Shown here: in pieces, positions 1 to 59,260 of the stretch
How positions within the stretch are numbered: position 1 is the stretch's first letter
Layout of the letters: every line of letters begins with the position of its first letter
Source: a virus
Lineage: Duplodnaviria > Caudoviricetes
Virus record (IMG/VR): IMGVR_UViG_3300027741_000071
Coordinates: 1-59,260 of that record
Reading direction: 5' to 3' (one strand)
Length of the DNA stretch: 59,260 bases
The notes under the pieces: model-generated
Seen by the model: the letters and a program-made list of their open reading frames with translations, nothing else
Database searches by the model: none
Told to the model about the DNA's origin: nothing
Position numbers and translations under genes: made by a program

Positions 1-26
1 AAAATAAAAGAAAAGACATTTAGACC

Positions 27-52
27 GTGTCTTCTATGTCTTCTGGTACAAA
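27..52 (+). repeat. 26-bp iterated element GTGTCTTCTATGTCTTCTGGTACAAA (candidate origin/packaging iteron)
   Basis: Exact reverse complement at 59089-59114, 1-mismatch copy at 59185-59209, partial copy at 59003-59025. Confidence 0.85.
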
Positions 53-64
53 TGGAAAATCGTA

Positions 65-95
65 AGGCGACCGTCAGAAAGTATGTGCATTAATA
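65..95 (+). promoter_or_regulatory. Putative late promoter AGGCG-N16-TGCATTAATA
   Basis: Same bipartite motif and spacing as sites at 2794, 6471, 10784, 25459, 31666 and 49339(-). Confidence 0.7.
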
Positions 96-100
96 TGGGC

Positions 101-406
101 GTGAGATATCAATACCAAATAAAAGAAGTTTTAAAAACCTCTAGGGGTTTGATTAGCGGGTTTCGCGTGTTGGTTGTGGTCGAAGACCTGGAGCACCACA
201 TGGTAGACGTGCCCGCAGAAATTTTTGAGTATGAAACCTTGGTGTACTTCAGGTGCCGGCTAAAGATGTACCAAAAGGTAGATATCCAAAAGTTACCTTT
301 GTCAGTTCAATATAAGATTAGAATGCCGTTAGCGCATTTCCTAGATTTATGGGTCTTAACAGAAAACAATGGCTATTACAGCAAACGAAAAAATACTGAC
401 GCTTGA
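101..406 (+). CDS. Hypothetical protein
   Basis: ORF 83..406; GTG at 101 preferred because it lies just downstream of the promoter motif. Confidence 0.55.
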   Translation: MRYQYQIKEVLKTSRGLISGFRVLVVVEDLEHHMVDVPAEIFEYETLVYFRCRLKMYQKVDIQKLPLSVQYKIRMPLAHFLDLWVLTENNGYYSKRKNTDA

Positions 407-1358
407 TTATTGGAAACGCGCTGACAAACTGGTTGAAGGCGATTTTATTTTTGATAGGAATGGAGACCTGCGTAAGGTTACGTTAATCCAGCACTTTCAA
501 TCCAAATGCTATGAGGTGCACCTCAGTGACTTGCTGACTGTCAGCGGTAACGCGTCCATGCATTTTTTGTTGGAAACGCCTAAGTACAGGAAACGGCTGG
601 CAGAGTACAAGGGCAAGCGCCAGTTTATGCGCCCGTTGATTTTGGAACCGTTGTCCGGGCTGTTGGATAAGTCGTTGAGGCACAAGAACAACGCGCGTAC
701 GTTCTCAATCCCTACGTGCGGAGCGCTCAAGCTGCCACACCAGGACCTGCCGGTGCCGCCGTTTGTGTTTGGGTACTGGTATTGGAACCGATTGAAGCCC
801 AATGTGTTCTCGGCGCACAAGCTAAACGCCGATGAGGTGTTAGAAAAGTTCCGCAGCCATGGGTATGAGATCATAAAACCAAAAAAACGCAAGGATGGAG
901 CCACGATCTTCAGTGTGTTCCCTACGATTGAGTCACAGCTGGCGCCGTTCATACCCAAAGAGATACCAAACAACTACCTGCTGGGTAGTGAAGAGCAAAG
1001 AATTGAGCTGTTAAGCGGTATTGTAAACGCAAAAATACGACAATACAAGAAAACAAAAGATATTTTTAGAGTTTCTGGCTCACACTGGCCGGAGATTAGG
1101 AAAATCCAGGGGTTAGTAGAGTCATTAGGTAGCAAGACTACACTAAACTTTTACGAAAACTGGAAGCATTACACATTAGGTTTCAGAAACTGTAACCAAC
1201 TGTGTAGTGTTCAGGTGCCGAAGAAAGTTAAGGTGCACCAAGCACGACGGTACATTACTAAAATTGAAGAGTTACCCACGCAACAATGTGTACACATTGA
1301 AACTGACGGGCCTGATGGTTCGTTTTTAGTGGGAGAAGGATTTATCACATGTCGTTAA
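369..1358 (+). CDS. Free-standing intein-like protein (Hint + LAGLIDADG-like), catalytic residues degenerate
   Basis: N-term AITANEKILT..W....L..GD.IFD.NG..RKV..CYEV.LSD resembles intein blocks A/B; DLPVPPFVFG and RIELLSGIVN resemble LAGLIDADG helices; C-term CVHIETDGPDGSFLVGEGFITCR resembles blocks F/G. Confidence 0.8.
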   Translation: MAITANEKILTLDYWKRADKLVEGDFIFDRNGDLRKVTLIQHFQSKCYEVHLSDLLTVSGNASMHFLLETPKYRKRLAEYKGKRQFMRPLILEPLSGLLDKSLRHKNNARTFSIPTCGALKLPHQDLPVPPFVFGYWYWNRLKPNVFSAHKLNADEVLEKFRSHGYEIIKPKKRKDGATIFSVFPTIESQLAPFIPKEIPNNYLLGSEEQRIELLSGIVNAKIRQYKKTKDIFRVSGSHWPEIRKIQGLVESLGSKTTLNFYENWKHYTLGFRNCNQLCSVQVPKKVKVHQARRYITKIEELPTQQCVHIETDGPDGSFLVGEGFITCR

Positions 1359-2794
1359 CGGCAAAACAAGAGCTTCTGTTAAAGAAGTTCGCAGAACAAA
1401 ACAAACAATGGCCAAAGGCGCAGCTCGATGCCACCCTTTGGCTGGTGAAGTACAAGCTATCCGCGCTCCCGCACCAAAAAGAACCGGAGGACGGCGAGTT
1501 TGATACGTTCTTAATGCTGGCCGGCCGCGGTGCGGGTAAGACATGGACGGCGTCTAACTGGATTGGCGAGCGGGCGTGGACTTTTGACAAGACGCGCTGG
1601 TTGGTTACAGCGCCAACAACAAACGACATTCGCGCGACGTGTTTCGAGGGTGACTCTGGGCTACTTAACATTTTGCCACGATCCATCATCAAAGATTACA
1701 ATAAGTCGTTGCTTGAGATTACACTGATCAATGGCTCACTGATCCAAGGGATCCCTGGTTCTGAGCCAGAACGCTATCGTGGTAAGCAATACCATGGGGC
1801 CTGGTTTGACGAGCTGTGTGCGTTTGAGTACATCGACGACGCGTATGACCAGGCGCAGTTTACGTTGCGTTTGATGGACCCACGCATTGGGCGGGTGCAG
1901 CAGATTATCACGACAACGCCGAAGCCGCTCGAGTTGATTGTAGACTTAAACGAGGGTAAGGTGGGCGGCGACGTGTACGTGGCCAACGCCAGCTCGTTTG
2001 ACAACCGCGCCAACTTGTCTGATACGTTTTTCAAACAGTTGGAAAGCTACGAGGGCACCAACCTGGGCCGTCAGGAAATTTACGGCGAGATATTGGATCC
2101 GGAAGAGGCCGGCATTATTAAACGCAAGCAGTTCCGCATGTGGCCAGCCAACAAGTCGACGCCAACCCTTGAGTATGTGATTGCGTCATACGATCCGGCT
2201 ACCAGCGAGAAGACGGTCAACGACCCAACAGCCTGCACGGTGTGGGGCGTGTTTGAGCAAGAGGATGGCCACACGTCGGTCATCATGTTAGACGCATGGG
2301 ACGCGCACTTGGCGTATCCAGAGTTACGCCGCAAAGTTATATCGGACTTCAAGGAAGTTGTGTACGGCGCAGATAACACGTTTGCAAAAGGCCGTAAGGC
2401 TGACTTGTTGCTCATGGAAGACAAGTCTGCAGGTATCAGCCTGATTCAAGAGTTACAAGGCGCCGGCGTTCCGGTGCGTGGATACAACCCAGGACGCGCC
2501 GATAAGGTGCAGCGGTTAAACATCGTGGCCCCGCTGGTTGCTAAGGGCCGGGTGTACATACCGGAGGATCCAGAACAAAAAGGTGAGTTTGCACCGTGGG
2601 CCAAACGATTCATACGGCAGGTGTGTTCGTTCCCTGAAGCCAAAGGGCACGATGACTACGTGGACTCACTGACACAAGCGTTGCGCGTGTTACGTGATTC
2701 AGGATGGTTACAACTCGATCCGTTGCCTGCAAGAGATTACTCATACATTGACGACCAGTTGGCGCGCAAGTTCTCCAATCCATACGCACAGTAG
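1349..2794 (+). CDS. terL: Terminase large subunit
   Basis: Walker A GRGAGKT, Walker B AWFDE, TTTP motif, nuclease motifs SYDPA and HDDYVDS. Confidence 0.95.
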   Translation: MSLTAKQELLLKKFAEQNKQWPKAQLDATLWLVKYKLSALPHQKEPEDGEFDTFLMLAGRGAGKTWTASNWIGERAWTFDKTRWLVTAPTTNDIRATCFEGDSGLLNILPRSIIKDYNKSLLEITLINGSLIQGIPGSEPERYRGKQYHGAWFDELCAFEYIDDAYDQAQFTLRLMDPRIGRVQQIITTTPKPLELIVDLNEGKVGGDVYVANASSFDNRANLSDTFFKQLESYEGTNLGRQEIYGEILDPEEAGIIKRKQFRMWPANKSTPTLEYVIASYDPATSEKTVNDPTACTVWGVFEQEDGHTSVIMLDAWDAHLAYPELRRKVISDFKEVVYGADNTFAKGRKADLLLMEDKSAGISLIQELQGAGVPVRGYNPGRADKVQRLNIVAPLVAKGRVYIPEDPEQKGEFAPWAKRFIRQVCSFPEAKGHDDYVDSLTQALRVLRDSGWLQLDPLPARDYSYIDDQLARKFSNPYAQ

Positions 2795-2824
2795 GGCGAA
2801 ACACCCTACCGATGTGCATTAATA
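2794..2824 (+). promoter_or_regulatory. Putative late promoter GGGCG-N16-TGCATTAATA, overlapping hairpin GTAGGG..CCCTAC (2791-2809)
   Basis: Conserved bipartite motif; ATG 10 nt downstream. Confidence 0.75.
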
Positions 2825-2834
2825 GAATTAGAAT

Positions 2835-3383
2835 ATGAACCTAATCAAATCACCCCACGAGTTGTTGATGGAACAAGCCGGCCTCCCGGGTTATGCGGGC
2901 GGTCATTCGGTGTCACCAGAACAGATGAAGGTGGAGCTAATGATCAACGGCCACAAGGTACATCAAAGCGAACTGCCACACGATCATCCGTTGATACAGC
3001 ACTTTGCGGGGGGTAAGGAGGTAAAACCTCCGATTGATTTAACGCGTCGTTATGATCCGATCAATATTAATTTACAAGAAATGCGGGCAAAACAATTGCC
3101 CCCTAGTTCGTTTGAAAAGTTTTCTTCACGTTTAGGTTCTTTGTTGGGTCATGGGTTAACGTTTGGCATACCTGCGTATGACGTGGCAGAACAGTTAAAA
3201 AATAATAACATTGGCGGCGCGCGTGAAAGTACGCTCGATGCTGCGATTGGTTTGGCTCCGTTGCCAGTGCAAGCTGGATGGGCTGCGTTAAAGCCAACAG
3301 AATTAAATACCGGCGAAGACGAAATGATGAAGCAAATCCATCAAATGCAAGATCAAATGCTCGCAAACAGAAAAGTTAAATAA
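2835..3383 (+). CDS. Hypothetical late protein with YAGG/FAGG motifs
   Basis: 182-aa ORF between terL and portal; GYAGGHSV and HFAGGKEV motifs. Confidence 0.75.
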   Translation: MNLIKSPHELLMEQAGLPGYAGGHSVSPEQMKVELMINGHKVHQSELPHDHPLIQHFAGGKEVKPPIDLTRRYDPININLQEMRAKQLPPSSFEKFSSRLGSLLGHGLTFGIPAYDVAEQLKNNNIGGARESTLDAAIGLAPLPVQAGWAALKPTELNTGEDEMMKQIHQMQDQMLANRKVK

Positions 3384-6232
3384 TGGCAAATCCAAAATTA
3401 CCGATTCAAATGGGTGGCAGCTTGCCGTCTTTAGATTCTAAAACAGATCAAGAGATTGCAGAGGGTCAGCTTCAGGAGCAAGAAGTTGCTGAGCTTGAAG
3501 ACTATTTGGGTTTAGATGAAGATGAGGCAGAGGGTGAGATTATTGAACTGGAAGACGGTTCAGTAGTTGTTAACCTTGAGCAAACTAAGGGCCCAAAAGA
3601 AAGCCCTGAGTTTTATGCTAACCTTGCGGAAGTGTTTGATGAAAGCTATTTGGATCAATTGGCCCAAGATTATTTGGACTTTATTGATGAAGATAAAGAA
3701 GCTAGAAAACAGCGCGATAAGCAATATGAGGAGGGCTTACGCCGCACTGGTTTGGGTAAGGACGCTCCTGGTGGTGCTACTTTCGACGGTGCTTCTAAAG
3801 TTGTTCACCCTGTTATGGCAGAGGCTTGTGTAGACTTTGCTGCAAGCTCGGCCAAAGAATTATTGCCACCTGAAGGCATTGCTAAGACAAACATCAAGGG
3901 TGCTATTGATCGTTTGAAGTTGGAAGTTGCTGAACGTAAGGTTACGTTCTTAAACTGGCAGCTGTCGGAACAGATTCCTGAGTACCGCGACGAGATGGAG
4001 CAACTGCTAACTCAACTGCCATTAGGTGGTTCGCAGTTCTTGAAATGGCGCTGGGATTCAGAGCAACGCAGGCCAATGTGTGAGTGGATCCCGATCGACA
4101 ACATATTGTTGCCGTACGCATCCACAAACTTCTACACATCACAGCGCGCGACTGAAGTACAAGACATTACAGAGGATGTATTCCTCCAACGTATTGACGC
4201 GGGTATCTACCGCGAGATCGATGCGTCTTACACGTCAGACACGCCGCTTGATGACCAAACGCAATCTGAAAAAGCCAACAACAAAATTGAAGGCAAAGAA
4301 AGCTCTGGTAAAAACATTGATGGTTTGCGTCGTGTTTATGAGATTACGTGCTTCTTGCGTTTGGATGATGACGATACAACTGAAGGTCGTCGTGCACCTT
4401 ACATTTTAACAATTGATGAGTCGTCAAGCAAAGTATTGAGCTTGTACCGTAACTGGGCTGATGGCGACGACAAATTTGAAAAGCTAGATTGGTATGTTGA
4501 GTTTAAGTTCATCCCATGGCGCGGCGCATATGCTATTGGCTTACCTCACCTTATTGGCGGTCTTAGCGCTGCACTTACTGGTGCTCTTCGCGCGCTGCTT
4601 GACGCAGCTCACATTAGTAATAGTCAAACGATGCTCAAGCTCAAAGGCGGGCGCATCGGGGGCCAGTCGGACCGTATTGAGCCGACTCAGGTGGTTGAGA
4701 TTGAGGGTGCACCAGGTGTAGACGACGTCCGCAAGCTGGCTATGCCGCTGCCGTTTAACCAGCCTTCCAGCGTATTGTTTAATTTGCTGGGCTGGTTGAC
4801 TGACGCGGCTAAGGGTGTAGTTACCACAGCCGAAGAAAAAATTGGCGAAGCAAACAACAACATGCCTGTGGGAACAACCCAGGCGTTGATTGAGCAGGGT
4901 GCTAAGGTATTCTCAAGCATCCACGCGCGCTTGCATCGCAGCCAGGCTAAGTCATTAAAGATTATCTCCCGTATCAATAACTGGTACTTGAGCGAGATGG
5001 ACAATCAGTCTGGTGAAGAGATTGAGGTTCGTGACTTTGCATACAACAGCGATGTGCGTCCGGTATCGGACCCCAACATATTTTCTGAGACACAACGTCT
5101 TGCACAAAACCAAGCCTTGTTGCAAATGGCAACCGCGGCGCCTCCCGGAATGTTTGACTTGCGTGCTGTGTACAGCCGTATTGTTCAACAGCTAAAGATC
5201 CCCGAGGCCGATGAGATTTTGCCAAACCCACAAGGTGCAAAAGAATCCAACCCAGCGTTAGAGAACGTTTCAATGACGATGGGTCGACACGCAGCTGCTT
5301 ATCCAGACCAAGACCATATTGCACACCTAGATGTTCATTTAGAGTACGCAGAGAATCCAGTGTATGGTGGCAGCCCGGTCATTGGCCCAACGTTTACGCC
5401 GATGGCGTTAGAGCACATCAAGCAACACTTGATGCTGTACTACCTCCAGTCTATGCGTAACATTGTGGCGAAAGCGTCTGGTGGAAAAGACGTGCTTGAT
5501 TTACACGAAGAGAAGACATTAGATTGGGAATCACAGCAGGCTTTGGCTTTAGGCTCAAAGATTGTTGACCACGAATCCCAGAAGATCTTACAACCATACA
5601 TGCAGCGAATTATGGTGTTGGTGCAGAAGGTGCAGCAAATGCAACAAGCACAACAGCAATCAGCTATGAACGCCGACCCGACTGCGCAGGTGTTGATGAA
5701 GACGCAAATGGCAGAAACTCAACGTAAGGCACAAGAGTTCCAAACCAAGATGCAAACTGAGTTGCAACAAGCCCAACAGGATTACCAACTCAAAGTGGCT
5801 GAACTGCAGCAAAAGGTGGCAGAACTACAGACTAAGTATCAAACGCAGACAAATATTGACAACCAGCGCAATGCGACCGATATTGCAATGGCAAATATTA
5901 ATAACTCCGCGCGCGAACGAGTGGCTTATATTCAAGCCGGTGCTCAGATGGACCAGCAACAAGCTCAGTTAGAACACGAGCAAAACATGTCAGCGATCGA
6001 GGCAATTGATGCCGCGAGTGCAGACATTAGACAGCATGGTTTAGCTATTGAACAGCAAAACTTCCAGCAACAAGCTGATATGGTAAACCAACAAGCCCAG
6101 CAACAAGCTCAGGCAGACATGGCAAACCAACAACACATGCAACAGCTGCAACAAAACGACCAGCAACACGCTCAAACGCTGGAACAAAACTATCAACAAC
6201 CTGAACCACAACCTCCCGAAGGACAACAATAA
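3383..6232 (+). CDS. Portal protein (P22-like) with Gln-rich coiled-coil C-terminus
   Basis: 949 aa after terL; FYANLAE, GASKVVHPVMAEACVDF and PVGTTQALIEQG motifs typical of this portal family. Confidence 0.88.
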   Translation: MANPKLPIQMGGSLPSLDSKTDQEIAEGQLQEQEVAELEDYLGLDEDEAEGEIIELEDGSVVVNLEQTKGPKESPEFYANLAEVFDESYLDQLAQDYLDFIDEDKEARKQRDKQYEEGLRRTGLGKDAPGGATFDGASKVVHPVMAEACVDFAASSAKELLPPEGIAKTNIKGAIDRLKLEVAERKVTFLNWQLSEQIPEYRDEMEQLLTQLPLGGSQFLKWRWDSEQRRPMCEWIPIDNILLPYASTNFYTSQRATEVQDITEDVFLQRIDAGIYREIDASYTSDTPLDDQTQSEKANNKIEGKESSGKNIDGLRRVYEITCFLRLDDDDTTEGRRAPYILTIDESSSKVLSLYRNWADGDDKFEKLDWYVEFKFIPWRGAYAIGLPHLIGGLSAALTGALRALLDAAHISNSQTMLKLKGGRIGGQSDRIEPTQVVEIEGAPGVDDVRKLAMPLPFNQPSSVLFNLLGWLTDAAKGVVTTAEEKIGEANNNMPVGTTQALIEQGAKVFSSIHARLHRSQAKSLKIISRINNWYLSEMDNQSGEEIEVRDFAYNSDVRPVSDPNIFSETQRLAQNQALLQMATAAPPGMFDLRAVYSRIVQQLKIPEADEILPNPQGAKESNPALENVSMTMGRHAAAYPDQDHIAHLDVHLEYAENPVYGGSPVIGPTFTPMALEHIKQHLMLYYLQSMRNIVAKASGGKDVLDLHEEKTLDWESQQALALGSKIVDHESQKILQPYMQRIMVLVQKVQQMQQAQQQSAMNADPTAQVLMKTQMAETQRKAQEFQTKMQTELQQAQQDYQLKVAELQQKVAELQTKYQTQTNIDNQRNATDIAMANINNSARERVAYIQAGAQMDQQQAQLEHEQNMSAIEAIDAASADIRQHGLAIEQQNFQQQADMVNQQAQQQAQADMANQQHMQQLQQNDQQHAQTLEQNYQQPEPQPPEGQQ

Positions 6233-6462
6233 TGGCTACTAGACAAAAAGGCAACGAATTAGGTTTCCGCCAAACATACAAACAAACCGGTCATGAAGGT
6301 TTTGCTGGCGGCCCCGGCGAGACTGGTCTTGACAAAGGCCCCACAGGTTCACACCGTGACAACAACTGGAAAATTGGCGCTTCTCAAGCTAAATTGACAA
6401 AGCCATCCAAAGTTGGTCCAGATAAAAACCTCAAAGATATCGGCGGCGGCAACTTTTATTGA
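6232..6462 (+). CDS. Small Gly/Lys-rich hypothetical protein
   Basis: Start overlaps portal stop (TAATG). Confidence 0.7.
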   Translation: MATRQKGNELGFRQTYKQTGHEGFAGGPGETGLDKGPTGSHRDNNWKIGASQAKLTKPSKVGPDKNLKDIGGGNFY

Positions 6463-6470
6463 TACATTAA

Positions 6471-6501
6471 GGGCGGTTTTATGTCGCCTTTTGTATTAAT
6501 A
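6471..6501 (+). promoter_or_regulatory. Putative late promoter GGGCG-N16-TGTATTAATA
   Basis: One mismatch to core; ATG 5 nt downstream (leaderless-type). Confidence 0.7.
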
Positions 6502-6506
6502 AAAGT

Positions 6507-6698
6507 ATGAAAGATATTGTATCTGAATTAATTAAGCGCTTGAAAAGTGCTGATCAAGATTTAACGTTAGCTATTTCGTCCGGCGTTAATGTCCACGATT
6601 ATGCCTCTTACCAGAGGTTAGTAGGGCAAAAAGCTGGTGTCCAAGAATCATTGGACATTATAAATCAAATCCTTAGCGAGGACGAAGAGGATATTTAA
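6507..6698 (+). CDS. Hypothetical head-module protein
   Basis: 63 aa; DYASYQRLVG motif typical of the small gene preceding phage groES. Confidence 0.7.
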   Translation: MKDIVSELIKRLKSADQDLTLAISSGVNVHDYASYQRLVGQKAGVQESLDIINQILSEDEEDI

Positions 6699-6728
6699 AG
6701 TGCCGTAAGGCATGAGGAGCACTGTAAA

Positions 6729-7166
6729 GTGATTGACTTAAAGCAAAACGACGAGCCAGATTTGCGCTCGGAACTCGAATGTTTTCCGAATGTAGACCCC
6801 GGTATTGAAGTTTTAGGTGACCGCGTATTAGTTCAACTACGACGCGAGAAAATAATGAGCAAGGGTGGCATCATTTTAGTTGATGAGACCAAACAAACGC
6901 TCCGATTTAATGAGACTGTTGCAAAGGTTATCCAAATTGGACCTTTGGCGTACAAAAGCCCCGATGATTTGACTCCATGGGTTGAAGGACCTTGGTGCCA
7001 AGTTGGTGATTTAGTACGAACCATTAAATACGGCGGTGATCGGTTTGTGATTCAACCAGATGATGAAGGCGCACCAGTGGTATTTATCACTGTTCAAGCG
7101 CGGGAAGTCATTTCCAAGATTCGTTCTTTTGCGGAAGCGCAAAAAATGAAGGCCTTTGTAGATTAA
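6729..7166 (+). CDS. groES: Co-chaperonin GroES-like protein
   Basis: LGDRVLVQ...SKGGIIL...VIQIGP...VGDLV...KYGG signature; GAGGAG RBS. Confidence 0.88.
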   Translation: MIDLKQNDEPDLRSELECFPNVDPGIEVLGDRVLVQLRREKIMSKGGIILVDETKQTLRFNETVAKVIQIGPLAYKSPDDLTPWVEGPWCQVGDLVRTIKYGGDRFVIQPDDEGAPVVFITVQAREVISKIRSFAEAQKMKAFVD

Positions 7167-7181
7167 CTTTTGGGAAAAAGT

Positions 7182-8168
7182 ATGGCAGATAATGAAAAAG
7201 ACAATGTTCCTATCAAAGAACGCGAAGACGGTTCGGTTCTAGCGAGCGTAGGCACGCATCCAGACGATATTCTGGAAGATGATGAAAAGGCTGAAGGCGG
7301 TTCTGTAGACGAAGATCATGCAGACGGTGAAAATGATGACACCGAGGCCAGCGCTGATGACGGCGATGGTGATGAAACGGAAGAAGAGCGTGAGAGAATC
7401 CGTGAAGCCCGACGCGAAGAGCGTCGCCTTAAAAAAGCACTGCAAAAAGAACGCGAAGCCTCTTCTAAACATAAGATTTCTGCGCTTGAGCGCCGGAATG
7501 AAGAATTAGCTAAGCGATTGGCAGCTGTGGAAAATACCGCAGCGTCATATCAGTTTGCACAGATTGACAAGGCATTGGAAGACGAGGGAACTCGTGTTGA
7601 ATATGCCAAGATGAAAATGATGGAAGCTGCCCGCAACGGCGACGCAGCGGCCCAGGTTGAGTACCTGGAGCATTTAACTGACTCGAAGCAAAAACTTCAG
7701 CAGTTACAACATTATAAGAAGCAACAATTGGAGGCTGCAAAGTCTCCAAAGCAAAACGTGCCCAACGTGGCCGCTGCCGAAGTTCAACGTAATGCCTCAA
7801 CATGGCTTAAAAAGAATTCTTGGTACGACCCACAAGCACGGGATACAGACAGTAGAATTGCCAAAGTAATCGATTCCGAACTTGCTGCCGACGGGTGGGA
7901 CCCAGCAGATTCCGAGTATTGGGATGAGTTAGACAGTCGTCTATCAACACGCCTACCACACCGCTACGCGGCCAAGGGTGGTGCAAAAAGAGCAAATCCT
8001 ACAGCATCTAGTCGCACTGCCGCGGCCCAGGGTACAAAACCTGGTCAGATCACGCTAAGTCGTGAACGTGTTTCGGCAATCAAAGATGCAGGGGCTTGGG
8101 ACAATGTTGAGAAACGTAACAAAATGATCCGCGCCTATGCTGCGTACGATCGTGCTAACAAAGGATAA
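7182..8168 (+). CDS. Capsid scaffolding protein (putative)
   Basis: Acidic N-term, long coiled coil, N.W and EYWDELD motifs; located upstream of capsid genes. Confidence 0.7.
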   Translation: MADNEKDNVPIKEREDGSVLASVGTHPDDILEDDEKAEGGSVDEDHADGENDDTEASADDGDGDETEEERERIREARREERRLKKALQKEREASSKHKISALERRNEELAKRLAAVENTAASYQFAQIDKALEDEGTRVEYAKMKMMEAARNGDAAAQVEYLEHLTDSKQKLQQLQHYKKQQLEAAKSPKQNVPNVAAAEVQRNASTWLKKNSWYDPQARDTDSRIAKVIDSELAADGWDPADSEYWDELDSRLSTRLPHRYAAKGGAKRANPTASSRTAAAQGTKPGQITLSRERVSAIKDAGAWDNVEKRNKMIRAYAAYDRANKG

Positions 8169-8173
8169 ATGAA

Positions 8174-8725
8174 ATGGCAAATACAAGAATTAAACGTGAC
8201 GTAGAAGATCGCTTAGCCGATCGTTTACAAGAGGTCAAGGAACGCGCCGCAACAGACGGGGCTTCCAATGCACAACGGGAACGCCTTGAAGCATTCCGTG
8301 ACAAATGGCAGAATAGTGCGCTGCCAGATATTCCTCGGGATGCAATCCCGGGAATGCATCTGTGCTGGTTGTCGACGACCAACACATATGACAGTATCGA
8401 CAAACGTGTAGCGTTGGGTTATGAACCAGTTAAAGCCAGTGAATTAGGTCAGGGCTTTGAAGGACTCGGTAAGATGAACTCGGGCAAGTTTGAAGGCTGT
8501 ATTTCTTGCAATGAAATGATTCTTTTTAAATTGCCAGAAGAAGTTTATCAAGAAGTGATGAAGATGATGCACTTAGAGGATCCTCTCGAGCATCAACGCA
8601 ATATTACATCTGCGGTTCGTGATACGGCCAAAGAAGGTAAAGGCGGTCGTTCAATTCTTGAAGGCGGTATTTTGGAAATGGAAAAAGAAGCGCGCAAGGC
8701 AAGCAAAAATATTCGGTTCTCATAA
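8174..8725 (+). CDS. Conserved head-module protein
   Basis: IPGMHLCWLSTTN and GYEPV motifs; between scaffold and capsid. Confidence 0.7.
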   Translation: MANTRIKRDVEDRLADRLQEVKERAATDGASNAQRERLEAFRDKWQNSALPDIPRDAIPGMHLCWLSTTNTYDSIDKRVALGYEPVKASELGQGFEGLGKMNSGKFEGCISCNEMILFKLPEEVYQEVMKMMHLEDPLEHQRNITSAVRDTAKEGKGGRSILEGGILEMEKEARKASKNIRFS

Positions 8726-8749
8726 TAACTTCAAAACAAAGGAAAATTA

Positions 8750-9433
8750 ATGTCCACAACATTGCAACCCTTTGGCCTGAAACCAGTATACCACCCAAGC
8801 GGTTTGGATCGTGCAATGCAATTTGCCGGCACAAACAGTTTTATTCAAGGTGTGTCTGGTTATACTGCTCCTTACTCTTTGAGCTCAGGTCAATCTTTCT
8901 GGCAATTCCAACCTGTAACAGTTAACTCTTCAGGTCAATTGACAATCGCAGCTTCTGCTGCAACTGGTGGTAGCGGTACTGCAACTAGCAAAGTTTATGG
9001 CGTTTTCGACGGTGTGGAATACACATCTGCCGAAGGTCGTCGTTCTGTTGCTAAATACGCTGCCAAAACTACTTTAGATGCTGCTACTAACATCATTTTC
9101 TGGATCTTCACCGACCCAGCGTTGATTTACGAAGCGCAAATCCAAGGTTCTGCTACTGCTGCCTCTATTGGTCAAGAATACAACTTTAGTACGACTACCA
9201 ACTATACCCCCGCTGATGGCTATGCTATCGGTAATGGTGGCGCTGGTTTCTCGACTACTGCTTTGTATGCTACACCCGTGGGCTCTGGTAACCAAGGTCA
9301 AGTTCGCGTAGTCGGCTTGGGTCGTGAAGTGGCTTTCCCTGCTGGTCAATTGAACCAGTGGGGCGACGCTTACACAATCGTCCAAGTGCAGATCTGCAAT
9401 AACTCCTTTGCCGCTCCATCGGTATCGGTTTAA
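8750..9433 (+). CDS. Capsid decoration/minor head protein (putative)
   Basis: PFGLKPV N-term, GVFDGVEYT, DPALIYEAQ; beta-rich; AAGGA RBS; precedes capsid gene. Confidence 0.7.
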   Translation: MSTTLQPFGLKPVYHPSGLDRAMQFAGTNSFIQGVSGYTAPYSLSSGQSFWQFQPVTVNSSGQLTIAASAATGGSGTATSKVYGVFDGVEYTSAEGRRSVAKYAAKTTLDAATNIIFWIFTDPALIYEAQIQGSATAASIGQEYNFSTTTNYTPADGYAIGNGGAGFSTTALYATPVGSGNQGQVRVVGLGREVAFPAGQLNQWGDAYTIVQVQICNNSFAAPSVSV

Positions 9434-9456
9434 TTAACAACGAAAGGAAATAAGCA

Positions 9457-10374
9457 ATGGCAACTCCAATGCGCAGTACGGACTTTCGTGCGGTAGTCGA
9501 ACCGATTATCAACGAAGTCTTTGACGGTGTTTACGAACAACGTGCCGACGAGTGGAAGGGATTTGTTGAACAGATCCAAGGTATTCCACGTAACTACCAC
9601 GAAGAAGTGATGCTGTACGGTATGAATGCCGCCCCAGCCATGCCTGACGGCACTCCTGTCAGCTATGACCAAGGCGGTACTTTGTACATCACACGTTTCA
9701 TCTATCAAATCTATGGCTTGGCATATGCCTTGACCAAAGTGTTGATGGAAGACGGTGACCATATCCGTATCGGTAGCACCTTCGCTAAGCACTTGGCTCA
9801 ATCCATGATTGAAACCAAAGAAACTTTGTGCGCTAACTTGTTGAACTTCGCGTTCACATCTGGCTACATCGGCGGCGACGGCGTGACATTGATCAACACC
9901 GCTCACCCAATCGCCAACGGCGGTTCTTACTCTAACCAGTTGTCTACAGCTGCTTCTTTGAGCCAAACTTCTGTTGAGCAATTGCTCATCCAGATCCGCT
10001 CTGCAGTTGACAACAACGGTAAGCGTATCCGTTTGAAGGCAGAACAGTTGGTTGTTCCTCCAGCTCTCGAGTTCCAAGCAGAAGTTATTCTGAAATCGGT
10101 TCTCCGCTCTGGTACAGCTGACAACGATCTGAACCCAATCAAGTCTACTGGTATGCTACCAAAGGGCACACACGTTGTGACCCGTTTGAGCTCCAGCAAG
10201 GCCTGGTGGATTCAAACTGACGCAGAAAACGGTCTCATGCTCGTTATGCGCCGCCCAATGGAGAAATCCATGGAAGGTGACTTCGAGACAGACAGCATGC
10301 GTTATAAGGCTACCGAGCGCTACGCGACCGGCTGGCACGATGCCCGTAACATCTACGGCACACAAGGCGTCTAA
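9457..10374 (+). CDS. Major capsid protein (Mu gpT-like HK97 fold)
   Basis: 305 aa; GGDGV.L...HP, LVVPPAL, GTADND.NP, EGDFETDSMRYKATERY..GW.D.R; strong codon bias; followed by terminator. Confidence 0.9.
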   Translation: MATPMRSTDFRAVVEPIINEVFDGVYEQRADEWKGFVEQIQGIPRNYHEEVMLYGMNAAPAMPDGTPVSYDQGGTLYITRFIYQIYGLAYALTKVLMEDGDHIRIGSTFAKHLAQSMIETKETLCANLLNFAFTSGYIGGDGVTLINTAHPIANGGSYSNQLSTAASLSQTSVEQLLIQIRSAVDNNGKRIRLKAEQLVVPPALEFQAEVILKSVLRSGTADNDLNPIKSTGMLPKGTHVVTRLSSSKAWWIQTDAENGLMLVMRRPMEKSMEGDFETDSMRYKATERYATGWHDARNIYGTQGV

Positions 10375-10391
10375 TCATAGGCACTTTGCAA

Positions 10392-10419
10392 AGGCTCACC
10401 CAAAAGGTGGGCCTTTTTT
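10392..10419 (+). terminator. Rho-independent terminator after capsid gene
   Basis: AGGCTCACC-CAAAA-GGTGGGCCT followed by T tract. Confidence 0.85.
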
Positions 10420-10463
10420 ACTTATTGGCTCCCTTTTAACAAAACTTTAACATAGGAAAGAAA

Positions 10464-10733
10464 ATGGAATTTACAATTGAAGCAAACGGTATCCGTTTAT
10501 CTGTTGACGCAGATTTTGATTTAGATTTGACCTATGTACAAGACTTTCTTGACTCATTGGTCCCAACGTTTGAATTCTTCTACGATGAAATTGAAATCGA
10601 CGAAGAAGAAGAAGACGAAATCGAATATGACGAAGACGGTGTGGCTTGGTGGTACGACGAGGAAAACGACGAGTTGTATTATTGCGAAGGCGATATCGAA
10701 GACGAAGATGACTGGGTACTTGTTGAAGAATAA
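10464..10733 (+). CDS. Extremely acidic small protein
   Basis: 89 aa, about 40% D/E, one Arg and no Lys; AGGA RBS; flanked by terminators. Confidence 0.8.
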   Translation: MEFTIEANGIRLSVDADFDLDLTYVQDFLDSLVPTFEFFYDEIEIDEEEEDEIEYDEDGVAWWYDEENDELYYCEGDIEDEDDWVLVEE

Positions 10734-10750
10734 GTTTAGTTAAATCTCAT

Positions 10751-10778
10751 AAAAGCCCGCACATAAGCGGGCTTTTTT
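10751..10778 (+). terminator. Rho-independent terminator (possibly bidirectional)
   Basis: AAAAGCCCGC-ACATAA-GCGGGCTTTTTT. Confidence 0.85.
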
Positions 10779-10783
10779 ATTGC

Positions 10784-10814
10784 GGGCGTTTTAGTCAAAA
10801 ATGTTGCATTAATA
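10784..10814 (+). promoter_or_regulatory. Putative late promoter GGGCG-N16-TGCATTAATA
   Basis: Exact bipartite motif directly after a terminator. Confidence 0.78.
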
Positions 10815-10819
10815 GAAAT

Positions 10820-10905
10820 AGGAAGATTTGCCCCCAACAGGGCCCCTTCGCTTCCGGGGGCTACGATCTAGCGACTGAGTGGGGCTATAAACTCTAGATA
10901 GGAAA
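10820..10905 (+). ncRNA. Candidate structured leader RNA (multi-stem, possible pseudoknots)
   Basis: GCCCC/GGGGC, GGCCCCT/GGGGGCT, loop CTTCC vs upstream GGAAG, ATCTAG vs downstream CTAGAT. Confidence 0.45.
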
Positions 10906-10912
10906 CTATAAA

Positions 10913-11482
10913 ATGTCAGTAACTTTCAATCAGCCGATTCGCGTATACAAGTTTAACAACTCTACAAACGACGGCACAATCGCACCAAGCAACATTGGAG
11001 CAGTTCGCGCTTCTCAACAGCAATTTATCACTAACCCAATCGTTGGCACCACCGCTGCCGCTACGGTTTTGACCACAGCAGACATCGGCACCACTACCGT
11101 GGTTCCGTTCATGTTGCCCGCTGGTGCAATCATTGAAGGCGTGGTGTTGTATCAAGACATAGCAGCCACTGGTTTGACAGGCGGCGTGATTACTGTGTCT
11201 ATCAACCAACCTGATCCAACTACTGGCGTGGTCACAACCACAGCCATCGGCACAATTACCCCTACAGCCGCTGGCGGCCGTATTGCAGGCGTTTTCACAG
11301 CCACTGCAGCCGCCGCAGCAATCTTGGGTAACATCGGCCTTGTTGACGCGTATTTGACCTTCAGTGCAGCTACTGTGTCGGCTAACACCGGTACTTTGGG
11401 TGGTACGATCTCTGTGGACTACACAGCTCGTAACTACACTGGTTCGATTGTTAACGTGGGCCAAGGCTACACCAACAACTAA
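10913..11482 (+). CDS. Virion structural protein (putative)
   Basis: Thr/Ala/Gly-rich with LPAGAII motif; late module. Confidence 0.7.
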   Translation: MSVTFNQPIRVYKFNNSTNDGTIAPSNIGAVRASQQQFITNPIVGTTAAATVLTTADIGTTTVVPFMLPAGAIIEGVVLYQDIAATGLTGGVITVSINQPDPTTGVVTTTAIGTITPTAAGGRIAGVFTATAAAAAILGNIGLVDAYLTFSAATVSANTGTLGGTISVDYTARNYTGSIVNVGQGYTNN

Positions 11483-11492
11483 TTAATTGCCT

Positions 11493-11516
11493 CGGGGGCT
11501 TCGCGCCCCCGTTTTT
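11493..11516 (+). terminator. Rho-independent terminator
   Basis: CGGGGGC-TTCGC-GCCCCCG followed by TTTTT. Confidence 0.7.
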
Positions 11517-11534
11517 AACTTTAAGGAATTAATT

Positions 11535-12347
11535 ATGGCATTAGTCACAAACTTACAACAAAACCCATCACCACCGCATTCCATAACCGTTCAGGGCGCA
11601 TTTGAGCCGTTTGATCTTCAAGTGTCTCGTAATCAAATTATGGGCCATAGTCCAGCAAACATTTTTGCTTATGGAACCACGCCGGCAACAGCAGGTTTGT
11701 TTAGAACGATTTGGGAAAACATGTCGACAACCGACTATGTATTTCCAACATCTGCGTCTGTAATGACTTTGGTGAGCACGGTAAACACAGACACTGCTAC
11801 TATTACAATTACTGGAACAGATGCGAACTACAACCTGCTTACAGAAAATTTGGTATTGAATGGAACGACAAACGTAACTACAGCTAACGTATATTTCCGT
11901 ATCAATAACATATCTGTATCTGCGGGTTCGGCAACCAATCCTTCAGGTGTAATTACATTGTCCGTAAGTAGCACTGTCTACGCGCAGATAAATACGGCTA
12001 CGGTTAATGGGTCAACAACAAGTATTGGTACATCTCAAATGGGTGTGTATACCGTACCAAACGGCTATACATTCTATGGCTATAGATACGGTGCATATTC
12101 ATCGTTTAACGGTAACAGCGTCAATTACACAACATATAGAGCATTGACAAACTCTTCGTCTGGTGTGCAAAGAGTTATTGTTCAAACTCCATATAACACT
12201 ACATATGAAGTGCAACGTCATTTTCCGTTCCCATATGCCGCTGGAACAGATTTAAGATTCCAAGTTGCAAGCAGTGCCGCAACAGCTGCGGTGGTTAGCA
12301 TAAATATCGGTGGTGTTTTAATTAAGAACGACGGTCAAACCGCTTAA
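11535..12347 (+). CDS. Virion structural protein (putative)
   Basis: ATG 11535 with AAGGA RBS; EPFDLQVSR..I.GH and YTVPNGYT motifs; beta-rich. Confidence 0.72.
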   Translation: MALVTNLQQNPSPPHSITVQGAFEPFDLQVSRNQIMGHSPANIFAYGTTPATAGLFRTIWENMSTTDYVFPTSASVMTLVSTVNTDTATITITGTDANYNLLTENLVLNGTTNVTTANVYFRINNISVSAGSATNPSGVITLSVSSTVYAQINTATVNGSTTSIGTSQMGVYTVPNGYTFYGYRYGAYSSFNGNSVNYTTYRALTNSSSGVQRVIVQTPYNTTYEVQRHFPFPYAAGTDLRFQVASSAATAAVVSINIGGVLIKNDGQTA

Positions 12348-12356
12348 GGCTGGTAA

Positions 12357-12977
12357 ATGCCCGTTTATCTTGATACTCGAAGCAATTCGGTTCTTTCTGT
12401 AGCGGTTTGTGACCGCTGTAATAGAAAGTTTCCTTATGTAGAACTCATGCCGGATCCTAATTTTCCCGGCATGAGGGTCTGCAAGGACGATGTGGATAAT
12501 TTTGATCCATGGCGTTTGCCTGCGCGTCAAACTGAAAATATTGCGCTACGTTTCCCCCGCCCTGATGCGTCTGTAGCTACGGGACCAATTGGTGGCAACC
12601 AAATTCAAACAGAAAACGGTTTCCAAAACGGAAACTCGTTCTACATTACTGAAAATTCGTCGAACAACACTGGTAATTTGAACTTAGACAGTACCTACGA
12701 GTTTTTCCCATCGTCAACAATTCCCACGTTGTACTCTATGTCACCAAACTCTGGCACAAAAGCTGGTGGGACTAACGTGACAATCAGCGGGACAAATTTT
12801 GTCAATATTACCAACGTAAAACTTGGTGGTGTTAACATGACAAGTTTTAATATTATAAGCCCAACACAAATGACCGCGGTTACACCCGCGTATCAAATTA
12901 CGGGCCTTGTTGACCTTTCTGTCATATCTACATTTGGTACGTCTGTTTTACACGGTGCGTATACATACACGACATAA
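12357..12977 (+). CDS. Protein with N-terminal CxxC motif and C-terminal IPT/TIG (Ig-like) domain
   Basis: AVCDRC...GMRVC; SPNSG..AGGTNVTISGTNF is an IPT/TIG signature. Confidence 0.72.
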   Translation: MPVYLDTRSNSVLSVAVCDRCNRKFPYVELMPDPNFPGMRVCKDDVDNFDPWRLPARQTENIALRFPRPDASVATGPIGGNQIQTENGFQNGNSFYITENSSNNTGNLNLDSTYEFFPSSTIPTLYSMSPNSGTKAGGTNVTISGTNFVNITNVKLGGVNMTSFNIISPTQMTAVTPAYQITGLVDLSVISTFGTSVLHGAYTYTT

Positions 12978-12986
12978 GAATAAGAA

Positions 12987-15900
12987 ATGGCTGATCAAAG
13001 TATAACCCAACTACCAATTGCTTTTAACCTTACTGGTAATGAGCAAACTGTTGTCGTACAAGGTGGTGTTACAAAACAGGCTTCTGTTTCGCAGATTGCC
13101 AATGCCGCTTCGCCAGGAAAATTAATCACCAATGTAAGTTATAACCCTGAAAACGGAGATTTAACATTTTATTATAGCGATGGTAGTAATGCCACGGTGG
13201 GGCCGGTTTCGGGTTCTTCTGGTGCTACCGGATCGTCTGGATATAGCGGATTTTCAGGTTACAGCGGCAAATCGGGTTATAGCGGCTATAGCGGCTCTGG
13301 CTTAAGTGGATATAGCGGTATCGGTGTAAGTGGTTATAGTGGTTTTAGTGGCTACAGTGGCGCCGGTGTAAGCGGTTATAGTGGATACAGTGGCGCGGGT
13401 GTTAGTGGATACAGCGGTAAATCCGGCTATAGCGGATATAGTGGATCTGGTGTAAGCGGCTATAGTGGCTACAGTGGCGCGGGTGTGAGTGGATACAGCG
13501 GATATAGCGGCGCGGGTGTAAGCGGTTATAGCGGGTATAGCGGATCTGGTGTAAGCGGCTATAGTGGATCTGGTGTGAGCGGTTATAGTGGCTATAGTGG
13601 TGCTGGACTTAGCGGTTACAGCGGATATAGCGGCGCGGGTGTAAGCGGTTATAGCGGGTATAGCGGATCTGGTGTAAGCGGCTATAGTGGATCTGGTGTA
13701 AGCGGCTATAGTGGCTACAGTGGCGTGGGTGTAAGTGGATACAGCGGATATAGCGGCGCGGGTGTAAGCGGTTATAGCGGGTATAGCGGATCTGGTGTAA
13801 GCGGCTATAGTGGATCTGGAGTAAGCGGCTATAGTGGCTACAGTGGCGCGGGTGTAAGTGGATACAGCGGATATAGCGGCGCGGGTGTAAGCGGTTATAG
13901 CGGGTATAGTGGATCTGGTGTAAGCGGCTATAGTGGATCTGGTGTAAGCGGCTATAGCGGATACAGCGGATCCGGTGTAAGCGGCTATAGTGGATATAGC
14001 GGATCTGGTGTAAGCGGCTATAGTGGCTCTGGCGTAAGTGGTTACAGCGGAACTTCCGGCTATTCTGGTTCCTCAATAGCAATTGGCGGAACTAGCACGC
14101 AACTCCAGTATAACAATTCTGGAGCGTTGGGCGGTGTGGCAAACATTACTTATAATGGCTCAACTACAACGCAAACAAGCGGGACAATTGACGGAACAAC
14201 TATTGGCGGCACAACCCCTGCGGCTGGTACGTTTACTACGTTAATTGGCGGCGGCGGTTCAGCTAACTACATCCAAGCGACAGGCGGGGCTACAACTAAA
14301 GCAGTTCAGTTTCAAACGCTTGGTAGCGATGCGGCTGTATCCCTAGCCATACAACCCAAAGGCACAGGTGCAATAGACCTAGCGGCTGGTTCTAGCGGTG
14401 TGAACATTTCTAACGGTGGTACGGTTACTGCGCTGACAAGAACTGCTGGTGGTGCAGGATATACATCCTATCCAAGTGTTGCTATTTCAGCTCCCACTAC
14501 AGCTGGTGGTGTACAAGCTACTGCGACTTGCACGGTGATGTTTAACGCCGCGGCGACTATTGCAAGTGGTGGCACAGGATACACGGTTGGCGATGTGCTA
14601 ACAATGGTTGGTGGAACCCCAACGTCAACTGGCGGTACATTTACCGTTACAACTGTATCTTCTGGCGCTGTAACAGGGGTAACAGCAAATTCAAAAGCAT
14701 ACACGGCATTGCCATCTAACCCAGTTTCAACAACTGTTAGTCCCGCAGGCGGAACTGGTTGCACGTTAAACGTCACATATTCTATTGACCCCGGTGGTCT
14801 AACAATTGGAACAGCAGGTTCTGGATATGTTGAACAGCCAACGGTAACAATTAGTGGTGGCGGCGGTAGCGGCGGCACTGGCTATGCTACTGTGGGTAGT
14901 GTTCCAAAGATTACAAGTCTTGGTGGTGATTTATCGTTTTATACACCAGGCGGTGAGGCATTTCGTGTAGCGGATATTGGTGGTACAACAGTTAACTATG
15001 TAAGCGTTAGGGGAGATACCTCCACTGGAAATACGCCAAAAATTATAGCGGCTGGAGCAAGTGGAACTTTAAATTTAGCTATTTCTAGTAAATCTTCTGG
15101 CGCTATAATTTTTTATACCAATAGTTCTACAAACACTCAGATGCAGGTTACTCACACAGCATCATCAGTTAACTACGTACAGGTGACGGGTGCGGCTACT
15201 AATAGCGGCCCAGAAATATCATCCCAAGGTAGTGATACTTCTGTTTCCATTAACTACACTGCAAAAAATGCAGGAAACCACATCTTTAAACAGGCTGGCG
15301 GTACTAATTTTAGGGTTAACTACAGCGTAACGGCACCAATAAATTATTTAGCAGTAACTGGCTCATTGACTGGTAGCAGTCCTAGTTTATATAGTCAAGG
15401 CTCAGACACAGACATTGACCTAACCCTAACACCCAAAGGCGCAGGAACTGTTAAAACTTCAGGAACAGGTATTAGGCTTGTAGGCGCTTCTTCTGGTTAT
15501 GTAGGCTTAAAAGGCGCTGCTGCTGCGGGTTCTACTACATATCAATTACCTGCTGCTGATGGCACAAGCGGGCAGGTTTTATCTACTAACGGTTCTGCAG
15601 TACTATCTTGGGCTACTGCCAGTGGTGGTGGAGGGGGAACGCCGGGAGGTTCAAGTGGGCAGCTTCAATATAATAACAGCAGCTCATTTGGCGGTGTAAC
15701 AAACGTTACGGTTACTACAGGGCAGACGACTGCAAGAATAGACCCTAGAGTTTCCGTTGAATCAAACTCAGCAACCAGTGTCACGCCGGACATTAGTTTG
15801 TATGATATGTATGTGTGGACTGGGTTGTCTACCGCTGGAACTTTAACAATCAATATTCCGTCAGGAACCCCACTAAACGGCGATAAATTAATGTTTAGAA

Positions 15901-16088
15901 TACAAGATGACGGCACGTCTGGTGCGGTTACTTTGTCTTGGGTTCAAAGCGGTACAGGGTGTTTTAGAACAATTAACGTCCCGCTCCCGACTACAACCGG
16001 CGGCGCTGCAAAAGTAGTTTATGTTGGGTGTATATATAACTCGTTTAGCGCAACTTGGGATGTGATTGCATCCGGAACGCAGTTTTAA
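12987..16088 (+). CDS. Tail fibre protein with Gly-Tyr-Ser collagen-like tract
   Basis: MAD.SITQLP N-term, about 280 aa of (GYS/GVS)n, repeated beta modules, WDVIA C-term. Confidence 0.82.
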   Translation: MADQSITQLPIAFNLTGNEQTVVVQGGVTKQASVSQIANAASPGKLITNVSYNPENGDLTFYYSDGSNATVGPVSGSSGATGSSGYSGFSGYSGKSGYSGYSGSGLSGYSGIGVSGYSGFSGYSGAGVSGYSGYSGAGVSGYSGKSGYSGYSGSGVSGYSGYSGAGVSGYSGYSGAGVSGYSGYSGSGVSGYSGSGVSGYSGYSGAGLSGYSGYSGAGVSGYSGYSGSGVSGYSGSGVSGYSGYSGVGVSGYSGYSGAGVSGYSGYSGSGVSGYSGSGVSGYSGYSGAGVSGYSGYSGAGVSGYSGYSGSGVSGYSGSGVSGYSGYSGSGVSGYSGYSGSGVSGYSGSGVSGYSGTSGYSGSSIAIGGTSTQLQYNNSGALGGVANITYNGSTTTQTSGTIDGTTIGGTTPAAGTFTTLIGGGGSANYIQATGGATTKAVQFQTLGSDAAVSLAIQPKGTGAIDLAAGSSGVNISNGGTVTALTRTAGGAGYTSYPSVAISAPTTAGGVQATATCTVMFNAAATIASGGTGYTVGDVLTMVGGTPTSTGGTFTVTTVSSGAVTGVTANSKAYTALPSNPVSTTVSPAGGTGCTLNVTYSIDPGGLTIGTAGSGYVEQPTVTISGGGGSGGTGYATVGSVPKITSLGGDLSFYTPGGEAFRVADIGGTTVNYVSVRGDTSTGNTPKIIAAGASGTLNLAISSKSSGAIIFYTNSSTNTQMQVTHTASSVNYVQVTGAATNSGPEISSQGSDTSVSINYTAKNAGNHIFKQAGGTNFRVNYSVTAPINYLAVTGSLTGSSPSLYSQGSDTDIDLTLTPKGAGTVKTSGTGIRLVGASSGYVGLKGAAAAGSTTYQLPAADGTSGQVLSTNGSAVLSWATASGGGGGTPGGSSGQLQYNNSSSFGGVTNVTVTTGQTTARIDPRVSVESNSATSVTPDISLYDMYVWTGLSTAGTLTINIPSGTPLNGDKLMFRIQDDGTSGAVTLSWVQSGTGCFRTINVPLPTTTGGAAKVVYVGCIYNSFSATWDVIASGTQF
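13213..14070 (+). repeat. Low-complexity coding repeat (SGY/SGV)n
   Basis: Tandem near-identical units such as ggtgtaagcggctatagtgg; boundaries approximate. Confidence 0.9.
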
Positions 16089-16091
16089 TAT

Positions 16092-17648
16092 ATGGCAAGT
16101 AGATACTGGGTTAGAAACGCTATTGGTAATTGGAGTAGTACGGCAAACTGGTCCGCTAGTTCAGCCGCGACTTCCGGAGGTGCATCTGTTCCGGGCACAG
16201 CAGATACAGCCTTTTTTTCAGCAAACTCGCAGTTGGGCAATTGCACGGTAGATTCAAATGTCACAGTACTTAGTGTGAACATGACGGGTTATAGCGGAGG
16301 GCTAACTTTTAATTCTGCTGGAAATACTATTACACTTACAAGTACGGGCACGATTTTTACGGGAAGCACAACCGCAACAATTTTCAGAAGTGGCGCGTCA
16401 TTAACTGGGGACAATATTGTCACCTTTGGGTCAACTACAGCTACAAAAACAATAACTACTGGGGCCGTATCAGAAACTAACGCGCTTAATTTTAATATTA
16501 ACACCACTTCAACGGGGCCATACGCACTTGGAACTTCTGTTTTTGGAAATTTTGTTCACACTGCCGCACCGATAACCACATCGGGAATAACCGTTTACGG
16601 TGATTTATACCTAAATAGTGTCTCTTCATTTACGGGGTCAATTACTATGGCCCCGGGATTGTCCGTGGCTGCAACAGCAATGGTGGCGGGAACTAAATAC
16701 ACAATCACAAGTGCGGGCACTACCAACTTTACTTCGTATGGCGCAACTTCAAACAAACCAAATACACTTTTTACGGCAACAGGGCCCGGCACTGGTACTG
16801 GCACGGTAACACCAACTAGATTTATATATACCTATTATACTTCTGTGCCACTTTATATTGGAAATGGAAGTAGTCAAGGTTCGGTTGCTTTAGCTGCTTC
16901 AATATCAAGCCTCACTGGAGTTACTATACAAAGTGGTTTTTTTAACAATAATGCGAACCGTATAGATTTACAGAACACGGGGCAATATTTTAATTATAAT
17001 AACTCAAACACTAAAAACATAGTAATTAATGCAGTACCAAGTTCTCTTACGTATAGTCTCAGACTTAGTGCGGATAATAATTCTTTTAACGGTTCTAGCA
17101 CAAACACAACATTAGATTTTTCTACAGCAATTTTAAGTTTTTCTATTAACAGTATTACTTATTCTACAAGCCAAACTTTTTCTTCCGGGATTAAAATAGG
17201 AACTGTTATACTAAACTTTTCGGGTTCTGTGGCAAGTACATTTGCATTTCTGGGTAATAATATAACAATTTATAACTTTGATATTAGCGGATATTATAAT
17301 TTTTCAGCTAATAACATTGTGCAGTTTGATGCTGCATCAAATATATATATGGGCAATTTAAGAAGGTATTCCGGTAGTTATTACAGTATAACTACTAGAA
17401 TTATTATTAAAAGTTCTATTGCGGGAAATCCATTTACACTGAATAAAATTGGCGGAGGGTGCGGCTATTTTGTTGGAACTGCTTTACAAGATTGTACAGG
17501 CTCTCCCTCAAATGCTTGGGTTGCAAACACGGGCGTGACAAACACTTATAATAACAACTATTTTGGAAACAACACAAACGTAAGCGGTAATTCTGGTATT
17601 GTGTTTAACCAATACCCCGCACTAGGTGGTTTCAACGAGTTTTTTTAA
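16092..17648 (+). CDS. Tail fibre/receptor-binding protein (putative)
   Basis: RYWV...W.STANWS..S..GGASVP...D N-term; Ser/Thr/Asn-rich; AT-rich 3' half. Confidence 0.7.
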   Translation: MASRYWVRNAIGNWSSTANWSASSAATSGGASVPGTADTAFFSANSQLGNCTVDSNVTVLSVNMTGYSGGLTFNSAGNTITLTSTGTIFTGSTTATIFRSGASLTGDNIVTFGSTTATKTITTGAVSETNALNFNINTTSTGPYALGTSVFGNFVHTAAPITTSGITVYGDLYLNSVSSFTGSITMAPGLSVAATAMVAGTKYTITSAGTTNFTSYGATSNKPNTLFTATGPGTGTGTVTPTRFIYTYYTSVPLYIGNGSSQGSVALAASISSLTGVTIQSGFFNNNANRIDLQNTGQYFNYNNSNTKNIVINAVPSSLTYSLRLSADNNSFNGSSTNTTLDFSTAILSFSINSITYSTSQTFSSGIKIGTVILNFSGSVASTFAFLGNNITIYNFDISGYYNFSANNIVQFDAASNIYMGNLRRYSGSYYSITTRIIIKSSIAGNPFTLNKIGGGCGYFVGTALQDCTGSPSNAWVANTGVTNTYNNNYFGNNTNVSGNSGIVFNQYPALGGFNEFF

Positions 17649-17664
17649 CAGAGGAAATATAAAC

Positions 17665-17934
17665 ATGGCTTTAATCAAATCAATTGATACAGACTACGGA
17701 ATAGCAGCGACCTATTGGAACATTGGCGCGGTCCAAGAAGATTTCAAAGGCAAAGGCACAGAAGTAACTTTTTACGGCTATGCCTCCAAGGAAGCCCGTG
17801 AAGCTGGCAAACAACCGCTATCCGCTGGTAAGGTACAGATCGCCGGTGATGAATACATTGCTGGTGCAGACCGTGCTGTTTTATACTCTATCATCAAACA
17901 AAAACCTGAGTTCGAAGGTGCAGAGGACGCATAA
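17665..17934 (+). CDS. Small fibre-associated protein
   Basis: ATG 17665 with GAGGA RBS; MALIKSIDTDYG...YW...Y..IK..PEFEGAED pattern. Confidence 0.7.
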   Translation: MALIKSIDTDYGIAATYWNIGAVQEDFKGKGTEVTFYGYASKEAREAGKQPLSAGKVQIAGDEYIAGADRAVLYSIIKQKPEFEGAEDA

Positions 17935-17946
17935 CATTAATATGTA

Positions 17947-17955
17947 TGGTATAAT
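17947..17955 (+). promoter_or_regulatory. Extended -10 (TGnTATAAT) sigma70-type promoter upstream of the glycosyltransferase cluster
   Basis: TGGTATAAT 28 nt upstream of a TTG start that has an AGGAG RBS. Confidence 0.5.
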
Positions 17956-17982
17956 GAGAGCTCTTAACTTTAGGAGAGCACC

Positions 17983-19212
17983 TTGAAATATAGTATTGTA
18001 ATACCAACGTATAACAACTGCGAGAAGTATTTAAAACCTTGTATTGATTCTATCATCAAATACACCGACATGAAAGATGTTGAGTTGGTGGTTGTGGCCA
18101 ACGGTTGCACGGATAACACAAGCGCGTACCTTAATTATTTAAGTTCAACTGGTATTAATTTAGTGTGGCCTTGGTACGATGAGCCACTGGGTTTTTCTAA
18201 AGCTGTTAACAAAGGTATTAGTGCCACGTCAACCGGCAAGATTGTGTTGTTAAATAACGACACAATTTTACTGGACCAGAAAAAAAATACGTGGTTGGAG
18301 CGTTTGGACACCGGTGACATTTCGGCGGTGCTGACAAACTACTCAGACATTATACAGTCCAAATTTGGCGTATTCTTCTGCGTAATGATTCAAAAAAGAG
18401 TGCTTAACCAAATTGGGCTGCTGGACGAGCAGTTTGAGGTCGGTGGCTGCGAGGATATTGATTTTTGTTTTCGGGCCCTGCAAGAGGGGTTTAAACTCGT
18501 TGACGTGGGCCATTTAGGTGACTTCCCAATCTACCATGTGGCCGAGGGTACGGTACATGATGAAACGTTGGTAAAAGGCTGGAAGCATTTCTTTTCTGAA
18601 AATGAGCTAAGGTTGGCCAGAAAACACAACATGGACCACTATCGTTTCTTGTTGTCAAACAACTACGAGCGCGCGGTGTTTCTAAAAGGTGACCCAGTGT
18701 TCCCGCGCGAGACACAGCGCTACGAATGGGCCGCAAAGAATCTGGTTGGCGAGCAGGTGTTGGAGATTGGGTGCTCCACCGGCTACGGCTACCAGTTTTT
18801 GCCAGAGGGCACGACGTACATGGGGTTGGATTACGACGAACAGATTATTGGGATTGCGAAGGACCAACAGTGGTCTGACAACGCATCGTTTTACCACGCG
18901 GACATTAATACGTTTGAGCTGGGCCGGTACAACACCATTATTGCTTTTGAGGTAATTGAACACCTTGATAATGGTTTGGAGGTTGTTGAAAAGCTAAAGA
19001 AACACTGCAAGCGCTTAATGATCACGGTACCGTACAACGAGCCTAAAGGGTTTTGGGGCGAGCATCACAGGTTACACGGTTTAACAGAGAAAGATTTCCC
19101 AGGGTTTAATTTTGCCTACATTGACTTCAACGGCAACATTACGGACACAAAGAACGACGAGTCTGGTGACAACCCCGCCAACTTGATGATCTGTTGGTGC
19201 GACAATGAGTAA
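17983..19212 (+). CDS. Glycosyltransferase family 2 fused to SAM-dependent methyltransferase
   Basis: SIVIPTYN, LLNND, EDIDFC (GT-A fold); VLEIGCSTGYG and FEVIEHL (class I MTase). Confidence 0.88.
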   Translation: MKYSIVIPTYNNCEKYLKPCIDSIIKYTDMKDVELVVVANGCTDNTSAYLNYLSSTGINLVWPWYDEPLGFSKAVNKGISATSTGKIVLLNNDTILLDQKKNTWLERLDTGDISAVLTNYSDIIQSKFGVFFCVMIQKRVLNQIGLLDEQFEVGGCEDIDFCFRALQEGFKLVDVGHLGDFPIYHVAEGTVHDETLVKGWKHFFSENELRLARKHNMDHYRFLLSNNYERAVFLKGDPVFPRETQRYEWAAKNLVGEQVLEIGCSTGYGYQFLPEGTTYMGLDYDEQIIGIAKDQQWSDNASFYHADINTFELGRYNTIIAFEVIEHLDNGLEVVEKLKKHCKRLMITVPYNEPKGFWGEHHRLHGLTEKDFPGFNFAYIDFNGNITDTKNDESGDNPANLMICWCDNE

Positions 19213-20179
19213 GGTTTTGTGCTCGGTGGCAACCCGAGGACGTTACCATACGACGTTGCCGTTGGTGTTAAACGCCATCATTAACCAGACCAAGGTTCCG
19301 GACAAGTTGATCATCTTTGATGACAACGACGAGTTCCAAGACATGCGAAAAGAGATGATTTATCAATACTTTTTTCAAATGCTGGATATCAAGAAGATTG
19401 CGTGGGAGTGGCGGATTGCAGAAAAAAGGGGGCAGCACTTTATTCATCAGCAGGCAAACACCGCTGGATTTGATTGGGTATGGCGTGTTGACGATGATGC
19501 AATCCCAGAGCCGAATGTGCTCGAAATTTTGCATTCATATACAAAACGGAACAATAAATTAGGTGCGGTCGGCGGGGCCATTTTGACCCCGCCCAATTTC
19601 CCTGATACTTCAAAGGTGACTGGCAGGATTGACGACATAAGTAAAGAGCCCAACTGTCAATGGAATATGGTTAGCGGGGTTAAGGTTGTTGAGCATTTGC
19701 ATTGTTCTTTTTTGTATCGTGCGGGCGTATATGACTACAACTTGGGGCTGTCGCGCGTGGCGCACCGAGAAGAAACGTTGTTTACCTGGGGGCTGCACCA
19801 AAAGGGCTACCAGATTCTAGCGGTTCCAAACGCGGTGACTTGGCACATGAAGAACCCGCAGGGTGGCATTCGTAGTGAAACTAACATGGACATGTATAGA
19901 CACGATGAGGAAATATTTAATAATTTCATCCGGTGCCGCGACAAAACTATTGTGGTTCTTAATTGTGGCCGTGGGGATCATATTGTATTTAAACGTGTTC
20001 TTCCGTTGATTAAAGACCCTATTGTGTTTTCTTGCTACCCAGACATTGTTCCCGGAATGGGGATTAAAGATGCAGTTAGCTATTTTGGGCATATTGACCA
20101 ATGGAGCATCTATAAAAAAATGGGTCAATGGAATTGGACAGAGAGTTTGGAGAACGCTTTTAAAAAGTTGTACCTATGA
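19205..20179 (+). CDS. Glycosyltransferase family 2
   Basis: QTKVPDKLIIFDD, WRVDDD (DxD motif), HREET; C-terminal GRGDHIVF resembles the start of a GT9 domain. Confidence 0.82.
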   Translation: MSKVLCSVATRGRYHTTLPLVLNAIINQTKVPDKLIIFDDNDEFQDMRKEMIYQYFFQMLDIKKIAWEWRIAEKRGQHFIHQQANTAGFDWVWRVDDDAIPEPNVLEILHSYTKRNNKLGAVGGAILTPPNFPDTSKVTGRIDDISKEPNCQWNMVSGVKVVEHLHCSFLYRAGVYDYNLGLSRVAHREETLFTWGLHQKGYQILAVPNAVTWHMKNPQGGIRSETNMDMYRHDEEIFNNFIRCRDKTIVVLNCGRGDHIVFKRVLPLIKDPIVFSCYPDIVPGMGIKDAVSYFGHIDQWSIYKKMGQWNWTESLENAFKKLYL

Positions 20180-20610
20180 TAGTTATATCTCCTTATTCTC
20201 AAAAGTTAAGAACGGGTAAAGAAAACCCAAAAAATTACCCGTATTGGAAAGAGTTAATTGCGTTAATTGACGAGCCAATTGTTCAGGTTGGGGTTGACGG
20301 CGAAGATCAGCTTGTTGACGATTTTAGAAAAAATCTGTCAATGGACGAGTTGGCATCCGTCATTCGCGAATGCCGAATATGGATATCGTGCGATAGTTTC
20401 CTCCAGCATTTTGGCTGGGACTTAGGGAAAAAAGGTATCGTGTTGTGGGGCCCGTCTGATCCATTGGTATTCGGCCACCCTGAAAACGTTAACCTGTTGA
20501 AGGATCGTTCGTATTTAGTCAAAGATCAGTTTATTTGGTGGGAAGCCACGGAACACGAAAAAGAACGATTTGTGGAACCACAAGTTGTTTTGCAATATTT
20601 AAAGGAATAA
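20176..20610 (+). CDS. Glycosyltransferase family 9 (heptosyltransferase-like) C-terminal domain
   Basis: KNYPYW..L, ISCDSFLQH, GIVLWGPS.P..FGHP. Confidence 0.78.
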   Translation: MIVISPYSQKLRTGKENPKNYPYWKELIALIDEPIVQVGVDGEDQLVDDFRKNLSMDELASVIRECRIWISCDSFLQHFGWDLGKKGIVLWGPSDPLVFGHPENVNLLKDRSYLVKDQFIWWEATEHEKERFVEPQVVLQYLKE

Positions 20611-20614
20611 CAAA

Positions 20615-22114
20615 ATGGCAGCTTCAGGCTATACAAAATTACAATTATATTATAGCTCGACGTCGGGAGTCGCGCCCACAGGTACCAACTTGATCGCCGG
20701 AGAGTTGGCGCTTAACACTTTTGATGGGAAGCTGTACTTTAAAAATACAAGTGGTGCGGTAACCTTGCTGGCCTCTGCAGCTGGGGCGGCTGCGGCCACT
20801 AATATTTTTGGTGGCGCGTCCGGCCAAATCCCGTTCCAAACGGCTGCAAGCACAACCAGCTTTATCACAGCCCCTGGAACCTCTGGCACGTATTTAAGCT
20901 GGAACGGATCCGGTTTTTATTGGTCTAATGGACTCGGATTGTCGGGAACCAGCGGATATTCAGGCTTCTCTGGATTTAACGGCGCCAGTGGTTTGTCGGG
21001 CTTTAGTGGCTATTCCGGCATTTCTGGTTATAGCGGCTACAGCGGATATTCTGGCAATAACGGAACTAGCGGTTTTTCTGGTTATAGTGGAATTTCTGGT
21101 TATAGCGGTTTTAGTGGAATCTCTGGCTTTAGTGGTATTTCTGGCTTCAGCGGCTTTTCTGGTTACAGCGGTTCCGGTACTTCGGGCTACAGCGGTGCAA
21201 CCGGCACATCCGGTTTCAGTGGTTATTCGGGATTAAACGGCGCAACAGCAGCATCCGGATTTAGCGGTTACAGCGGCTATTCTGGATTCTTGGGTAACTC
21301 GGGATATTCAGGCTTTAGTGGCACTTCGGGCTACAGTGGTTCTGGCATTTCAGGCTACAGCGGATTCTCAGGCTATTCTGGCTTAGGGTTGTCTGGTTAT
21401 AGCGGCGGTAGTGGTTACAGCGGTTTAAACGGCACTTCAGGCTATTCCGGCATTTCTGGCTACTCGGGGTACAGCGGCTCTGGCGTGTCCGGCTACAGCG
21501 GTTTTAGTGGCATCTCGGGCTATTCTGGCACGACACCAACCGCGGTGGCAAACTTGTCCGGCGGATCTGTTGGCGCGCTGCCCTACCAATCAGCTGTTGG
21601 CACAACATCATTTTTAACTAACCAAACCGGTAGGGTTTTAGTTGGTGGTGCGGCTACGCCCTCATATGCCTTGCAGTCGAGTTTATCGGTTGGTTCGGCA
21701 ACAAACGTTTTGGGCGGCAACGCAAACCAAATTCCTTATCAATCTGCGACTGACACAACAGCGTTCATTACTGCACCGACAACGGGTTCTACATCAAATC
21801 CTGGTTTTGTGGCTTGGAACGGCACTGGGTTTGTTTGGTATCGTTGGTTGACTTTCTTAACATCCAGCAACATTAACGGCTCGTTAGGTTATACTGCGGC
21901 GGATGCGGCTGGTTCAAACGCTACGGGCACATGGTCAATTAGTATTACAGGTAACGCAGCAACAGCAAATTCGGTGGCCAACACTGGCGGCTGGAGCGTG
22001 ACACCAAGCGGCACTAAATTGTATTTTTCTTACAATGGCGTAAACGTGGGTTCTTTGGATTCATCCGGAAACTTCATAGCTAAAGCTAACGTAACAGCTT
22101 ACGGCACACCGTAA
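20615..22114 (+). CDS. Second fibre protein with Gly-Tyr/Phe-Ser collagen-like tract
   Basis: GELALNTFDGKLYFK head-binding-type N-term, (GYS/GFS)n tract, NVTAYG C-term. Confidence 0.8.
   Translation: MAASGYTKLQLYYSSTSGVAPTGTNLIAGELALNTFDGKLYFKNTSGAVTLLASAAGAAAATNIFGGASGQIPFQTAASTTSFITAPGTSGTYLSWNGSGFYWSNGLGLSGTSGYSGFSGFNGASGLSGFSGYSGISGYSGYSGYSGNNGTSGFSGYSGISGYSGFSGISGFSGISGFSGFSGYSGSGTSGYSGATGTSGFSGYSGLNGATAASGFSGYSGYSGFLGNSGYSGFSGTSGYSGSGISGYSGFSGYSGLGLSGYSGGSGYSGLNGTSGYSGISGYSGYSGSGVSGYSGFSGISGYSGTTPTAVANLSGGSVGALPYQSAVGTTSFLTNQTGRVLVGGAATPSYALQSSLSVGSATNVLGGNANQIPYQSATDTTAFITAPTTGSTSNPGFVAWNGTGFVWYRWLTFLTSSNINGSLGYTAADAAGSNATGTWSISITGNAATANSVANTGGWSVTPSGTKLYFSYNGVNVGSLDSSGNFIAKANVTAYGTP
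20935..21530 (+). repeat. Low-complexity coding repeat (SGY/SGF)n
   Basis: About 200 aa of G-x-S triplets; boundaries approximate. Confidence 0.85.
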
Positions 22115-22123
22115 GGAAAAACT

Positions 22124-23290
22124 ATGGCATTACCTACCGGTACCATATCACTGTCGGACGTTAACACCGAGTTGGGGTACAGCTCGACTGCACTAATTTC
22201 ACTAAATGACGCCGCCGTGCGCGCGCTCGCCGGTGTGGCAAGCGGTGCTATCAGTATGAGTGATTTGCAAGGGAAGTCGGCCCAAACTCCTGCTATTGCT
22301 TTAGCGACTTATGGCAGTCCTAACATACTTGCGTATCCTTGGTCAAGTTCCACTGGTTTTGGCACAAAGTATGCTAATCCGGCCACGCTCCCAACGGGTA
22401 ATGCAAATGGAATCGCGTTCAGTTCTGACGGAACGGCTATTGCTGTAGCTCACACAAGTACCCCATACGTAACCGCATATCCTTGGTCAAGTTCTACCGG
22501 TTTTGGCACAAAATATGCTAACCCATCTTCGCTTCCACCGGGTATTGGGCGCGCAGTTGCGTTTAGTGCTGACGGAACGGCTATTGCTGTAGCACATTTG
22601 ACGTCCCCATACATAACTGCCTACCCTTGGTCTAGTTCCACTGGTTTTGGCACAAAGTATGCTGATCCGACTACACCCCCAACGGGTAATACAAATGGAA
22701 TCGCGTTCAGTTCTGACGGAACGGCAATTGCTGTAGCGCAAACAAGTACCCCATACATAACTGCTTACCCTTGGTCAAGTTCTACCGGTTTTGGCACAAA
22801 ATATACTAACCCATCCTCGCTTCCGCCTGCGACTGGAAATGGAATTACATTTAGTCCTGACGGAACGGCTATTGCTATAGTGTGCGCAACAACACCATAT
22901 ATAAATGTTTACCCTTGGTCAAGCGCCACTGGTTTTGGCACAAAGTATGCTAATCCGGCCACGCTTCCTTCAAACATTACAAATGGAGTTGCGTTTAACC
23001 CTAGCAGTACGACCCTTGCTGTGGCGTACATATCTTCACCCTATATATCTGCCTACCCTTGGTCAGGAGCGGGTTTTGGCACAAAGTATGCCAATCCAGC
23101 AACGCTTCCGCCAGCTTTTGGAAATGGCGTTTCATTTAGTGCTGACGGCAATGCCGTTGCTATAACGCACGCAACATCCCCATACGTAACCGCGTACCCT
23201 TGGGCAAACGCCACGGGTTATGGAACAAAGTATGCTAATCCGTCCACGCTTCCGACAGGCACGGCATATGGAGTTTCTTTTAAATCTTAA
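22124..23290 (+). CDS. Fibre-tip adhesin with 7 near-identical ~46-aa repeats (putative beta-propeller)
   Basis: ISLSDVNTELG..ISLND..VR.LAG..ISMSDL.GKS attachment-type N-term; seven YPW...GFGTKYANP units. Confidence 0.78.
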   Translation: MALPTGTISLSDVNTELGYSSTALISLNDAAVRALAGVASGAISMSDLQGKSAQTPAIALATYGSPNILAYPWSSSTGFGTKYANPATLPTGNANGIAFSSDGTAIAVAHTSTPYVTAYPWSSSTGFGTKYANPSSLPPGIGRAVAFSADGTAIAVAHLTSPYITAYPWSSSTGFGTKYADPTTPPTGNTNGIAFSSDGTAIAVAQTSTPYITAYPWSSSTGFGTKYTNPSSLPPATGNGITFSPDGTAIAIVCATTPYINVYPWSSATGFGTKYANPATLPSNITNGVAFNPSSTTLAVAYISSPYISAYPWSGAGFGTKYANPATLPPAFGNGVSFSADGNAVAITHATSPYVTAYPWANATGYGTKYANPSTLPTGTAYGVSFKS

Positions 23291-23299
23291 AGGAAAATC

Positions 23300-23554
23300 A
23301 TGGAAAATCAAACACGCGAACAAATTTTGGCAGCATCTTTGGATGCCCGAGTGCAAGAGATAATGCTCTACCAAATTAATATTGACAACTACACGTCGGC
23401 GTTGGAGGTGATTGAAAGCCTTCCCGAACAAGATCGTGATGAATTAAAAGTATTTGCTAATCAACTTCAAAGCCTGTTGGCGTCCGAGATATTGGAACAG
23501 AAAAAAGCCAACATTATGTTAACGGTTGTTAAGAAACAACTTACAGCAGGATAA
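23300..23554 (+). CDS. Hypothetical helical protein
   Basis: 84-aa ORF with AAGGA RBS. Confidence 0.7.
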   Translation: MENQTREQILAASLDARVQEIMLYQINIDNYTSALEVIESLPEQDRDELKVFANQLQSLLASEILEQKKANIMLTVVKKQLTAG

Positions 23555-23562
23555 TTGTTGAT

Positions 23563-24132
23563 GTGGAACCGACCATTATTTTTGCGGCTTGCAAACTAGC
23601 GTATGAGGGAATTAAGACAGCCGTTGAAGTCTACAAAGATGTCAAGGCTACCGGCGGTGAAGTTGCAAATATTGCGGGCGAGGTTGGTGGGTTACTCTCG
23701 AAATTCTTTCACGGTCAAGATCAGCTAGAAGAAGAGCACAAAAAGAAGCAAGAAGAGACTAAAGAGTTAGCTAAGCAAGGCAAGGTTAAGAATGTAACGA
23801 TACAAGCCATTGACAATGTGATGCATGTCAGGCAAGTAAGACAGTATTACAAAGACTTGGAACACATGGTTCGCTATGAGTTGGGTATGCCTGACTTATG
23901 GGCCGAAATAAAAGAAGAGCGCGACCGACTCATTAAGGAATCACGAGAGCTTGAATTGCTACATAAACAAGCCATCGAGCAGGCAGAGGCAAAACGCCAA
24001 GAAAGAATAAGAAGAATAAAAGAAAAAATACATATTTATATAGCAAGTCTAATTGCAGTCGTTTATGTATACATTTCTTTGTGGTTATTGACTCAATTAA
24101 TAGAATACGACAAACAATGGCGATGGGGATAA
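23563..24132 (+). CDS. Coiled-coil protein with C-terminal transmembrane helix
   Basis: GTG start; hydrophobic IYIASLIAVVYVYISLWLL. Confidence 0.65.
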   Translation: MEPTIIFAACKLAYEGIKTAVEVYKDVKATGGEVANIAGEVGGLLSKFFHGQDQLEEEHKKKQEETKELAKQGKVKNVTIQAIDNVMHVRQVRQYYKDLEHMVRYELGMPDLWAEIKEERDRLIKESRELELLHKQAIEQAEAKRQERIRRIKEKIHIYIASLIAVVYVYISLWLLTQLIEYDKQWRWG

Positions 24133-24278
24133 TATTTTATGAAGTCGGATTAATCATAGCCGTCACAATTTTAGCGGTTGTGATCAGCGTTGGGGCCGCG
24201 TGGTTTGTTAAAGAACACGACAAACGAGCGGAATATTACAAGAAGCAAGCGGAAATTTGTTGGAGACAAAATAAATGA
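24117..24278 (+). CDS. Small membrane protein
   Basis: Single hydrophobic segment; lysis region. Confidence 0.55.
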   Translation: MAMGIIFYEVGLIIAVTILAVVISVGAAWFVKEHDKRAEYYKKQAEICWRQNK

Positions 24279-24772
24279 ATGATTGGTTAAAACAAATAGC
24301 GCCGACCATAGCCACGGCGTTGGGGGGCCCTTTAGCTGGACTGGCTGTAGACGCGGTGTCTAAGGCAATCGGCGTCGACCCCAAGGATGTGCAAAGCACC
24401 ATCTCTGAGGGCAAACTATCAGCGGATCAAATTGCTGCGGTTAAACAAGCTGAGATAGCCATGGCTGCCCGCGCGCAAGAGTTAGGCTTGGACTTTGAGA
24501 AGATTGCCGTAGACGACCGCAAATCAGCCAGAGACCTGCAGGCTAAGACCCAAAGCTGGATCCCCGGCGCGTTAGCAATTCTTGTAACAACCGGCTTCTT
24601 TGGGATTCTTATCGGTTTGATGATGGGCAACTTGCACACATCCGAAGCCCTTATGTTAATGCTCGGAAGTCTTGGAACAGCCTGGACTGGCATTGTGGCT
24701 TTTTACTTTGGTTCCTCCGCCGGTAGCCAGAAAAAAGACGAACTTCTCCACCAATCGACACCAACAAAATGA
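24275..24772 (+). CDS. Holin (3TM-type, putative)
   Basis: APTIATALGGPLAG, DRKSAR, C-terminal TM helices ending FYFGSS; adjacent to endolysin. Confidence 0.75.
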   Translation: MNDWLKQIAPTIATALGGPLAGLAVDAVSKAIGVDPKDVQSTISEGKLSADQIAAVKQAEIAMAARAQELGLDFEKIAVDDRKSARDLQAKTQSWIPGALAILVTTGFFGILIGLMMGNLHTSEALMLMLGSLGTAWTGIVAFYFGSSAGSQKKDELLHQSTPTK

Positions 24773-25224
24773 ACCTCTCAGAACACTTTACGCTAGAAGA
24801 AGCCACATATAGCGAGACGGCTATACGGATGCACATCAATAACCAGCCCGACGATCGCCAACTGGCAAACATGAAGTCTGCTGCACAACAATTGGAGGCA
24901 GTTCGTAATGTCACTGGCCCTATTCGTGTTAATTCTTGGCTACGCCAGCCCGATGTTAATGTGGCCGTTGGTGGTTCTAAGGTGTCGAGTCATATGGACG
25001 GGTGGGCTATTGACTGCTCTTCTTCTGCTCACACTCCTTACGAACTATGTCAAATTGTTTTAAAAGCTGGTATTAAATTTGACCAGATGATCCATGAATA
25101 CGGCCACTGGATGCATATATCCTTTGCGCCAGAAATGCGCCAGCAAGAGCTAACCATTTTCAAGCCAGAGGGTAAGTACAAACCCGGCATTTTAACCGAA
25201 TCCGAATATCACTCTAAGGCTTAA
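24769..25224 (+). CDS. Endolysin, peptidase M15A family
   Basis: LSEHFTLEE, VNSWLR, VGGS..SSH..G.A.D, DQMIHE...WMHIS. Confidence 0.88.
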   Translation: MNLSEHFTLEEATYSETAIRMHINNQPDDRQLANMKSAAQQLEAVRNVTGPIRVNSWLRQPDVNVAVGGSKVSSHMDGWAIDCSSSAHTPYELCQIVLKAGIKFDQMIHEYGHWMHISFAPEMRQQELTIFKPEGKYKPGILTESEYHSKA

Positions 25225-25226
25225 TC

Positions 25227-25466
25227 ATGGATTTACAAACATTAATAAACACTGTGCTACCATTAATCTGTGTGGCGATTGGCTGGTTTTGCAAAGAGCT
25301 TTGGACCGCGGTTATGAATTTAAAAGAAGATTTGGCACAGCTTCGCGCGCACATATCTGACAACTATTTGCGCAAAGACGATTTTTCCTCACGCTGGGAA
25401 GAGGTCCTAAAAGCTGTTCATCGGATTGAAGACAAGCTAGATCAATTGCGAGATTCAAGGGCCTAA
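25227..25466 (+). CDS. Small membrane/coiled-coil lysis-region protein
   Basis: N-terminal TM then coiled coil ending IEDKLD. Confidence 0.7.
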   Translation: MDLQTLINTVLPLICVAIGWFCKELWTAVMNLKEDLAQLRAHISDNYLRKDDFSSRWEEVLKAVHRIEDKLDQLRDSRA

Positions 25467-25489
25467 ATGGCCTTTTTTATGCATTAATA
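25459..25489 (+). promoter_or_regulatory. Putative late promoter GGGCC-N16-TGCATTAATA
   Basis: Conserved bipartite motif. Confidence 0.75.
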
Positions 25490-25537
25490 AATATAGGGAT
25501 TGATCACCCTTTTTAACATTTACCTTAAGGAAATACC

Positions 25538-26125
25538 ATGGACGGATTTAAGACACTACCTAAAATGCAGCACTTCAAAGAAGGCGGCGCAGCTTATTGT
25601 GGCGGCGGCAGCATGAAGATGAAGACTGGCGGCAAAGCTGACAAAGATGACATGAAGCAAGACAAGGCCATGATCAAAAAGGCTTTCAAGCAGCATGACG
25701 AGGCTGAGCACGACAAAGAGCCAACAGAAATCAAACTGCGCGCTGGCGGTCGTTCCAAGAAAGAAGCTGGCACTGTGCGTAAGTTCAAAGTTGGCGGCAT
25801 GGTAGATAACGACTACGGAGCCAAAAAGTCATCTGGCGACCTGGACAACATTAAAAAGACAAAAGACATAAAGCCCGGCAAAGCCAAAGCGGAGTCTGCT
25901 GCTATGAAGCGCCCAGCTTTGCGCGGTTCTGACGTTGAGAAAGAAAAGAGCAAACCAGCTGGCGAGAAGGACATGATCAAAAAAGTGCCCCCAACTGGCG
26001 ACAAAAAGGCGGATGCTGAATCCGCTGGAGAAAAGCGTCCCAGTTTCCGCGGTTCTGATGTTGAGAAAGAAAAAAGCAAACCATCTGGCGCTAAAAAGAT
26101 GAACACTGGCGGGACAGCTTGCTAA
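25538..26125 (+). CDS. Lys-rich late protein with six hydrophobic-x-x-GG motifs
   Basis: FKEGG, YCGGG, MKTGG, LRAGG, FKVGG, MNTGG; internal duplication [12 protein letters not shown]; AAGGA RBS. Confidence 0.8.
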
Positions 26126-26126
26126 C

Positions 26127-26294
26127 ATGCCTTACAAGTCTAAAGACCAACAGGCGGCTATGTACGCCGCCGCTGCCGGCAAAAGCAACATTGGTATCCC
26201 CAAGAAGGTGGGTAAAGAGTTTGTGAAAGCCGGCCCAGCAAAAGAAAAACTTCCCCAAAAAGTAACGAAGCGGTCATCCGGTCGCGGAAGGTAA
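26127..26294 (+). CDS. Small basic protein (55 aa, not in ORF track)
   Basis: [35 protein letters not shown]...; fills the gap between neighbouring genes. Confidence 0.75.
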
Positions 26295-26295
26295 T

Positions 26296-27369
26296 ATGGC
26301 TTATTCAAACACGACTGGGCAAACGACAATTAACGTCGACCAGTTAATTTCATTTGCATTTCGTGATGCGGGTAAGACTGCAGAAGAGATGACGCCTGAG
26401 TTGGTCGGTGCGGCTAAGCAGGCGTTATTTTATAACTTGCAAAATTTGTCTAACCTTGGTGTAAACCTTTGGTTATTGGAAAACCAATTGTACGGTGCTT
26501 TAACACAGCAACAGCAATTGGTTTTACCTAAAACGACAATTGACGTGCGCGAAGCTAACTGGGTGTACGTACAAAATTTACAGGCGTCTGTTTATTTGCC
26601 AACAGACAACTCAACTGCACCAGCTGCGTTTGATTTAAACTCTACGTTGGCATCTTACGCAACATCGACCATAGCCAAAAATTATATTGGTTTAGGCTAC
26701 CAACAAGCACAAAGTGTATATTATGTTGGCTGGAACTGTTATGCACCAAATGGCGGAACACAGACATATAACCTGGTGTACGAGTATAGCAACGACGGTA
26801 TTAACTGGACTGTTAAGCAAACGTTTCCGGCTATTACCATGGTTGACAAACAGTGGCAGTATTACAACATCTCTATCACTGAACCGCATTTGTTTTACCG
26901 TTTGCGCGAAACAGTAGCAACAACATTCTCGGTACGTCAGATAGTATTCTCTACCAGCCAACAGGTAATTCCCTTAGCGCGTTTAAACCGAGACGACTAT
27001 TGGAACCTGCCAAACAAACAGTTCCCGTCGGTGCGATCATTGCAGTATTGGTTTGACCGCCAAATTCAACCGTCGATGTATTTATGGCCAGTGCCAAATA
27101 ACAACTACCAAATGTTCCAGCTTATTGTTGAAAAACAAATGCAAGACGTTGGGTCCTTGACAAACCAAATCTACGTGCCTGATCGCTGGATTAACTGTGT
27201 ACAAAAGCAGCTGTCGCATTCTATGTCAATGCAGTTACCTGGCGTAGAGATGGCGCGCATTAACTATCTGGATGCACAGGCCCAAAAAGCATTCTTGCAA
27301 GCCAGCGAAGAGGATCGTGACAAGTCTCCGATCTATTTCCAACCTAACTTTAGCTACTACACAAGATGA
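26296..27369 (+). CDS. Head-tail adaptor-like virion protein with inserted beta-sandwich domain
   Basis: N.GVNLW, LARLNRDDY.NLPNK, YLWPVP, EEDRDK; central EYSNDG..W..YRL insertion. Confidence 0.65.
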   Translation: MAYSNTTGQTTINVDQLISFAFRDAGKTAEEMTPELVGAAKQALFYNLQNLSNLGVNLWLLENQLYGALTQQQQLVLPKTTIDVREANWVYVQNLQASVYLPTDNSTAPAAFDLNSTLASYATSTIAKNYIGLGYQQAQSVYYVGWNCYAPNGGTQTYNLVYEYSNDGINWTVKQTFPAITMVDKQWQYYNISITEPHLFYRLRETVATTFSVRQIVFSTSQQVIPLARLNRDDYWNLPNKQFPSVRSLQYWFDRQIQPSMYLWPVPNNNYQMFQLIVEKQMQDVGSLTNQIYVPDRWINCVQKQLSHSMSMQLPGVEMARINYLDAQAQKAFLQASEEDRDKSPIYFQPNFSYYTR

Positions 27370-27980
27370 GCGCCATAATGACCTATGATTCGCTCGTAGC
27401 GAATATTATTGACTATATGGAACGCGACGACGCAGATTTCGTTGCGGCTATTCCCGGCATGATTGCGCTGGCTGAGTCTTCAATCGCTGCTGAATTGCGG
27501 TCTTACATCCAGCTCATCGTTGTTGAAACAAATCTGGCACAAAACCAAGTTACATTGACCAAGCCCGCGCGCTGGCGTAAAACCGTCAGCATGAAGGTAA
27601 ATGGCCAGCCCATGTTGTTGCGCAGCCAAGATTATCTGGCGCAATATCAAGCGGAATCCACAAACGGAATGCCTAAGTATTATGCGGAATATGATTTTTC
27701 TAACTGGGCGTTTGCTCCAAAACCGGATGCATCGTACCCAGTGGAAATTATCTATTACGCTGAAATTCAACCATTGGATAGCGTCAATCAACAAAACCTG
27801 TGGACCTCTGTGGCACCGCAGGCCATGTTGTTTGGGTCCTTGCTGCAAGCTCAGGGCTATTTAAAGGCGCTCGATAAGCTGCCGGTATGGAAAGCATACT
27901 ACACCGACGCAATTGCTGCGCTTAAGAAAGAAGACGATCTGCGCCGCGTTGACCGTAACACATCAGTACAGGAACCATAA
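27366..27980 (+). CDS. Tail adaptor/tubular protein (putative)
   Basis: MTYDSL...DY.ER, G.PKYYA, APKPD..Y, LFGSL.A..YLK. Confidence 0.65.
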   Translation: MSAIMTYDSLVANIIDYMERDDADFVAAIPGMIALAESSIAAELRSYIQLIVVETNLAQNQVTLTKPARWRKTVSMKVNGQPMLLRSQDYLAQYQAESTNGMPKYYAEYDFSNWAFAPKPDASYPVEIIYYAEIQPLDSVNQQNLWTSVAPQAMLFGSLLQAQGYLKALDKLPVWKAYYTDAIAALKKEDDLRRVDRNTSVQEP

Positions 27981-27983
27981 TAA

Positions 27984-29261
27984 ATGGCTACAACACCTAC
28001 ATACACCTCGCCGTTTACCGGCACCGTTGTCACCCCCACAGACGTATCGTATGAGGCGCTAAATTTTAGCTCTAATGTTACGTTGTATTGGCCCACTACT
28101 GTTAACTCAACACAGACAGTAGCTGCCCGTATTATCGACTGCGTTGCAAGCGCAGGCGGACTTGCTATTGCACTGCCTGACGCGTCACAAGGCGCGCTGG
28201 GCACAGACATTTTGTTCCGTAACTTGGGCGCGTTCCCAATCAACATTACCAACAACACCGGCGGCGCTTCTGTAACGCTGGCTGTTGGTTCTGCAAGATA
28301 CTTCTATTTAACTGACAACACTTCGCAGGCCGGCACGTGGAATAACGTGGCGTTTGGTGTTGGCACATCTGTAGCCGATGCCGCTTCATTAGCTGGTTTG
28401 GGTTTGACAACATATAACGGCAAACTTGCAACCGGCCAAAACGTTATTGATACAGCTGTTGTACCAACAATAACTCAAAATAACTCAGGGACAACGTATA
28501 ACTGGACTGGTGGATCCGCAACTATTCCACTGCCAAACGTACAAAATTTAAACCCCGGCTGGTACATTGCGTTTAGAAACAGCAGCACTGGGACATTGAC
28601 TTTCAGTACAGTCGCTGGTACTGGGCAAAAAATTAACAACGCGTTGAGTATTGCCACGAACCCAAGCGACTCCGGGTTTATTATGTTTGACCCGACTAGC
28701 AATGGTTTTATTACCGTTGGATGGTCTATCCCAACTGCGGTAACGTTTAACTCGGCATCATACGACGTTGATACGATTATTGGCAACACTTTGAATTTGA
28801 CGTCTTACGCGCCAATTATTCAAACGTATATTGCACAATCCGGCACACGAACACAGACCTTGGCGGTGACATTGCCTGCGATTACGCAGCTGTATATCCT
28901 TGTTAACAACACCAACCAGATAAGCTACAACATCACGTTTAAGTGTCAGGGCAGCGCAGCAGCGCCCTTGGTTTTAACAGCCGGCTCGGTGCTTACTGTC
29001 CTTAGTGATGGCACCAACCTGTACTCATTGGTTACGGCTTCAACGGGTATTAACTACGTTTCTAACGGAACGTCAGGCGTCCCGTCGTATTCATTCAGCA
29101 ACGACGTGACAACTGGTTTGTACTTGCGTGATACTGCTCGACTTGGTATTACTACCGGCGGTGTTGAATTAATTGACGTCAATAACAATAATCCCGCGGC
29201 ACCGGTCGTAACGGTTGCTGCAACGTTGAACGCTACATTGATTTCTGGCGGAACATTCTAA
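27984..29261 (+). CDS. Tail protein
   Basis: Beta-rich; PSYSF..D.TTGLY motif; ends ISGGTF. Confidence 0.7.
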   Translation: MATTPTYTSPFTGTVVTPTDVSYEALNFSSNVTLYWPTTVNSTQTVAARIIDCVASAGGLAIALPDASQGALGTDILFRNLGAFPINITNNTGGASVTLAVGSARYFYLTDNTSQAGTWNNVAFGVGTSVADAASLAGLGLTTYNGKLATGQNVIDTAVVPTITQNNSGTTYNWTGGSATIPLPNVQNLNPGWYIAFRNSSTGTLTFSTVAGTGQKINNALSIATNPSDSGFIMFDPTSNGFITVGWSIPTAVTFNSASYDVDTIIGNTLNLTSYAPIIQTYIAQSGTRTQTLAVTLPAITQLYILVNNTNQISYNITFKCQGSAAAPLVLTAGSVLTVLSDGTNLYSLVTASTGINYVSNGTSGVPSYSFSNDVTTGLYLRDTARLGITTGGVELIDVNNNNPAAPVVTVAATLNATLISGGTF

Positions 29262-31426
29262 TGGCTGATAACGCTGATTTAGCTCAATATAACGCGCTTT
29301 ATACCCTCAACGTTAAGCCGGGTATTAAGCGCGATGGTACTGTTTTTGAAGCTGAAGAATTTACAGACGGCGTGTGGTGCCGTTTTCAGCGTGAGCGCGC
29401 CCGTAAAATGGGTGGTTATAAATCAGTATTTACCAGCTTGGTCGGCATTTACCGCGGCATGGTTATTCAACCGTATAATGGCGTTAACTATATTTTTGCT
29501 GGCAACTTTAATGAGCTGGACATTTTTACTACCAACACTAATTACGCCACTGGTAGCGGACCTTATAAAGCTAATATTTTACCCGGGCAGGTTGAATTAA
29601 AAGTTGTAAACCCATTAACTAGCAGCATTGACATTCAAGGTACTTCTGGCGTTTCTGGCGCGGTTCAATATTTCCCCGTCGGCACAAAAGTAATTTTTTC
29701 ACAATCCGGTACACCCGCAACTTACACAACTACAAGCGTTAGTTATGTGGCGCCGTATGTGCGATTGGGATTCAGCGGCACTATCCCCGCATCACCAACG
29801 CAGGCGTGGATTGCCAACGGCGCGGTATTTACCCCTGATCCTGTTGCGGGACCCTACCGCTTAGATTGGCAATTTGATGCGGCATTTAGCCCCTCTGGTG
29901 GCCAGCTTCAGGTCTTGGCGCACCCGGGCTACAACTTAGTTAACATTGACAACGGTGTTCCGTCGCAGGTGCTGGTGGGTAATATTACACCGGCTTCGGG
30001 AAATACTTGGGATTTTTATGGTTTGTCAGACAGTCAGGGTGCGAACCCAACGTACAAACCTATCTCCGTTGATGGTGGTGTTTGTGTGTTGTACCCGTTC
30101 ATTTTTGTGTACGGCTCATACGGTTACATTGCCAACAATAACGTAAGCACTCAAACAAGTGCAGCCGAATATAATAAACAATCTTTGTACGATTGGAACG
30201 GACCATACGCTAACCAAGTTAACGTTTCTGCTTCAAAAATTGTTAAGGGCGCAACTGTTCGCGGAGGTACAAACGCACCTTCCGGATTGTTTTGGTCGAC
30301 TGATAGTTTAATTCGTGTTTCGTTTACTGCGGCCAACGCGCCACTGTATTGGAACTACGATATTGTTTCCAGCCAAATCTCTGTTATGTCATCCGCGGGT
30401 ATTGTTGAACTGGATGGCATATACTTTTGGATGGGCGTAGATAGGTTTTATCTGTATAACGGGTCGGTTAAGGTATTGCCTAACGATAAGAACGTAAACT
30501 ACCTGTTTGATAACATCAATTTTTCGCAACGTCAAAAAGTATGGGCAACTAAGATCCCGCGCTTCAACGAGGTTTGGTTTTTTTATCCCCGTGGTGAGGC
30601 AACGGAATGCACCGATGCCATCATTTACAACACCAAAGATCAAATTTGGTACGACGCTGGCCAAGCTCCCGGAGCTCAACGCTCATGCGGCTACACAACT
30701 GAACTATTGCCAACACCTATTTGGTGTGATTGGAACTACGAGCCGATTTACTACACACCGCAATTAACAATTGCCACACCGACAGGGCAGTCTGCACCAG
30801 CGGCAAACCAATTTTATTTAGCTGGTAACCAGACGTCAACGTTTAGCCCCGGAGATTCTGTTGCGTTTTTACAGGACCCAGCTGCTCCAACCTATGTAAT
30901 TACCAACAGCGTTAATATTGTTAATACAACAATTGGAGCGCCCGGTGTTACCAAGGTAACTTGCGCAACAAATTTTAGCCCAGCAATTACCACAGGGCAG
31001 GACGTGTTTGCTGTTACCGGCGGATATAACCTTTGGCAGCATGAATTTGGCGTAGATCGCGTAGGTTTAAACGGTTCTACGGCCATTTATTCGCGCGTCA
31101 CAACCAGCGATATTAGCTGGGTCGGCGGTACGCCAAGCGGGGACAACGCACAGGGCGTTAACCGCCGCATGCATTTACGCCGTTTTGAACCCAACTTTGT
31201 TCAAACTGGAACAATTGCCATGAGCGTTTTGGGGCGTAGGTTTGCGGATGACGACATAAATACGCAGGTGTCAGGCCCTTATTATTTTAATGCCGACGCC
31301 GGTAAGATTGACTTGCGTGTCGAGTATCGTTTGATGCGGTTGAAGTTTGAGTCAAACGAGCTTGGCGGCAGCTTTGAGATGGGTCGAAACATCATTACTT
31401 GCGAATACGGTGATGAGCGCCCATGA
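29261..31426 (+). CDS. Tail nozzle / DNA stabilisation protein (P22 gp10-like)
   Basis: KPGIKRDGT, W.RFQ..R.RKMGG, YFWMG.DRFY.YNG.V, FNEVWFFYP. Confidence 0.72.
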   Translation: MADNADLAQYNALYTLNVKPGIKRDGTVFEAEEFTDGVWCRFQRERARKMGGYKSVFTSLVGIYRGMVIQPYNGVNYIFAGNFNELDIFTTNTNYATGSGPYKANILPGQVELKVVNPLTSSIDIQGTSGVSGAVQYFPVGTKVIFSQSGTPATYTTTSVSYVAPYVRLGFSGTIPASPTQAWIANGAVFTPDPVAGPYRLDWQFDAAFSPSGGQLQVLAHPGYNLVNIDNGVPSQVLVGNITPASGNTWDFYGLSDSQGANPTYKPISVDGGVCVLYPFIFVYGSYGYIANNNVSTQTSAAEYNKQSLYDWNGPYANQVNVSASKIVKGATVRGGTNAPSGLFWSTDSLIRVSFTAANAPLYWNYDIVSSQISVMSSAGIVELDGIYFWMGVDRFYLYNGSVKVLPNDKNVNYLFDNINFSQRQKVWATKIPRFNEVWFFYPRGEATECTDAIIYNTKDQIWYDAGQAPGAQRSCGYTTELLPTPIWCDWNYEPIYYTPQLTIATPTGQSAPAANQFYLAGNQTSTFSPGDSVAFLQDPAAPTYVITNSVNIVNTTIGAPGVTKVTCATNFSPAITTGQDVFAVTGGYNLWQHEFGVDRVGLNGSTAIYSRVTTSDISWVGGTPSGDNAQGVNRRMHLRRFEPNFVQTGTIAMSVLGRRFADDDINTQVSGPYYFNADAGKIDLRVEYRLMRLKFESNELGGSFEMGRNIITCEYGDERP

Positions 31427-31680
31427 CGAATAAGATTGTCCAGTCGTTCCCGTTTAGCACCGCCTATTGCGGTTTTGAGGAATGGGTTGGCAACTTCATC
31501 CAATGGTACGGCCAAGAACCAATTGGGCAGGGCCACGAGCTGGAATGGAAAGAGATTGCCAACCAGATTGTGAGCGCGCCGTCTTTTGCAGCCTATGGCC
31601 TGCAATCACCTGAAATGTTTGAGACTTGGCAAGAGTGGGCCGAAGACGTTTCCTTAGCAATTAACGGGCCAACTCACTGA
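31423..31680 (+). CDS. Hypothetical protein
   Basis: ATGA overlap; FETWQEWA motif. Confidence 0.7.
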   Translation: MTNKIVQSFPFSTAYCGFEEWVGNFIQWYGQEPIGQGHELEWKEIANQIVSAPSFAAYGLQSPEMFETWQEWAEDVSLAINGPTH

Positions 31681-31696
31681 TTTTTTTGCATTAATA
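31666..31696 (+). promoter_or_regulatory. Putative late promoter GGGCC-N16-TGCATTAATA
   Basis: Conserved bipartite motif upstream of the ejection-protein operon. Confidence 0.75.
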
Positions 31697-31708
31697 TACG
31701 TAGAATAT

Positions 31709-32137
31709 ATGCCAATAAACAAATCCCAAGCACAAAATAACGCGACAATGTCTACGCAAGACATTGTCAAGAATTGTGACGAGATTAAGGATTCAGGTCA
31801 GGATTGGAGACAAGCGTATGCCGCGTTGCATTCCATGTTGGAATCAAACCAGTACCGCATAATGCGGGCCGGCAACACGTTATTTTTAATAAAACTTTTG
31901 GAACAAGGCACTGCACAGATGTTTGTGTTTAACGCCGATAGTCCTAAAAACTTTTTGAAAAATACTAAAGAGTTTTTTAAGGCCATGAAGGCTGCAAAGT
32001 TCCACACAGTTTTTGGGATAACAGAAAATCCCCAAATTATAAAAATGTTGCAGCACACGGGTTATGAAGTTGATGTAGAAAACGTTGGAAACGACGATAA
32101 GGGCCAACCTTTATACAAGGGAACGGTCCATGTGTAA
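31709..32137 (+). CDS. Hypothetical protein
   Basis: 142-aa ORF after promoter. Confidence 0.7.
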   Translation: MPINKSQAQNNATMSTQDIVKNCDEIKDSGQDWRQAYAALHSMLESNQYRIMRAGNTLFLIKLLEQGTAQMFVFNADSPKNFLKNTKEFFKAMKAAKFHTVFGITENPQIIKMLQHTGYEVDVENVGNDDKGQPLYKGTVHV

Positions 32138-35100
32138 TCCGTTACAAGAACTTGAGAATACCGTTAACGGTTTTGGTGGAATAATCTTGGGGCTTCCCGG
32201 TTCTACTAAAAAAATACTTAATGGTGTTGGGAGCGCATTTAACGCTGTAAATAAAACAGTGGACGCAATACTTCGCAACCCGCTGCCAACTATTGAAACG
32301 GTAGCATTAACATCTTTAGGTGTTCCGCCAATAATTGCTAACGCAGCAGTGGCGGCGGCAAACGGCGGCAACATCAATCAAATAGCTTTATCTGCGCTTA
32401 CGGCTTATGCAGGTAGCAAAATAGGTAGCTACGCAGCCGGCGCAGTTGGAACTGAAAGTGCGTTGATTAAGCAAATTGTTGGCAGCTCATCTGGCATGGC
32501 TGCTGTTGCTGTGTTAAAAGGGCAAAATCTTCAGCAGGTATTAACCGCTGGTGCAACTGGTGCGATTAACGCAACTATATCAAATCAACTTGCACAACAA
32601 GGTTTTACAAAAGTAGATAACCAAATCCTTTCAAACGCCTCAACGGCAGCAATTAAAGCTGTACTTGGCGGTAAAGACATAGGCGCTGCTATTGGTGCAT
32701 CGGTTGCATCTACAGCTATCCAAGCTGCGTTGTCTGGAAAAATAGACCAGATAAATAAAAACAATGAGATGGGTAAAGGTTTAGTTAGTCAATATACTAA
32801 ACTTAGTTCTCAAGCCAGCGATTGGTTCAATAAGAATCTTGCGCCAACTCAAGACAAAGAAAACCAACTTTATAATTCTTTACAAACTGACCAAAACCAA
32901 TATAATAAATCAAAGATGGAATATGATAGTGCCGTTAATAGGTACAATTATTATTCAAAGTTTTCGGGGGATTATTACGTAAATACGGCTGCAAAAGAAG
33001 TTGAACTTGCCAATTCACTTGTAGACAAAATGAATTTGCTAGGCGCAGATATGTCTACAAAATCTGAAGAGTTTTCCAACGTACATGCCGAAGCTGAAAA
33101 AGATAGACAGTATTACAAATCTACGTATGAAAATCCATTAACTTCTATAACCAATAAAGTAGAAGAAATAAATAGGGCAAACGATTACGAGTCAAAAAAT
33201 GTTGGCTATTTAGTTGCTAGGTACGAAGATCAAATTACTAAAGACCAAACCAACATAGTTTCAGCTATTGCCAAAGACGCAGTAAAAGAAGCTCAAGATT
33301 TGTTGCAAAAACAAGCTGAGCCTACACCTGCACCTGCACCTGCACCTGCACCTGCACCAACACCTGCACCAGAACCAACACCTGCACCTGCACCTGCACC
33401 TGCACCAGAACCAACACCTGCACCTGCACCTGTTGCACCAGAACCCACACCAGTAGCACCAGAACCCGCACCAGTTGTCCCGCAGCCCGCGCCTACGCCA
33501 TCCGTTCCGCAATTTACGCAACCTGATTCCGAGCTTGTTGGCGCTGAGGCGCAGGACGATGGAACGACTGTTGAAAAATTTGCCGATGGAACAACGCAAG
33601 TTGTTGACTCATTGTCTGGTAAAATTTTAAGTCAAACAGCACCAGCACCGGTGCCTGAACCAGAAGCACCGACTGGTGGATTGGATGTGGTAGCACCAAC
33701 ACCAGCATCCGAACCAGTACCTGAATTAAAAGCGCCAACTCGTGGATTAGATGTAGTAGCGCCCCCAACACGAGAACCGGTGCCTGAACCAGAAGCGCCA
33801 ATGGGTGGATTGGATGTGGTAGCACCCCCAGCACCCGAACCAGAACCAGTGCCTGAACCCGAAGCACCAATGGGTGGGTTGGATGTGGTAGCACCTCCAA
33901 CACCAGAACCGGTGCCTGAACTAAAAGCGCCGACCGGTGGGTTGGATGCAGTTGACCCAATTGTGAATCAAGAGGCTCCTGTTGAAACTGCACCTCCAAG
34001 CACTTTGGACACTGTGGTACAGACCAATCAAGACGCGCTAAATACAGCAATCACTTCTAATAACCCCGATTTAGTGGACGCTGTAGTTAACGGCAACGAA
34101 GATGTTATTACTGCTTTGGCAAACGGCGATGTTGACGCAGCTACTAATTTAATTGGCGGCGCAGACACCAGCGTGCCTGATATGCCTGATGTTCAACAAC
34201 CTGAAGAAGAGCAGCCACCTGAAGAAGAGCTGGATACTAACGTCCCCGGTTTGCCATCTATTGATCAGACCGTTGAAGAAGAGCAGCCACCTGAAGAAGA
34301 GCAGCCACCTGAAGAAGAGCAGCCACCTGAAGAAGAGCAGCCACCTGAAGAAGAGCAGCCACCTGAAGAAGAGCAGCCAGACGATGGCTTTGGCCCTATA
34401 AGAATTCCAAGTGGCACGGGCTCAATATCAACGCCAAAACCACCATCAAGACCCACGTCGGCACCAACAATAGCACCAGCACCGGCACCAACAATAGCAC
34501 CAGCACCGGCAGGAACAAACACTATGAGCACAACTGGAACCAGCGGGTACCAAGACCCCAAATTAGATTTTACGCCGCATCTTGTAAAGGGCAGCGCAAT
34601 CAATTTAGTTGGACAACCAACGTTTCGGGAAATATACACCCCGCAACAACAAGCGCAAGCCCCGTCGCCTTACACAGACGGCATGATGGGTTACGCGGAA
34701 GGCTCGTCTGTCAGCATGCAGCCCCAATTTACCCGCGGGCGCGCTCAATTTTTGCAATCAATGTTGCACCCAATGGCTCGGCCACAAGTCGGGCCACAGC
34801 GTTTTGAAAGCCACAGCGAAGGCCACGAAGTTGGTGAACACCAGCCAGAGTTTTATAGCGAAGGTGGTTTAAAATCAATCGAGAACAGATACGTTACGGG
34901 CGACGGCGACGGCACCTCCGACTCGATTCCAGCTATGTTGGCCAACGGTGAGTTTGTTATTCCCGCTGACGTTGTGGCAAGTTTAGGCAACGGATCAAAT
35001 GAATTCGGTGCCTCCGTGTTGGATCAGTTTATGAAAGCTATTCGCGAGCATAAACGCGACGCACACCCCGATCATTTACCGCCTGATTCAAAAGGGCCGT

Positions 35101-35138
35101 TAGCTTATCTGCAAGAAGCACAAAAGAAAGTTGCATAA
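32130..35138 (+). CDS. Large internal virion/ejection protein with Pro/Glu-rich repeats
   Basis: ATG 32130 (MCNP); Ala/Gly helices, PA and PEPEAPxGGLDVVAP repeats, EEEQPP repeats, C-terminal GDGTSDSIPAMLANGEFVIPADVV motif. Confidence 0.7.
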   Translation: MCNPLQELENTVNGFGGIILGLPGSTKKILNGVGSAFNAVNKTVDAILRNPLPTIETVALTSLGVPPIIANAAVAAANGGNINQIALSALTAYAGSKIGSYAAGAVGTESALIKQIVGSSSGMAAVAVLKGQNLQQVLTAGATGAINATISNQLAQQGFTKVDNQILSNASTAAIKAVLGGKDIGAAIGASVASTAIQAALSGKIDQINKNNEMGKGLVSQYTKLSSQASDWFNKNLAPTQDKENQLYNSLQTDQNQYNKSKMEYDSAVNRYNYYSKFSGDYYVNTAAKEVELANSLVDKMNLLGADMSTKSEEFSNVHAEAEKDRQYYKSTYENPLTSITNKVEEINRANDYESKNVGYLVARYEDQITKDQTNIVSAIAKDAVKEAQDLLQKQAEPTPAPAPAPAPAPTPAPEPTPAPAPAPAPEPTPAPAPVAPEPTPVAPEPAPVVPQPAPTPSVPQFTQPDSELVGAEAQDDGTTVEKFADGTTQVVDSLSGKILSQTAPAPVPEPEAPTGGLDVVAPTPASEPVPELKAPTRGLDVVAPPTREPVPEPEAPMGGLDVVAPPAPEPEPVPEPEAPMGGLDVVAPPTPEPVPELKAPTGGLDAVDPIVNQEAPVETAPPSTLDTVVQTNQDALNTAITSNNPDLVDAVVNGNEDVITALANGDVDAATNLIGGADTSVPDMPDVQQPEEEQPPEEELDTNVPGLPSIDQTVEEEQPPEEEQPPEEEQPPEEEQPPEEEQPPEEEQPDDGFGPIRIPSGTGSISTPKPPSRPTSAPTIAPAPAPTIAPAPAGTNTMSTTGTSGYQDPKLDFTPHLVKGSAINLVGQPTFREIYTPQQQAQAPSPYTDGMMGYAEGSSVSMQPQFTRGRAQFLQSMLHPMARPQVGPQRFESHSEGHEVGEHQPEFYSEGGLKSIENRYVTGDGDGTSDSIPAMLANGEFVIPADVVASLGNGSNEFGASVLDQFMKAIREHKRDAHPDHLPPDSKGPLAYLQEAQKKVA
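33320..33955 (+). repeat. (PA)n and PEPEAPxGGLDVVAP coding repeats
   Basis: cctgca hexamer runs and six ~60-bp units; boundaries approximate. Confidence 0.85.
34275..34379 (+). repeat. 18-bp tandem repeat GAAGAAGAGCAGCCACCT x~6 (EEEQPP)
   Basis: Direct inspection. Confidence 0.92.
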
Positions 35139-35140
35139 AT

Positions 35141-36133
35141 ATGTCCGCTTTATCTAGTTTAACACAAACATCCGGATCATCGGTCACGTCGCTGCCCGAT
35201 TGGTATAACACCGCGCAACAAAACCTGGTAACCGGCGCAACAAACGCAGCTGCAGCAGCGCCGCAGTTGGGGCAGACTGTTGCACAGGGTGCGATCAAAA
35301 CATTATCTGGCCCCAATAACCCGTTTACAACTGCGACAAATACACTGGGAAACATTGCGGCAGGTGCAGCTAATCCATGGATTACTGATCCAAACACTGG
35401 CGCAGTAACACCAAATACAAACACCGCACTTGGTGGTTTGTTTCAAGCTCAAAGAAACCAACTGCAAGGCGAGATGCCTTACATTGCAGCAGGTGCTGCT
35501 GCACCTTCAATTGGCAGCGGAAACTTTGGTAGTTTGCGTGGTCAGGTAGCAACTAATGTTGCTATGGGTGACGCCATGAACAAACTGTTTAGCAACCAAC
35601 AGCAAGCCGCGCTGCAAAACCAACAGACGGGCGCGCAGGCTGCGACAAACATGGGCAATGTGGCGCAGCAAGGCATTACTAACGCCATGAACGTTGGCAA
35701 AGAGCAGATGGTCGCACCGTTCACAACACTTGCCAACCAAGGCAACATCTTGGCCAGCGTCAACGCACCATCGACTGTCAGCACAACACAAACACCTTCT
35801 ACTTTGCAAGCTATCACTGGCTTGGGTAGTGCTGTTAGCGGCGGCTTAAACGCTTTGTACGCTAAGGGCACCCCCGGAACTTCAGGTTACGTTCCCGGAG
35901 TATTAGACAACCTTGGTAAAGCGGGTACGGATATTAAAAATTGGTGGAACAACACCGACTCATCAACTGGTAAGCCTTATATTGACACGGGTTCATCAGT
36001 CCCTGTTTCGGGTGCTGATGCATCTTCGTCCGGTGGTACAATGGATCAAGAAACAGCCGACGCAATGGGCTATGTGCAGAACCCGTATGGTGAAGGTTAT
36101 GTAGACCCCGATACGTTGGAATACGGACCCTAA
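35141..36133 (+). CDS. Ejection (DNA pilot) protein, putative
   Basis: LP.WY, G.FGSLRG motifs; Gln/Ala/Gly-rich. Confidence 0.65.
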   Translation: MSALSSLTQTSGSSVTSLPDWYNTAQQNLVTGATNAAAAAPQLGQTVAQGAIKTLSGPNNPFTTATNTLGNIAAGAANPWITDPNTGAVTPNTNTALGGLFQAQRNQLQGEMPYIAAGAAAPSIGSGNFGSLRGQVATNVAMGDAMNKLFSNQQQAALQNQQTGAQAATNMGNVAQQGITNAMNVGKEQMVAPFTTLANQGNILASVNAPSTVSTTQTPSTLQAITGLGSAVSGGLNALYAKGTPGTSGYVPGVLDNLGKAGTDIKNWWNNTDSSTGKPYIDTGSSVPVSGADASSSGGTMDQETADAMGYVQNPYGEGYVDPDTLEYGP

Positions 36134-36144
36134 TAAGGATAAAC

Positions 36145-38067
36145 ATGGCTAAAGACACATCTGGCGGTTTGTCCGCAATATCAGAAGACAATACTGAAAC
36201 GCCATCAACTGGCGGCTTACAAGGCACAAGCACAATTAACGTTGGCGGTCAAAAGATTTCCACAAAAGGTGCGCTTCAAGGCCAAGCGTTGTTAGACGCC
36301 ATGCAAGAAGAATACTCACGTCGTGTGCCTGACAGTAACCTTGGACGTTTTAACACATTCCTTGAAGGCATGAAGGACGCTGTAGCAATTACGTCACGCG
36401 ATCCGGGCTCTGCTATGGCTGCTCGTGATCAAGAGAAGCGTTTGCGTGATGAAAGCCTGTTCCAAATGCGCGCCAACATGGCCACATTGCGTGGTCAGAT
36501 GGCTCAGCAAGCCTCAACAAGTGCCATGATGAACGGCACACCCCAAGGCGGTGCACAAGGCGCAACACAAGCTGGCGCACCTCAAGGCGGTGGCTCACCA
36601 GTGCAGCAAATGATTAACAGCCTGCCCCCTTCGTTGCAGGGCCAAGGTCGTCGATTGGCGGCTGAGGGACAATTTGATGCTCTTGCCAAGATGGTGCAAG
36701 ACTTTGAGGTTAAGAAGCCAGAGCTCCAGAAAAACATGGAGTTTATTAACGCTATGCCTGAAGGTCCTGAAAAAGAACGCATGCGCCGTCAAGTGCAAGA
36801 TAAAACCTTCGGCGTGTATGAAGATATTCTTCCTTCTGGTGAAACTCGTAGGTATACGCTGGGCAATGCAAATGTCCAAACACCTAATGTCGCTGATACG
36901 ACTACTCCTGGCGCAACACAAATGCCTGCTATACCAGCACAAATGCCTGCTATACCAGCACAAGCGCCGGCACAAGTGTCTCCTCCGGCACCAACGCCTA
37001 GCGCAGCTAAACCTGCTATGCCAGCACAAGCGCCTGCTAAACCTATTAGTAGTCCTGATATTAGGCCACAACTTAGCCCATTTACAAGCCAAACACCAAA
37101 CCCAGCACTTGCAAAGCAAAGCATGGAATTTGTAAAACGAGTTGAAGACCTCGGTGCTCCCTCATTTACACCTAAGCCTGCTGTTCCAGGTAAGTCTGAT
37201 GATACGGGTTTGCCAAACACATTTACCCCAGGAACTCAACAGTACGTTACACAACGCGCTAAGAACGCCGAAACAGCAACTGAGTTGCAAAAGGCACAAG
37301 CACAATCCAATATCAACATTGGTGAGCACGGTGCTAAATCTGCTATTGATGTTGCCGCTGAAACCGGTAAGGCATCTAATAAAATTTATGGTGAAGAATA
37401 CGCTAAAATCCCGGAACAAAAAGAAAAGGCTTCTAACACAATTGCAGCAGCTGATCGTGTTATTGCAATGGCCAACGACCCGGTTTACCGTAAGTTGATG
37501 GGATATTTCAACGGCGGCAACAAAGCAGCTTCCGCTCTTGTTGGTGTCTTGAACAACGTGCCAGGTCACTTGTTTGACAAAGATCGCATGGAAACCGCAA
37601 TGGCGTCTTTGGGCTTCACCGAAGCCGAACGTACAGCGTTTAACCAACTTAAAACAGACGCAGCATCGTTGGGTATCCAATACACCGCTGACATGTTCCA
37701 CGGCGCTCGCCTTGGAATTGGCTTAGAAAAACTGGGCGCAACTGGTAAGGGCGTGAGCTCAGACTTTACACCTGCAACAAACAAACTGTTTGCTCAAGTC
37801 ACTAAGAACAACGCAGAATTTGTGTTGGACGGCCACCGCACATTCCGTGACCAATGGGCACCTGCGCATCCCGGCAAAAACTGGGGCGATTTTATTCAAT
37901 CTCGCGAATATGACAACATGATTGATCAGCATTTAGCGGCGCAACGTGCTCTGACAAAAGGCACACCAATTGAAATTAAAAAGTTATCTGTCGATGAGGC
38001 TAAAAAAGCTGGATCCGGTTCCGGCTCTTCGGGCAGCATTTTAAACAAATACAAAATCAAAGGTTAA
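36145..38067 (+). CDS. Ejection/internal virion protein, putative
   Basis: 640 aa, helical with Pro/Ala linkers; position in the module. Confidence 0.62.
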   Translation: MAKDTSGGLSAISEDNTETPSTGGLQGTSTINVGGQKISTKGALQGQALLDAMQEEYSRRVPDSNLGRFNTFLEGMKDAVAITSRDPGSAMAARDQEKRLRDESLFQMRANMATLRGQMAQQASTSAMMNGTPQGGAQGATQAGAPQGGGSPVQQMINSLPPSLQGQGRRLAAEGQFDALAKMVQDFEVKKPELQKNMEFINAMPEGPEKERMRRQVQDKTFGVYEDILPSGETRRYTLGNANVQTPNVADTTTPGATQMPAIPAQMPAIPAQAPAQVSPPAPTPSAAKPAMPAQAPAKPISSPDIRPQLSPFTSQTPNPALAKQSMEFVKRVEDLGAPSFTPKPAVPGKSDDTGLPNTFTPGTQQYVTQRAKNAETATELQKAQAQSNINIGEHGAKSAIDVAAETGKASNKIYGEEYAKIPEQKEKASNTIAAADRVIAMANDPVYRKLMGYFNGGNKAASALVGVLNNVPGHLFDKDRMETAMASLGFTEAERTAFNQLKTDAASLGIQYTADMFHGARLGIGLEKLGATGKGVSSDFTPATNKLFAQVTKNNAEFVLDGHRTFRDQWAPAHPGKNWGDFIQSREYDNMIDQHLAAQRALTKGTPIEIKKLSVDEAKKAGSGSGSSGSILNKYKIKG

Positions 38068-38069
38068 TC

Positions 38070-41000
38070 ATGGGTGACGAACACATTGACATTGATGCTG
38101 CTTTAAAAGATCACCCCGCAGATGTAGTTGCCGCTGAGCTGGCAAAACTCCACGGTGTGGATCGTGACGCGTATTTAAAAGATGGTGTCACTGACGACCA
38201 ATTTTTAAATGAAATGCGTGGACAGGCACTGCCCAAAACAGAAGCGCCCGCCCCCACACAAGAGTCAACTCTTTCTGAACCCAACAACGCTACTAACGTT
38301 GTGTATGGCACAATTGCCGCGGCAGCTCCCGCTGCTGCTGGTTATGCTGCTAACAAGCTCAAGGGCGTAGCATTATCTGTTGCTGGGAGTAAGGGTGTTC
38401 CTTCAATGGATACCACAACACCTTCAAAAACTTTTGCATCTCCCAGTCAGGTCAGCGCGCGCGTAACGCAAGCGGGCCAACCACCACGCCCAAGTGGCCC
38501 AACCGATGTGGTTAATTGGGCGTCGGGTAAAGACGAGCGTACCGGCCAATATGGCCGCGGTTACCTGGGCGGTACAAGTCTTGAGCACGAAGCTGCGTTG
38601 CACAAACAAGCCGACGCGTTGGAAGCAAAAAGCCCCGGCTACAAAATTAAACCAGGGACATCTAATTTTCTAATTCCAGAGGCTGAGTACAACAAACTGG
38701 TTAGTGAAGCCAAAACAGCTGAAACCTCCGCTAAAGAGGCATTAAGTAACAAAGCTAAGATGGCCGCGGAGCTGCGTGCTAATCGTTTGGCTCAAATTAA
38801 TTCAACCAACGTACCAGCTAAAATCGCTAATAATATTAGTAGCGCCCCTGTAGCTAAACGCTTTATGACTGGCTATAACGTTGGCGATTTGTTGCAAGCA
38901 CAAAACCCATTTGAGGCAACTGTTTCGGCCGCTGGTGCTGCAGCTCCTTATGGTGCGGGAATGGTTGAAAAATTCATACCGCAAAAATACAAAGGACTTG
39001 CAAAACTGTTAGGCCCTGTAGTTAGCACTGCAGCACCTGCAATTAATTACCTTGAGCGCAAGTTGATTTCCCCATCTCAGCAACAAGATGAAAGCAATAT
39101 AAACCACGCAGCCGGTGGATCTATACAAGGCTATGCTGGTGGAAAAGCCGTCAAAGGTGCGCTGGATTTTTTGTTCAAACCCCGGCCAACACAAATCGTA
39201 AGAGCAAGCGAAGCGTTGGCACCACACGAAGGAAAGTATCTAGGTCTAACACAGACAGATAATTTTGGTGTGCATGGGGATCGTATGGGTGGCAATCAAT
39301 TTCCTAACTTCCAAAATATAAAGCCATTGCATCAACAGCACGGCGTTGTGTGGATGAACGACGCTGAGAAGCATGCACAAGACATGGTCAAGCGTAGTAA
39401 TGACAACACGGTTTGGTCAACATACATTGGCGCACCGGATCAATTGAAATCCAACAAAACGGTTTTCAATGACATTTTGCAACAACATTACAAAAGAGAT
39501 TTGACACCAGAGCAGATTGATTTAATTAACAAGCGCATTGAAACCTTGCGCCCTGCTCCTGGTAAACCTCTTGTCTTCCCACAGAAGTTTGACATCCAAG
39601 ACAAGTTTGCCGCACAAGAATTGGGTGGTGATACATTTGCACGCCGTGCTGCGTTGGCTGATATGCTTGGTATGGGTAAAGGTGTTGGCTCAACCAAGAG
39701 CGGCATCGCTATGCCAGACTACGAAAACATCTTGCGATCACACCGTGATCCGATAACAGAGGGTGTTCCAACAAGTTCTGTTGGCTCTCGTTTGTTTACA
39801 GTCGACCCAACTAGGAATGCACAGTTTACACAAGACTTCCATCCCGATTACAACTACGCTGTGTTTGGTAAAGACCAAGGCGTGCAGTTTAATCCTGTGC
39901 CACAAAACTTAGCTGTACCTGATTGGTATAACGAGATCAACGCGCGCGCACCAGGTAAGACACATGGTAACGCATGGTTCTCATACATGAACAACCCCCA
40001 GCGAATCACTGAGGAGTATTTGACTAACCTGCAAAAAGCTGGTCACGCCGAAGGTGGTGAAGTGCAGGGTTACGCTGGCGGAAAGGCTGTGACTGGTGCG
40101 TTGGAGTACATCGGAAAAAAGATATTGCCCGCGGCTGAGCGGGAGGCCAACAAGGCCAAGTATTTAGAAAACAGTGTTGTTAAAACGCCGATGTACCACG
40201 GCACATCCAGCGACATAACAGAATTCAAGCCAAGAACCGCTAACACTATTTTTGTTACGTCTAACCCACGATTCGCTCAAACGTTCGGTGACGCTCACCA
40301 GCAACGGTTAGTGAAAAATGTAAAAGACAGAATGCCCGATAAAGAGTTTCTGGACATTATGCGTGGCGGCGGTTACGACAACTTAGATACCGTTGTTAAT
40401 TTGGGACTGCCTGCACGTCAAAACATTATGCCTGTGCATGTGAATGCAACAAACCCTTTCGACTACGAGAACCCACAGCATGTTGAATCATTGTTTAACG
40501 AACTCAGCAAAGCCGATGGCGCACCATCTACTCATTCTTTAAGTCACGGTGCTTGGAATTTACTCGAGCTCCCACACGTACAAGCTGGCATTAAAAACCT
40601 TGGCCATGATTCGTACTTCGTGCAAGAAGGTGGGCAAAAGAATTTAGGTCTGTACAAGCCAGAACAAATTAAATCTGCAATCGGTAATGAAGGTTCTTTC
40701 AACCCATTAGACCCAGACATCACTAAGAAAGAAGGTGGTGAGGTCGAGGGCTACGCCGGCGGTAAGGCTGTCGGTAAAGTAATCAGCCAGGTCCCTGAAG
40801 TGGCTCAGGCATTGGAAGCATACTTACGTGGGCACATCTCCAACGCTGAGCGCATGGACATTTTAAATAAGCACTTGCCTATTCGCAAATGGAACGAGCT
40901 GCCACCAAACTATACCAACGAACAGATCCGCGCAGCGTTGATGGCAAACAAGCAACCTAAAGCATTGGCTGAGGTTCCCGTTGGCATGCAGGTAGGCAAT

Positions 41001-41741
41001 CGACTGGATATCCCAGCTTACACACAAAACGGCGTGTACGTAGACACCGTGCACAACGCAAAGGGCGCTCCAATCAGCTACAACCGCACTGGTCACCTGA
41101 AGGATGTTGAATTTAGCTCTAAACCCAACCAGGCGGTTCGTGTAGGCCTTGGAACCAAGGAGCAGGCCCTTACCCCTATGGGCGCTGAAATGGGCTCTGG
41201 AAAGTCCCCTTTTGCGCTTATGAAGGGTACTAACATCGGCACCCACGATGACGAAGTGCGCCGCATGATGCAAGAGTATCTGAACGATCCTAACTGGACA
41301 CAGATCGGCATGGACCCACGCCGTAACTCTCAGTTCTATGACAAGTCTACCGGCTTACCAGTTTTCTCCGCAACCGAGAAGCTACAGTCTGGTCCGTTAG
41401 TTATGGTGCCAAAAGGTGGCCTCGAGTCATCGCACTGGGAAGACCCGCGTTTGTTGCTGTCTGACTTTGAGGGCAAGCACTATGCCGGTGGTGGACACGC
41501 TACACCAGCATGGCAACGCTCAGAGGGTAAGAACCCAGAAGGTGGATTGAACGCTGCTGGACGTGCGTCATACAACCGTGAACACGGCGCTCACTTAAAA
41601 GCACCGCAGCCCGAGGGTGGATCACGTAGAGATTCTTTCTGTGCCCGGATGGAAGGCATGAAGAAAAAGAATACGTCGTCTGAAACGGCCAACGATCCAG
41701 ACTCACGCATCAACAAGTCGCTACGTAAGTGGAAGTGTTAA
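38070..41741 (+). CDS. Polyvalent multidomain protein with ADP-ribosyltransferase-like (ART-PolyVal-like) module
   Basis: MYHGT..F...IFVT.NP.FA..F...IMPV.V...NPFDY...GHDS...EQIKSAIGN.G.F; C-terminal TPAWQRSEGKNPEGGLN...RINKSLRKWKC; modules separated by GG linkers. Confidence 0.75.
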   Translation: MGDEHIDIDAALKDHPADVVAAELAKLHGVDRDAYLKDGVTDDQFLNEMRGQALPKTEAPAPTQESTLSEPNNATNVVYGTIAAAAPAAAGYAANKLKGVALSVAGSKGVPSMDTTTPSKTFASPSQVSARVTQAGQPPRPSGPTDVVNWASGKDERTGQYGRGYLGGTSLEHEAALHKQADALEAKSPGYKIKPGTSNFLIPEAEYNKLVSEAKTAETSAKEALSNKAKMAAELRANRLAQINSTNVPAKIANNISSAPVAKRFMTGYNVGDLLQAQNPFEATVSAAGAAAPYGAGMVEKFIPQKYKGLAKLLGPVVSTAAPAINYLERKLISPSQQQDESNINHAAGGSIQGYAGGKAVKGALDFLFKPRPTQIVRASEALAPHEGKYLGLTQTDNFGVHGDRMGGNQFPNFQNIKPLHQQHGVVWMNDAEKHAQDMVKRSNDNTVWSTYIGAPDQLKSNKTVFNDILQQHYKRDLTPEQIDLINKRIETLRPAPGKPLVFPQKFDIQDKFAAQELGGDTFARRAALADMLGMGKGVGSTKSGIAMPDYENILRSHRDPITEGVPTSSVGSRLFTVDPTRNAQFTQDFHPDYNYAVFGKDQGVQFNPVPQNLAVPDWYNEINARAPGKTHGNAWFSYMNNPQRITEEYLTNLQKAGHAEGGEVQGYAGGKAVTGALEYIGKKILPAAEREANKAKYLENSVVKTPMYHGTSSDITEFKPRTANTIFVTSNPRFAQTFGDAHQQRLVKNVKDRMPDKEFLDIMRGGGYDNLDTVVNLGLPARQNIMPVHVNATNPFDYENPQHVESLFNELSKADGAPSTHSLSHGAWNLLELPHVQAGIKNLGHDSYFVQEGGQKNLGLYKPEQIKSAIGNEGSFNPLDPDITKKEGGEVEGYAGGKAVGKVISQVPEVAQALEAYLRGHISNAERMDILNKHLPIRKWNELPPNYTNEQIRAALMANKQPKALAEVPVGMQVGNRLDIPAYTQNGVYVDTVHNAKGAPISYNRTGHLKDVEFSSKPNQAVRVGLGTKEQALTPMGAEMGSGKSPFALMKGTNIGTHDDEVRRMMQEYLNDPNWTQIGMDPRRNSQFYDKSTGLPVFSATEKLQSGPLVMVPKGGLESSHWEDPRLLLSDFEGKHYAGGGHATPAWQRSEGKNPEGGLNAAGRASYNREHGAHLKAPQPEGGSRRDSFCARMEGMKKKNTSSETANDPDSRINKSLRKWKC

Positions 41742-42014
41742 TTAACCGTACTTTTTAATAAACGCTTTAAGTTTACGAACTTCACCACGGGCCCATTTCC
41801 TGCCGTGTGGGTCATCGGTGTGGTCAAACTCACCGGCAAGTGCATCACCATTAATGTGGCCTGACTCATAAAAGGTCGACAACACATACTCGGCTTCTTT
41901 GACAATTTCCAAGTCGGTGTAATCTTCGATTTGTTTCTTGTCGTCGGTTGAAATGTTTTCGAGGTCGTAAGCCAACTCGTCAATAGCCAACGCGGATTTA
42001 ATAATCTGTTTCAT
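41742..42014 (-). CDS. Hypothetical protein
   Basis: ATG at 42014; stop abuts the + strand stop (TTAATTAA). Confidence 0.65.
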   Translation of the reverse strand: MKQIIKSALAIDELAYDLENISTDDKKQIEDYTDLEIVKEAEYVLSTFYESGHINGDALAGEFDHTDDPHGRKWARGEVRKLKAFIKKYG

Positions 42015-42116
42015 TTTTAGCCTTTTTAGTTTGTGTGCCATTATCGACACAAATACATTATACAATAAAAAACACTGTATAACACTGTATACAGTGTAAA
42101 GAATTGTAAAGTTGGG

Positions 42117-44036
42117 TCACTTTCTGTAACGTTTTCCGAACCAACCCTCAGCTGCAAGAGGAAAATCAGGAGCCCATGAAGGCGGAGTTGTCATAATACG
42201 AACAACATCCTCCAACATGGGCTCTGCGTTTTGTTCTGGCACAATTAGGAGCACTTCATCATGGATACTATTACACACGTTGTAACCGGCGTCTTCAAGG
42301 CTAAGCATAGCAAAGGCCAGAAAATCACGCGCAGTTCCCTGGACCCCAGATTGGAATATGCTAGACCCGATGAGTTGGTTACGCCCCCAGACGCGCGTGT
42401 AGGTGTTCTGGCTGGCGACTGTGACACCGAGCTTTTCAGCACCCCATGGGGTGGTGACGAGCTCAGCCTGTGGCCTCTGCCAACAGATCAAACGCTTGCT
42501 AGGTAACTGCATCCACAGCGCATCTTTGGCGACCTTCATGGTCAAATAACGGCCGGCTTTATACGGCTCCCCTGGGTTCTGTATTGCCTGGATTGCTGCT
42601 TCTTCGCAGGCACCCCACAAAGCCTTAACCTTGTGGTATGAAGTGCGGTAGTTGTCTACCGCATTTTTTGCTTGCGCTTCTGATAGTCTGACTCCCATCC
42701 CCTCAGCGTATTTGACAAGTCCTTTAGACCCTTGTCCGAACATTGCTCCAAGAACTGCGGATTTGGAAACCTGCCGTTGATCCTTCGTAACCTGATCGTA
42801 AGGTACATGATATAGGCTTTCCGATGCAAAGACTTTATACTCATCTAATCCCTTTCTGAAAAGTTCCACTTTGTTTGCTTGGGCTGCAATATATACACCC
42901 ACCCTGTTTTCGATCGAGCTAAAATCGACGTCCACGAAGGTAAATCCGTCAGGAGCACAGATAGCAGAACGAACGAGTGAGGCGAGTTCGGACATTTCGC
43001 CAGCTCCCTGCTCAAAGACACGGACAATCGCTTCTTCAATTTGTTTGTCGTTAAGAACGGGACGTGCAATATTTTGGAGATTAAGTCCACCACGCGAAGA
43101 CCAACGGCCAGTAGACGCGCCGTGATAGACCAAGGTATTTCGTATTTTCCCATTTCTTTGAATCTCTAACATTTTAGCGTACTTAGCCACGCTAGTCTGG
43201 CTGCCTTCTTGGCGTAACTGTAAAGCACGTTTAACATCTGGTGGTAAGCTGGCGCTTACTAACTTAGCTGAAACGGTCTTCTCGGTCATGTCGTCTAGTT
43301 TGGCACCGCGCGCATTTAACCAATCAAGCAATTTAGCGCGCTCTGAGGGCTTGCAACCGGTTAGGGCTACCGTCTCCTCATCCAACTTGTTTTGGGCCGC
43401 TTCTACGGCCTTTACAGCGTTCTGAAGCTCCTTTGGATTGACTGGCACACCACGCAGGTTAATGCGCTGTGTGAGTTCCCAAACGCGCTGTTCTTCGGCA
43501 TTCAGCGCGCGCAGGCCGGCAACGATGGACATCTCTGTTCTTACGTCTTGCTTACAGTATTCATACAACTGTGCAAGCAGTTCCGGATCATTCTCAAACT
43601 CACCCTTGCGGTTTGGTTTGCACAACTTCTGAATCAACTTGGCCCCGATGGGGTCTTTTTTATGGGCTGCATCCATGAAGGTGCCGGCGTCATCCAAACC
43701 CTGGGGGATATTACTTGCGGCTGCAATCGCCATGGAGTCAATACATTGTTCCAGTTTGAGCTCAGGCCAGCCATACTTTGGCACACATACGCAGTTCCAG
43801 ATCGCGTATTCAAACATGGCATTCCATGCTTGTATCTTGCCACCTTCGCCCACGTGACATAAAAGCCGGTCTAGCGGACCTTTTGTGTCTTTTGGTGTCA
43901 TAACGTCCACTTTATCGGACGTTGTGCCAAATGCAATACACAACACTTCTGTTGTGTAATCGTTTGCGTAGTTGTCTAGCCCAACATCTGGTAGGTTGGC
44001 CAAACTACGCGTTTCAAAGTCTATCGAATAAATCAT
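42117..44036 (-). CDS. polA: DNA polymerase family A with 3'-5' exonuclease domain
   Basis: IDFET, AWNAMFE, YCKQDV, TGRWSS, DFSSIE, R..SK..VLG..FG, IHDE. Confidence 0.95.
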   Translation of the reverse strand: MIYSIDFETRSLANLPDVGLDNYANDYTTEVLCIAFGTTSDKVDVMTPKDTKGPLDRLLCHVGEGGKIQAWNAMFEYAIWNCVCVPKYGWPELKLEQCIDSMAIAAASNIPQGLDDAGTFMDAAHKKDPIGAKLIQKLCKPNRKGEFENDPELLAQLYEYCKQDVRTEMSIVAGLRALNAEEQRVWELTQRINLRGVPVNPKELQNAVKAVEAAQNKLDEETVALTGCKPSERAKLLDWLNARGAKLDDMTEKTVSAKLVSASLPPDVKRALQLRQEGSQTSVAKYAKMLEIQRNGKIRNTLVYHGASTGRWSSRGGLNLQNIARPVLNDKQIEEAIVRVFEQGAGEMSELASLVRSAICAPDGFTFVDVDFSSIENRVGVYIAAQANKVELFRKGLDEYKVFASESLYHVPYDQVTKDQRQVSKSAVLGAMFGQGSKGLVKYAEGMGVRLSEAQAKNAVDNYRTSYHKVKALWGACEEAAIQAIQNPGEPYKAGRYLTMKVAKDALWMQLPSKRLICWQRPQAELVTTPWGAEKLGVTVASQNTYTRVWGRNQLIGSSIFQSGVQGTARDFLAFAMLSLEDAGYNVCNSIHDEVLLIVPEQNAEPMLEDVVRIMTTPPSWAPDFPLAAEGWFGKRYRK

Positions 44037-44069
44037 TATTGCTCCCAAGGCATGCCGACGAATCGGCGG

Positions 44070-44094
44070 AAAAAATGGGGGGCCGTAGCCCCCC
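44070..44094 (-). terminator. Rho-independent terminator after RNR
   Basis: GGGGGG stem with CCCCCC, followed by T tract on - strand. Confidence 0.65.
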
Positions 44095-44117
44095 GAACAC
44101 CACTACAAGGAAAACTA

Positions 44118-45995
44118 TTATATCTCACAAACTCCGGCAACGCAAGCGAGCATTTGAGCGCCCTCTACGTTGTCCGTAACTTCTTTAAAAGCAGTCCAAT
44201 CAATGACAGGCATTTTAGCTTTAAGTTCGTCATATTCCTCTTTAGTGCACTCCTCGTATGGCGCCTGGCGATATGTGCCGCCATCGTATGGGAGGTATGA
44301 AACGCCGCTAATTTCAGCAAAATGGTCCCACGTCCACGCTCCAACGCTTGGCCAATCTTTCTCTTCAACGGATATTGTAACAGACGGTTTATGTTCGCAC
44401 CAATGTTGCTGATAGGTGAGCCATAAAGAGAGGTGTCCAATAGGTGTGACATCTGCTCGCGTAAGGCCATCGGGTGCTCGTTGGGGGAAAGAGAAGACCA
44501 CAGTCTGTTCAGGTTTGTAGACACAGTCCTCGGCAGGTACTCCGGTCTCTCTAAGAAACTGGCTAAGAGGGTCTTTCTTATCGCCTCGTACTCTTCGGAT
44601 GTAATATTTGGCGTGCCTTGGATGAATTCCAGAAGCGGTGTCAGTGAGCTGGGAGACTGTCCCACTCGGTTTGACACATGTGATAGCACAGCTTTCAGGT
44701 ATTCCGAGGATGGATGCCCATTCTGTATTAGTAACGCGAGCAGTTTCTCGCAAGGTGTCGAGTAATTCATTTAACTTTTCTCCCTCTGTGCAGAGTAGTT
44801 TGTTATCGTAAATGCCAGTGATGGAAACGCCCAACAAGCGCTCCTCTTCGGTGTTACGTTGCCACACCTTACGCAGGTACGGAAACTTGGTAAACGTCGA
44901 CTGGATGGTGCCCAGGATCGTTGCCAGCTTAACCTTTTCAATCAAGGTCTCAGGCGTGTCATCGTGGCGCGCTATAACCTCAGTAAGATTACAGAACTGA
45001 TTCGGTCTGAGGATAATCTCCGAGCAAGGATTAGTTCCGAACTCAAAGTTTGGATCTCTATGCCCATATTTTGCAACCGTCTTTTGAGCAGCTTCCCGAT
45101 TAAAAATCCCTCTCTCACCGGAATGGGAGTTGTAAAGTGACAACCACTCTTCCATGAACTTTCCAACAGTAGGTGTTTCACTATACACCGCACTGTTGTT
45201 CGCAAGAGCGCGGTGGGGCGCTGTTTCCCACCAAGGGCCAGCTTTAGCATAACGGATCCTTTCATCATCCAGGTCAGACAAACTAATCATGGCCGAGCGA
45301 CGCACGCCACCAACCACAACAACCTCACCAATTTTACACATCAGGTCATGGCACTCGAGTGTGTGCAAACGACGGCCCTTTGCGTTCTTAAACATGTTGA
45401 CTGCAAAGTTAAACAAGTCAACCAACGGCTCAGGACCAGATGCACGGCCACCAAATGTCTTCAAGCGCGCGCCAGCTGGACGTACCTTAGACACGTCCCA
45501 TTTTGGGATCTCGCCGGCGTATAGATGTGCCAGCAACAAACGCAAAGACTTAGCCCAACCCTCTTTGCTGTCATGCACTGCGATCACGTGGTCGGAGTCA
45601 AACAACTTCTCTGGCACCTCTGGTAACTGCGACACGTATTTGTTCTCTATAGAGAATCCAACGCCGGTGCCACAGAGCAAAATGAACATGGCTTCGTCAA
45701 ATGCCTTGACGTCGTCCACTGGCAAATAGCTGCAGTTATACATGCAGGTGTTGTCACGATCTGCTGCTTTGCCAGATGTCATCATGGCGCGCATAGAAGG
45801 CATTACTTTAAGGTCTTTAATTGCGTTATATATTTTGTCGCGCAATTCACTGTTATTTGATGATAAAACCGGTGTACGGCTAAAAATGTAATCTACAAAA
45901 CGTTGTGTGGTTTCATCCCAAGTTTCGCGTCGGCCTTTGTCATCTAGAAAACGGGCGTAACGACTTGCTGCAATATATTCCTGATACTGATCCAT
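44118..45995 (-). CDS. nrdJ: Ribonucleotide reductase class II (adenosylcobalamin-dependent)
   Basis: YNCS, GTGVGFS, GGVRRSA, RALANNS, TNPCSEI, CNL, TCVKPSGT, C-terminal CVAGVCEI; no beta subunit in the window. Confidence 0.92.
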   Translation of the reverse strand: MDQYQEYIAASRYARFLDDKGRRETWDETTQRFVDYIFSRTPVLSSNNSELRDKIYNAIKDLKVMPSMRAMMTSGKAADRDNTCMYNCSYLPVDDVKAFDEAMFILLCGTGVGFSIENKYVSQLPEVPEKLFDSDHVIAVHDSKEGWAKSLRLLLAHLYAGEIPKWDVSKVRPAGARLKTFGGRASGPEPLVDLFNFAVNMFKNAKGRRLHTLECHDLMCKIGEVVVVGGVRRSAMISLSDLDDERIRYAKAGPWWETAPHRALANNSAVYSETPTVGKFMEEWLSLYNSHSGERGIFNREAAQKTVAKYGHRDPNFEFGTNPCSEIILRPNQFCNLTEVIARHDDTPETLIEKVKLATILGTIQSTFTKFPYLRKVWQRNTEEERLLGVSITGIYDNKLLCTEGEKLNELLDTLRETARVTNTEWASILGIPESCAITCVKPSGTVSQLTDTASGIHPRHAKYYIRRVRGDKKDPLSQFLRETGVPAEDCVYKPEQTVVFSFPQRAPDGLTRADVTPIGHLSLWLTYQQHWCEHKPSVTISVEEKDWPSVGAWTWDHFAEISGVSYLPYDGGTYRQAPYEECTKEEYDELKAKMPVIDWTAFKEVTDNVEGAQMLACVAGVCEI

Positions 45996-46023
45996 GGTGT
46001 ATTGTTGTTATTGATTGATTGAT

Positions 46024-46054
46024 AAAAAAGGGCGAACCACATAGTGATCCGCCC
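46024..46054 (-). terminator. Rho-independent terminator after SSB
   Basis: GGGCGGATCAC..GTGGTTCGCCC followed by TTTTTT on - strand. Confidence 0.75.
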
Positions 46055-46074
46055 GCGTGTTACATGTAACCTAC

Positions 46075-46590
46075 TTACACAGCGAAGTCTGCTGCTGCGT
46101 TTGTAGCGCCACCAAGTTTCTCACCGTCTTCCAACTTCTGAACGTTGTTAAGACCGGCTGCAATGCCCTTTGAACCACTTGCATCGTATGGATACAGTGT
46201 GATAGAAGCACGGCCGTAGCAACCGCTGTAGAACTCGCTCTTATCCATGATCGGTTCCAAGTCGGCGTCGACAATGCCTGGCTTCTCGTTAGAGTTTGCG
46301 TTGATGAAATAGTGACCCGCATAGATTGGATCATCTTTTTCTGCGTCGCCATCACGCAAGCCACCTTTGAGTAACTTGGGCACTGAACCACCAAAGAAGG
46401 CCGCGTTAGCTTTCTTGATGTCTTCAAAGGCCGCTGTGAAGCGCTTGATTGTTTCTGTATCTGATTTGGGGATCAGAATAGATGCAGAGTATTTCAACTG
46501 TTTGTTCAGTGTCTCTGCAGGCTCGAAAACGTGCACAAAAGAGAAACGAACTTTGCCAGTAACGAACTTGGCTTTGACTGATTTAGACAT
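46075..46590 (-). CDS. Single-stranded DNA-binding protein (DUF2815/T7 gp2.5-like)
   Basis: VRFSFVHVFEP, KYS..ILIPK.D, LRDGD, FYSGCY, GLNNVQKL.DGE.LGG. Confidence 0.85.
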   Translation of the reverse strand: MSKSVKAKFVTGKVRFSFVHVFEPAETLNKQLKYSASILIPKSDTETIKRFTAAFEDIKKANAAFFGGSVPKLLKGGLRDGDAEKDDPIYAGHYFINANSNEKPGIVDADLEPIMDKSEFYSGCYGRASITLYPYDASGSKGIAAGLNNVQKLEDGEKLGGATNAAADFAV

Positions 46591-46660
46591 TTTAGACTTT
46601 TTCCATTTTAGATTGCACCGGGTTTGAAGGTACCGGCACGTTGACCTTTTCTTGCCATGA

Positions 46661-46672
46661 TATTAATGCAAA
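46661..46672 (-). promoter_or_regulatory. Putative middle promoter TTTGCATTAATA (core only)
   Basis: Upstream of SSB; no GGGC element at the conserved spacing. Confidence 0.7.
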
Positions 46673-46688
46673 CATCTGGCAAAAACTT

Positions 46689-46949
46689 TCATGCATCGTA
46701 AAAAACTCCCAAAGTGCGCATTGCTTCTCGCATAGCTAACACTCTCTGGAGATCGTTTACGTAGTCGGGGTTCTTCATTAACTCTGGGTGGTCCCACACA
46801 CATTGTGTTACATCCAGAATGCTACGCCTCAACCTAAGCACATCATCTCTTTTCTCACCGCCGGGTAGTTGCTCAAAGTCTTTTAGGTACTGGGACACCA
46901 TGACTTGAGGAACACTTTTAGCGATGGTATTTAAATCAAGATATACCAC
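46689..46949 (-). CDS. Hypothetical protein
   Basis: GTG start with GGAG RBS. Confidence 0.6.
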   Translation of the reverse strand: MVYLDLNTIAKSVPQVMVSQYLKDFEQLPGGEKRDDVLRLRRSILDVTQCVWDHPELMKNPDYVNDLQRVLAMREAMRTLGVFYDA

Positions 46950-47103
46950 ATTCTACTCCAGCTTTTGCGACCATGTAAAGCCCCACGTTGCCTAGCGCGT
47001 AGCCAAAGAAGCTAATTGCCAGGCCGGTGTTGCCCTTAAACAACAGATCGCAACCAATGTAGAAGTAGACCAAACCGATGCCAGCAATTAACCATGCACT
47101 CAT
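46936..47103 (-). CDS. Small two-TM membrane protein (55 aa, not in ORF track)
   Basis: MSAWLIAGIGLVYFYIG...FFGYALGNVGLY; ATGA overlap. Confidence 0.68.
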   Translation of the reverse strand: MSAWLIAGIGLVYFYIGCDLLFKGNTGLAISFFGYALGNVGLYMVAKAGVECGIS

Positions 47104-47357
47104 ACGATTTCCTCAAAGAATACTGGAGTGTTTTCTCCGACGTATGAACCGACCATGTTAAAGTAGTAATACTCGATGGCTTCAACTTCGTTCATCTTGT
47201 CGACCTTCATAAGTATTTCAAGAATCTTATCAACGTTGTAGCAAACCAATGGCTTACTGCACTGGTAAACAACCCCCATGATTGCGTCGTCAAAGTATGG
47301 TTCGGTTAAGAACAACAGCTCATCGCCGTACATTTCTGCTAGTTCTTCACGTGTCAT
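47100..47357 (-). CDS. Conserved hypothetical phage protein
   Basis: FDDAI.G...Y..EAIEY..FN..GSYVGE.TP. Confidence 0.75.
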   Translation of the reverse strand: MTREELAEMYGDELLFLTEPYFDDAIMGVVYQCSKPLVCYNVDKILEILMKVDKMNEVEAIEYYYFNMVGSYVGENTPVFFEEIV

Positions 47358-48487
47358 TTGAAGTCATCCTCCACGGTTTCTTTTACCTTAACCAACTTGG
47401 GTTCACCATCTGGCTTCACAATTAATTCACCCAACCAAGTAACAACCTGCCCCTTGGGTGCCAGCTTCTCTAGCGTGGCCAATGACTTCAGCTTGGGTGC
47501 CTCCCACAACGCGCCAACGTCGATGCCCTTTTCTTTGAGCACGGTTGCAGCCAGTGCGTGGTCTGTGATCTTGCGGTGTGTTGACGTTGTGCCCAGCTTG
47601 TAACCTGGTGGTACGATCTGGTGATACACCGCGCGCGACACAGCAAACTCTTCTACGTCATTGACCCAGGTCTTTAATCCCTTGGCTTTGTCGAGGACTT
47701 CTGAGAACTCTTCGTTTGTGAGGAGCGCCGCTTCTTTGAATTCGAGTCTTGCGAGTTCTGTGTTGAAGTCACTGCGGGCGCGACACTGGGCTTTAGCACG
47801 GCAAAATTGGCACCATTCACCGGGGAGGAAATCGCCCGCACCGCTCCACGCTTTCTTGGCTTTTGGTTTGACGTAGTAGCTTGCCCAATCGATGAGCTTG
47901 TCAAGACTTGTACCATCTGTGCTAATGCTGTCGAGTCGTGGCTGGTGGATGGTATAGCTGACTTCCTTGATGTCTGGATATTCTTCTCTAAACTTCGACC
48001 ATGCGCCCAACGCATATAGTCGTAGCTGGGGATTGTCTGTAGCTGAGACTGCAATACCTTTGCCGAACTTGAGGTCGATAACGCGGATCGAATTCTTTGA
48101 AAGAATAACCACGTCTGCTGTCCCGAAACCGTCAGGAACCCAATCACTAAAGTCGACGCGTTGCTCAAATAACGGGGTGTCGCCTTCACCAATTTGACTG
48201 CGGACATACAGAACGTAATTATCGACGTTAGCCTCGAAATCGTCATTGAAGTAGGGTGTTGATTTAATGGTCTCATATTCTGTCTCATACTCATCGCGTT
48301 TTATTTGTCCGAATTGAAGGCGCAGTTTAATTTCAGCAAGAGAGTGCGCCGTTGTGCCCTCCTGTGAAAAATCGAACCCACCGACTTTGCGGTTTTGTTC
48401 GGGGAGGGTTGCCTCCAAGCGTGCGCTCGGTGTGCAAGATAGCCAACGTTTTGATCCGGAGGCCGACAATAATGCGTGAGCAGTCAT
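47354..48487 (-). CDS. Cas4-like PD-(D/E)XK exonuclease (DUF2800-like)
   Basis: HALLSAS...W..C, FGTAD, IDLKFGKG, QLRLYALG, WCQFC...C. Confidence 0.88.
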   Translation of the reverse strand: MTAHALLSASGSKRWLSCTPSARLEATLPEQNRKVGGFDFSQEGTTAHSLAEIKLRLQFGQIKRDEYETEYETIKSTPYFNDDFEANVDNYVLYVRSQIGEGDTPLFEQRVDFSDWVPDGFGTADVVILSKNSIRVIDLKFGKGIAVSATDNPQLRLYALGAWSKFREEYPDIKEVSYTIHQPRLDSISTDGTSLDKLIDWASYYVKPKAKKAWSGAGDFLPGEWCQFCRAKAQCRARSDFNTELARLEFKEAALLTNEEFSEVLDKAKGLKTWVNDVEEFAVSRAVYHQIVPPGYKLGTTSTHRKITDHALAATVLKEKGIDVGALWEAPKLKSLATLEKLAPKGQVVTWLGELIVKPDGEPKLVKVKETVEDDFK

Positions 48488-48518
48488 TTTTACCTTTTTA
48501 GAAGTTTATCGGTAAATA

Positions 48519-48530
48519 TATTAATGCAAA
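48519..48530 (-). promoter_or_regulatory. Putative middle promoter TTTGCATTAATA (core only)
   Basis: Directly after a terminator, upstream of the nuclease gene. Confidence 0.7.
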
Positions 48531-48531
48531 C

Positions 48532-48555
48532 AAAAAGGGCCCCGAAGGACCCTTT
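48532..48555 (-). terminator. Rho-independent terminator after TerS-like gene
   Basis: AAAGGGTCC-TTCG-GGGCCCTTTTT on - strand. Confidence 0.8.
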
Positions 48556-48586
48556 ATTTAAGTTTATTTTATTATCTGAAGGGCGG

Positions 48587-48976
48587 TTAGCCTGCGCTCT
48601 TCAACTGCTTTATTAGGTCGCCTACCGCCCCAGCAAAGTCAATGGAAACCTCAGCTTTAAGATCGACCTTCTGGTCGCGTGTCTCGCGGTAGTCATCGGG
48701 ATATTGTCCCCGTAATGCAATCTCCGCCAGACGGCTATTAAAGGCCTTATTCTCGACGTTTGCAAGGATCTGGGTCTCCCAGTATGCCTGCCCGTGAACG
48801 GTGGCCATATCCATGGCTTCCGCGAACGCGGGGTCCTCTTTTTTGAGGCGCGCTGCTGTGCCCTTGCTGATTCCCAGCTGGGCGTACATTGTCTTTTGTG
48901 ATGCGCCTTGCTTACCTAATTCAATAACTAACTCCGCATGCGCAGGTGTAAATTTGAACAGTGCCTTTGTTGCCAT
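48587..48976 (-). CDS. Terminase small subunit-like HTH protein
   Basis: VIELGKQG.S......LGIS......L....P.FAEA......QAYWE...FNS pattern of TerS-like DNA-packaging proteins. Confidence 0.6.
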   Translation of the reverse strand: MATKALFKFTPAHAELVIELGKQGASQKTMYAQLGISKGTAARLKKEDPAFAEAMDMATVHGQAYWETQILANVENKAFNSRLAEIALRGQYPDDYRETRDQKVDLKAEVSIDFAGAVGDLIKQLKSAG

Positions 48977-49131
48977 TATTTTTTCTTCTTTGCGGTCTTT
49001 GCAGACTCTTTAAATGCCTGTGATGTAGGAGCGCCCTTGGTGCCTGGTGCGCGCATCTTCTCGCCAGAACCCTTGGCGATACGTTCCTGTTTTGCATGGA
49101 TGTTGGCATACAAGCCGGGTTTAGTTGCCAT
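48976..49131 (-). CDS. Small basic protein (51 aa, not in ORF track)
   Basis: MATKPGLYANIHAKQERIAKGSGEKMRAPGTKGAPTSQAFKESAKTAKKKK; TAATG coupling to the next gene. Confidence 0.8.
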   Translation of the reverse strand: MATKPGLYANIHAKQERIAKGSGEKMRAPGTKGAPTSQAFKESAKTAKKKK

Positions 49132-49204
49132 GATAGTGTTTCTCATTATTTACAAATTAACATAAAAATGTACATAATACTTAACATTATGTACGTACAT
49201 GTTT

Positions 49205-49300
49205 ATAAGTACCAACGTTTTAGAAAGTTGGCTATCGTTGTCTCGCCTTAGCGCTCCGCATGAACTTAATCACTTGGTTTGGCAACTGCATAACCAACCC
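49205..49300 (-). ncRNA. Candidate structured RNA directly downstream of late promoter
   Basis: GTTGGTTAT/ATAGCCAAC closing stem, internal hairpins CGC-TAAG-GCG and GTGA-TTAAGT-TCAT, loop TAAGT complementary to downstream ACTTA. Confidence 0.4.
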
Positions 49301-49308
49301 TCTATCTA

Positions 49309-49339
49309 TATTAATGCAAACTATTTTGTAGCGTCGCCC
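49309..49339 (-). promoter_or_regulatory. Putative late promoter GGGCG-N16-TGCATTAATA on - strand
   Basis: The only - strand site with the GGGCG element; upstream of the TerS-like cassette. Confidence 0.75.
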
Positions 49340-49518
49340 TTGGCGGCAGGCTGGCTTTTCATTGCCTCTACATGCCGCAGGGTGGCCTTGATCTCAGGCA
49401 TAACCTGGTTAAGGTACGTGCGAGTCAACGCCTCTGCCATGGCAGCGCGCTTAGGGTTTAGCGGGTTGCCTTTGTCCATACCCGCGTTGACCATCATGTT
49501 CTTAAGCAGCTGGCTCAT
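49321..49518 (-). CDS. Hypothetical protein
   Basis: ATG 49518; part of an overlapping gene chain. Confidence 0.6.
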   Translation of the reverse strand: MSQLLKNMMVNAGMDKGNPLNPKRAAMAEALTRTYLNQVMPEIKATLRHVEAMKSQPAAKGDATK

Positions 49519-49714
49519 CTTTATTTTCCAGTTCTTCATTTAACTTTTGCACCTGCGGACCGACTTGCATATGTATGTCATTGATGTAATTTGCCCAAGC
49601 CATAACCGGCGTATTTGTTGGCCTGTTCATTGCGTTAATTAATTCATTAATTTGGCGCAACGTATACTGCAAAGTAACAATTGCATCATCCATAACTTTC
49701 GCTTCTTCACTCAT
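49502..49714 (-). CDS. Hypothetical protein
   Basis: AGGAG RBS; coiled-coil-like. Confidence 0.65.
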   Translation of the reverse strand: MSEEAKVMDDAIVTLQYTLRQINELINAMNRPTNTPVMAWANYINDIHMQVGPQVQKLNEELENKDEPAA

Positions 49715-49964
49715 TTTCTACACTCCTTTGGTTAATAAATTGCTTGGTCTCTATCATTCTTTCAAACCCATCCCACAACCTGCGGGCTTGGATATCTAAC
49801 ACTTCTTTTATGCCGTTGAGTTTGTTAAACAACTCGTCCTCATCAAACGGCACTGGACCATCAATATGCTGGCGCATAAACTCTTCAATCAAGTCTGAGA
49901 CGTTTGATATTTTCAAGATATCTTGCTCCAGATCAAACCGGTCATACTGGTGAAAATACTTCAT
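49707..49964 (-). CDS. Hypothetical protein
   Basis: DRFDLEQ.I motif; ATGA overlap. Confidence 0.7.
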   Translation of the reverse strand: MKYFHQYDRFDLEQDILKISNVSDLIEEFMRQHIDGPVPFDEDELFNKLNGIKEVLDIQARRLWDGFERMIETKQFINQRSVENE

Positions 49965-50191
49965 TTAATCTTCTCCCGTTTCTTAACAGCCGCCTCAAAG
50001 TCACTGAAGTACCACTCACCCAGGATTTCAATGGCGTACGCCACACGTTTCCAAAGCATTACGTCCTCTTCAGCGCGATCAATTTGTTTTAGCTCCACCT
50101 TCTCCAGGTCGCGCATTAATCCAACGTAAGTGTCTACCAAACTTTGACAAACAATCTCGTCTAAAAAGTCATCATCTACTTCTAAATGCAT
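49961..50191 (-). CDS. Hypothetical protein
   Basis: GGAGG RBS; overlapping gene chain. Confidence 0.65.
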   Translation of the reverse strand: MHLEVDDDFLDEIVCQSLVDTYVGLMRDLEKVELKQIDRAEEDVMLWKRVAYAIEILGEWYFSDFEAAVKKREKIK

Positions 50192-50393
50192 CGCTATTCC
50201 TCCGGTCTATTTCTCGTGATATGTACCATCTAGCCTTCTTAAGGTCTTCAACGGCGTCGTTTTTTAGGTCTGCGCGCCAAATGTATTTGATCGCATTACC
50301 AAGGTTAAAACCCATGTGCTCCGTTATCTGAATACACTCCACACCGCTTGGATGTTCTGTGTAATGCTTCGGTTGATTAACTGGATCGTTCAT
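50172..50393 (-). CDS. DUF3310/SaV-like protein
   Basis: DPVNQPKHY...GVECI...GNAIKYIWR...K..EDLKKARWY. Confidence 0.85.
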   Translation of the reverse strand: MNDPVNQPKHYTEHPSGVECIQITEHMGFNLGNAIKYIWRADLKNDAVEDLKKARWYISREIDRRNSDAFRSR

Positions 50394-50551
50394 GCTACCC
50401 CCCATCTCATCACTTCATGAACAACCATCTCAGCCTCTTCTTCATTATCACAAAAGAAAATGCATTTAATGTCTTGGTAGAGTTCAGTGTTTAGCTCGTC
50501 GCCGTACTCAACCGTGACCCCATCATCACCATGCGCAACAACAAAAATCAT
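50390..50551 (-). CDS. Small acidic protein (53 aa, not in ORF track)
   Basis: MIFVVAHGDDG...; ATGA overlaps at both ends. Confidence 0.65.
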   Translation of the reverse strand: MIFVVAHGDDGVTVEYGDELNTELYQDIKCIFFCDNEEEAEMVVHEVMRWGVA

Positions 50552-50859
50552 ACGCGTAATTCCTTCTTAATAAACTCCACGCCCTTGGCAAAATGCCAGC
50601 GCCAATACTTCTCTGATACATCTATGTCTTTGTGCGTCTTGCCCTCCAAGAACGCCTCCAACACAATACGCTGCTTCTCTGGCATGCGGTTCTCAATCAG
50701 CCTATGGATGTCGTTTAGATCCTCTGGATCCCACGGCACCCAACCATCGGCAATGATTTCTGGGTGTGCATCCGGCTCGTCCTGCTCAATGGGATCAATC
50801 TCTTCGTCCGACAACTTGGTGCGGGCCGCGTTGACTTTGTATTTTGTTGTTGTTTTCAT
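50548..50859 (-). CDS. Stand-alone sigma-70 region 4-like HTH protein
   Basis: LIENRMPEKQRIVLEAFLEGKTHKDI.VSE......KG...IKKEL resembles the sigma4 L..LP..QR.V......G.S..EI pattern; acidic linker upstream; no region 2. Confidence 0.6.
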   Translation of the reverse strand: MKTTTKYKVNAARTKLSDEEIDPIEQDEPDAHPEIIADGWVPWDPEDLNDIHRLIENRMPEKQRIVLEAFLEGKTHKDIDVSEKYWRWHFAKGVEFIKKELRV

Positions 50860-50867
50860 CGTGCTTA

Positions 50868-50879
50868 TATTAATGCAAA
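50868..50879 (-). promoter_or_regulatory. Putative middle promoter TTTGCATTAATA (core only)
   Basis: 8 nt upstream of the ATG of the sigma4-like gene. Confidence 0.7.
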
Positions 50880-52201
50880 TTTAATGCGTTTAGGAGGGCT
50901 TCTTGGAGATTTATTTTACCTTCTAGTACATTTACCGCCTGAATATCAATACTTTTTTCTACAGTTAGGTGATGGATGATCACCGGTTTGGTTTGTCCCT
51001 GGCGGTAGATTCGCGCGTTTGCCTGCACGTAATTCTCCGAACTCCATGGTAGGTCGTACCAAACAGTCTGCGCCAGGGCGCCAGCGTTGCACTGCAGGTT
51101 CAAACCAATGCCACCAGACTGCGGGTGCGCCAGCATGATCGGCACCTTACCGTCGCGCCATGCCTGCATGTTGTCATCGTTGAGCACCTCAGCGTACGGA
51201 AACGCTGCAAGTATTCTCTCCAAGGAATGTTTGAAGTGGTAGAAAATCAGCGTGGGTGTCGTGGATTCCTCCAGCAGCGACTCCAAAAACTCAATCTTAG
51301 CGTTGTTGGTTCGCACCCAGCTGCCGTCCTCTGTATAGATTGCGCCAGATGTAAACTGCAGCAATTTGCCAGACAACACGGCTGCGGTGGGCGCTGTGAT
51401 CTCAAACTCTTTTATACCCAGCACCAGATCCTTTTTAAGGGTCTCATACTGCGCCGTTTCATCCTTGCTAAGGGCTATCCTATGGTAGAGCCTTGTGCAC
51501 TCTGGAAGCTGCAAATAATCATTCGCGCGGAGGCTGAAGCATATGTCGGAAATTTTTTGCTGGATCGCTTCCACTGCCCCCGGTTTCGGTTTCCAACTGT
51601 ACACCACTCGTGTGTGTCGGTTCATTTGATCCGGCTGCATGTATAGGTCCCTGAACTTCGTTAATGAGCTCTCTAACCTTTGCCCTAAGTCTAGGATTCC
51701 CACTTGCGCCCATAAATCCCCAACCCCCTGCGGAGATGGGGTTCCAGTCAGAATCAAGCGTCTTTTGAATGATTTCAAATGTTTCTTTAATGCTTTGAAC
51801 CTTTTGGTTGATGGATCTTTGAAACGGCTGCTCTCGTCCACTACCAAGTTGTCGAACGTAATCGGCTCGTCCAACAACCATACCAAGTTTTCTAAGTTCA
51901 CAACATAGATTGATGAGTTCTGTTTGAGCGCGAGTTGCCGCTGCGTCGGCGTCCCTAAAACTTTGCTCAATGAGAGCTTCGAGAGGTGCTGCCAATTTGT
52001 TATCTCCTTGTCCCATACGTTCTCCGCTACTCGTTTAGGCGCCACTATAAGCGTAGTGCCCGTAAATTGCTCCGCTATTATCGTCAACGCTGTCACTGTC
52101 TTGCCCAGGCCCGGCTCCATGAACAGCCCCAGTGATGGCTGCCCCTTCGCCTTCTCGATCATGTCCAGCTGGTACTGGTGTAGTTGATGTCTTTCTAGCA
52201 C
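50870..52201 (-). CDS. SNF2-family DNA helicase
   Basis: PGLGKT, VVDESS, LTGTP, GIGLNLQ, QANARIYRQGQ. Confidence 0.92.
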   Translation of the reverse strand: MLERHQLHQYQLDMIEKAKGQPSLGLFMEPGLGKTVTALTIIAEQFTGTTLIVAPKRVAENVWDKEITNWQHLSKLSLSKVLGTPTQRQLALKQNSSIYVVNLENLVWLLDEPITFDNLVVDESSRFKDPSTKRFKALKKHLKSFKRRLILTGTPSPQGVGDLWAQVGILDLGQRLESSLTKFRDLYMQPDQMNRHTRVVYSWKPKPGAVEAIQQKISDICFSLRANDYLQLPECTRLYHRIALSKDETAQYETLKKDLVLGIKEFEITAPTAAVLSGKLLQFTSGAIYTEDGSWVRTNNAKIEFLESLLEESTTPTLIFYHFKHSLERILAAFPYAEVLNDDNMQAWRDGKVPIMLAHPQSGGIGLNLQCNAGALAQTVWYDLPWSSENYVQANARIYRQGQTKPVIIHHLTVEKSIDIQAVNVLEGKINLQEALLNALNLH

Positions 52202-52541
52202 GTGTTTGTTCCCATATCCAATCCGCTATTGCGTAATGTTGCACCATTGTCCCCGCGCCTTTAATGCGGTTGGCTTTGCGCGATATGAACGCGACGTTGC
52301 CTTCCACATAACCTTTCTTAGGGACAATCCTATCTAACTCTGGTCCATTTTCTAACGACACACCGTGGCCTAACTTTGACTGCCCCCAAACAAACGGCGT
52401 GCGAAAGATAGGACACTCATCTCCAGCAATAGACAACAAATATTCAGTGGTCAAAGAAAACGGCACGTTATTTTTCTGCGCCCGATCCTTTGCCTTTGCA
52501 CATGCAACCTGTATCTGCCTTACCTTTGGATCAACAGCCAC
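52035..52541 (-). CDS. HNH-like endonuclease
   Basis: AK.RA...VPF.L, CP..., PELDRIVP.KGYV.GNV..IS..AN..K; C-terminus overlaps the helicase gene. Confidence 0.72.
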   Translation of the reverse strand: MAVDPKVRQIQVACAKAKDRAQKNNVPFSLTTEYLLSIAGDECPIFRTPFVWGQSKLGHGVSLENGPELDRIVPKKGYVEGNVAFISRKANRIKGAGTMVQHYAIADWIWEQTRARKTSTTPVPAGHDREGEGAAITGAVHGAGPGQDSDSVDDNSGAIYGHYAYSGA

Positions 52542-52797
52542 TTATAAAGCTCTCAACGTCAGACTTGCTTCGGATTACGCTTGTGGTAAATCCCTGGCTT
52601 TCGAGATCCCTGAACACCACCTGCTGCCTTGGAGATAGTATCCCCTTTGCTGTCTTTAGCTCCACGAAGTGGACCTTCTTGTTTAGCAACACTATCCTGT
52701 CCGGCACTCCCGTCACCGTTGATATCCACTTGTAACTCAAGCCCCCCGCTTGCTTCACCCTTTGGTTTAGATACTGCTCGATTTGCTTTTCTAGCAT
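52531..52797 (-). CDS. VRR-NUC domain nuclease
   Basis: LEKQIE..L...GG..YK....GVPDRIV...FVELK...G.LS..Q. Confidence 0.85.
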   Translation of the reverse strand: MLEKQIEQYLNQRVKQAGGLSYKWISTVTGVPDRIVLLNKKVHFVELKTAKGILSPRQQVVFRDLESQGFTTSVIRSKSDVESFISGC

Positions 52798-53188
52798 TCT
52801 TTTCTTTCTCAATAATCACACCCTGCGTCAACTGCGCAACAATGTGCTCAGTCAAGTAGGCACGTGTCTCCTCACCAATGTCTTCAATGTCTTCGCCAAT
52901 GTGCTCAAAAATACGGCACACTGCGTGGGTGGCTTCGTGCGCGATTACCCCTGCAAGAAATGCAGGACCATCATCGCAGGCATCAAGGTCAAAAACAACA
53001 ACAACAATGCCGTCACGACCATCCGCGATATAGTGTGTCTCCCCCACACCGATATCCAACGCATCAGCTTTAATATTGATATCATGGTCTTTTAAAATTT
53101 TTTGAAATTCTTTATTGCTAAAACATAAAAGGATGCGGACCTTAAAAAAGCCCGCATCGATTGAGAAGTAGTTATACTTTTTTGGCAT
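52559..53188 (-). CDS. Hypothetical protein with HExxH (zincin-like) motif
   Basis: IAHEATH...IGE.....EETRAY; C-terminus runs through the VRR-NUC gene in another frame. Confidence 0.65.
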   Translation of the reverse strand: MPKKYNYFSIDAGFFKVRILLCFSNKEFQKILKDHDINIKADALDIGVGETHYIADGRDGIVVVVFDLDACDDGPAFLAGVIAHEATHAVCRIFEHIGEDIEDIGEETRAYLTEHIVAQLTQGVIIEKEKNARKANRAVSKPKGEASGGLELQVDINGDGSAGQDSVAKQEGPLRGAKDSKGDTISKAAGGVQGSRKPGIYHKRNPKQV

Positions 53189-53387
53189 CTTTTTTGAGCT
53201 TGTTGATTTGTTCATTCATGCGCTTCATCTCTTTTTCCATGTCAAGGATTAGTTCTGATAACTCCTTGATCATGTCTTGGCACTCACCAAAGCCAATGAT
53301 AAACATCTGCTCGTTGGTGTGCACCTGCATGTTAACCTTGTGCCTGCTGTTCCATGCTTGGTACGCGATGCGTGCTTGTTCTGACAT
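53172..53387 (-). CDS. Hypothetical coiled-coil protein
   Basis: TAATG coupling to the primase gene. Confidence 0.6.
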   Translation of the reverse strand: MSEQARIAYQAWNSRHKVNMQVHTNEQMFIIGFGECQDMIKELSELILDMEKEMKRMNEQINKLKKDAKKV

Positions 53388-55711
53388 TAGAAAATCTCCT
53401 GTTCAAAGTTACTGATTGACTCGATATATTTTTTAGCCTTGGCATTCAACTTAACACCGCGGTAGATGTGGATGCGCTCACCGTTCTCACGGATCACGTC
53501 CACCGTGATTCTGTGCTCCTGCGTCGACGCTAAGAACCGGCGCTTGAACGCCAGGTCTGTGCCCACCGGAATGTTTTTCTTGATAGCCCAGTGCTTGTAA
53601 CAACGGAATACATCATCCTTTGTAACGTACGTCGTTGCATCAAACTCCAACGCCTCGTCAGCAAACGATCCAAGCACGTTACCAATCTCTTGCATAAGCT
53701 CGAGATAAACCTCGCCACTCTTTGGCTGCAGGAAGTAACCACCGCGCTCAATGCGTCGTGTCAACCCTTCGATCGCCCAGTTAAAAATGCCACCCAGCTC
53801 GCTCTCGAGTTTGTGCGACAAGTCGGTGTCCTCTTTGCCGTAGAAGCTGTTAGACATCTTGAGCACAACCATACGGCCGGTCAACGCGTTAGAGTTTTCT
53901 GTCAACTGCAACGCCTCGTTAGAGTAGATCACGATGCGTGTTGGCAGGTATCCGTTCCACGCCTCTTTGTTCTTGCGGTTAACAGTAATCGTATCACCAC
54001 CAACAATCCGCAAAAGTTGGCCAACAACAGCAGAACGATTACGATCTGGGGCTCGAGCATCAGTAAAAGAAGCCAGTAGCTTGCCAAGCCAAGGCTGTAG
54101 ACCAAATGAGTCACCAAGTTCTCCCAATTCTGGCGCTACCGTGTTGTGTTGTCCAAGCAACGACACCAGCACCTTGTTAATAGTTCCCTTGCCTGAACGG
54201 CGGGGTCCAATGATGTTGAAGAACTTCTGCTGGCGCGTGTCACCGCTCAGGATATACCCAAACATCTCCTGCAGCGAGTCAATCGACTCCTGGTCATCCG
54301 GCCAAACCTGGTTCAAAAATGTTAACCATACTGAACATTTTGCGTCCGGGTTGTACTCGAACGGCAGTGAGTTTTGTGTGAAAAAACCCAGCGAATGTGG
54401 CAGGATCAAATAATCCTTGAGGTGAAACAATCCGTTCTTCACGCTGATCAACTGCGACGCCTCTGGCTTGTTAGGCGCGTACGCCTCCAACCAGATCGGT
54501 GGCTTGGTGTTAGGCTGATTCTCCAAGTGCACCACACCCTTGATCGCATCCAAAGCGGCCGACACGCTGGCCGGTGTGGGTGTGAACGGAATTATCGCGC
54601 CCTTTTTACCCGGCTTCTTGCAGTTATCCAAGAACATGTATAACTTGGAGCGGATCGTCGCCTCCTCAATGATCTGATAATGCGTCCCTACGTACACGTA
54701 AAACTCATCCGCATAGTGTACCAACCGGTACCCTTCCTCGCACGAATACACGTTGTCTAAGAACGTTTTAGCGTGGTTAATAGGGTTGCCTACGTCGAGC
54801 ACAATCTCACCGCGCGCCATGGCCTCCTTGCGCGCCTCCTGGTTGATCTTAAATATCAGCGAGCGCAGTGTGGCACCCTGGCCACGGAACGTGCGCCACT
54901 TGCCCTCACAGCTCATCGGACCGTTGGCCACGTACGCACCAACCTGTCCGTCCCCATAGCTCCACCGCTCCCACACGTCCAGTGCCTCCAGGTCACCGCT
55001 GAACTGGTGGTGTAACGCAAACCCAACCTGCAGCCAGTCCCCATACCCACAGTTCGGGTCTAGGCGCGTCAATATATCTGTCTCAACCTTGTGCAGGTCA
55101 TAGCCTTCCAACGGTGGCACGTAGTCCGCAAACGCGTCCCCTGTGCGGTGTATTGTGCGCTCAGGCACAAAGCTCGAGATATCCTGCTCATCCTCTGGAA
55201 TCTCGCCAACAATGTGGTTGCCGGTCACCGTGAAGTAACGCCCGCGGTTATACACCTCCAAACCCAGCGCGTGGTCAACGTGTGCCGACTGTAGGTTCGC
55301 GCGTGTGAAAATCTTTACGCCAGTCCCAGACGGGGACACCTCTGCGTAACCCTGAATTTGGTTGGCAATCGTCTCGAGCGCAGTGTTGGTGTACTTAGAG
55401 TGAAACGGGTCGTAGCAGTCGTCCAGGTCCACGCCGGCCAGGTTGTCCGAGTCGTCAAACACAAACCCAATGCCGTCAAAGCGCTGGGGTTGCTGTTCAT
55501 AGGCCTGCTGGACCGCCAGAAAGTCCGTCCACGTTGACGGATCGTTTGACTTAGCCGACTGCCCGTTGGGTTGTGAAGGCAGTTTGCTCCAACGTTTGTT
55601 GTCCGCTTCACCAACCTCCACAAATTTCCACATCACCCACCGCGGGATCCGCTTCAACTCCATCGGTATGTTTTCAAACAGCACCGGTAGTGCTTTTGGT
55701 TTATTCATCAT
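53387..55711 (-). CDS. Primase-polymerase (AEP) + PriCT-2 + D5-like SF3 helicase
   Basis: GIGFV, GVDLDDC, EVSPSGTG, RYFTVTG, YGDWL.VG.ALH, GPRRSGKGT. Confidence 0.9.
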   Translation of the reverse strand: MMNKPKALPVLFENIPMELKRIPRWVMWKFVEVGEADNKRWSKLPSQPNGQSAKSNDPSTWTDFLAVQQAYEQQPQRFDGIGFVFDDSDNLAGVDLDDCYDPFHSKYTNTALETIANQIQGYAEVSPSGTGVKIFTRANLQSAHVDHALGLEVYNRGRYFTVTGNHIVGEIPEDEQDISSFVPERTIHRTGDAFADYVPPLEGYDLHKVETDILTRLDPNCGYGDWLQVGFALHHQFSGDLEALDVWERWSYGDGQVGAYVANGPMSCEGKWRTFRGQGATLRSLIFKINQEARKEAMARGEIVLDVGNPINHAKTFLDNVYSCEEGYRLVHYADEFYVYVGTHYQIIEEATIRSKLYMFLDNCKKPGKKGAIIPFTPTPASVSAALDAIKGVVHLENQPNTKPPIWLEAYAPNKPEASQLISVKNGLFHLKDYLILPHSLGFFTQNSLPFEYNPDAKCSVWLTFLNQVWPDDQESIDSLQEMFGYILSGDTRQQKFFNIIGPRRSGKGTINKVLVSLLGQHNTVAPELGELGDSFGLQPWLGKLLASFTDARAPDRNRSAVVGQLLRIVGGDTITVNRKNKEAWNGYLPTRIVIYSNEALQLTENSNALTGRMVVLKMSNSFYGKEDTDLSHKLESELGGIFNWAIEGLTRRIERGGYFLQPKSGEVYLELMQEIGNVLGSFADEALEFDATTYVTKDDVFRCYKHWAIKKNIPVGTDLAFKRRFLASTQEHRITVDVIRENGERIHIYRGVKLNAKAKKYIESISNFEQEIF

Positions 55712-55718
55712 AGTCCTA

Positions 55719-55730
55719 TATTAATGCAAA
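55719..55730 (-). promoter_or_regulatory. Putative middle promoter TTTGCATTAATA (core only)
   Basis: 7 nt upstream of the primase ATG. Confidence 0.7.
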
Positions 55731-55740
55731 GGTCGGGGCT

Positions 55741-55929
55741 TTACTCCTCGACCTGCTGTTCAAACTCAAACCAGTCGTACAGCTGGAACCAGATCTCCTT
55801 GCTGATCTCGTCCTTGATCTGCTCCTCTGTTGGTGTGTCGGTGTGCTTAAACGCACGACGGTACCCAAACTCAATACCGCTCTCGATACATGCCTCTAGG
55901 ACTTTGGATAACTTAGGCTGCATTTTCAT
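55741..55929 (-). CDS. Hypothetical early protein
   Basis: CIE.G...GY.RA.KHTD.P motif; AAGGA RBS. Confidence 0.7.
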   Translation of the reverse strand: MKMQPKLSKVLEACIESGIEFGYRRAFKHTDTPTEEQIKDEISKEIWFQLYDWFEFEQQVEE

Positions 55930-56104
55930 TTTCCTTCTTTGGTGTTACAACTGTGACTTCTTCCCACGCGGTTAAGTGTACCACGTTTCCCTCATCGTCG
56001 GTGCAGTATGAATACGCACCGTCAATGTGGTCAAAATTAAACTCTTCGCCTGTTTCCACAACACGGACACGGCTACGTCTTGGCACTTGGTACAAATACA
56101 TCAC
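55913..56104 (-). CDS. Hypothetical early protein
   Basis: F.HIDG.YSYC motif. Confidence 0.68.
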   Translation of the reverse strand: MMYLYQVPRRSRVRVVETGEEFNFDHIDGAYSYCTDDEGNVVHLTAWEEVTVVTPKKENENAA

Positions 56105-56211
56105 TCACCCCTTTTAATCGAACTAACATAAAAAATGCACACTAACATACCTAATGTTACTATGCAACCTAACGTGAAAAATAATAGCATATACGCTATG
56201 TTCTCGATCAT
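56101..56211 (-). CDS. Small single-TM protein (36 aa, not in ORF track)
   Basis: MIENIAYMLLFFTLGCIVTLGMLVCIFY...; GGAG RBS. Confidence 0.5.
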   Translation of the reverse strand: MIENIAYMLLFFTLGCIVTLGMLVCIFYVSSIKRGE

Positions 56212-56217
56212 GTGTTT

Positions 56218-56409
56218 TTACTCCTTGATTTGTTTTAAGGCCCAGTCGAGCCAGTCTTTTGCTTCCATGTCGTAGTAACCATCGGGTCCAACAGATGCCA
56301 ACTCTTCACCAAGTCTGATTGCAGCATTGCGCCATTGTTGGTTTTGATACTTGTCAGCCCACGCATTTAACTCGTCGATGGTGTACCAAGGACGCATTGT
56401 TTCACCCAT
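56218..56409 (-). CDS. Hypothetical early protein
   Basis: Overlapping gene chain. Confidence 0.62.
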   Translation of the reverse strand: MGETMRPWYTIDELNAWADKYQNQQWRNAAIRLGEELASVGPDGYYDMEAKDWLDWALKQIKE

Positions 56410-56608
56410 AGTTTTTACTCCTTAACTTTGCTTCTGTCCATTCAACAGCAAGCTCCCAAACTACCGCATCATTTGATGAAGTTGGTTTACTTGCTTCAAT
56501 TTCCTCGGCCGTCAGCCCTACCCATGGCTTACGGTACACCTGTGTGTCGTCATCGTCGTCGTCCACCCTGCGGTAGGGCGCAGTTACCCATACTTCTCGT
56601 CTAATCAT
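56402..56608 (-). CDS. Hypothetical early protein
   Basis: KPWVGLT.EEI...EAKLR.KN pattern. Confidence 0.68.
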   Translation of the reverse strand: MIRREVWVTAPYRRVDDDDDDTQVYRKPWVGLTAEEIEASKPTSSNDAVVWELAVEWTEAKLRSKNYG

Positions 56609-56984
56609 GATTACTCCATGATGTTACTACAAACTCTAACGTAAGGTATATGGTGTTATCCACGACCTGTTTACGTACCTGGAAACCGCCAGTCCCAATG
56701 GCTGTGATATCACCCTCAGCTGCCTCTTTTAACAGATTTCGTGCAACCTTACGCATATCGCCAATTGTTGGCACCCCACCGCCCCACTTCCAATCCAAGA
56801 ACTCCATGACCTTGTGTGCCTTCTCAAAGTCAAACTCGTCCATGATTTCATCAATCACGTAGGCGTCTAAGTACAAACCTAACCGTTTGTTTTCGTTGTG
56901 CAATGCCTGCAACACATACTCCTGCTTGATCTTAGACTCGCGCTCTATGCGGTTAAACTCTTCGTCTTCATAGTTCGTCATCAT
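56601..56984 (-). CDS. Hypothetical early protein
   Basis: IMDEFDFEK..KVM..LDW.W...TGGF motif. Confidence 0.7.
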   Translation of the reverse strand: MMTNYEDEEFNRIERESKIKQEYVLQALHNENKRLGLYLDAYVIDEIMDEFDFEKAHKVMEFLDWKWGGGVPTIGDMRKVARNLLKEAAEGDITAIGTGGFQVRKQVVDNTIYLTLEFVVTSWSNHD

Positions 56985-57174
56985 AGGCCTTTTCTGCGCC
57001 ACTTAGGACGCGCATACGTTCCAACAATTCACCCAAGGGCTCCAGCTTCATCACCCTAGCGCAACTCACCGCTATCGGTGCCCACATGCGTCCTGAGTCC
57101 GAACACTCTCTCATGTTCAGATAATCCTCAAAGAAAGACTTCACGCAGGCTTTTAGTTCTTCATCTTGTGTCAT
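56968..57174 (-). CDS. Hypothetical early protein (MTQDE start)
   Basis: ATGA overlap; shared 15-bp 5' end. Confidence 0.65.
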   Translation of the reverse strand: MTQDEELKACVKSFFEDYLNMRECSDSGRMWAPIAVSCARVMKLEPLGELLERMRVLSGAEKAYDDEL

Positions 57175-57428
57175 GCTTGTCCCCTTGCTCTGATTAGATT
57201 TGCTATATCAACTGCCGTTCCATTTTGACTAGGCATAGAAGTTAGAACAAAATGTGGGGCATGGCGTTTGCTTTCTGCAATTTCTGCACACGCCTCACGC
57301 TCATGCTCTGCTACCAGTTTGGCAAAGGCTTCATAGCGTTTATCAAAAGCATTTGTAGTGCCGTCATCTAATTCGTAATCAACAAAGCCAGCCTGTTTAG
57401 CCATTTCAATGATTTCATCTTGTGTCAT
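57171..57428 (-). CDS. Hypothetical early protein (MTQDE start)
   Basis: MTQDEIIEMA..AG...FAKLVA..EREACA...IRARG. Confidence 0.72.
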   Translation of the reverse strand: MTQDEIIEMAKQAGFVDYELDDGTTNAFDKRYEAFAKLVAEHEREACAEIAESKRHAPHFVLTSMPSQNGTAVDIANLIRARGQA

Positions 57429-57613
57429 GTGTTCTTCTCCTGTGGGGGCAAATGCTCAATATGGTTTTGTGTCTTCCAACCCATTGCATCAGCGTAGCCT
57501 TTCTGATACGCCGCATCGACTGCGGGCTTGAGCATATCTATCGCTGTCTCATGCAACTTTTGTTGTATCTCTAACATCTCTGTCAACTTGGCAATCATTT
57601 CATCTTGTGTCAT
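57425..57613 (-). CDS. Hypothetical early protein (MTQDE start)
   Basis: ATGA overlap; GGAG RBS. Confidence 0.65.
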   Translation of the reverse strand: MTQDEMIAKLTEMLEIQQKLHETAIDMLKPAVDAAYQKGYADAMGWKTQNHIEHLPPQEKNT

Positions 57614-57777
57614 ATTTGCTCCAGTAACTTACGCATTTTGTTACAGTCTTTTAAGACCTCCTTGGCCAAATCTTTAGCGTCCTCGTGTATGTCTGGCTCG
57701 CCCATAACACTGTTGCAACCTTCGTCCATCATCTCTAACATCAACTCAAATTTAATTCTTTGTTCGTCTGTCATCAT
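57610..57777 (-). CDS. Hypothetical early protein
   Basis: ATG 57777 with AAGGAG RBS. Confidence 0.62.
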   Translation of the reverse strand: MMTDEQRIKFELMLEMMDEGCNSVMGEPDIHEDAKDLAKEVLKDCNKMRKLLEQI

Positions 57778-57789
57778 TTTTCTCCTTTG

Positions 57790-57858
57790 TGCCCCGATCG
57801 GGGCATTTTTTGTCAGTTGATAGTGTTTTTGTGCAAATATGACCCGATCGGGGCATTT
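57790..57858. repeat. Two copies of palindrome TGCCCCGATCGGGGCA, 50 bp apart
   Basis: Perfect 16-bp palindrome at 57790-57805; 1-mismatch copy at 57840-57855; intergenic. Confidence 0.8.
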
Positions 57859-57964
57859 AATCCTCAAACAGATCATCCAGCATCTTACCACCGGCACGGA
57901 TGGCCAGGATAAATAGCAAAATGATAAGTATAATCATCGCGCCTATCAGGATTTCAATAATCAT
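57857..57964 (-). CDS. Small single-TM protein (35 aa, not in ORF track)
   Basis: MIIEILIGAMIILIILLFILAIRAGG... Confidence 0.5.
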   Translation of the reverse strand: MIIEILIGAMIILIILLFILAIRAGGKMLDDLFED

Positions 57965-58160
57965 AGGCACCACCTATCCGCAGTTTTGTATACAAAGCCG
58001 ACCCCATACACATGCCACAAATTGGCATGAAAGAACGCAGGCCGTCAGTCCATAGGGCTGGGTTGAACGACAACCCAACAAACGCACCGATCAGGTAGGC
58101 CACAAATAGGCCAACCAAGAAGGGCACCATGGCTTCCCAAAGGTAAGGTATCAATCTCAT
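57954..58160 (-). CDS. Small membrane protein
   Basis: Two hydrophobic segments; AGGAG RBS. Confidence 0.65.
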   Translation of the reverse strand: MRLIPYLWEAMVPFLVGLFVAYLIGAFVGLSFNPALWTDGLRSFMPICGMCMGSALYTKLRIGGAYDY

Positions 58161-58170
58161 CTGTCTCTCC

Positions 58171-58488
58171 TTATTTCATGTGTGGCTCTTCAGCCGTTGG
58201 GTTGCGTGGCACCGAAGTCAGGTGTGTACTACCGTCATACTCTGCCACAAAAATAACGCGCTCATTTGTCCAGACATACACGGGGTAACACTCTGCAGTG
58301 CCGTACCCGCCGTTAAACTGCCAGCCGTCCATTAGGGGCTTAGCCTCCTCCAAAGTCAGCAAGACACACTGTTTATCTTTTGGCACTGGCGCCGGCTTTG
58401 GTTCACCCCAACCCCACTCACCGAAGACAACGTAACTAACCTTTTCGTTTGGTTGCAGGAATTTCAATAGCTCTTCGTATGCATTCAT
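58171..58488 (-). CDS. Hypothetical early protein
   Basis: GYG...C.....WT..RV.F..EYDG....SVPRNP motif. Confidence 0.72.
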   Translation of the reverse strand: MNAYEELLKFLQPNEKVSYVVFGEWGWGEPKPAPVPKDKQCVLLTLEEAKPLMDGWQFNGGYGTAECYPVYVWTNERVIFVAEYDGSTHLTSVPRNPTAEEPHMK

Positions 58489-58646
58489 TTCTTATACTCC
58501 GCTTCAATGTCTTTTTGTTCCTGCAGTCCAAGGTGGAGTGCTCGCACCACCGCGGACGTCAATAACTGCTTGTGCTCATCGGCTGTCATGTCCAACACCA
58601 GAGTCACCGTGTTGTCCTCGTTCTCGATAATATCTGTAACTATCAT
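58485..58646 (-). CDS. Hypothetical early protein (53 aa, not in ORF track)
   Basis: MIVTDIIENEDNTVTLVLDM...; ATGA overlaps; GAGGA RBS. Confidence 0.62.
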   Translation of the reverse strand: MIVTDIIENEDNTVTLVLDMTADEHKQLLTSAVVRALHLGLQEQKDIEAEYKK

Positions 58647-58828
58647 AACAGTGCGTCCTCTATGTTGTTAGGGTTGAATTTTGGTAACGATAGATCGTAT
58701 GGTATCAGTTCCGTTGGGAAAGGCCAGTGTGGGTCTTTCTTCTTGAAAATTTTATCATAGTTCTCGGCGTATTTTTTGTGATCTGTTGGCCGTTGGCTGT
58801 CGCCCTTACCTGCTTCGCTTTTTTTCAT
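58643..58828 (-). CDS. Hypothetical early protein
   Basis: GKGD..RP.D..KY.ENYD.IF motif. Confidence 0.68.
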   Translation of the reverse strand: MKKSEAGKGDSQRPTDHKKYAENYDKIFKKKDPHWPFPTELIPYDLSLPKFNPNNIEDALL

Positions 58829-59046
58829 GCTCTACTCCACATTCCAAGTAAAAGTCCCCATAGCACCCCCACACAGAAGGCCATGGCCATGTGCCAAAGG
58901 TACTCGTCGTGATCCCTTGGCGTCAAACTTGGGTACTTTTCGTTGGGAAATGCCTGCTCCAAGGTGCGAGAAAACCTACGAGTTGTAGGGTTAATTTCCT
59001 CTACCCTGTCTTCTGGTACAAATGGTTGTACTACTTTAGGTTGCAT
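58825..59046 (-). CDS. Hypothetical early protein with C-terminal TM
   Basis: TTRRFSRTL.QAF motif; GGAG RBS. Confidence 0.65.
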   Translation of the reverse strand: MQPKVVQPFVPEDRVEEINPTTRRFSRTLEQAFPNEKYPSLTPRDHDEYLWHMAMAFCVGVLWGLLLGMWSRA

Positions 59047-59088
59047 TTTGTAATTTCTCCGTTAAAAATGTTACTACTTTTGTTTCGC

Positions 59089-59209
59089 TTTGTACCAGAA
59101 GACATAGAAGACACCCTTCTTTATTCTTTTTTTATTTTTTTTTTAAAATAAAAAATAAAAATAAAGGAATAGTGTAAATGACCCTGTCTTCTATGTCTTC
59201 TAGTACAAA
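59089..59209. repeat. Large inverted repeat around a T-tract/A-tract core (candidate replication origin)
   Basis: Arms at 59089-59114 and 59185-59209 enclose an almost pure A/T, partly self-complementary spacer. Confidence 0.8.
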
Positions 59210-59260
59210 CTAATCAAAATGATAACCTATTGGTATCTCTTGATGACCTGGTTAGCCCAC

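Follow-up and report, generated by a model that had tools for sequence, protein, structure and literature searches.

The stretch analysed here, hereafter the window, is 59,260 nucleotides of DNA from an uncultured freshwater phage. It contains eleven copies of a ten-base core, ten of them exact and one a variant. Their positions, with those of the predicted promoters and of three open reading frames, are given in Table 1. Host-type promoters (TGnTATAAT) were also seen in the window.

Table 1. Core sites, predicted promoters and selected open reading frames of the window. All promoters and transcription starts are predictions.
Feature	Position	Strand	Elements or basis	Predicted start	Genes headed and context	Orthologous sites
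Exact core TGCATTAATA	86, 2815, 10805, 25480, 31687	+	motif scan of window			
Exact core TGCATTAATA	46670, 48528, 49318, 50877, 55728	-	motif scan of window			
Variant core TGTATTAATA	6492	+	motif scan of window			
Composite promoter	65..101	+	AGGCG 65-69, core 86-95	101, G of in-frame GTG (ORF 83-406)	terminase unit	L117 (GGGCA, offset identical)
Composite promoter	2794..2830	+	GGGCG 2794-2798, core 2815-2824	A2830 (ATG 2835)	182-aa gene and portal gene	L081, L092
Composite promoter	6471..6507	+	GGGCG 6471-6475, TGTATTAATA 6492-6501	A6507, A of ATG (leaderless)	scaffold/capsid unit	L082, L093 (ATG offset identical, N-terminus conserved)
Composite promoter	10784..10820	+	GGGCG 10784-10788, core 10805-10814	A10820 (AGG)	terminator hairpin directly 5'; 93-nt leader	L083, L095
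Composite promoter	25459..25495	+	GGGCC 25459-25463, core 25480-25489	A25495 (AGG)	virion unit starting 25538	L086, L089
Composite promoter	31666..31702	+	GGGCC 31666-31670, core 31687-31696	A31702 (ATG 31709)	ejection/tail unit, end 41741	L087, L090
Composite promoter, replication arm	49303..49339	-	GGGCG 49339-49335, core 49318-49309	A49303	leader and small-terminase-like gene	position kept in relatives
Core-only promoter	46655..46673	-	TTTGCATTAATAT	46655	gp2.5/Enc34-type ssDNA-binding protein, RNR and PolA genes	
Core-only promoter	48513..48531	-		A48513	terminator hairpin directly 5'; DUF2800/PD-(D/E)XK nuclease gene	
Core-only promoter	50862..50880	-	overlaps helicase stop	A50862, 3 nt 5' of ATG of 103-aa gene		
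Core-only promoter	55713..55731	-			primase-to-helicase unit; primase ATG 55711, 7 nt past core	
Small-terminase-like protein, 129 aa	48587..48976	-	N-terminal helix-turn-helix		downstream of 49318 promoter	
103-aa protein, candidate sigma region 3.2-4 piece	50548..50859	-	fold prediction, family alignment			
ORF 3' end (..WANQVIKRYQ*)	59227..59260	-			88-aa ORF cut by contig end	

Two classes of core sites

The ten exact copies compare with 0.19 expected from 300 dinucleotide-preserving shuffles, in which the maximum was 2. As the original prediction had claimed, the cores stand before genes, and at all eleven sites the gene downstream runs in the direction of the core. The sites that it listed were correct, its minus-strand figures being the low coordinates of the cores (46661 for 46670, and so on). 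Every site lies in non-coding DNA, which makes up 4.5% of the window as called here, or overlaps a stop codon, that of the helicase being included in the core at 50877. Three one-mismatch matches were intragenic (17033-, 19530+ and 35132+) and had no flanks.

At seven of the eleven sites, namely the six on the plus strand and 49318, an RGGCS box starts exactly 21 nt 5' of the core, as had been predicted. It is spelled GGGCG four times, GGGCC twice and AGGCG once, and its recurrence at this offset has a P of about 3e-16, based on the genome-wide RGGCS frequency of 0.0027 per position. No RGGCS was found at that offset at 46670, 48528, 50877 and 55728, again as foreseen. A loose composite pattern run over the window retrieved the seven sites and one antisense intragenic match (30942) without the TGC core. 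The classes also differ at core+5 to +7, where TAG is present at 5/7 composite versus 0/4 core-only sites. All five minus-strand sites (the four core-only ones and composite 49318) have TT 5' and T 3' of the core.

The split into replication and virion genes held up too, since all four core-only sites head DNA-metabolism units and all seven composite sites packaging or virion units. The seeming exception was 49318, the only GGGCG site on the minus strand, but it heads the small-terminase-like gene and therefore belongs with the others. The 129-aa product matches phrog_309 (E 2.3e-9), and its family gave sub-threshold matches to GP3_package (5 of 16 members, best E 0.0069) and Sf6_terminase (2 of 16).

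Conservation and start-site geometry

A motif search in related genomes, which the original prediction had suggested, found both classes kept in dozens of related IMG/VR phage contigs. Among 80 IMG/VR loci gathered via the helicase there were 198 matches to TG[CT]ATTA[N]TA, of which 195 lay on the helicase strand, and GGCS was found 48 times at one offset versus at most 18 at any other. The box accompanied 6/7 virion-arm sites in G001 and 5/5 in G003, versus 1/7 replication-arm sites in L017 and 1/3 in L050. When 196 unique sites were pooled, the composite class gave the consensus ttAGGGCGGA..TTTTGCATTAGTAgATATAGG (n=58) and the core-only class TTTTGCATTAGTATA (n=138). The distance of 18 nt between GGGCGG and ATTA is also kept in a clade whose core is GCGT. 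The variable base of the core differs between genomes, but is uniform across all sites in 34 of the 41 loci having at least three. For RNA, a single run gave five short contigs without ends.

The first ATG falls exactly at core+6 at 5 composite and 20 core-only unique sites, which fits the predicted start about 6 nt past the core; in the composite class, T is 97% conserved at core+5 and A 98% at core+6. This pile-up of ATG codons would place TG at -15/-14, ATTAnT at -12 to -7 and GGGCGG at -36 to -31. As in extended -10 (TGn) promoters of the sigma70 family, TG then stands two bases 5' of the -10 hexamer, and the core-only sites likewise do without a -35 element. The hexamer itself differs, being ATTAnT with T at -11. 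Sigma70 needs A at this position, and the reading frame of the core is for that reason inferred only from the ATG pile-up.

Two candidate sigma pieces

The 103-aa protein is present in 78 of the 80 loci. Its N-terminal part is acidic and disordered, with an invariant LSDE..DP.E motif. The AF2 model is confident for the C-terminal domain, residues 45-103, whose three helices adopt the fold of sigma region 4; its helix-turn-helix has a shortened first helix. Family members hardly vary in the putative recognition helix, T.KYWRYH, and GGGCG is nearly invariant too. Nearly all of the Foldseek matches listed were to sigma region 4, for the most part from ECF factors, with an E of only about 0.8. Structure comparison by VIA gave Z of 8.9-8.0 (for example 2h27_D, Z 8.7, rmsd 2.9 over 61 residues), a range (below 13) that in small helical domains can stem from a common arrangement. 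At the sequence level, Sigma70_r4_2 matched 8 of 35 family members, all below cut-off (best E 2.9e-4). The family had no significant match to sigma factors among PDB chains, nor among 1.84 billion representatives, where its 33 matches were nearly all short stand-alone proteins. The 103-aa gene is best read as encoding a detached sigma region 3.2-4 piece (hereafter C-piece).

Docking of the C-piece to the polymerase beta flap is weakly supported by a predicted complex of residues 40-103 with the E. coli flap, a stand-in from another host, which scored 0.52 versus 0.01 for the best control; the pass may reflect resemblance to sigma4-flap complexes already solved. The runs had at least 72% of contacts in common, with a partner pLDDT of at least 80. 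Of 80 solved complexes 58 reached the pass mark, as did 2 of 110 mismatched pairs, but passes at scores of 0.60 or less comprised only 7 of the 80 solved complexes, plus both mismatches.

The original prediction spoke of a phage lacking a full sigma factor. This apparent absence is due to the cut contig, the window being 91% complete. In L117, a 92-97% identical contig and the nearest relative, 6.9 kb of extra sequence joins the two ends of the window. There the truncated 88-aa ORF is whole, and directly upstream of it, about 230 nt past the window end, lies the gene of a 210-aa sigma70-family protein with regions 1.2-3 and no region 4 (hereafter N-piece). Within the window, Sigma70_r2 gave 0 candidates and tblastn a best E of 0.86, so that its presence in this virus is inferred from the near-identical contig.

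The L117 protein aligns with M. tuberculosis SigA over residues 25-203 (E 6e-27) and ends at the region 3.1/3.2 border; it differs at region 2.3/2.4, where SigA has two tryptophans and then RQA. Sigma70_r2 and Sigma70_r3 occur together in one 192-219-aa open frame in G001, G002, G003, G005 and G006, above cut-off except for r2 in G002. In G007-G009, searched with Sigma70_r2 alone, it exceeded the cut-off in open frames of 197-211 aa. All four long or complete relatives searched encode a sigma70-family protein, and tblastn detected the N-piece in 29 of the 30 loci extending more than 2 kb upstream of the primase. A search for a fused form of the two pieces found none. The complete genome G009 combines an N-piece, a C-piece (E 8e-41) and 5 composite sites (0 with a reversed-pattern control). 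All three are missing from complete MW202545, with which the virion module is common (TerL 51%).

A proposed two-piece phage sigma and its alternatives

The motif observation of the original prediction is confirmed as a whole, and its interpretation partly supported: the sites do share a non-canonical -10-type core, to which one class adds an element at the -35 position. We propose, with a probability of about 0.6, that the eleven sites are promoters for host RNA polymerase with a phage two-polypeptide sigma70-family factor. The N-piece (regions 1.2-3.1, about 200 aa) would come from the early region, within the stretch of roughly 6.9 kb that the window lacks, and would read the core as an extended -10-type element, with a start at the A of core+6. 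As such a core needs no -35 box, the N-piece alone may serve the four core-only, or middle, promoters, of the primase-helicase, the 103-aa gene unit, the nuclease and the ssDNA-binding protein/RNR/PolA genes. The C-piece, made from one of these units, would then join the holoenzyme at the beta flap, read GGGCGG at -36 to -31, 18 bp from the -10 hexamer, and switch on the seven composite, or late, promoters of the terminase, portal, capsid, tail, ejection and small-terminase-like genes.

T4 (gp55 and gp33, with the gp45 clamp) and SPO1 (gp33/gp34) likewise transcribe late genes with host core polymerase and a two-part phage sigma, and the core lies at about -13 to -6, as does the T4 late box. 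The closer analogy with gp55 that had been drawn was not upheld. No homologue of gp55, gp33 or the clamp was found among 60 proteins scanned, the eighth core base varies between genomes, and the 6-of-8 match to the T4 box is no evidence of kinship. Late promoters of T4 are not known to have a -35 element, nor its gp33 to read DNA, whereas here the -35 box is the mark of a class.

In B. subtilis SigO-RsoA and Tn916 Sig7-Sig8, separate proteins also read the -10 and -35 elements on one RNA polymerase, and the factor drives its own gene from a promoter it recognises, a positive feedback (preprint 10.64898/2026.10.01.756105). As described there, these factors are group-4-like, have regions 2 and 4 only, and use both pieces for one promoter type. 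The phage N-piece, in contrast, is primary-sigma-like (regions 1.2-3, best PDB match SigA), the genes of the two pieces lie kilobases apart in different transcription classes, and there are two promoter classes, with and without a -35 box. Phages phiEco32 (gp36) and Salmonella 7-11 (gp47) share the plus-strand virion arm and minus-strand functional arm, host-type early promoters followed by phage-sigma middle and late ones, and promoters adjoining start codons, but their sigmas are single polypeptides and phiEco32 promoters are one element, tAATGTAtA (PMC4331800). A comparable middle/late split of 7-11, made in silico (PMC4331800), was later contradicted by experiment, which reports bipartite late promoters (GTAAtg-16-aCTA) and no middle class (PMC8948821).

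The two pieces might instead always act together, in one holoenzyme without a temporal switch, GGGCGG with an AGG start simply making virion-gene promoters stronger; this is a tentative second choice. Known split sigmas need both pieces at all their promoters (preprint 10.64898/2026.10.01.756105), a point against a middle form with one piece only. Conservation of the core is equal in the two classes, so that composite sites are richer in information and their core is not weaker, and it is the virion genes that must be expressed most strongly. Some relatives have a C-piece gene that overlaps the helicase stop and lacks its own promoter, and read-through could then supply both pieces early. Yet the C-piece gene always follows core-only promoters and is never found in the early region, whereas the N-piece gene is in that region, where core sites are lacking. 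The class split, moreover, tracks gene function at 11/11 sites in the window and holds in G001 and G003. Extended -10-type promoters are known to be active without -35 reading.

It is unlikely that a separate activator binds GGGCGG, leaving the 103-aa protein only on the flap, like T4 gp33, or in another role. GGGCGG occupies the canonical -35 position, set off by an 18-bp spacer that the GCGT-core clade also keeps, and it and the T.KYWRYH helix are both nearly invariant, although the shortened first helix and the lack of a significant region 4 sequence match leave room for this view. Candidates would be small, conserved, basic-tailed proteins of the same unit, of 85 aa (73/80 loci) and 76 aa (44/80), but the former is by fold a plain helical hairpin without an informative match. 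The precedent is the RinA/ArpU/Ltr group of Gram-positive temperate phages, small proteins whose C-terminal half weakly resembles sigma region 4 and which switch on packaging and morphogenesis genes, acting with the host sigma at a single late promoter 5' of terS (PMC3152322). The present system has seven composite promoters and a phage sigma N-piece, and the RinA and ArpU models matched 0 of 35 family members.

Still less probable is that a host sigma, primary or alternative, reads the core and phage proteins only modulate it. Regions 2 and 3 are present in a phage sigma conserved across the family, the core is missing from the early regions, the variable base is uniform within and different between genomes, and T stands at -11; canonical sigma70-type sites were not enriched (22 vs 21.2 expected). 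Such a reading draws on the TG at the extended -10 position, on the TGnTATAAT promoters and on the poor conservation of the window's early proteins (0-1 matches in 80 loci).

An unrecognised phage RNA polymerase using a contiguous promoter of about 21 nt (TTTTGCATTAnTAnATATA|GG) in T7-like fashion is very improbable: the composite class is indeed conserved unbroken from about -18 to +3, ending in TATAGG, but a -36 box is unexpected for such enzymes, ATG at core+6 misfits a start one base later, a PHROGs scan of all ORFs of at least 300 aa found no polymerase, as predicted, the 1033-aa protein, in which SGYSG repeats take up about 270 residues, is a fibre, the 640-aa protein resembles an ejection protein (an Atlas lead only), and the 6.9-kb stretch of L117 has no ORF above 215 aa.

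If the sites are indeed read by a two-piece phage sigma, the two promoter versions could time middle versus late gene expression.

Putative promoter sites and the genes behind them

The exact core, TGCATTAATA, was found ten times in the window, five times on each strand, and a variant core, TGTATTAATA, at 6492. In 300 dinucleotide-preserving shuffles, the mean number of exact copies was 0.19 and the maximum two. All 11 sites had the same orientation as the downstream genes, and all lay within the 4.5% of the window that is non-coding by our own gene calls, or overlapped a stop codon. An RGGCS box started exactly 21 nt upstream of the core at the six plus-strand sites and at 49318 (composite sites), and was absent from the four others (core-only sites). 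Given a background of 0.0027 per position, the probability of finding it at 7 of 11 sites is about 3e-16. Three intragenic one-mismatch matches to the core were missing all flanking features. Canonical sigma70-type sites were not enriched (22 versus 21.2 expected), and a search of Rfam over the whole window returned no family.

Other explanations of these signals fared poorly. A sigma54 reading of TTGCAT was ruled out by the missing GG element 10-11 nt upstream. Hairpins heading the late transcripts were dropped, the 5' signal at late transcript starts in the window being inconsistent (z from -2.0 to +0.9). GGGC-type boxes could have been terminator halves, and GGG..CCC hairpins do form at some box sites, but most GGGCG boxes are without pairing partner, and neither the sequence nor the offset of the box varies.

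The window, an entire database record of 59,260 bp, has a plus-strand arm for packaging and virion genes and a minus-strand arm; past the primase, small ORFs have no assigned function. Behind the composite site at 49318 come a leader and the gene of a 129-aa protein matching small-terminase families (phrog_309, E 2.3e-9; in the protein's family, GP3_package in 5 of 16 and Sf6_terminase in 2 of 16 members, all below threshold), and this arrangement behind the promoter is kept in relatives. Therefore, seven of seven composite sites precede packaging or virion genes, and four of four core-only sites precede DNA-metabolism units. The original prediction was thus confirmed for the motif excess, for the exact 21-nt offset of the box and for the split of the classes by gene function, the exception at 49318 being resolved by its small-terminase-like product. 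The features are collected in the table.

Features of the window and of related loci
Feature	Position (strand)	Observation
Composite sites (core start)	86, 2815, 6492, 10805, 25480, 31687 (+); 49318 (-)	RGGCS box present
Core-only sites (core start)	46670, 48528, 50877, 55728 (-)	RGGCS box absent
Packaging and virion arm	83-41741 (+)	
Minus-strand arm	(-)	PolA, class II RNR, gp2.5/Enc34-type ssDNA-binding protein, DUF2800 nuclease, SNF2 helicase, primase
24-nt word GTCTTCTATGTCTTCTRGTACAAA	29-52 (+), 59089-59112 (-), 59186-59209 (+)	Three copies (0 expected), paired in inverted orientation about a long A/T tract
329-aa gene	369-1358 (+)	Large-terminase match (phrog_15, N-terminal part)
Adjacent 481-aa gene	1349-2794 (+)	Large-terminase match (phrog_38, phrog_2); with the 329-aa gene, possibly a large terminase in two parts or an additional ATPase
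1033-aa fibre-like protein	12987-16088 (+)	Near-perfect SGYSG(A/S)GV repeats over about 270 residues, then a Gly/Thr/Ser-rich part; no PHROG or Pfam match
Perfect host-type extended -10, TGGTATAAT	17935-17982 (+)	Ahead of the glycosyltransferase gene
Glycosyltransferase gene	17983-19212 (+)	In the part of the genome with the lowest GC (0.40); appears to be a moron under a promoter of its own; counterpart in related record G001 has a phage-type promoter instead
1223-aa virion protein	38070-41741 (+)	ART-PolyVal (ADP-ribosyltransferase of polyvalent proteins), E 1.1e-11; C-terminal DUF6321; if injected, could modify host proteins, possibly the polymerase
Small gene at minus-arm end	41742-42116 (-)	Own TGTATAAT extended -10 and two TATACAGTG repeats; homologue (93 aa) in the early region of L117
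Leader of small-terminase-like gene	49303-49110	AT-rich ATGTAC repeats
Four small conserved genes 3' of the 103-aa gene	49502-50405 (-)	DUF3310 (76/80 loci, 80% identity), 76-, 85- and 70-aa proteins; same transcription unit as the sigma C-piece candidate
85-aa protein of this group	49707-49964	AF2 pLDDT 84, plain helical hairpin; Foldseek without a match at E ≤ 0.001
103-aa protein, candidate C-piece	50548-50859 (-)	
Palindrome TTTCACAttGTGAAA	L007:4540-4575, L017:2820-2850 and similar	Precedes some core-only promoters of relatives, at a distance of about 20-35 nt
~125-nt element	L117 2563-2691, 9577-9696	Either side of the 6.9 kb missing from the window
Tandem TGGCAT-N5-TTGC(T/A) words	L117 8900-9400 (-), outside the window	At least five, of sigma54 promoter form

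The leader of the small-terminase-like gene differs between the window and its relatives. In L003-L072, the first 45 nt after the composite promoter form a conserved hairpin with a GNRA loop cap, and compensatory changes are found in 6 of 7 predicted pairs.

Relatives were represented by 80 IMG/VR loci retrieved with the helicase (65-99% protein identity). The pattern TG[CT]ATTA[N]TA occurs 198 times across these loci, 195 times on the helicase strand, and GGCS shows a sharp peak at a single offset (48, versus at most 18 at every other offset). According to whole-record searches and 20 fetched sites, virion-arm sites carry the box in 6 of 7 cases in G001 and in 5 of 5 in G003. Replication-arm sites carry it in 1 of 7 cases in L017 and in 1 of 3 in L050, at one conserved site only; many sites in relatives are orthologous, so that such counts are not independent. 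Flanking sequences diverge between relatives, with box and core unchanged.

Consensus forms were derived from 196 unique pooled sites, giving ttAGGGCGGA..TTTTGCATTAGTAgATATAGG for the composite class (n=58) and TTTTGCATTAGTATA for the core-only class (n=138). Position core+7 is G in 83% of composite versus 17% of core-only sites; therefore, three features tell the classes apart: the box, the nucleotide that follows the core, and the start region. Compensation of weak composite cores by the box was dropped as an idea, the core being equally conserved in either class. In a clade with a core beginning GCGT, GGGCGG and ATTA are still 18 nt apart, and in one further clade ATAAGTA replaces ATTAGTA. 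The variable core base is uniform across all sites in 34 of the 41 loci with three or more sites and differs between genomes, a pattern that would be expected if the promoters co-evolve with a reader encoded by the same genome. The palindrome near some core-only promoters of relatives looks like an operator; it was not found in the window.

Among the unique sites, 5 composite and 20 core-only ones have their first ATG exactly at core+6, and in the composite class T at core+5 and A at core+6 are 97% and 98% conserved. In the window, the ATG at 6507 is at core+6, and the N-terminus of its protein is conserved in relatives. Because a leaderless message must have its 5' end at the start codon, transcription is predicted to start (+1) at core+6. 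Relative to this +1, TG is at -15/-14, ATTAnT at -12 to -7 and GGGCGG at -36 to -31, with a spacer of 18 bp. Judged by this geometry relative to the ATG pile-up, the -10 and -35 elements are at canonical spacing, and the predicted layout matches sigma70-family promoters of the extended -10 kind, apart from the T at -11. As to public RNA, metatranscriptome run X24 gave five short contigs at 100% identity (49552-49917, 50200-50586, 57447-57608); these are assembled, do not show starts and may include DNA carry-over.

A probable sigma N-piece beyond the cut end of the contig

A PHROGs scan of all ORFs of at least 300 aa found no RNA polymerase gene in the window, in agreement with the original prediction; a 640-aa protein resembles ejection proteins, as an Atlas lead only. 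The proposed analogy with T4 gp55 was not supported. No match to the gp55, gp33 or clamp families was obtained among 60 window proteins with PHROGs and 30 with Pfam, searches confined to the window, and the T4-type late system uses a single 8-bp late box without -35 element, whereas here the virion-gene class bears a box at the -35 position. Early proteins of the window had 0-1 matches in the 80 loci; as they are not conserved, there was at first no candidate reader. An early specificity factor inside the window was rejected on the same count and on family matches without any hint of sigma, and a scan with the 105-aa early protein gave nothing.

Likewise, the claim that the phage has no full sigma factor did not stand, because the window is cut and relatives encode sigma regions 2 and 3. 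The window itself gave no Sigma70_r2 candidate (best tblastn E of the N-piece, i.e. sigma regions 1.2-3, 0.86). With a cut-off of 24 bits, Sigma70_r2 scored 42.2 in G006 (the L117 contig, the closest relative), 33.3 in G005, 29.8 in G007, 27.7 in G003, 27.1 in G001, 26.6 in G008 and 24.3 in G009, and 22.1, below the cut-off, in G002; the matching open frames of G001, G002, G003 and G005 measure 192-212 aa. Sigma70_r3 was over its cut-off in the same open frames in 5 of 5 relatives tested. These frames, of 192-219 aa, stop after region 3, and region 4 is absent from them. Of the 30 loci with more than 2 kb of sequence upstream of the primase, 29 had the N-piece by tblastn. A phiEco32 gp36-type sigma, in contrast, is a single polypeptide with regions 2 and 4.

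The window record is linear and 91% complete. The L117 contig is 92-97% identical to it; L117 1-2744 aligns to window 56640-59260, and L117 9644-12392 to window 1-2760. Between these stretches, 6.9 kb of L117, flanked by the ~125-nt repeats, are missing from the window, which has the repeats at 59089-59210 and 1-52. The window closes with 34 nt from the 3' end of an 88-aa ORF. In L117 this ORF is complete and has a 210-aa sigma gene directly upstream; the window is cut about 230 nt short of this gene. A cut contig can thus produce a false "no sigma factor" puzzle in annotation. The ~125-nt element is probably the place of the assembly break, and could serve for early control or for termination. 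Within the missing part, three exact TTATCCACA DnaA-box words adjoin the sigma54-form words at the head of the L117 early arm; they could serve as early promoters, as an origin or in both roles.

The 210-aa protein of L117 (r2 42.2 bits, r3 35.2 bits) aligned with M. tuberculosis SigA at E 6e-27, residues 25-203 onto SigA 260-433, and ends at "SLD", the border of regions 3.1 and 3.2. In the alignment, the two tryptophans of SigA region 2.3/2.4 and the following RQA are replaced, which could go with the unusual hexamer, a link that we infer. As leads to the host, the best PDB matches of the N-piece were actinobacterial SigA, and the glycosyltransferase moron had 27-41-residue matches to Verrucomicrobia MAGs only. 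No tRNA genes were found in the window, and two stretches of it had no megablast match among GenBank phages. The best TerL matches were MW202545 (51%) and Caulobacter phages RW and GB2A (42-43%).

The 103-aa protein as a candidate C-piece

The 103-aa protein has 165 close homologues, all of about 100 aa, and its family is present in 78 of the 80 loci. Its C-terminal 59 residues have a confident predicted fold (AF2). Foldseek matches listed for it were nearly all sigma region 4, mostly ECF (E about 0.8), and a fold comparison with VIA gave Z 8.9-8.0 to region 4 of sigmaE, SigD and SigR. Sigma70_r4_2 scored 16.7 bits on the window protein (cut-off 25.7), and matched 8 of 35 family members, the best at E 2.9e-4 and all below cut-off. 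None of the 35 members matched a RinA or ArpU model in NCBIfam (E up to 0.1), where the models returned were all weak ones of the sigma70 family, and a PDB profile search with the family gave nothing.

An HMM search of 1.84 billion representatives returned 33 matches, nearly all short proteins and none a full-length sigma. Neither a fused N+C sigma nor a longer fused form of the 103-aa family was found, which is weak evidence against a single-polypeptide sigma, and the single longer match has an unrelated domain. A scan (P0143) for distant C-piece homologues gave nothing. In P0140-like loci the core adjoins a C-piece-like gene; these are fragments (10-20%), too incomplete for an N-piece search to be informative. 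Homologues of only 35-40% identity still have the acidic N-terminal motif LSDE..DP.E. Its position is the one expected for region 3.2, which it resembles by eye only.

With the E. coli beta flap as a stand-in, docking of residues 40-103 was predicted with a score of 0.52 (best control 0.01), rated as "weak support". Of 80 solved complexes, 58 passed this mark, as did 2 of 110 mismatched pairs, and scores up to 0.60 comprised 7 of the 80 solved complexes and both passing mismatches. The pass may reflect solved sigma4-flap complexes. The complete G009 record has the N-piece, the C-piece and five composite sites, whereas MW202545 shares the virion module, yet N-piece, C-piece and composite sites are all absent from it. 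Next to the 103-aa gene, the 76-aa and 85-aa proteins bear Lys-rich tails in relatives.

Sigma assembly in trans as a possible timer

These observations are consistent with the following scheme. Host polymerase would make the early transcripts, the N-piece included. A holoenzyme with the N-piece, not reading a -35 element, would use only the extended -10-type core-only (middle) promoters. One such promoter precedes the C-piece gene, which would make the C-piece a middle product. The C-piece would then add reading of GGGCGG at -35 and turn on the composite (late) promoters. One sigma would thus have two promoter specificities, one before and one after synthesis of its second half. We give this tentative reading a probability of about 0.4.

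The main rival is that the sigma pieces always act jointly, the box adding strength only. According to a preprint (10.64898/2026.10.01.756105), both halves of known split sigmas act together at one promoter kind, which favours joint action. In the present phage group, the sigma halves fall in different expression classes, and promoter forms with and without the -35 box match them. The middle and late timing stays hypothetical because an in-silico middle/late split published for phage 7-11 (PMC4331800) was later revised by experiment (PMC8948821).

Split sigmas are already known, and so are phage-sigma promoters. The literature searched did not show a primary-like sigma that is cut after region 3 and has promoter classes matching one or two pieces: the literal motif strings gave no phage-promoter paper among the titles examined, and searches on split sigma in phages or metagenomes gave no paper on the present phage group.

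This phage group is widespread in fresh water, and the promoter forms provide an annotation rule by which transcription units and leaderless starts of genes can be located in many genomes of uncultured phages. If the assembly model is true, these phages would have a very economical timer, in which the middle-to-late switch is the arrival of the second sigma half, and a compact, orthogonal two-input promoter system could be derived from them.

Follow-up and report, generated by a model that had tools for sequence, protein, structure and literature searches.

The stretch of DNA analysed here, referred to as the window, comprises 59,260 nt of a Caudoviricetes record (IMG/VR IMGVR_UViG_3300027741_000071, positions 1 to 59,260), and carries near its first end a small conserved ORF (orf103), the gene under study, which we call the ex-intein gene, and terL (Table 1). 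As the first-pass annotation had stated, the ex-intein gene is an uninterrupted reading frame of 329 codons that shares 10 nt with terL. The terL gene of the window contains no intein, its Walker A loop being uninterrupted. Contigs of other runs, spanning positions 24-1879, 922-2511 and 723-1792, cross the junction of the two genes without a single gap and thereby exclude an assembly frameshift joining the ORF to a flanking extein, an outcome that the same annotation had named as fatal to its own reading. We consequently give practically no weight to the idea that a sequencing or assembly frameshift excised a real intein from a larger terminase reading frame and count it as already refuted: no point in its support was found, the terL frame is whole and has a Walker A loop of its own, and the same boundaries recur in independently assembled loci (78 of 80 and 67 of 71 in the two samplings described below). 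A 151-nt contig of an RNA library covers positions 622-772; as DNA carry-over is possible, it is not taken as evidence of transcription.

Table 1 Features at the ex-intein/terL locus, in positions of the window.
Feature	Position	Strand	Remarks
Repeat motif GACCGTGTCTTCTATGTCTTCTGGTACAAA	23..52	+	copies at 58993-59022, 59089-59104 (minus strand) and 59180-59209
orf103, conserved small ORF	95..406	+	101-113 aa in relatives; 38-nt overlap with ex-intein start
Free-standing ex-intein gene, 329 aa	369..1358	+	Hint-N, basic insert, LAGLIDADG domain, Hint-C; without exteins
Block A equivalent, M-AITANEKILTLDYWK	369..416	+	Met = -1, Ala2 = intein residue 1
Block B equivalent, SGNASMHFLLE	543..575	+	A-D-H-L-W of true inteins = A-S-M-H-F here
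Conserved basic stretch ETPKYRKR..EYKG..F.RPL, family-specific	573..638	+	start of insert (residues 69-128) after block B
First LAGLIDADG helix, PPFVFGYWYWNR	756..791	+	catalytic Asp position = Asn140; true inteins GYWLGDG
Second LAGLIDADG helix, ELLSGIVNAKI	1005..1037	+	catalytic Asp position = Lys222; true inteins GIMDSDG
Block F equivalent, QQCVHIET	1281..1304	+	class 3 F:4 Cys kept = Cys307
Block G equivalent, LVGEGFITCR-stop	1326..1358	+	P-T-H-N of true inteins = T-C-R-stop
terL ribosome-binding site GGAGAAGGA	1332-1340	+	inside ex-intein block G stretch; terL ATG at 1349
terL, 481 aa	1349..2794	+	Terminase_6N 3e-18, Terminase_6C 4e-8; intact Walker A GRGAGKT

Residues 2-326 of the encoded protein were found to align end to end with inteins residing inside phage TerL, DnaB and Cas4-type proteins; 164 phage records matched the ORF, 147 of them covering at least 80% of the query, with identities of 23-26% among the matches listed. 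The AF2 model (pLDDT 94, pTM 0.90) matched PI-SceI best in Foldseek (E 1e-14, TMq 0.75), and further fold matches included the Tli and Pho VMA inteins, PI-PfuI, gp41-1, class 3 DnaB mini-inteins, I-DmoI and WhiA, the last with structures 3hyi and 3hyj at an E of about 2e-3. Model, Foldseek matches and block alignment together revealed a Hint fold with blocks A, B, F and G, while the whole-length PI-SceI match, I-DmoI and the motif alignment revealed two LAGLIDADG helices forming a pseudo-dimer with beta-saddles. Alignment with four true TerL inteins (ACF1, LittleE, ECD7 and CMP1) placed the start Met at intein position -1, ahead of Ala2 as residue 1 of the intein, and the stop codon at the position of the terminal Asn (G:7), leaving the ORF one residue short of the intein end; an MA start is shared by 116 of 118 full-length close relatives. 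Because the start and stop codons occupy these two positions, nothing is left to splice, and the ORF is not inserted in frame in a host protein between N- and C-exteins. The earlier proposal that the whole ORF is an intein without exteins is thus borne out by full-length homology and by both of its boundaries.

The same alignment revealed which functional residues have changed. Where the ACF1, LittleE, ECD7 and CMP1 inteins have DHLW, DHIW or THEW in block B, the protein carries Met64 in place of His B:10 and Phe66 in place of Trp B:12, and Asn140 and Lys222 take the two LAGLIDADG positions at which each motif would end in an acidic metal-binding residue, so that both of these losses had been read correctly in the first-pass annotation. 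Across the 32 divergent free-standing representatives, with columns read by eye, an acidic residue was seen in none at motif 1 and in one (P0141) at motif 2. The block F Cys had wrongly been called lost: Cys307 (QQCVHIE) aligns with the F:4 Cys of true inteins, is invariant in alignment A1 and is kept in 27 of the 32 divergent representatives. As to the terminal His-Asn, said to read Cys-Arg, the loss itself stands and the register does not, since Thr-His-Asn corresponds to Cys-Arg-stop. The conserved C-terminal Cys is in turn an artefact of the overlap, being forced by the overlapping terL start (A-TG-T). In PMC2807308, class 3 inteins are defined by a non-nucleophilic first residue, a Trp-Cys-Thr triplet (B:12, F:4 and G:5), a terminal Asn and Thr or Ser at +1, and are placed mostly at P-loop sites, terminases included. 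From this set the ORF keeps only Ala1 and Cys F:4, Trp having changed to Phe66, Thr to Cys328, His B:10 to Met64 and Asn to the stop codon, and the +1 residue is absent from it. Residues for protein splicing and for DNA cutting have thus both been lost.

The basic character of the protein appears undiminished: pI 9.5-9.6 and a net charge of about +16 were calculated for 118 close and 31 divergent free-standing forms, compared with 9.3 and +14 for 26 embedded inteins, and the basic charge is located in the insert and the LAGLIDADG domain. The insert (residues 69-128) alone has a net charge of +8, and within its basic stretch E69 and R74 are invariant and K72, Y73, R76, Y80, F86, R88, P89 and L90 are conserved to at least 90%. 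We take the DNA-recognition region of PI-SceI to lie at a similar position.

The arrangement with terL was found to be fixed. In loci selected by the ex-intein, terL follows directly 3' in all 80 and the gene is intact with the overlap in 78; in loci selected by TerL, counting those with at least 1 kb of upstream sequence, an ex-intein homologue lies 5' of terL in all 71, is intact and adjacent in 67 and has a broken frame in two. Syntenic homologues upstream of terL, suggested earlier as a check, are therefore universal in this sample, and the sporadic distribution of a mobile homing endonuclease is not seen. The overlap with the terL ATG measures 10 or 7 nt in 14 of 14 loci. Synonymous variation is lowest at the overlapping ends of the gene (codons 319-329, permutation p 0.001; codons 1-12, p 0.002), and outside these ends no excess synonymous conservation was found inside it. 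Pac sites lie inside the terS genes of some headful phages, and a cis-acting site within the ex-intein gene was considered by analogy and rejected, as only the overlapping ends are low and a dip at codons 125-145 vanished after codon-usage correction. The Walker A codons of terL, the old homing site, were likewise rejected as a binding or pac site, their synonymous-site entropy not lying below the gene mean. The junction is nevertheless a locus exposed to homing elements, given that an endonuclease gene is inserted there in locus L142 and gaps of similar size occur in L158 and L087.

Clustered at 90% identity, the relatives amounted to 648 representatives; of the 120 best, 118 are 320-336 aa long, and no fused form was found in a search restricted to longer proteins. 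Among 1.84 billion representatives, all full-length matches (at least 300 aa) above 174 bits were free-standing proteins of 311-337 aa, aligned from profile 1-330 to protein 1-330 and accompanied by shorter free-standing fragments, and embedded P-loop inteins (GK|AL..TP ... PTHN|T/S) begin at 171 bits. A quick IQ-TREE analysis of 33 free-standing and 26 embedded sequences split the two sets by one branch (SH-aLRT 100), with 0.88 + 0.43 changes per site separating the nearest embedded matches from the free-standing family; a single origin of the free-standing forms, all on one side of this branch, is thus supported. No loci were found for the divergent representatives P0158 and P0143, a metagenome scan with P0140 returned solely a main-family locus, and alignment A2 was too variable for scanning. 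In databases, family members go by the name 'hypothetical protein' or by the erroneous 'replicative DNA helicase', and most have no Pfam match.

Selection on the gene was assessed by NG86 dN/dS, which amounted to 0.04-0.08 for the ex-intein, over divergence down to about 30% identity, and 0.02-0.05 for terL. The outcome of this previously suggested check is purifying selection close to that on terL and no decay towards 1. The ex-intein evolves faster, its dN being roughly twice that of TerL, and its protein identity has fallen to 33-35% in comparisons in which TerL retains 73-80%, with the overlap persisting even there. The divergence of the two genes is partly decoupled, the ex-intein having a dS of 0.35 and terL one of 1.19 between L010 and L015, with a discordance also between L013 and L016, and residual mobility or recombination at the junction is therefore possible. 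Taken together, ORF 369..1358 is a class 3 intein that has been exapted ('domesticated'): it encodes a complete two-domain protein, Hint plus LAGLIDADG, forms a gene in its own right and is, as in domesticated inteins of the HO type, under selection in free-standing form. Domestication, as proposed earlier, is strongly supported by the lost residues, purifying selection, fixed position, coupling to terL and single branch, and we hold the assignment as a free-standing domesticated ex-intein with high confidence.

Its closest counterparts are the class 3 LAGLIDADG inteins in the Walker A loop of phage TerL, DnaB and Cas4 proteins, such as those of Mycobacterium phage LittleE gp9/Omega, Escherichia phage ECD7 gp17 and Acidovorax phage ACF1 TerL, with which it shares the alignment of residues 2-326, Ala at residue 1, Cys F:4, domain order and fold. 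It differs from them in being a gene of its own without exteins, fixed upstream of an intein-free terL, and in the changes from Trp B:12 to Phe, His B:10 to Met and Thr-His-Asn to Cys-Arg-stop and the loss of both LAGLIDADG Asp residues. HO of Saccharomyces, to our knowledge the one well-known domesticated intein, is related to the VMA1 intein PI-SceI, is free-standing and kept for a host function, still cuts DNA and carries a C-terminal zinc-finger extension. HO and the ex-intein are both intein-derived proteins with their own genes, and PI-SceI is the best fold match of the ex-intein model, whereas the ex-intein is viral/prokaryotic rather than fungal, ends at block G and has Asn and Lys in place of the catalytic residues. 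WhiA, which is among the fold matches, and the LAGLIDADG intron maturases also show a LAGLIDADG fold without catalytic acidic residues; they have no Hint domain, their relation to the ex-intein rests on fold and not on sequence, and since the ORF ends at block G, it has no C-terminal helix-turn-helix of the WhiA type.

An intein with hardly any exteins has been described before. According to PMC3196547, the 'DnaB' intein of Arthrobacter sp. FB24 Arth_1007 is class 3-like, of phage origin, flanked by exteins of 52 and 14 aa, devoid of His B:10 and of the F:4 Cys and unable to splice, and this single locus was read by its authors as a decaying pseudogene. The class 3-like character, the near or complete lack of exteins and the missing His B:10 are common to both, but the ex-intein exists in hundreds of length-conserved copies under purifying selection, has a fixed operon position and keeps the F:4 Cys. 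HNH endonucleases of the HK97 gp74 type are also homing-endonuclease-family proteins encoded beside terminase genes, and they keep nuclease activity. The ex-intein differs from them in its fold, its whole Hint domain and its apparent catalytic death. Many phages encode an HNH endonuclease beside the cos site and terminase genes, according to PMC3592412, and PMC12967558 places a predicted HNH gene beside the packaging genes of Skunavirus.

Upstream of the ex-intein gene, the late-type promoter that had been assumed could not be confirmed: no sigma-70-like promoter was found in positions 1-368, which hold a repeat motif and orf103. The repeats are 16-30 nt long, with four matches to the 16-mer against 0.72 expected by chance, and they cluster 5' of the operon both in the window and among many relatives. 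As candidate binding sites of the ex-intein they were rejected, motif identity not tracking ex-intein similarity: GAAGACATAGAAGAC is common to the window and L014/L017 although the ex-inteins are 47-48% identical, and the L010 repeat differs although its dN to L014 is 0.11. Since orf103 precedes and overlaps the ex-intein gene, the operon of the window does not begin with the latter. In most relatives orf103 likewise lies ahead of the ex-intein, and it is absent from genomes G001 (100% complete) and G006 (95% complete). Its product (AF2 pLDDT 83) has no match in Pfam, PHROG or NCBIfam and was not recognisable as a small terminase (TerS), the best Foldseek E being 0.04 with no clear PDB match and the best VIA-align result (Z 5.0, rmsd 4.7, 76 aligned) not rising above background; the best ESM Atlas score of 0.80 was uninformative. 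Still, orf103 itself could be TerS, and the TerS position would then not belong to the ex-intein.

Outside the lineage, the closest TerL relatives encode an Sf6-type TerS (PF20901) upstream of terL. PF20901 and PF03592 had no matches in G000 (91% complete), G001 (100%) and three fragments, PF05119, PF16677 and PF11053 had none in G000 (91%), G001 (100%), G007 (100%, terminal repeats) and G006 (95%), and a tblastn search of the window with the TerS proteins of MW202545.1 and phage RW gave nothing better than E 1.3. The genomes of the lineage thus appear to be without a small terminase, absence here being defined by five Pfam models and by tblastn queries with TerS from two relatives, with G000 only 91% complete. 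TerS proteins are notoriously hard to detect and far more divergent than TerL in phages. Like a small terminase gene, the ex-intein gene lies just 5' of terL, is translationally coupled to and presumably co-expressed with it, as the overlap in 14 of 14 and 78 of 80 loci indicates, and diverges fast relative to TerL. It has no sequence or fold similarity to small terminases, the known ones being rings of an entirely different fold, and at 329 aa it exceeds the TerS of the two relatives (202 and 174 aa). No TerS family of Pfam, PHROGs or NCBIfam matched it, and its PHROG matches are to the intein part of TerL profiles only.

From its position, the absence of the five Pfam TerS families and its basic charge, we infer a DNA-binding packaging or regulatory function. 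A role tied to TerL or to packaging is probable, and the best explanation overall, towards which we lean slightly, is that the domesticated ex-intein serves as a non-cutting accessory or specificity factor of DNA packaging. The protein would be made together with TerL and would have retained the nucleic-acid-binding surface of its endonuclease ancestor, as it is as basic as embedded inteins with GDG/SDG motifs and carries the conserved ETPKYRKR. Most likely it would leave DNA uncut and either assist the packaging machine or confer specificity on it, and it could be a surrogate for, or partner of, the seemingly missing small terminase. Recognition of pac or of other DNA in place of TerS is a tentative suggestion. 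That a dead intein-endonuclease replaced the small terminase in this lineage, reading the packaging start via its former homing-site surface and handing the DNA to TerL, is rather doubtful.

Other readings of the gene were weighed against the same evidence. A dead LAGLIDADG scaffold might bind DNA, like WhiA, or RNA, like intron maturases, and thereby control late-gene or terL expression, its place before terL reflecting co-regulation only; the WhiA fold matches, the retained basic charge and the repeats clustered upstream of the operon in the window and many relatives are in line with this. We regard such a regulator as unlikely, for the repeats do not co-vary with the ex-intein in either comparison made above (window with L014/L017, L010 with L014), and the tight, lineage-wide translational coupling to terL suits a stoichiometric partner better. 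The descent from P-loop inteins of TerL and DnaB, the uninterrupted GKT site of terL and the endonuclease insertion and similar gaps at the junction would also fit a decoy or immunity factor, a cleavage-dead endonuclease that still binds the P-loop homing site in terL and shields it from related class 3 intein endonucleases or hampers co-infecting competitors. We consider this improbable: the Walker A codons show no extra synonymous conservation, no closely related embedded intein posing such a threat was found, the nearest embedded matches lying beyond a long branch, and intein invasion is normally cheap, a poor fit with presence in 71 of 71 loci and a dN/dS of 0.05.

About equally improbable in our assessment is a still selfish gene, be it one that homes as a free-standing element by means of a non-canonical active site or a remnant, stranded not long ago, that is kept by gene conversion with the terL sequence at its flank. 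The discordant divergence of ex-intein and terL (L010 and L015, L013 and L016), the free-standing endonuclease genes that do occur at the junction and the two broken copies speak for it; yet the canonical acidic residues are absent family-wide, the gene is present in every one of the 71 TerL-selected loci instead of sporadically, dN/dS stays at 0.04-0.08 down to about 30% identity, and the free-standing forms all fall on one side of a single branch.

The lineage carrying the gene consists of phages of about 60-66 kb from freshwater-labelled metagenomes, strong holders of the gene stemming from freshwater or unspecified metagenomes. Six loci lie in Betaproteobacteria or Burkholderiaceae bins on 1-20-kb contigs, a weak hint at the host only. 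No description of such a gene was found in the literature searched. The usual view of inteins is that of selfish passengers whose fate is either splicing or decay. In this lineage, strong selection maintains an entire intein, both of its chemistries seemingly disabled, across hundreds of phage genomes and as an integral part of the terminase operon, a selfish element that has apparently become a functional phage protein. Confirmation of its role would correct the names under which it is filed in databases ('hypothetical protein', 'replicative DNA helicase'), show that the Hint and LAGLIDADG scaffold is exaptable in viruses and provide a natural cleavage-dead, sequence-reading LAGLIDADG protein for study; the protein may then also represent a packaging-specificity factor of a new kind, in a lineage without a recognisable TerS. 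Should replacement of TerS hold true, the protein would form a structural class of its own among packaging-specificity subunits and would be the first intein to have been domesticated by a virus.

Near the start of the record (59,260 bp, linear, 91% complete by IMG/VR classification), an intact ORF, hereafter the ex-intein gene, overlaps the large terminase gene terL by 10 nt, and our gene calls agree with the first-pass annotation on both points. Sequence searches with the ORF gave no match in Pfam, NCBIfam or PDB, and in PHROGs it matched a 1330-position TerL profile over positions 81-311 alone (E 1.8e-9). By tblastn, 164 of 50,697 phage records matched, with at least 80% of the query covered in 147 of them and 23-26% identity among the matches listed; every annotated match listed lay within a larger gene, encoding a terminase large subunit, a DnaB helicase, a Cas4-type exonuclease or a hypothetical protein. 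Homology to inteins therefore extends over the entire ORF (residues 2-326), in line with the earlier description of a whole intein lacking exteins.

Features of the window and of two related loci
Feature	Position	Strand	Remarks
orf103	95-406	+	conserved small ORF, 101-113 aa, 5' of ex-intein
ex-intein ORF	369..1358	+	329 aa, intact
terL Shine-Dalgarno GGAGAAGGA	1332-1340		coincides with invariant GEG codons of ex-intein
terL	1349..2794	+	481 aa; Terminase_6N 3e-18, Terminase_6C 4e-8
repeat motif copies (core TGTCTTCTGGTACAAA)	23-52, 58993-59022, 59089-59104 (-), 59180-59209		16-30 nt
949-aa ORF	3383-6232	+	long Gln-rich C-terminal tail
9-nt periodic repeats	13235-14135, 20932-21528		long, in two late genes; encode Gly-X-Y, collagen-like (SGYSGFSG) stretches
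144-nt tandem repeat	22323-23309		five copies
low-complexity coding repeat	33306-34514		PAPAP / EEEQPP
endonuclease gene, locus L142	2124-2510		128 aa; phrog_3322, E 7e-23; HNH or endonuclease VII-like
gp097c, Caulobacter phage RW (L002)	2445-3113		222 aa; duplicate of TerL N-terminal ATPase domain

The ORF and five relatives were aligned with four inteins and their extein flanks, taken from Acidovorax phage ACF1, Mycobacterium phage LittleE, Escherichia phage ECD7 and Clavibacter phage CMP1, all of which interrupt the Walker A loop (..GK-intein-T..). The first intein residue is Ala in LittleE and ECD7, Cys in ACF1 and Asp in CMP1, while block B reads DH(L/I)W (THEW in CMP1), block F P..C(I/V).V and block G PTHN-T. 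Judged by these residues, the four carry the marks of class 3 inteins, which PMC2807308 gives as a non-nucleophilic residue 1, a Trp-Cys-Thr triplet and Thr/Ser at +1, at insertion sites that are mostly P-loops, terminases included. Against this background, the reported loss of the block B His and Trp and of both LAGLIDADG catalytic Asp residues was borne out, whereas the block F Cys, previously read as lost, aligns with the F:4 Cys and is retained. The AlphaFold2 model of the protein (119 sequences; pLDDT 94, pTM 0.90) found its best fold match in PI-SceI (E 1e-14, TMq 0.75); the Tli and Pho VMA inteins and PI-PfuI were also among the top matches, with class 3 DnaB mini-inteins, I-DmoI and WhiA lower.

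Key positions in the four reference inteins and in the ex-intein
Position	True inteins	Ex-intein
-1	extein Lys	initiator Met
Residue 1	Ala in 2/4	Ala2
Block B:10	His	Met64
Block B:12	Trp	Phe66
Block F:4	Cys	Cys307, retained
Block G	Thr-His-Asn	Cys328-Arg329-stop
LAGLIDADG motif 1	GYWLGDG (ACF1 GVWLGNG, CMP1 GAWLGDG)	GYWYWNR (Asn140)
LAGLIDADG motif 2	GIMDSDG (GLMDTDG or GIMDTDG in two)	GIVNAKI (Lys222)

The same architecture recurred throughout a large free-standing family. A word-indexed search returned 648 proteins at E <= 1e-3, and 118 of the best 120 (identity 96% to 48%) were 320-336 aa long, 116 of these 118 with an MA start; a search restricted to longer proteins yielded no fused form. 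Among 1.84 billion representatives, 9133 profile matches passed E <= 1e-3, of which 105 also passed E <= 1e-30. All those scoring 174 bits or more were free-standing, the full-length ones (311-337 aa) aligning profile 1-330 with protein 1-330 and the remainder being shorter fragments, and embedded inteins (600-1900-aa proteins; GK-AL..TP ... PTHN-T/S) begin at 171 bits. The same ends were kept in 32 divergent free-standing representatives with identity down to 27-31%: M-A opens 28 of the 31 complete N-termini (two V-A, one M-T), and all C-termini read ..G(F/Y)(I/L)xxC, xCR or xWH. By eye, the catalytic position is acidic in 0/32 at motif 1 and in 1/32 (P0141) at motif 2, and the F:4 Cys is kept in 27/32. 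In databases, members go under 'hypothetical protein' or 'replicative DNA helicase', and Pfam matches among 30 divergent members were LAGLIDADG_3 in 3, Hom_end in 2 and Hint_2 in 1. In a quick, unrooted IQ-TREE search, a single branch (SH-aLRT 100) divides 33 free-standing from 26 embedded sequences, the latter being those of 80 embedded matches that had one full-length profile match. The tree fits one transition between the two forms, and because the class 3 marks are shared we infer that it would have run from embedded to free-standing.

Nei-Gojobori dN/dS in the same pairs was 0.04-0.08 for the ex-intein versus 0.02-0.05 for terL, which, with the conserved lengths, speaks against decay; a frameshift is excluded by contigs from other sequencing runs that span 24-1879 (0 differences), 922-2511 and 723-1792 and cross the junction without gaps. 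The last ex-intein codons, ACATGTCGTTAA or ACATGTTAA, overlapped the terL ATG in 14/14 first-round loci, and it is because of this overlap that the C-terminal Cys or Trp is conserved. Similarity to the ex-intein matched 324 IMG/VR stretches; in the 80 loci taken from them, terL lay directly 3' in all 80 and the gene was intact in 78. Similarity to TerL matched 555 stretches, and of the 80 loci taken from these, all 71 with at least 1 kb of upstream sequence carried the gene, intact and adjacent to terL in 67 and broken in two. In one further locus (L142) it was intact and parted from terL by an inserted endonuclease gene, and in another (L158) a similar gap followed an ex-intein clipped by the contig start. 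The L142 insertion lies exactly at the ex-intein/terL boundary, with the new junction again ..CR-stop overlapping the terL ATG; L158 and L087 each show a gap of roughly 450 nt there.

Where ex-inteins were 33-35% identical to the query, TerL was still 73-80% identical and the overlap unchanged, so the gene belongs to one phage lineage and evolves faster than TerL; its dN is about twice that of terL in the same pairs, and in the deepest comparisons its protein identity falls far further. Divergence of the two genes was discordant in L010 vs L015 (dS 0.35 for ex-intein, 1.19 for terL), L013 vs L016 and the window vs L007, which suggests recombination breakpoints at their junction. In the genome collection, the six ex-intein/terL loci were confined to contigs of 1-20 kb in Betaproteobacteria or Burkholderiaceae MAG bins; since one bin held three different copies, phage contigs binned along with a host are the probable source.

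The proposed 'TerS position' held only in part: the gene lies directly 5' of terL, but orf103 precedes it in 72/80 ex-intein-selected loci (tblastn, E <= 1e-5), which counts against a simple reading of this kind. In 42 complete unique copies, orf103 and the 5' end of the ex-intein gene share 37 or 73 nt. The small ORF is predicted to fold as three strands and two helices (pLDDT 83) and gave no convincing structural or family match; unlike the ex-intein, which is present throughout, it is missing from G001 (100% complete) and G006 (95%), two genomes of the lineage. Outside the lineage, the closest relatives by TerL, MW202545.1 (51% identity) and phage RW (42%), carry an Sf6-type TerS (PF20901, phrog_1482) upstream of terL, at 476 nt in the former and with two genes between in the latter. 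Within the lineage, PF20901 and PF03592 had no match at E <= 1 in G000 (91%), G001 and three fragments, nor had PF05119, PF16677 and PF11053 in G000, G001, G006 and G007 (100%, terminal repeats), and tblastn with the TerS of MW202545.1 and RW found nothing in the window. This is suggestive, not proof, of a lineage without a recognised TerS.

RW gp097c (39% identical to RW TerL) is flanked by terS and a methyltransferase gene, ahead of the full terL. The 949-aa product of the window, a putative portal protein, is 50% identical to a 'hypothetical protein' downstream of terL in RW. The four copies of the motif with core TGTCTTCTGGTACAAA cluster at both window ends. The comparison extended to the upstream regions of L014, L017, L010, L033, L067 and L092; relatives carry differing repeats with a 9-bp period, 320-650 bp ahead of the packaging operon and in both orientations. 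Motif identity does not track ex-intein similarity; these elements could be an origin, operator or pac-like array.

Full-text searches on inteins found no description of such a gene, and supplementary tables may hold related loci. An actinophage intein survey (bioRxiv 10.1101/2025.01.02.630785) covers embedded inteins only, and the nearest printed case, the Arthrobacter Arth_1007 intein, differs in being known from one locus, which its authors took for a decaying pseudogene. Specific versions of the packaging role proposed below gave three negative tests: terL showed no synonymous constraint at its old homing site, the ex-intein gene had no internal cis site, and the upstream repeats did not co-vary with the protein.

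Two residue-level errors aside, the original observation is real and correct, and the gene is very probably a domesticated free-standing intein, for which HO endonuclease is a comparison case; HK97 gp74-type HNH proteins, by comparison, retain nuclease activity. The free-standing family has a pI of 9.5-9.6 and a net charge of about +16 (9.3 and +14 in embedded inteins that keep the GDG and SDG motifs). This charge resides in the LAGLIDADG domain and in the insert that follows block B, and the family-specific stretch ETPKYRKR..EYKG..F.RPL is among its best-conserved features. On the basis of this kept charge and conserved stretch, we propose that the protein may still bind nucleic acid without being able to cut it. 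It would then act with TerL in packaging, possibly as a specificity factor, and such a packaging-linked nucleic-acid-binding role is our best-supported guess.

Follow-up and report, generated by a model that had tools for sequence, protein, structure and literature searches.

A conserved GG peptide marks the module edges of a polyvalent protein encoded by a podovirus-like phage

The window (the whole stretch of DNA analysed, 59,260 nucleotides) is the ~59-kb genome of a podovirus-like phage. The final gene of its plus-strand late operon is an ORF at 38070-41741 that starts with ATG, is open throughout and encodes a 1223-aa protein, P0001. The gene order runs from an adaptor and a nozzle-like gene to genes for proteins of 1017, 330, 640 and 1223 aa, the last being P0001, which is thus the largest and last of the series 3' of the tail-tube genes and occupies the slot of the largest ejection protein. 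Relatives retain the series of a ~320-aa, a ~600-aa and a large-protein gene, which is also found in Caulobacter phage GB2A. Among the matches listed, 19 of 120 homologues have an SLT lytic transglycosylase domain (PF01464). Pfam detected no lytic transglycosylase or lysozyme domain in P0001 itself, and neither Pfam nor PHROGs matched it to the gp16 families, a comparison that distant homology could escape. Judged by gene position only, P0001 probably travels inside the virus head as cargo.

As the sequence-only reading had proposed, P0001 is a five-module polyvalent protein that includes an ADP-ribosyltransferase (ART) module and a basic C-terminal module, with a GG peptide between neighbours; all four linker copies claimed were found in place.

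27366..27977: adaptor gene (PF24175)
38070..39104, plus strand: N-terminal module M1 (aa 1-345), with Ala/Gly-rich, mildly hydrophobic stretches
39105..39152, plus strand: linker L1 (aa 346-361), HAAGGSIQGYAGGKAV
39153..40043, plus strand: module M2 (aa 362-658), an alpha/beta domain with a helical insert and a confident predicted fold
40044..40091, plus strand: linker L2 (aa 659-674), HAEGGEVQGYAGGKAV
40092..40724, plus strand: module M3 (aa 675-885), an ADP-ribosyltransferase of the ART-PolyVal family
40725..40772, plus strand: linker L3 (aa 886-901), KKEGGEVEGYAGGKAV
40773..41477, plus strand: module M4 (aa 902-1136), the most widely conserved module
41478..41498, plus strand: linker L4 (aa 1137-1143), HYAGGGH, a single half-unit
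41499..41738, plus strand: module M5 (aa 1144-1223), the basic DUF6321 module (pI 9.9)

M1, with hydropathy peaks of 1.05-1.13 at aa 77-95 and 310-328, is kept as one unit across homologues and has no family match. M2 also lacks a family match; its fold gave only weak YTH/ASCH-like matches (Foldseek best E 0.44), and the best VIA Z was 6.1, with an rmsd of 3.6-3.7 over 125-126 residues. M3 matches Pfam PF18760 (ART-PolyVal) over aa 708-877 (E 1.1e-11; 46.1 bits against a cut-off of 31.2). M4 has a confidently predicted fold (pLDDT means per ten-residue block mostly 89-97) with no match among solved structures (Foldseek PDB best E 0.55; VIA best Z 2.5), and its BFVD matches are uncultured-phage multidomain proteins only. 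M5 matches PF19846 (DUF6321) over aa 1153-1221 (E 1e-20), and stand-alone DUF6321 proteins begin M-A-K-S-P-AWQRKEGK, at the exact end point of L4.

AlphaFold2 models were obtained for aa 340-680 and aa 880-1223 (mean pLDDT 85 and 80). In both, pLDDT dropped below 50 only at aa 340-363, 661-680, 880-904 and 1134-1144, that is, at the four linkers, which in these predictions are disordered segments joining folded modules; the earlier placement of the linkers at domain boundaries thus agrees with the models. Disorder combined with GG is equally expected of a passive hinge.

The linkers comprise three near-identical 16-residue peptides and the shorter fourth. Each 16-mer is a pair of half-units with the pattern [H/Y/F/K]-[A/K]-x-G-G-x-hydrophobic, and the consensus peptide is G-[Y/F/H]-A-x-G-G-x-[V/I], often doubled as GG-x-V-x-G-Y-A-G-G-K-A-V. 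Pairs of 16-mers share 10-13 of 16 residues, compared with at most 9 (mean 7.4) for the best pair in 30 shuffles of P0001. The half-unit [YFH]A(x)GG occurs six times in P0001 against 0.19 expected, a count reached in none of 5000 shuffles, and across 121 family proteins the motif occurs 254 times against 20.9 +/- 4.6 in shuffles. Of 213 distinct motif sites, 185 have Y, F or H at the aromatic position and 185 have Ala before x-GG; the GG columns show no variation in alignments A1 (around L2, 59 sequences) and A2 (around L4, 60 sequences). The motif is therefore position-specific, beyond mere Gly-richness. As DNA, the 16-mer copies are identical at only 28-36 of 48 nucleotides, with a longest identical run of 5-11 nucleotides, and a repeat search gave 66% and 85% identity over 41 nucleotides. 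Of the 10-13 codons that specify the same residue in two copies, 6-9 differ synonymously, which bears out the claim that the linkers are better conserved as peptide than as DNA. Because the copies diverged at synonymous sites and retain such short identical runs, selection acts on the peptide and not on the DNA.

The homologue set consisted of 240 relatives among the matches listed, 120 near-length and 120 shorter. Their architectures differ widely: modules are replaced, deleted, reordered or divided among genes at the GG peptide. At junctions of adjacent mapped modules, a GG unit is present in 219 of 219 cases and its strict form in 125, whereas the strict form occurs in 3 of 430 control windows inside modules. 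Internal BLAST similarity breakpoints (24,360, from HSPs that are not independent) lie within 15 aa of a motif in 36.5% of cases, compared with 6.2% of random positions (maximum 6.6% over 200 randomisations). For example, the homologue P0003 is 93% identical to P0001 before L1 but 10% after it, and the identity goes from 33% before L2 to 97% after it. M4 is gone, precisely from L3 to L4, in P0007 and P0012, and the order is M4-M3 in P0004, P0005, P0010, P0011, P0025 and P0027. At one locus (L003) the modules are split over two adjacent genes, the second of which ends in ...GYKKGGKVKKKKK, and at another (L005) ...GGLAHL... ends both of two successive genes. A comparison of homologues had been suggested together with the original claim, and in it module gain, loss, replacement, reordering and gene splitting all fall at the motif. 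These observations support the reading that cassettes are joined at a conserved GG joint. No description of a module joint of this kind was found in the literature searched; polyvalent and internal virion proteins as a class were already known.

The motif also lies at protein ends. Of the 120 near-length homologues, 40 have GG within their final 12 residues, against 12.8% of random windows; of the 120 shorter ones, 20 do, against 8.0%. Many protein C-termini consist of GG followed by poly-Lys. Since many complete proteins end in it, the motif tags the C-terminus of each module instead of being a pure spacer, and does more than space two domains. At protein ends, a cut would take off no more than 2-9 residues, an outcome that is difficult to explain for a site that serves cleavage alone.

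Neither is the motif confined to P0001; further late proteins of this phage also carry it:

2835..3383, plus strand: 182-aa protein directly 5' of the portal gene, with GYAGG at aa 19-23 and IQHFAGGKEV at aa 54-63
25538..26125, plus strand: Lys-rich 195-aa protein (pI 9.7) with six hydrophobic-x-x-GG units
34854..34871, plus strand: FYSEGG, aa 924-929 of the 1017-aa protein encoded at 32085-35138

The six units of the Lys-rich protein compare with 0.44 expected, and its 41 distinct homologues have 4-9 copies each (mean 6.46 against 0.59 in shuffles), with the unit K-[YFML]-K-x-G-G-x-[VAI]-K-K repeated every 16 residues (median) along a disordered chain that has no domains. By its sequence, the Lys-rich protein appears to belong to the same motif class as the P0001 linkers. 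The 182-aa family is conserved up to the second motif, where [FL]A(x)GG is kept in 8 of 10 members, and divergent beyond it. In the 1017-aa protein, FYSEGG is followed by a C-terminal module, IPAMLANGEFVIPADVV..., and in gp58 of Roseobacter phage CRP-207 FAEGG precedes the same module. In CRP-207 the M4-bearing protein is encoded directly after the portal gene, with two motif copies and a GG-polyLys end. Among 27 minus-strand ORFs scanned, none matched the strict pattern, and a motif-like site in the scaffold-like protein retains GG in only 36 of 61 homologues. In Caulobacter phage GB2A, the nearest cultured relative by adaptor, the last late gene has no such linkers.

A protease that could act at the GG peptide was sought. 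Six-frame searches for Peptidase_S78, C48 (PF02902), C5 (PF00770), S77 (PF03420), S49 and C39 gave no match (for C5 and C48, none at E <= 1). Pfam and PHROGs detected no protease on the scanned ORFs, which left out small minus-strand ORFs; the only peptidase-type match was an M15 endolysin. As the record is estimated to be 91% complete, a protease gene could be missing from it. By position, between the scaffold-like and capsid genes, the 183-aa family encoded at 8174-8725 is a protease candidate. Asp73, Arg78 and Glu114 are invariant and His62 and His133 nearly invariant in this family, which contains no conserved Cys or Ser; the protein has no family match and no PDB sequence match.

Several known systems resemble parts of this arrangement. 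The adenovirus protease and ASFV pS273R, clan CE cysteine proteases of eukaryotic viruses, cut virion precursors, including strongly basic DNA-associated proteins, after the second Gly of (M/I/L)-x-G-G-x or G-G-x. All four P0001 junctions carry an exposed hydrophobic-x-(x)-G-G similar to this viral consensus, and the Lys-rich protein is comparable to the basic substrates. In contrast to those sites, the hydrophobic residue here is aromatic and followed by Ala, cleavage is putative, and neither a C5 nor a C48 protease was found in the record. Phage T4 uses a capsid targeting sequence, which gp21 cuts, to bring internal proteins and the ADP-ribosyltransferase Alt into its head, from where they are injected together with the DNA; each protein has one such sequence, at its N-terminus and with the ending L/I-x-E, and an S77 protease is required. 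An ADP-ribosyltransferase, small basic proteins and a short shared peptide are common to both phages, and loading would be a further likeness. Unlike in T4, the tag here follows each module on its C-terminal side and is repeated; an S77 prohead protease was not found, and neither S78 nor S49 gave a match. In polymorphic toxins, VENN of CdiA and PxxxxDPxGL of Rhs are boundary motifs at which variable cassettes swap, one per secreted bacterial protein, before a single C-terminal toxin. The GG peptide is likewise a short conserved peptide at the point of cassette exchange, whereas in this phage virion protein every module has a boundary peptide of its own. The text of a MuF-toxin paper (PMC5576092) mentions no conserved motif, linker, demarcation, cleavage, recombination or VENN.

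Closest in composition are phage polyvalent proteins, described as carrying many unrelated effector domains per virion-associated polypeptide (Iyer, Burroughs, Anand, de Souza, Aravind 2017, J Bacteriol; PMC5512222). As far as the main text of that study defines the class, P0001 resembles it in having at least two distinct effector-type domains (ART-PolyVal and DUF6321), the former of a family defined from the class itself, and in being encoded among virion and packaging genes with an architecture extremely variable between relatives. The same text proposes processing into separate domains by built-in zincin-like (MPTase) or assemblin-like peptidase domains, whereas no peptidase domain was detected in the P0001 system; it mentions neither a linker nor glycine, and a shared junction peptide is not described there. 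In ejection proteins, passenger domains reach the cytoplasm and functional domains are swapped (Hardies et al. 2016, PMC4819975; Swanson, Hou, Cingolani 2022, PMC8954989). A reiterated junction peptide is not mentioned in the consulted text of these two sources. The P0001 gene, like that of T7 gp16, closes a series of three genes that follow those of the tail tube and is the largest among them, and some relatives have a lytic transglycosylase, P0001 itself being without a lysozyme domain.

The explanation that we favor, with probabilities for and against it evenly balanced, is that P0001 is head-packaged, ejected cargo and that the GG peptide is a recognition motif read by the virion-building machinery; packaging, ejection and a reader of the motif are all inferred. 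P0001 would be a string of five autonomously folding modules, each ending in a disordered conserved peptide, and the peptide would be a short linear motif that, in this phage lineage, marks each cargo module at its C-terminal edge. Because every module has the same edge, modules could be replaced, deleted, reordered or split without damage to the fold, and the shared edge would therefore account for the cassette pattern. Cleavage or capsid loading, the roles originally suggested for the linker, correspond to two versions of this explanation. In the leading one, which we put forward tentatively, the protein is cut after GG by an unrecognised protease, so that effector modules would be freed and the Lys-rich protein cut into small basic peptides. 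In the other, rather unlikely, the peptide is a multivalent tag that is not cleaved and loads or anchors cargo in the head.

A doubtful but coherent alternative is that the peptide is a passive hinge and recombination joint, neither bound nor cut: a flexible spacer through which the modules can unfold and refold in turn on their way through the tail, conserved through repeated reuse as the point at which cassettes are joined. It agrees with the predicted disorder of every linker, the fall of module exchange exactly at the linkers and the failure to find a reader protein or a protease, and the phage encodes a Gp2.5-like annealing protein and an exonuclease that could aid short-homology recombination. 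A hinge, however, has no need for an invariant GG preceded by aromatic-Ala, and the DNA homology between copies is poor, with selection on the peptide. Moreover, 60 of 240 proteins retain the motif at their extreme end, a place with nothing to hinge or join, and it occurs in 4-9 copies in the disordered Lys-rich family, which has no domains to separate.

Two further readings place the activity of the peptide elsewhere. It is improbable that the motif is a signal read after ejection, through which a host protease or degradation machinery would release or time the effector modules. No phage protease was found in the six-frame searches, and GG is often followed by Lys or Leu; under the bacterial N-end rule, exposed Lys or Leu yields short-lived fragments, a fate that cut modules might share. 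Against this, the motif is constant although hosts are probably diverse, the relatives' source records being of uncultured freshwater and marine phages, and the many-copy Lys-rich protein looks more like a DNA-associated head component than an effector. Very improbable is a nucleic-acid hook, in which the GG unit and basic flanks would bind packaged DNA and the modules would ride and exit with it. The Lys-flanked unit of the Lys-rich family, the common GG-poly-Lys ends and the basic terminal DUF6321 module are in its favor, but P0001's own linkers are neutral or acidic (for example HAEGGEVQGYAGGKAV), the polyvalent family has Ala, not Lys, before x-GG, and no tool matched a known DNA-binding motif.

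Returning to a motif read by the virion-building machinery, it is possible, if speculative, that hydrophobic/aromatic-[A/K]-x-G-G is the site of a head protease of a large aquatic podovirus group, convergent with the adenovirus and ASFV specificity. Inside the capsid, the polyvalent precursor would then give rise to separate injected effectors (ART, M2, M4, DUF6321) and the Lys-rich precursor to a set of small peptides that condense DNA. Through the shared site, every module of the cargo would become a plug-in cassette, and the 8174-8725 family would be the first enzyme candidate.

Hundreds of uncultured phages, freshwater and marine, use the peptide. Should it be a read signal, it would be a compact, portable rule for loading into, or cutting inside, the phage head. 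It would explain the free shuffling of anti-host effectors, define module boundaries for M2, M4, DUF6321 and other cassettes of many uncharacterised proteins, and offer a simple handle to load foreign cargo into phage particles. Even if it is only a joint, it represents an unusually clean natural case of domain shuffling at a fixed, recognisable junction.

In the 1223-residue polyvalent protein P0001, all four peptides of the sequence-only reading (three of 16 residues and one shorter) are present exactly at the positions it gave: L1, L2 and L3 at residues 346–361, 659–674 and 886–901, and L4 at residues 1137–1143. Pairs of the 16-residue peptides share 10–13 of 16 residues, compared with at most 9 for the best pair in 30 shuffles of P0001. 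Each is made of two half-units of a single pattern, [YFH]A(x)GG, which occurs six times in P0001 against 0.19 expected, and none of 5000 shuffles reached six. The linkers are also better conserved as peptide than as DNA, as had been claimed, since the copies are identical at only 28–36 of 48 nucleotides, 6–9 of the 10–13 codons for shared residues differ synonymously, and the longest identical runs between copies span just 5–11 nucleotides. Nucleotide comparison of the copies gave no sign of recent gene conversion between them.

The linkers delimit five modules (M1–M5), and Pfam places ART-PolyVal at residues 708–877 (M3) and DUF6321 at residues 1153–1221 (M5). Structural models of residues 340–680 (59-sequence alignment) and 880–1223 (60-sequence alignment) had mean pLDDT values of 85 and 80, respectively. 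In these models, pLDDT fell below 50 only at residues 340–363, 661–680, 880–904 and 1134–1144, segments that coincide with all four linkers, in agreement with their proposed location at domain boundaries. Free-standing DUF6321 proteins of other phages start with M-A-K-S-P-AWQRKEGK, which aligns with HATPAWQRSEGK directly following ...HYAGGG in P0001; thus, L4 ends where an independent protein starts.

Two of the modelled modules are encoded at:
39153–40043, + strand: M2
40773–41477, + strand: M4

No module of the family is shared more widely than M4, which has ten-residue pLDDT block means mostly of 89–97 and 26 invariant columns that include Arg, Asp, Tyr, His, Lys and Gln. Its best scores against solved structures were E 0.55 (Foldseek, PDB) and Z 2.5 (VIA), the profile of the alignment behind the 880–1223 model matched no PDB sequence, and the named clusters of the ESM Atlas gave nothing usable. 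M4 could represent a novel fold that has an active site. For M2, Foldseek found no match in the PDB (best E 0.44), and a wide VIA search returned middling YTH/ASCH-like and death-fold rows with a best Z of 6.1, against a noise guide of 7–8. The weak YTH/ASCH/PUA-like rows align 125–126 residues, and the module contains an inserted six-helix bundle; if this fold likeness is real, M2 could be a reader of modified nucleic-acid bases. Both M2 and M4 fold confidently, with no convincing solved-structure match, and neither bears a mark of a protease. A transmembrane anchor in M1 is not claimed, because its hydropathy peaks reach only 1.05–1.13, too weak for membrane segments.

Relatives close to P0001 in length were collected by a word-seeded search (best 120 listed of 263) and shorter ones by a second search (best 120 listed of 171). 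A metagenome scan gave no relative nearer than 57%, and P0002 and P0003 are the 86% and 68% relatives. The sequence-only reading had expected modules to be gained, lost or swapped at the linkers, and the homologues support this well. BLAST alignment ends against P0001 cluster at residues 350–380, 670–700, 890–920 and 1140–1160. When 121 proteins were compared all against all, 24,360 internal similarity breakpoints were obtained, which are non-independent and resolved only at the level of protein sequence; 36.5% of them lie no more than 15 residues from a motif, compared with 6.2% of random positions (maximum 6.6% in 200 randomisations). Modules were mapped in 239 relatives (P0002 to P0241 minus P0006, a fragment identical to the window), a junction being called where one HSP spanned 70% or more of a module, with a gap of −10 to 80 residues to its neighbour. 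Among the matches listed, all 219 mapped junctions contain a GG unit. The strict form [YFH][AK](x)GG is present in 125 of the 219, compared with 3 of 430 control windows of matching length taken within modules; in the remaining junctions variants are found, KAEGGLVHLQSGG and HYEGGGKV among them.

Individual cases follow the same boundaries. In P0003, which is 68% identical overall, identity is 93% ahead of L1 but 10% past it, then 33% ahead of L2 and 97% past it; M2 has been replaced in this protein. M4 is absent from P0007 and P0012, the gap running exactly between L3 and L4; in six relatives M4 comes before M3, and others bear SLT, PcfJ-like or unassigned modules. At one related locus (L003) the modules are split over two adjacent genes, and at another (L005) two successive genes both end in ...GGLAHL.... 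These comparisons support a cassette design at a conserved joint, and with it part of the sequence-only interpretation, a signal function of the joint being putative.

The motif is a tag of module ends, and more than a spacer. Each kind of module has its own run-up to the motif (...YLTNMQKEGYAxGG at the end of M2, ...DFEGKKYAxGG at that of M4 and ...DPDIxxxxGG at that of M3), so the first half-unit belongs to the preceding module. Whole proteins end in this way as well: among the matches listed, GG lies within the C-terminal 12 residues in 40 of the 120 near-length relatives (12.8% in random windows) and in 20 of the 120 shorter ones (8.0%), typical ends being ...KKYKKGGKVKKK, ...YAGGGKV, ...NYAQGGLTHL and ...KKGGLAALKKKK. 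Some of the short relatives were possibly cut by contig ends, which would not produce the GG-end pattern. Gp58 of Roseobacter phage CRP-207, encoded directly after the portal gene, has an M4-like domain (~29% identity), contains GYAEGG and FAEGG, and terminates in ...KDGGLASKKKRKKKK.

The window comprises an entire virus record (59,260 bases, with an estimated completeness of 91%), in which the following features surround the P0001 gene:
1349–2794, + strand: terminase, late block
2835–3383, + strand: 182-residue protein with IQHFAGGKEV, between the terminase and portal genes
3383–6232, + strand: portal-like gene, late block
6729–7166, + strand: Cpn10/GroES-like gene (PF00166, E 6.8e-07), within the head-assembly module
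late block, + strand, between the Cpn10-like and capsid genes: scaffold-like gene
8174–8725, + strand: 183-residue protein, between the scaffold-like and capsid genes, where head proteases often sit
9457–10374, + strand: capsid gene
further late block, + strand, after the capsid gene: glycosyltransferases, collagen-like fibre, M15 endolysin
25538–26125, + strand: Lys-rich 195-residue protein (pI 9.7), after the lysis genes, probably disordered
27366–27977, + strand: SU10-type adaptor (tail tube A), followed by a virion structural protein
end of the late block, + strand: genes of 1017, 330, 640 and 1223 residues
41742 onward, minus strand: replication genes

The P0001 gene (38070–41741, + strand) is thus the last and largest late gene, as the late block ends there and minus-strand replication genes begin at 41742. 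T7-like podoviruses hold their largest ejection protein at this place, a likeness that is used positionally only, because no gp16 family matched P0001 in Pfam or PHROGs. The series of a ~320-residue, a ~600-residue and a large protein is common to relatives and to the cultured Caulobacter phage GB2A, the adaptor of which is 38% identical to that of the window. In GB2A, the 580-residue annotated tape measure (21783–23525) has the C-terminal ...IRYMDGGRV, a GG end like that of the polyvalent family, and the last late gene (722 residues, SLT-like C-terminus) is without such GG linkers.

Several other features of the window were observed. The adjacent + strand ORFs 369–1358 and 1349–2794 both match terminase-large-subunit PHROGs; in the latter, the Terminase_6N and 6C domains are both complete; the former matches only weakly (E 1.8e-09), over a part of one very long profile. 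At 949 residues, the portal-like protein is of unusual length, with the portal profile covering only residues 181–629 and a long, Gln-rich, coiled-coil-looking C-terminal extension. The Cpn10-like gene is reminiscent of phage-encoded co-chaperonins for capsid protein folding. Three glycosyltransferase-type genes (17983–20610, + strand; GT2 fused to methyltransferase, GT2 and GT9-like) lie inside the structural block, directly followed by a collagen-repeat fibre gene (20615–22114), and may serve glycosylation of a virion component.

The strict pattern occurs three times in the rest of the proteome, with 2.7 occurrences expected. This count alone is not significant, and the case for other late proteins draws on the conservation of their families and on the Lys-rich protein. 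In the latter, a 21-residue internal repeat is accompanied by six hydrophobic-x-x-GG units (0.44 expected). Viral contigs encode 41 distinct homologues of it, with 4–9 units each (mean 6.46, compared with 0.59 in shuffles), of the form K-[YFML]-K-x-G-G-x-[VAI]-K, and a few copies read YAxGG. The motif of the 182-residue protein is found in 8 of 10 family members, all ten of which are highly conserved over the first 60 residues and diverge right after HFA(x)GG. In the 1017-residue protein, FYSEGG precedes a C-terminal module that follows FAEGG in CRP-207 gp58. RYAAKGG of the scaffold-like protein, considered as a putative conserved cleavage site, was not counted as an instance, as GG is present in only 36 of 61 homologues.

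Being position-specific, disordered, selected as peptide and found at module and protein ends in several late proteins, the motif fits a short linear motif that would be read, by being cut or bound, better than a mere hinge. That it is a signal read by the virion machinery seems to us about evenly poised, and that the GG peptide is only a hinge and recombination joint somewhat unlikely. A motif read in the host after ejection appears improbable, and a DNA hook very improbable.

If the virion machinery reads the motif, the reader could be a protease cutting after GG. The pattern resembles the GG sites of adenovirus and ASFV, and the many-copy Lys-rich protein, from which small basic head peptides may be derived, is reminiscent of the basic core precursors that proteolysis turns into small peptides. 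Against cleavage, searches for six protease families in all six frames of this record (an estimated 91% complete) found none, nor did Pfam and PHROGs among the ORFs scanned, and a cut at the protein ends would take off only 2–9 residues. The 183-residue protein has an enzyme-like look and is at most a candidate protease. Its family (365 clusters at E ≤ 0.001) has invariant Asp73, Arg78, Gly82 and Glu114 and nearly invariant His62, Trp65 and His133, with no conserved Cys or Ser; a His/Asp/Gln/Cys order was rejected, as Cys109 and Cys112 occur in only 34–41% of 135 aligned sequences. The protein matched no PDB sequence and no Pfam or PHROG family, its family profile had one PDB match (E 1), a Pfam scan of 60 members gave nothing below E 0.05, and the Atlas returned only 'hypothetical' viral clusters. 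On balance, cleavage after GG is a tentative possibility. The reader could instead be an assembly partner that loads or anchors cargo in the head, and an uncleaved loading tag of this kind we consider unlikely.

Known systems offer partial parallels. Adenovirus sites have the form (M/I/L)-x-G-G and ASFV sites GG-x; P0001 would work like these GG-site polyproteins and stands outside both systems, as the searches yielded no clan CE protease. The capsid targeting sequence of T4 loads cargo in the head, and P0001 would again work alike as a non-member, because no S77 protease was found and the position of the tag differs. The GG joint is also akin to the VENN and DPxGL boundary motifs of polymorphic toxins, which, unlike it, occur once per protein.

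P0001 belongs to the polyvalent proteins described by Iyer et al. 2017 (PMC5512222): it has multiple effector domains with ART-PolyVal above the cut-off, a virion gene context and a variable architecture. The main text of that paper proposes processing of polyvalent proteins by built-in peptidase domains, and the words 'linker' and 'glycine' are absent from it. Hardies et al. (PMC4819975) and Swanson et al. (PMC8954989) describe internal virion proteins with passenger or swapped domains, and the passages on these proteins mention no shared junction peptide. Term searches of PMC10386132 and PMC5576092 likewise turned up nothing, and PMC12014285 offered nothing of relevance. The literature searched contained no paper naming DUF6321 and none linking a phage prohead protease with Gly-Gly, and no description of the GG joint was found in it. 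The regularity of the GG joint is striking and widespread, but the class of protein is already known and the mechanism is one that we infer.
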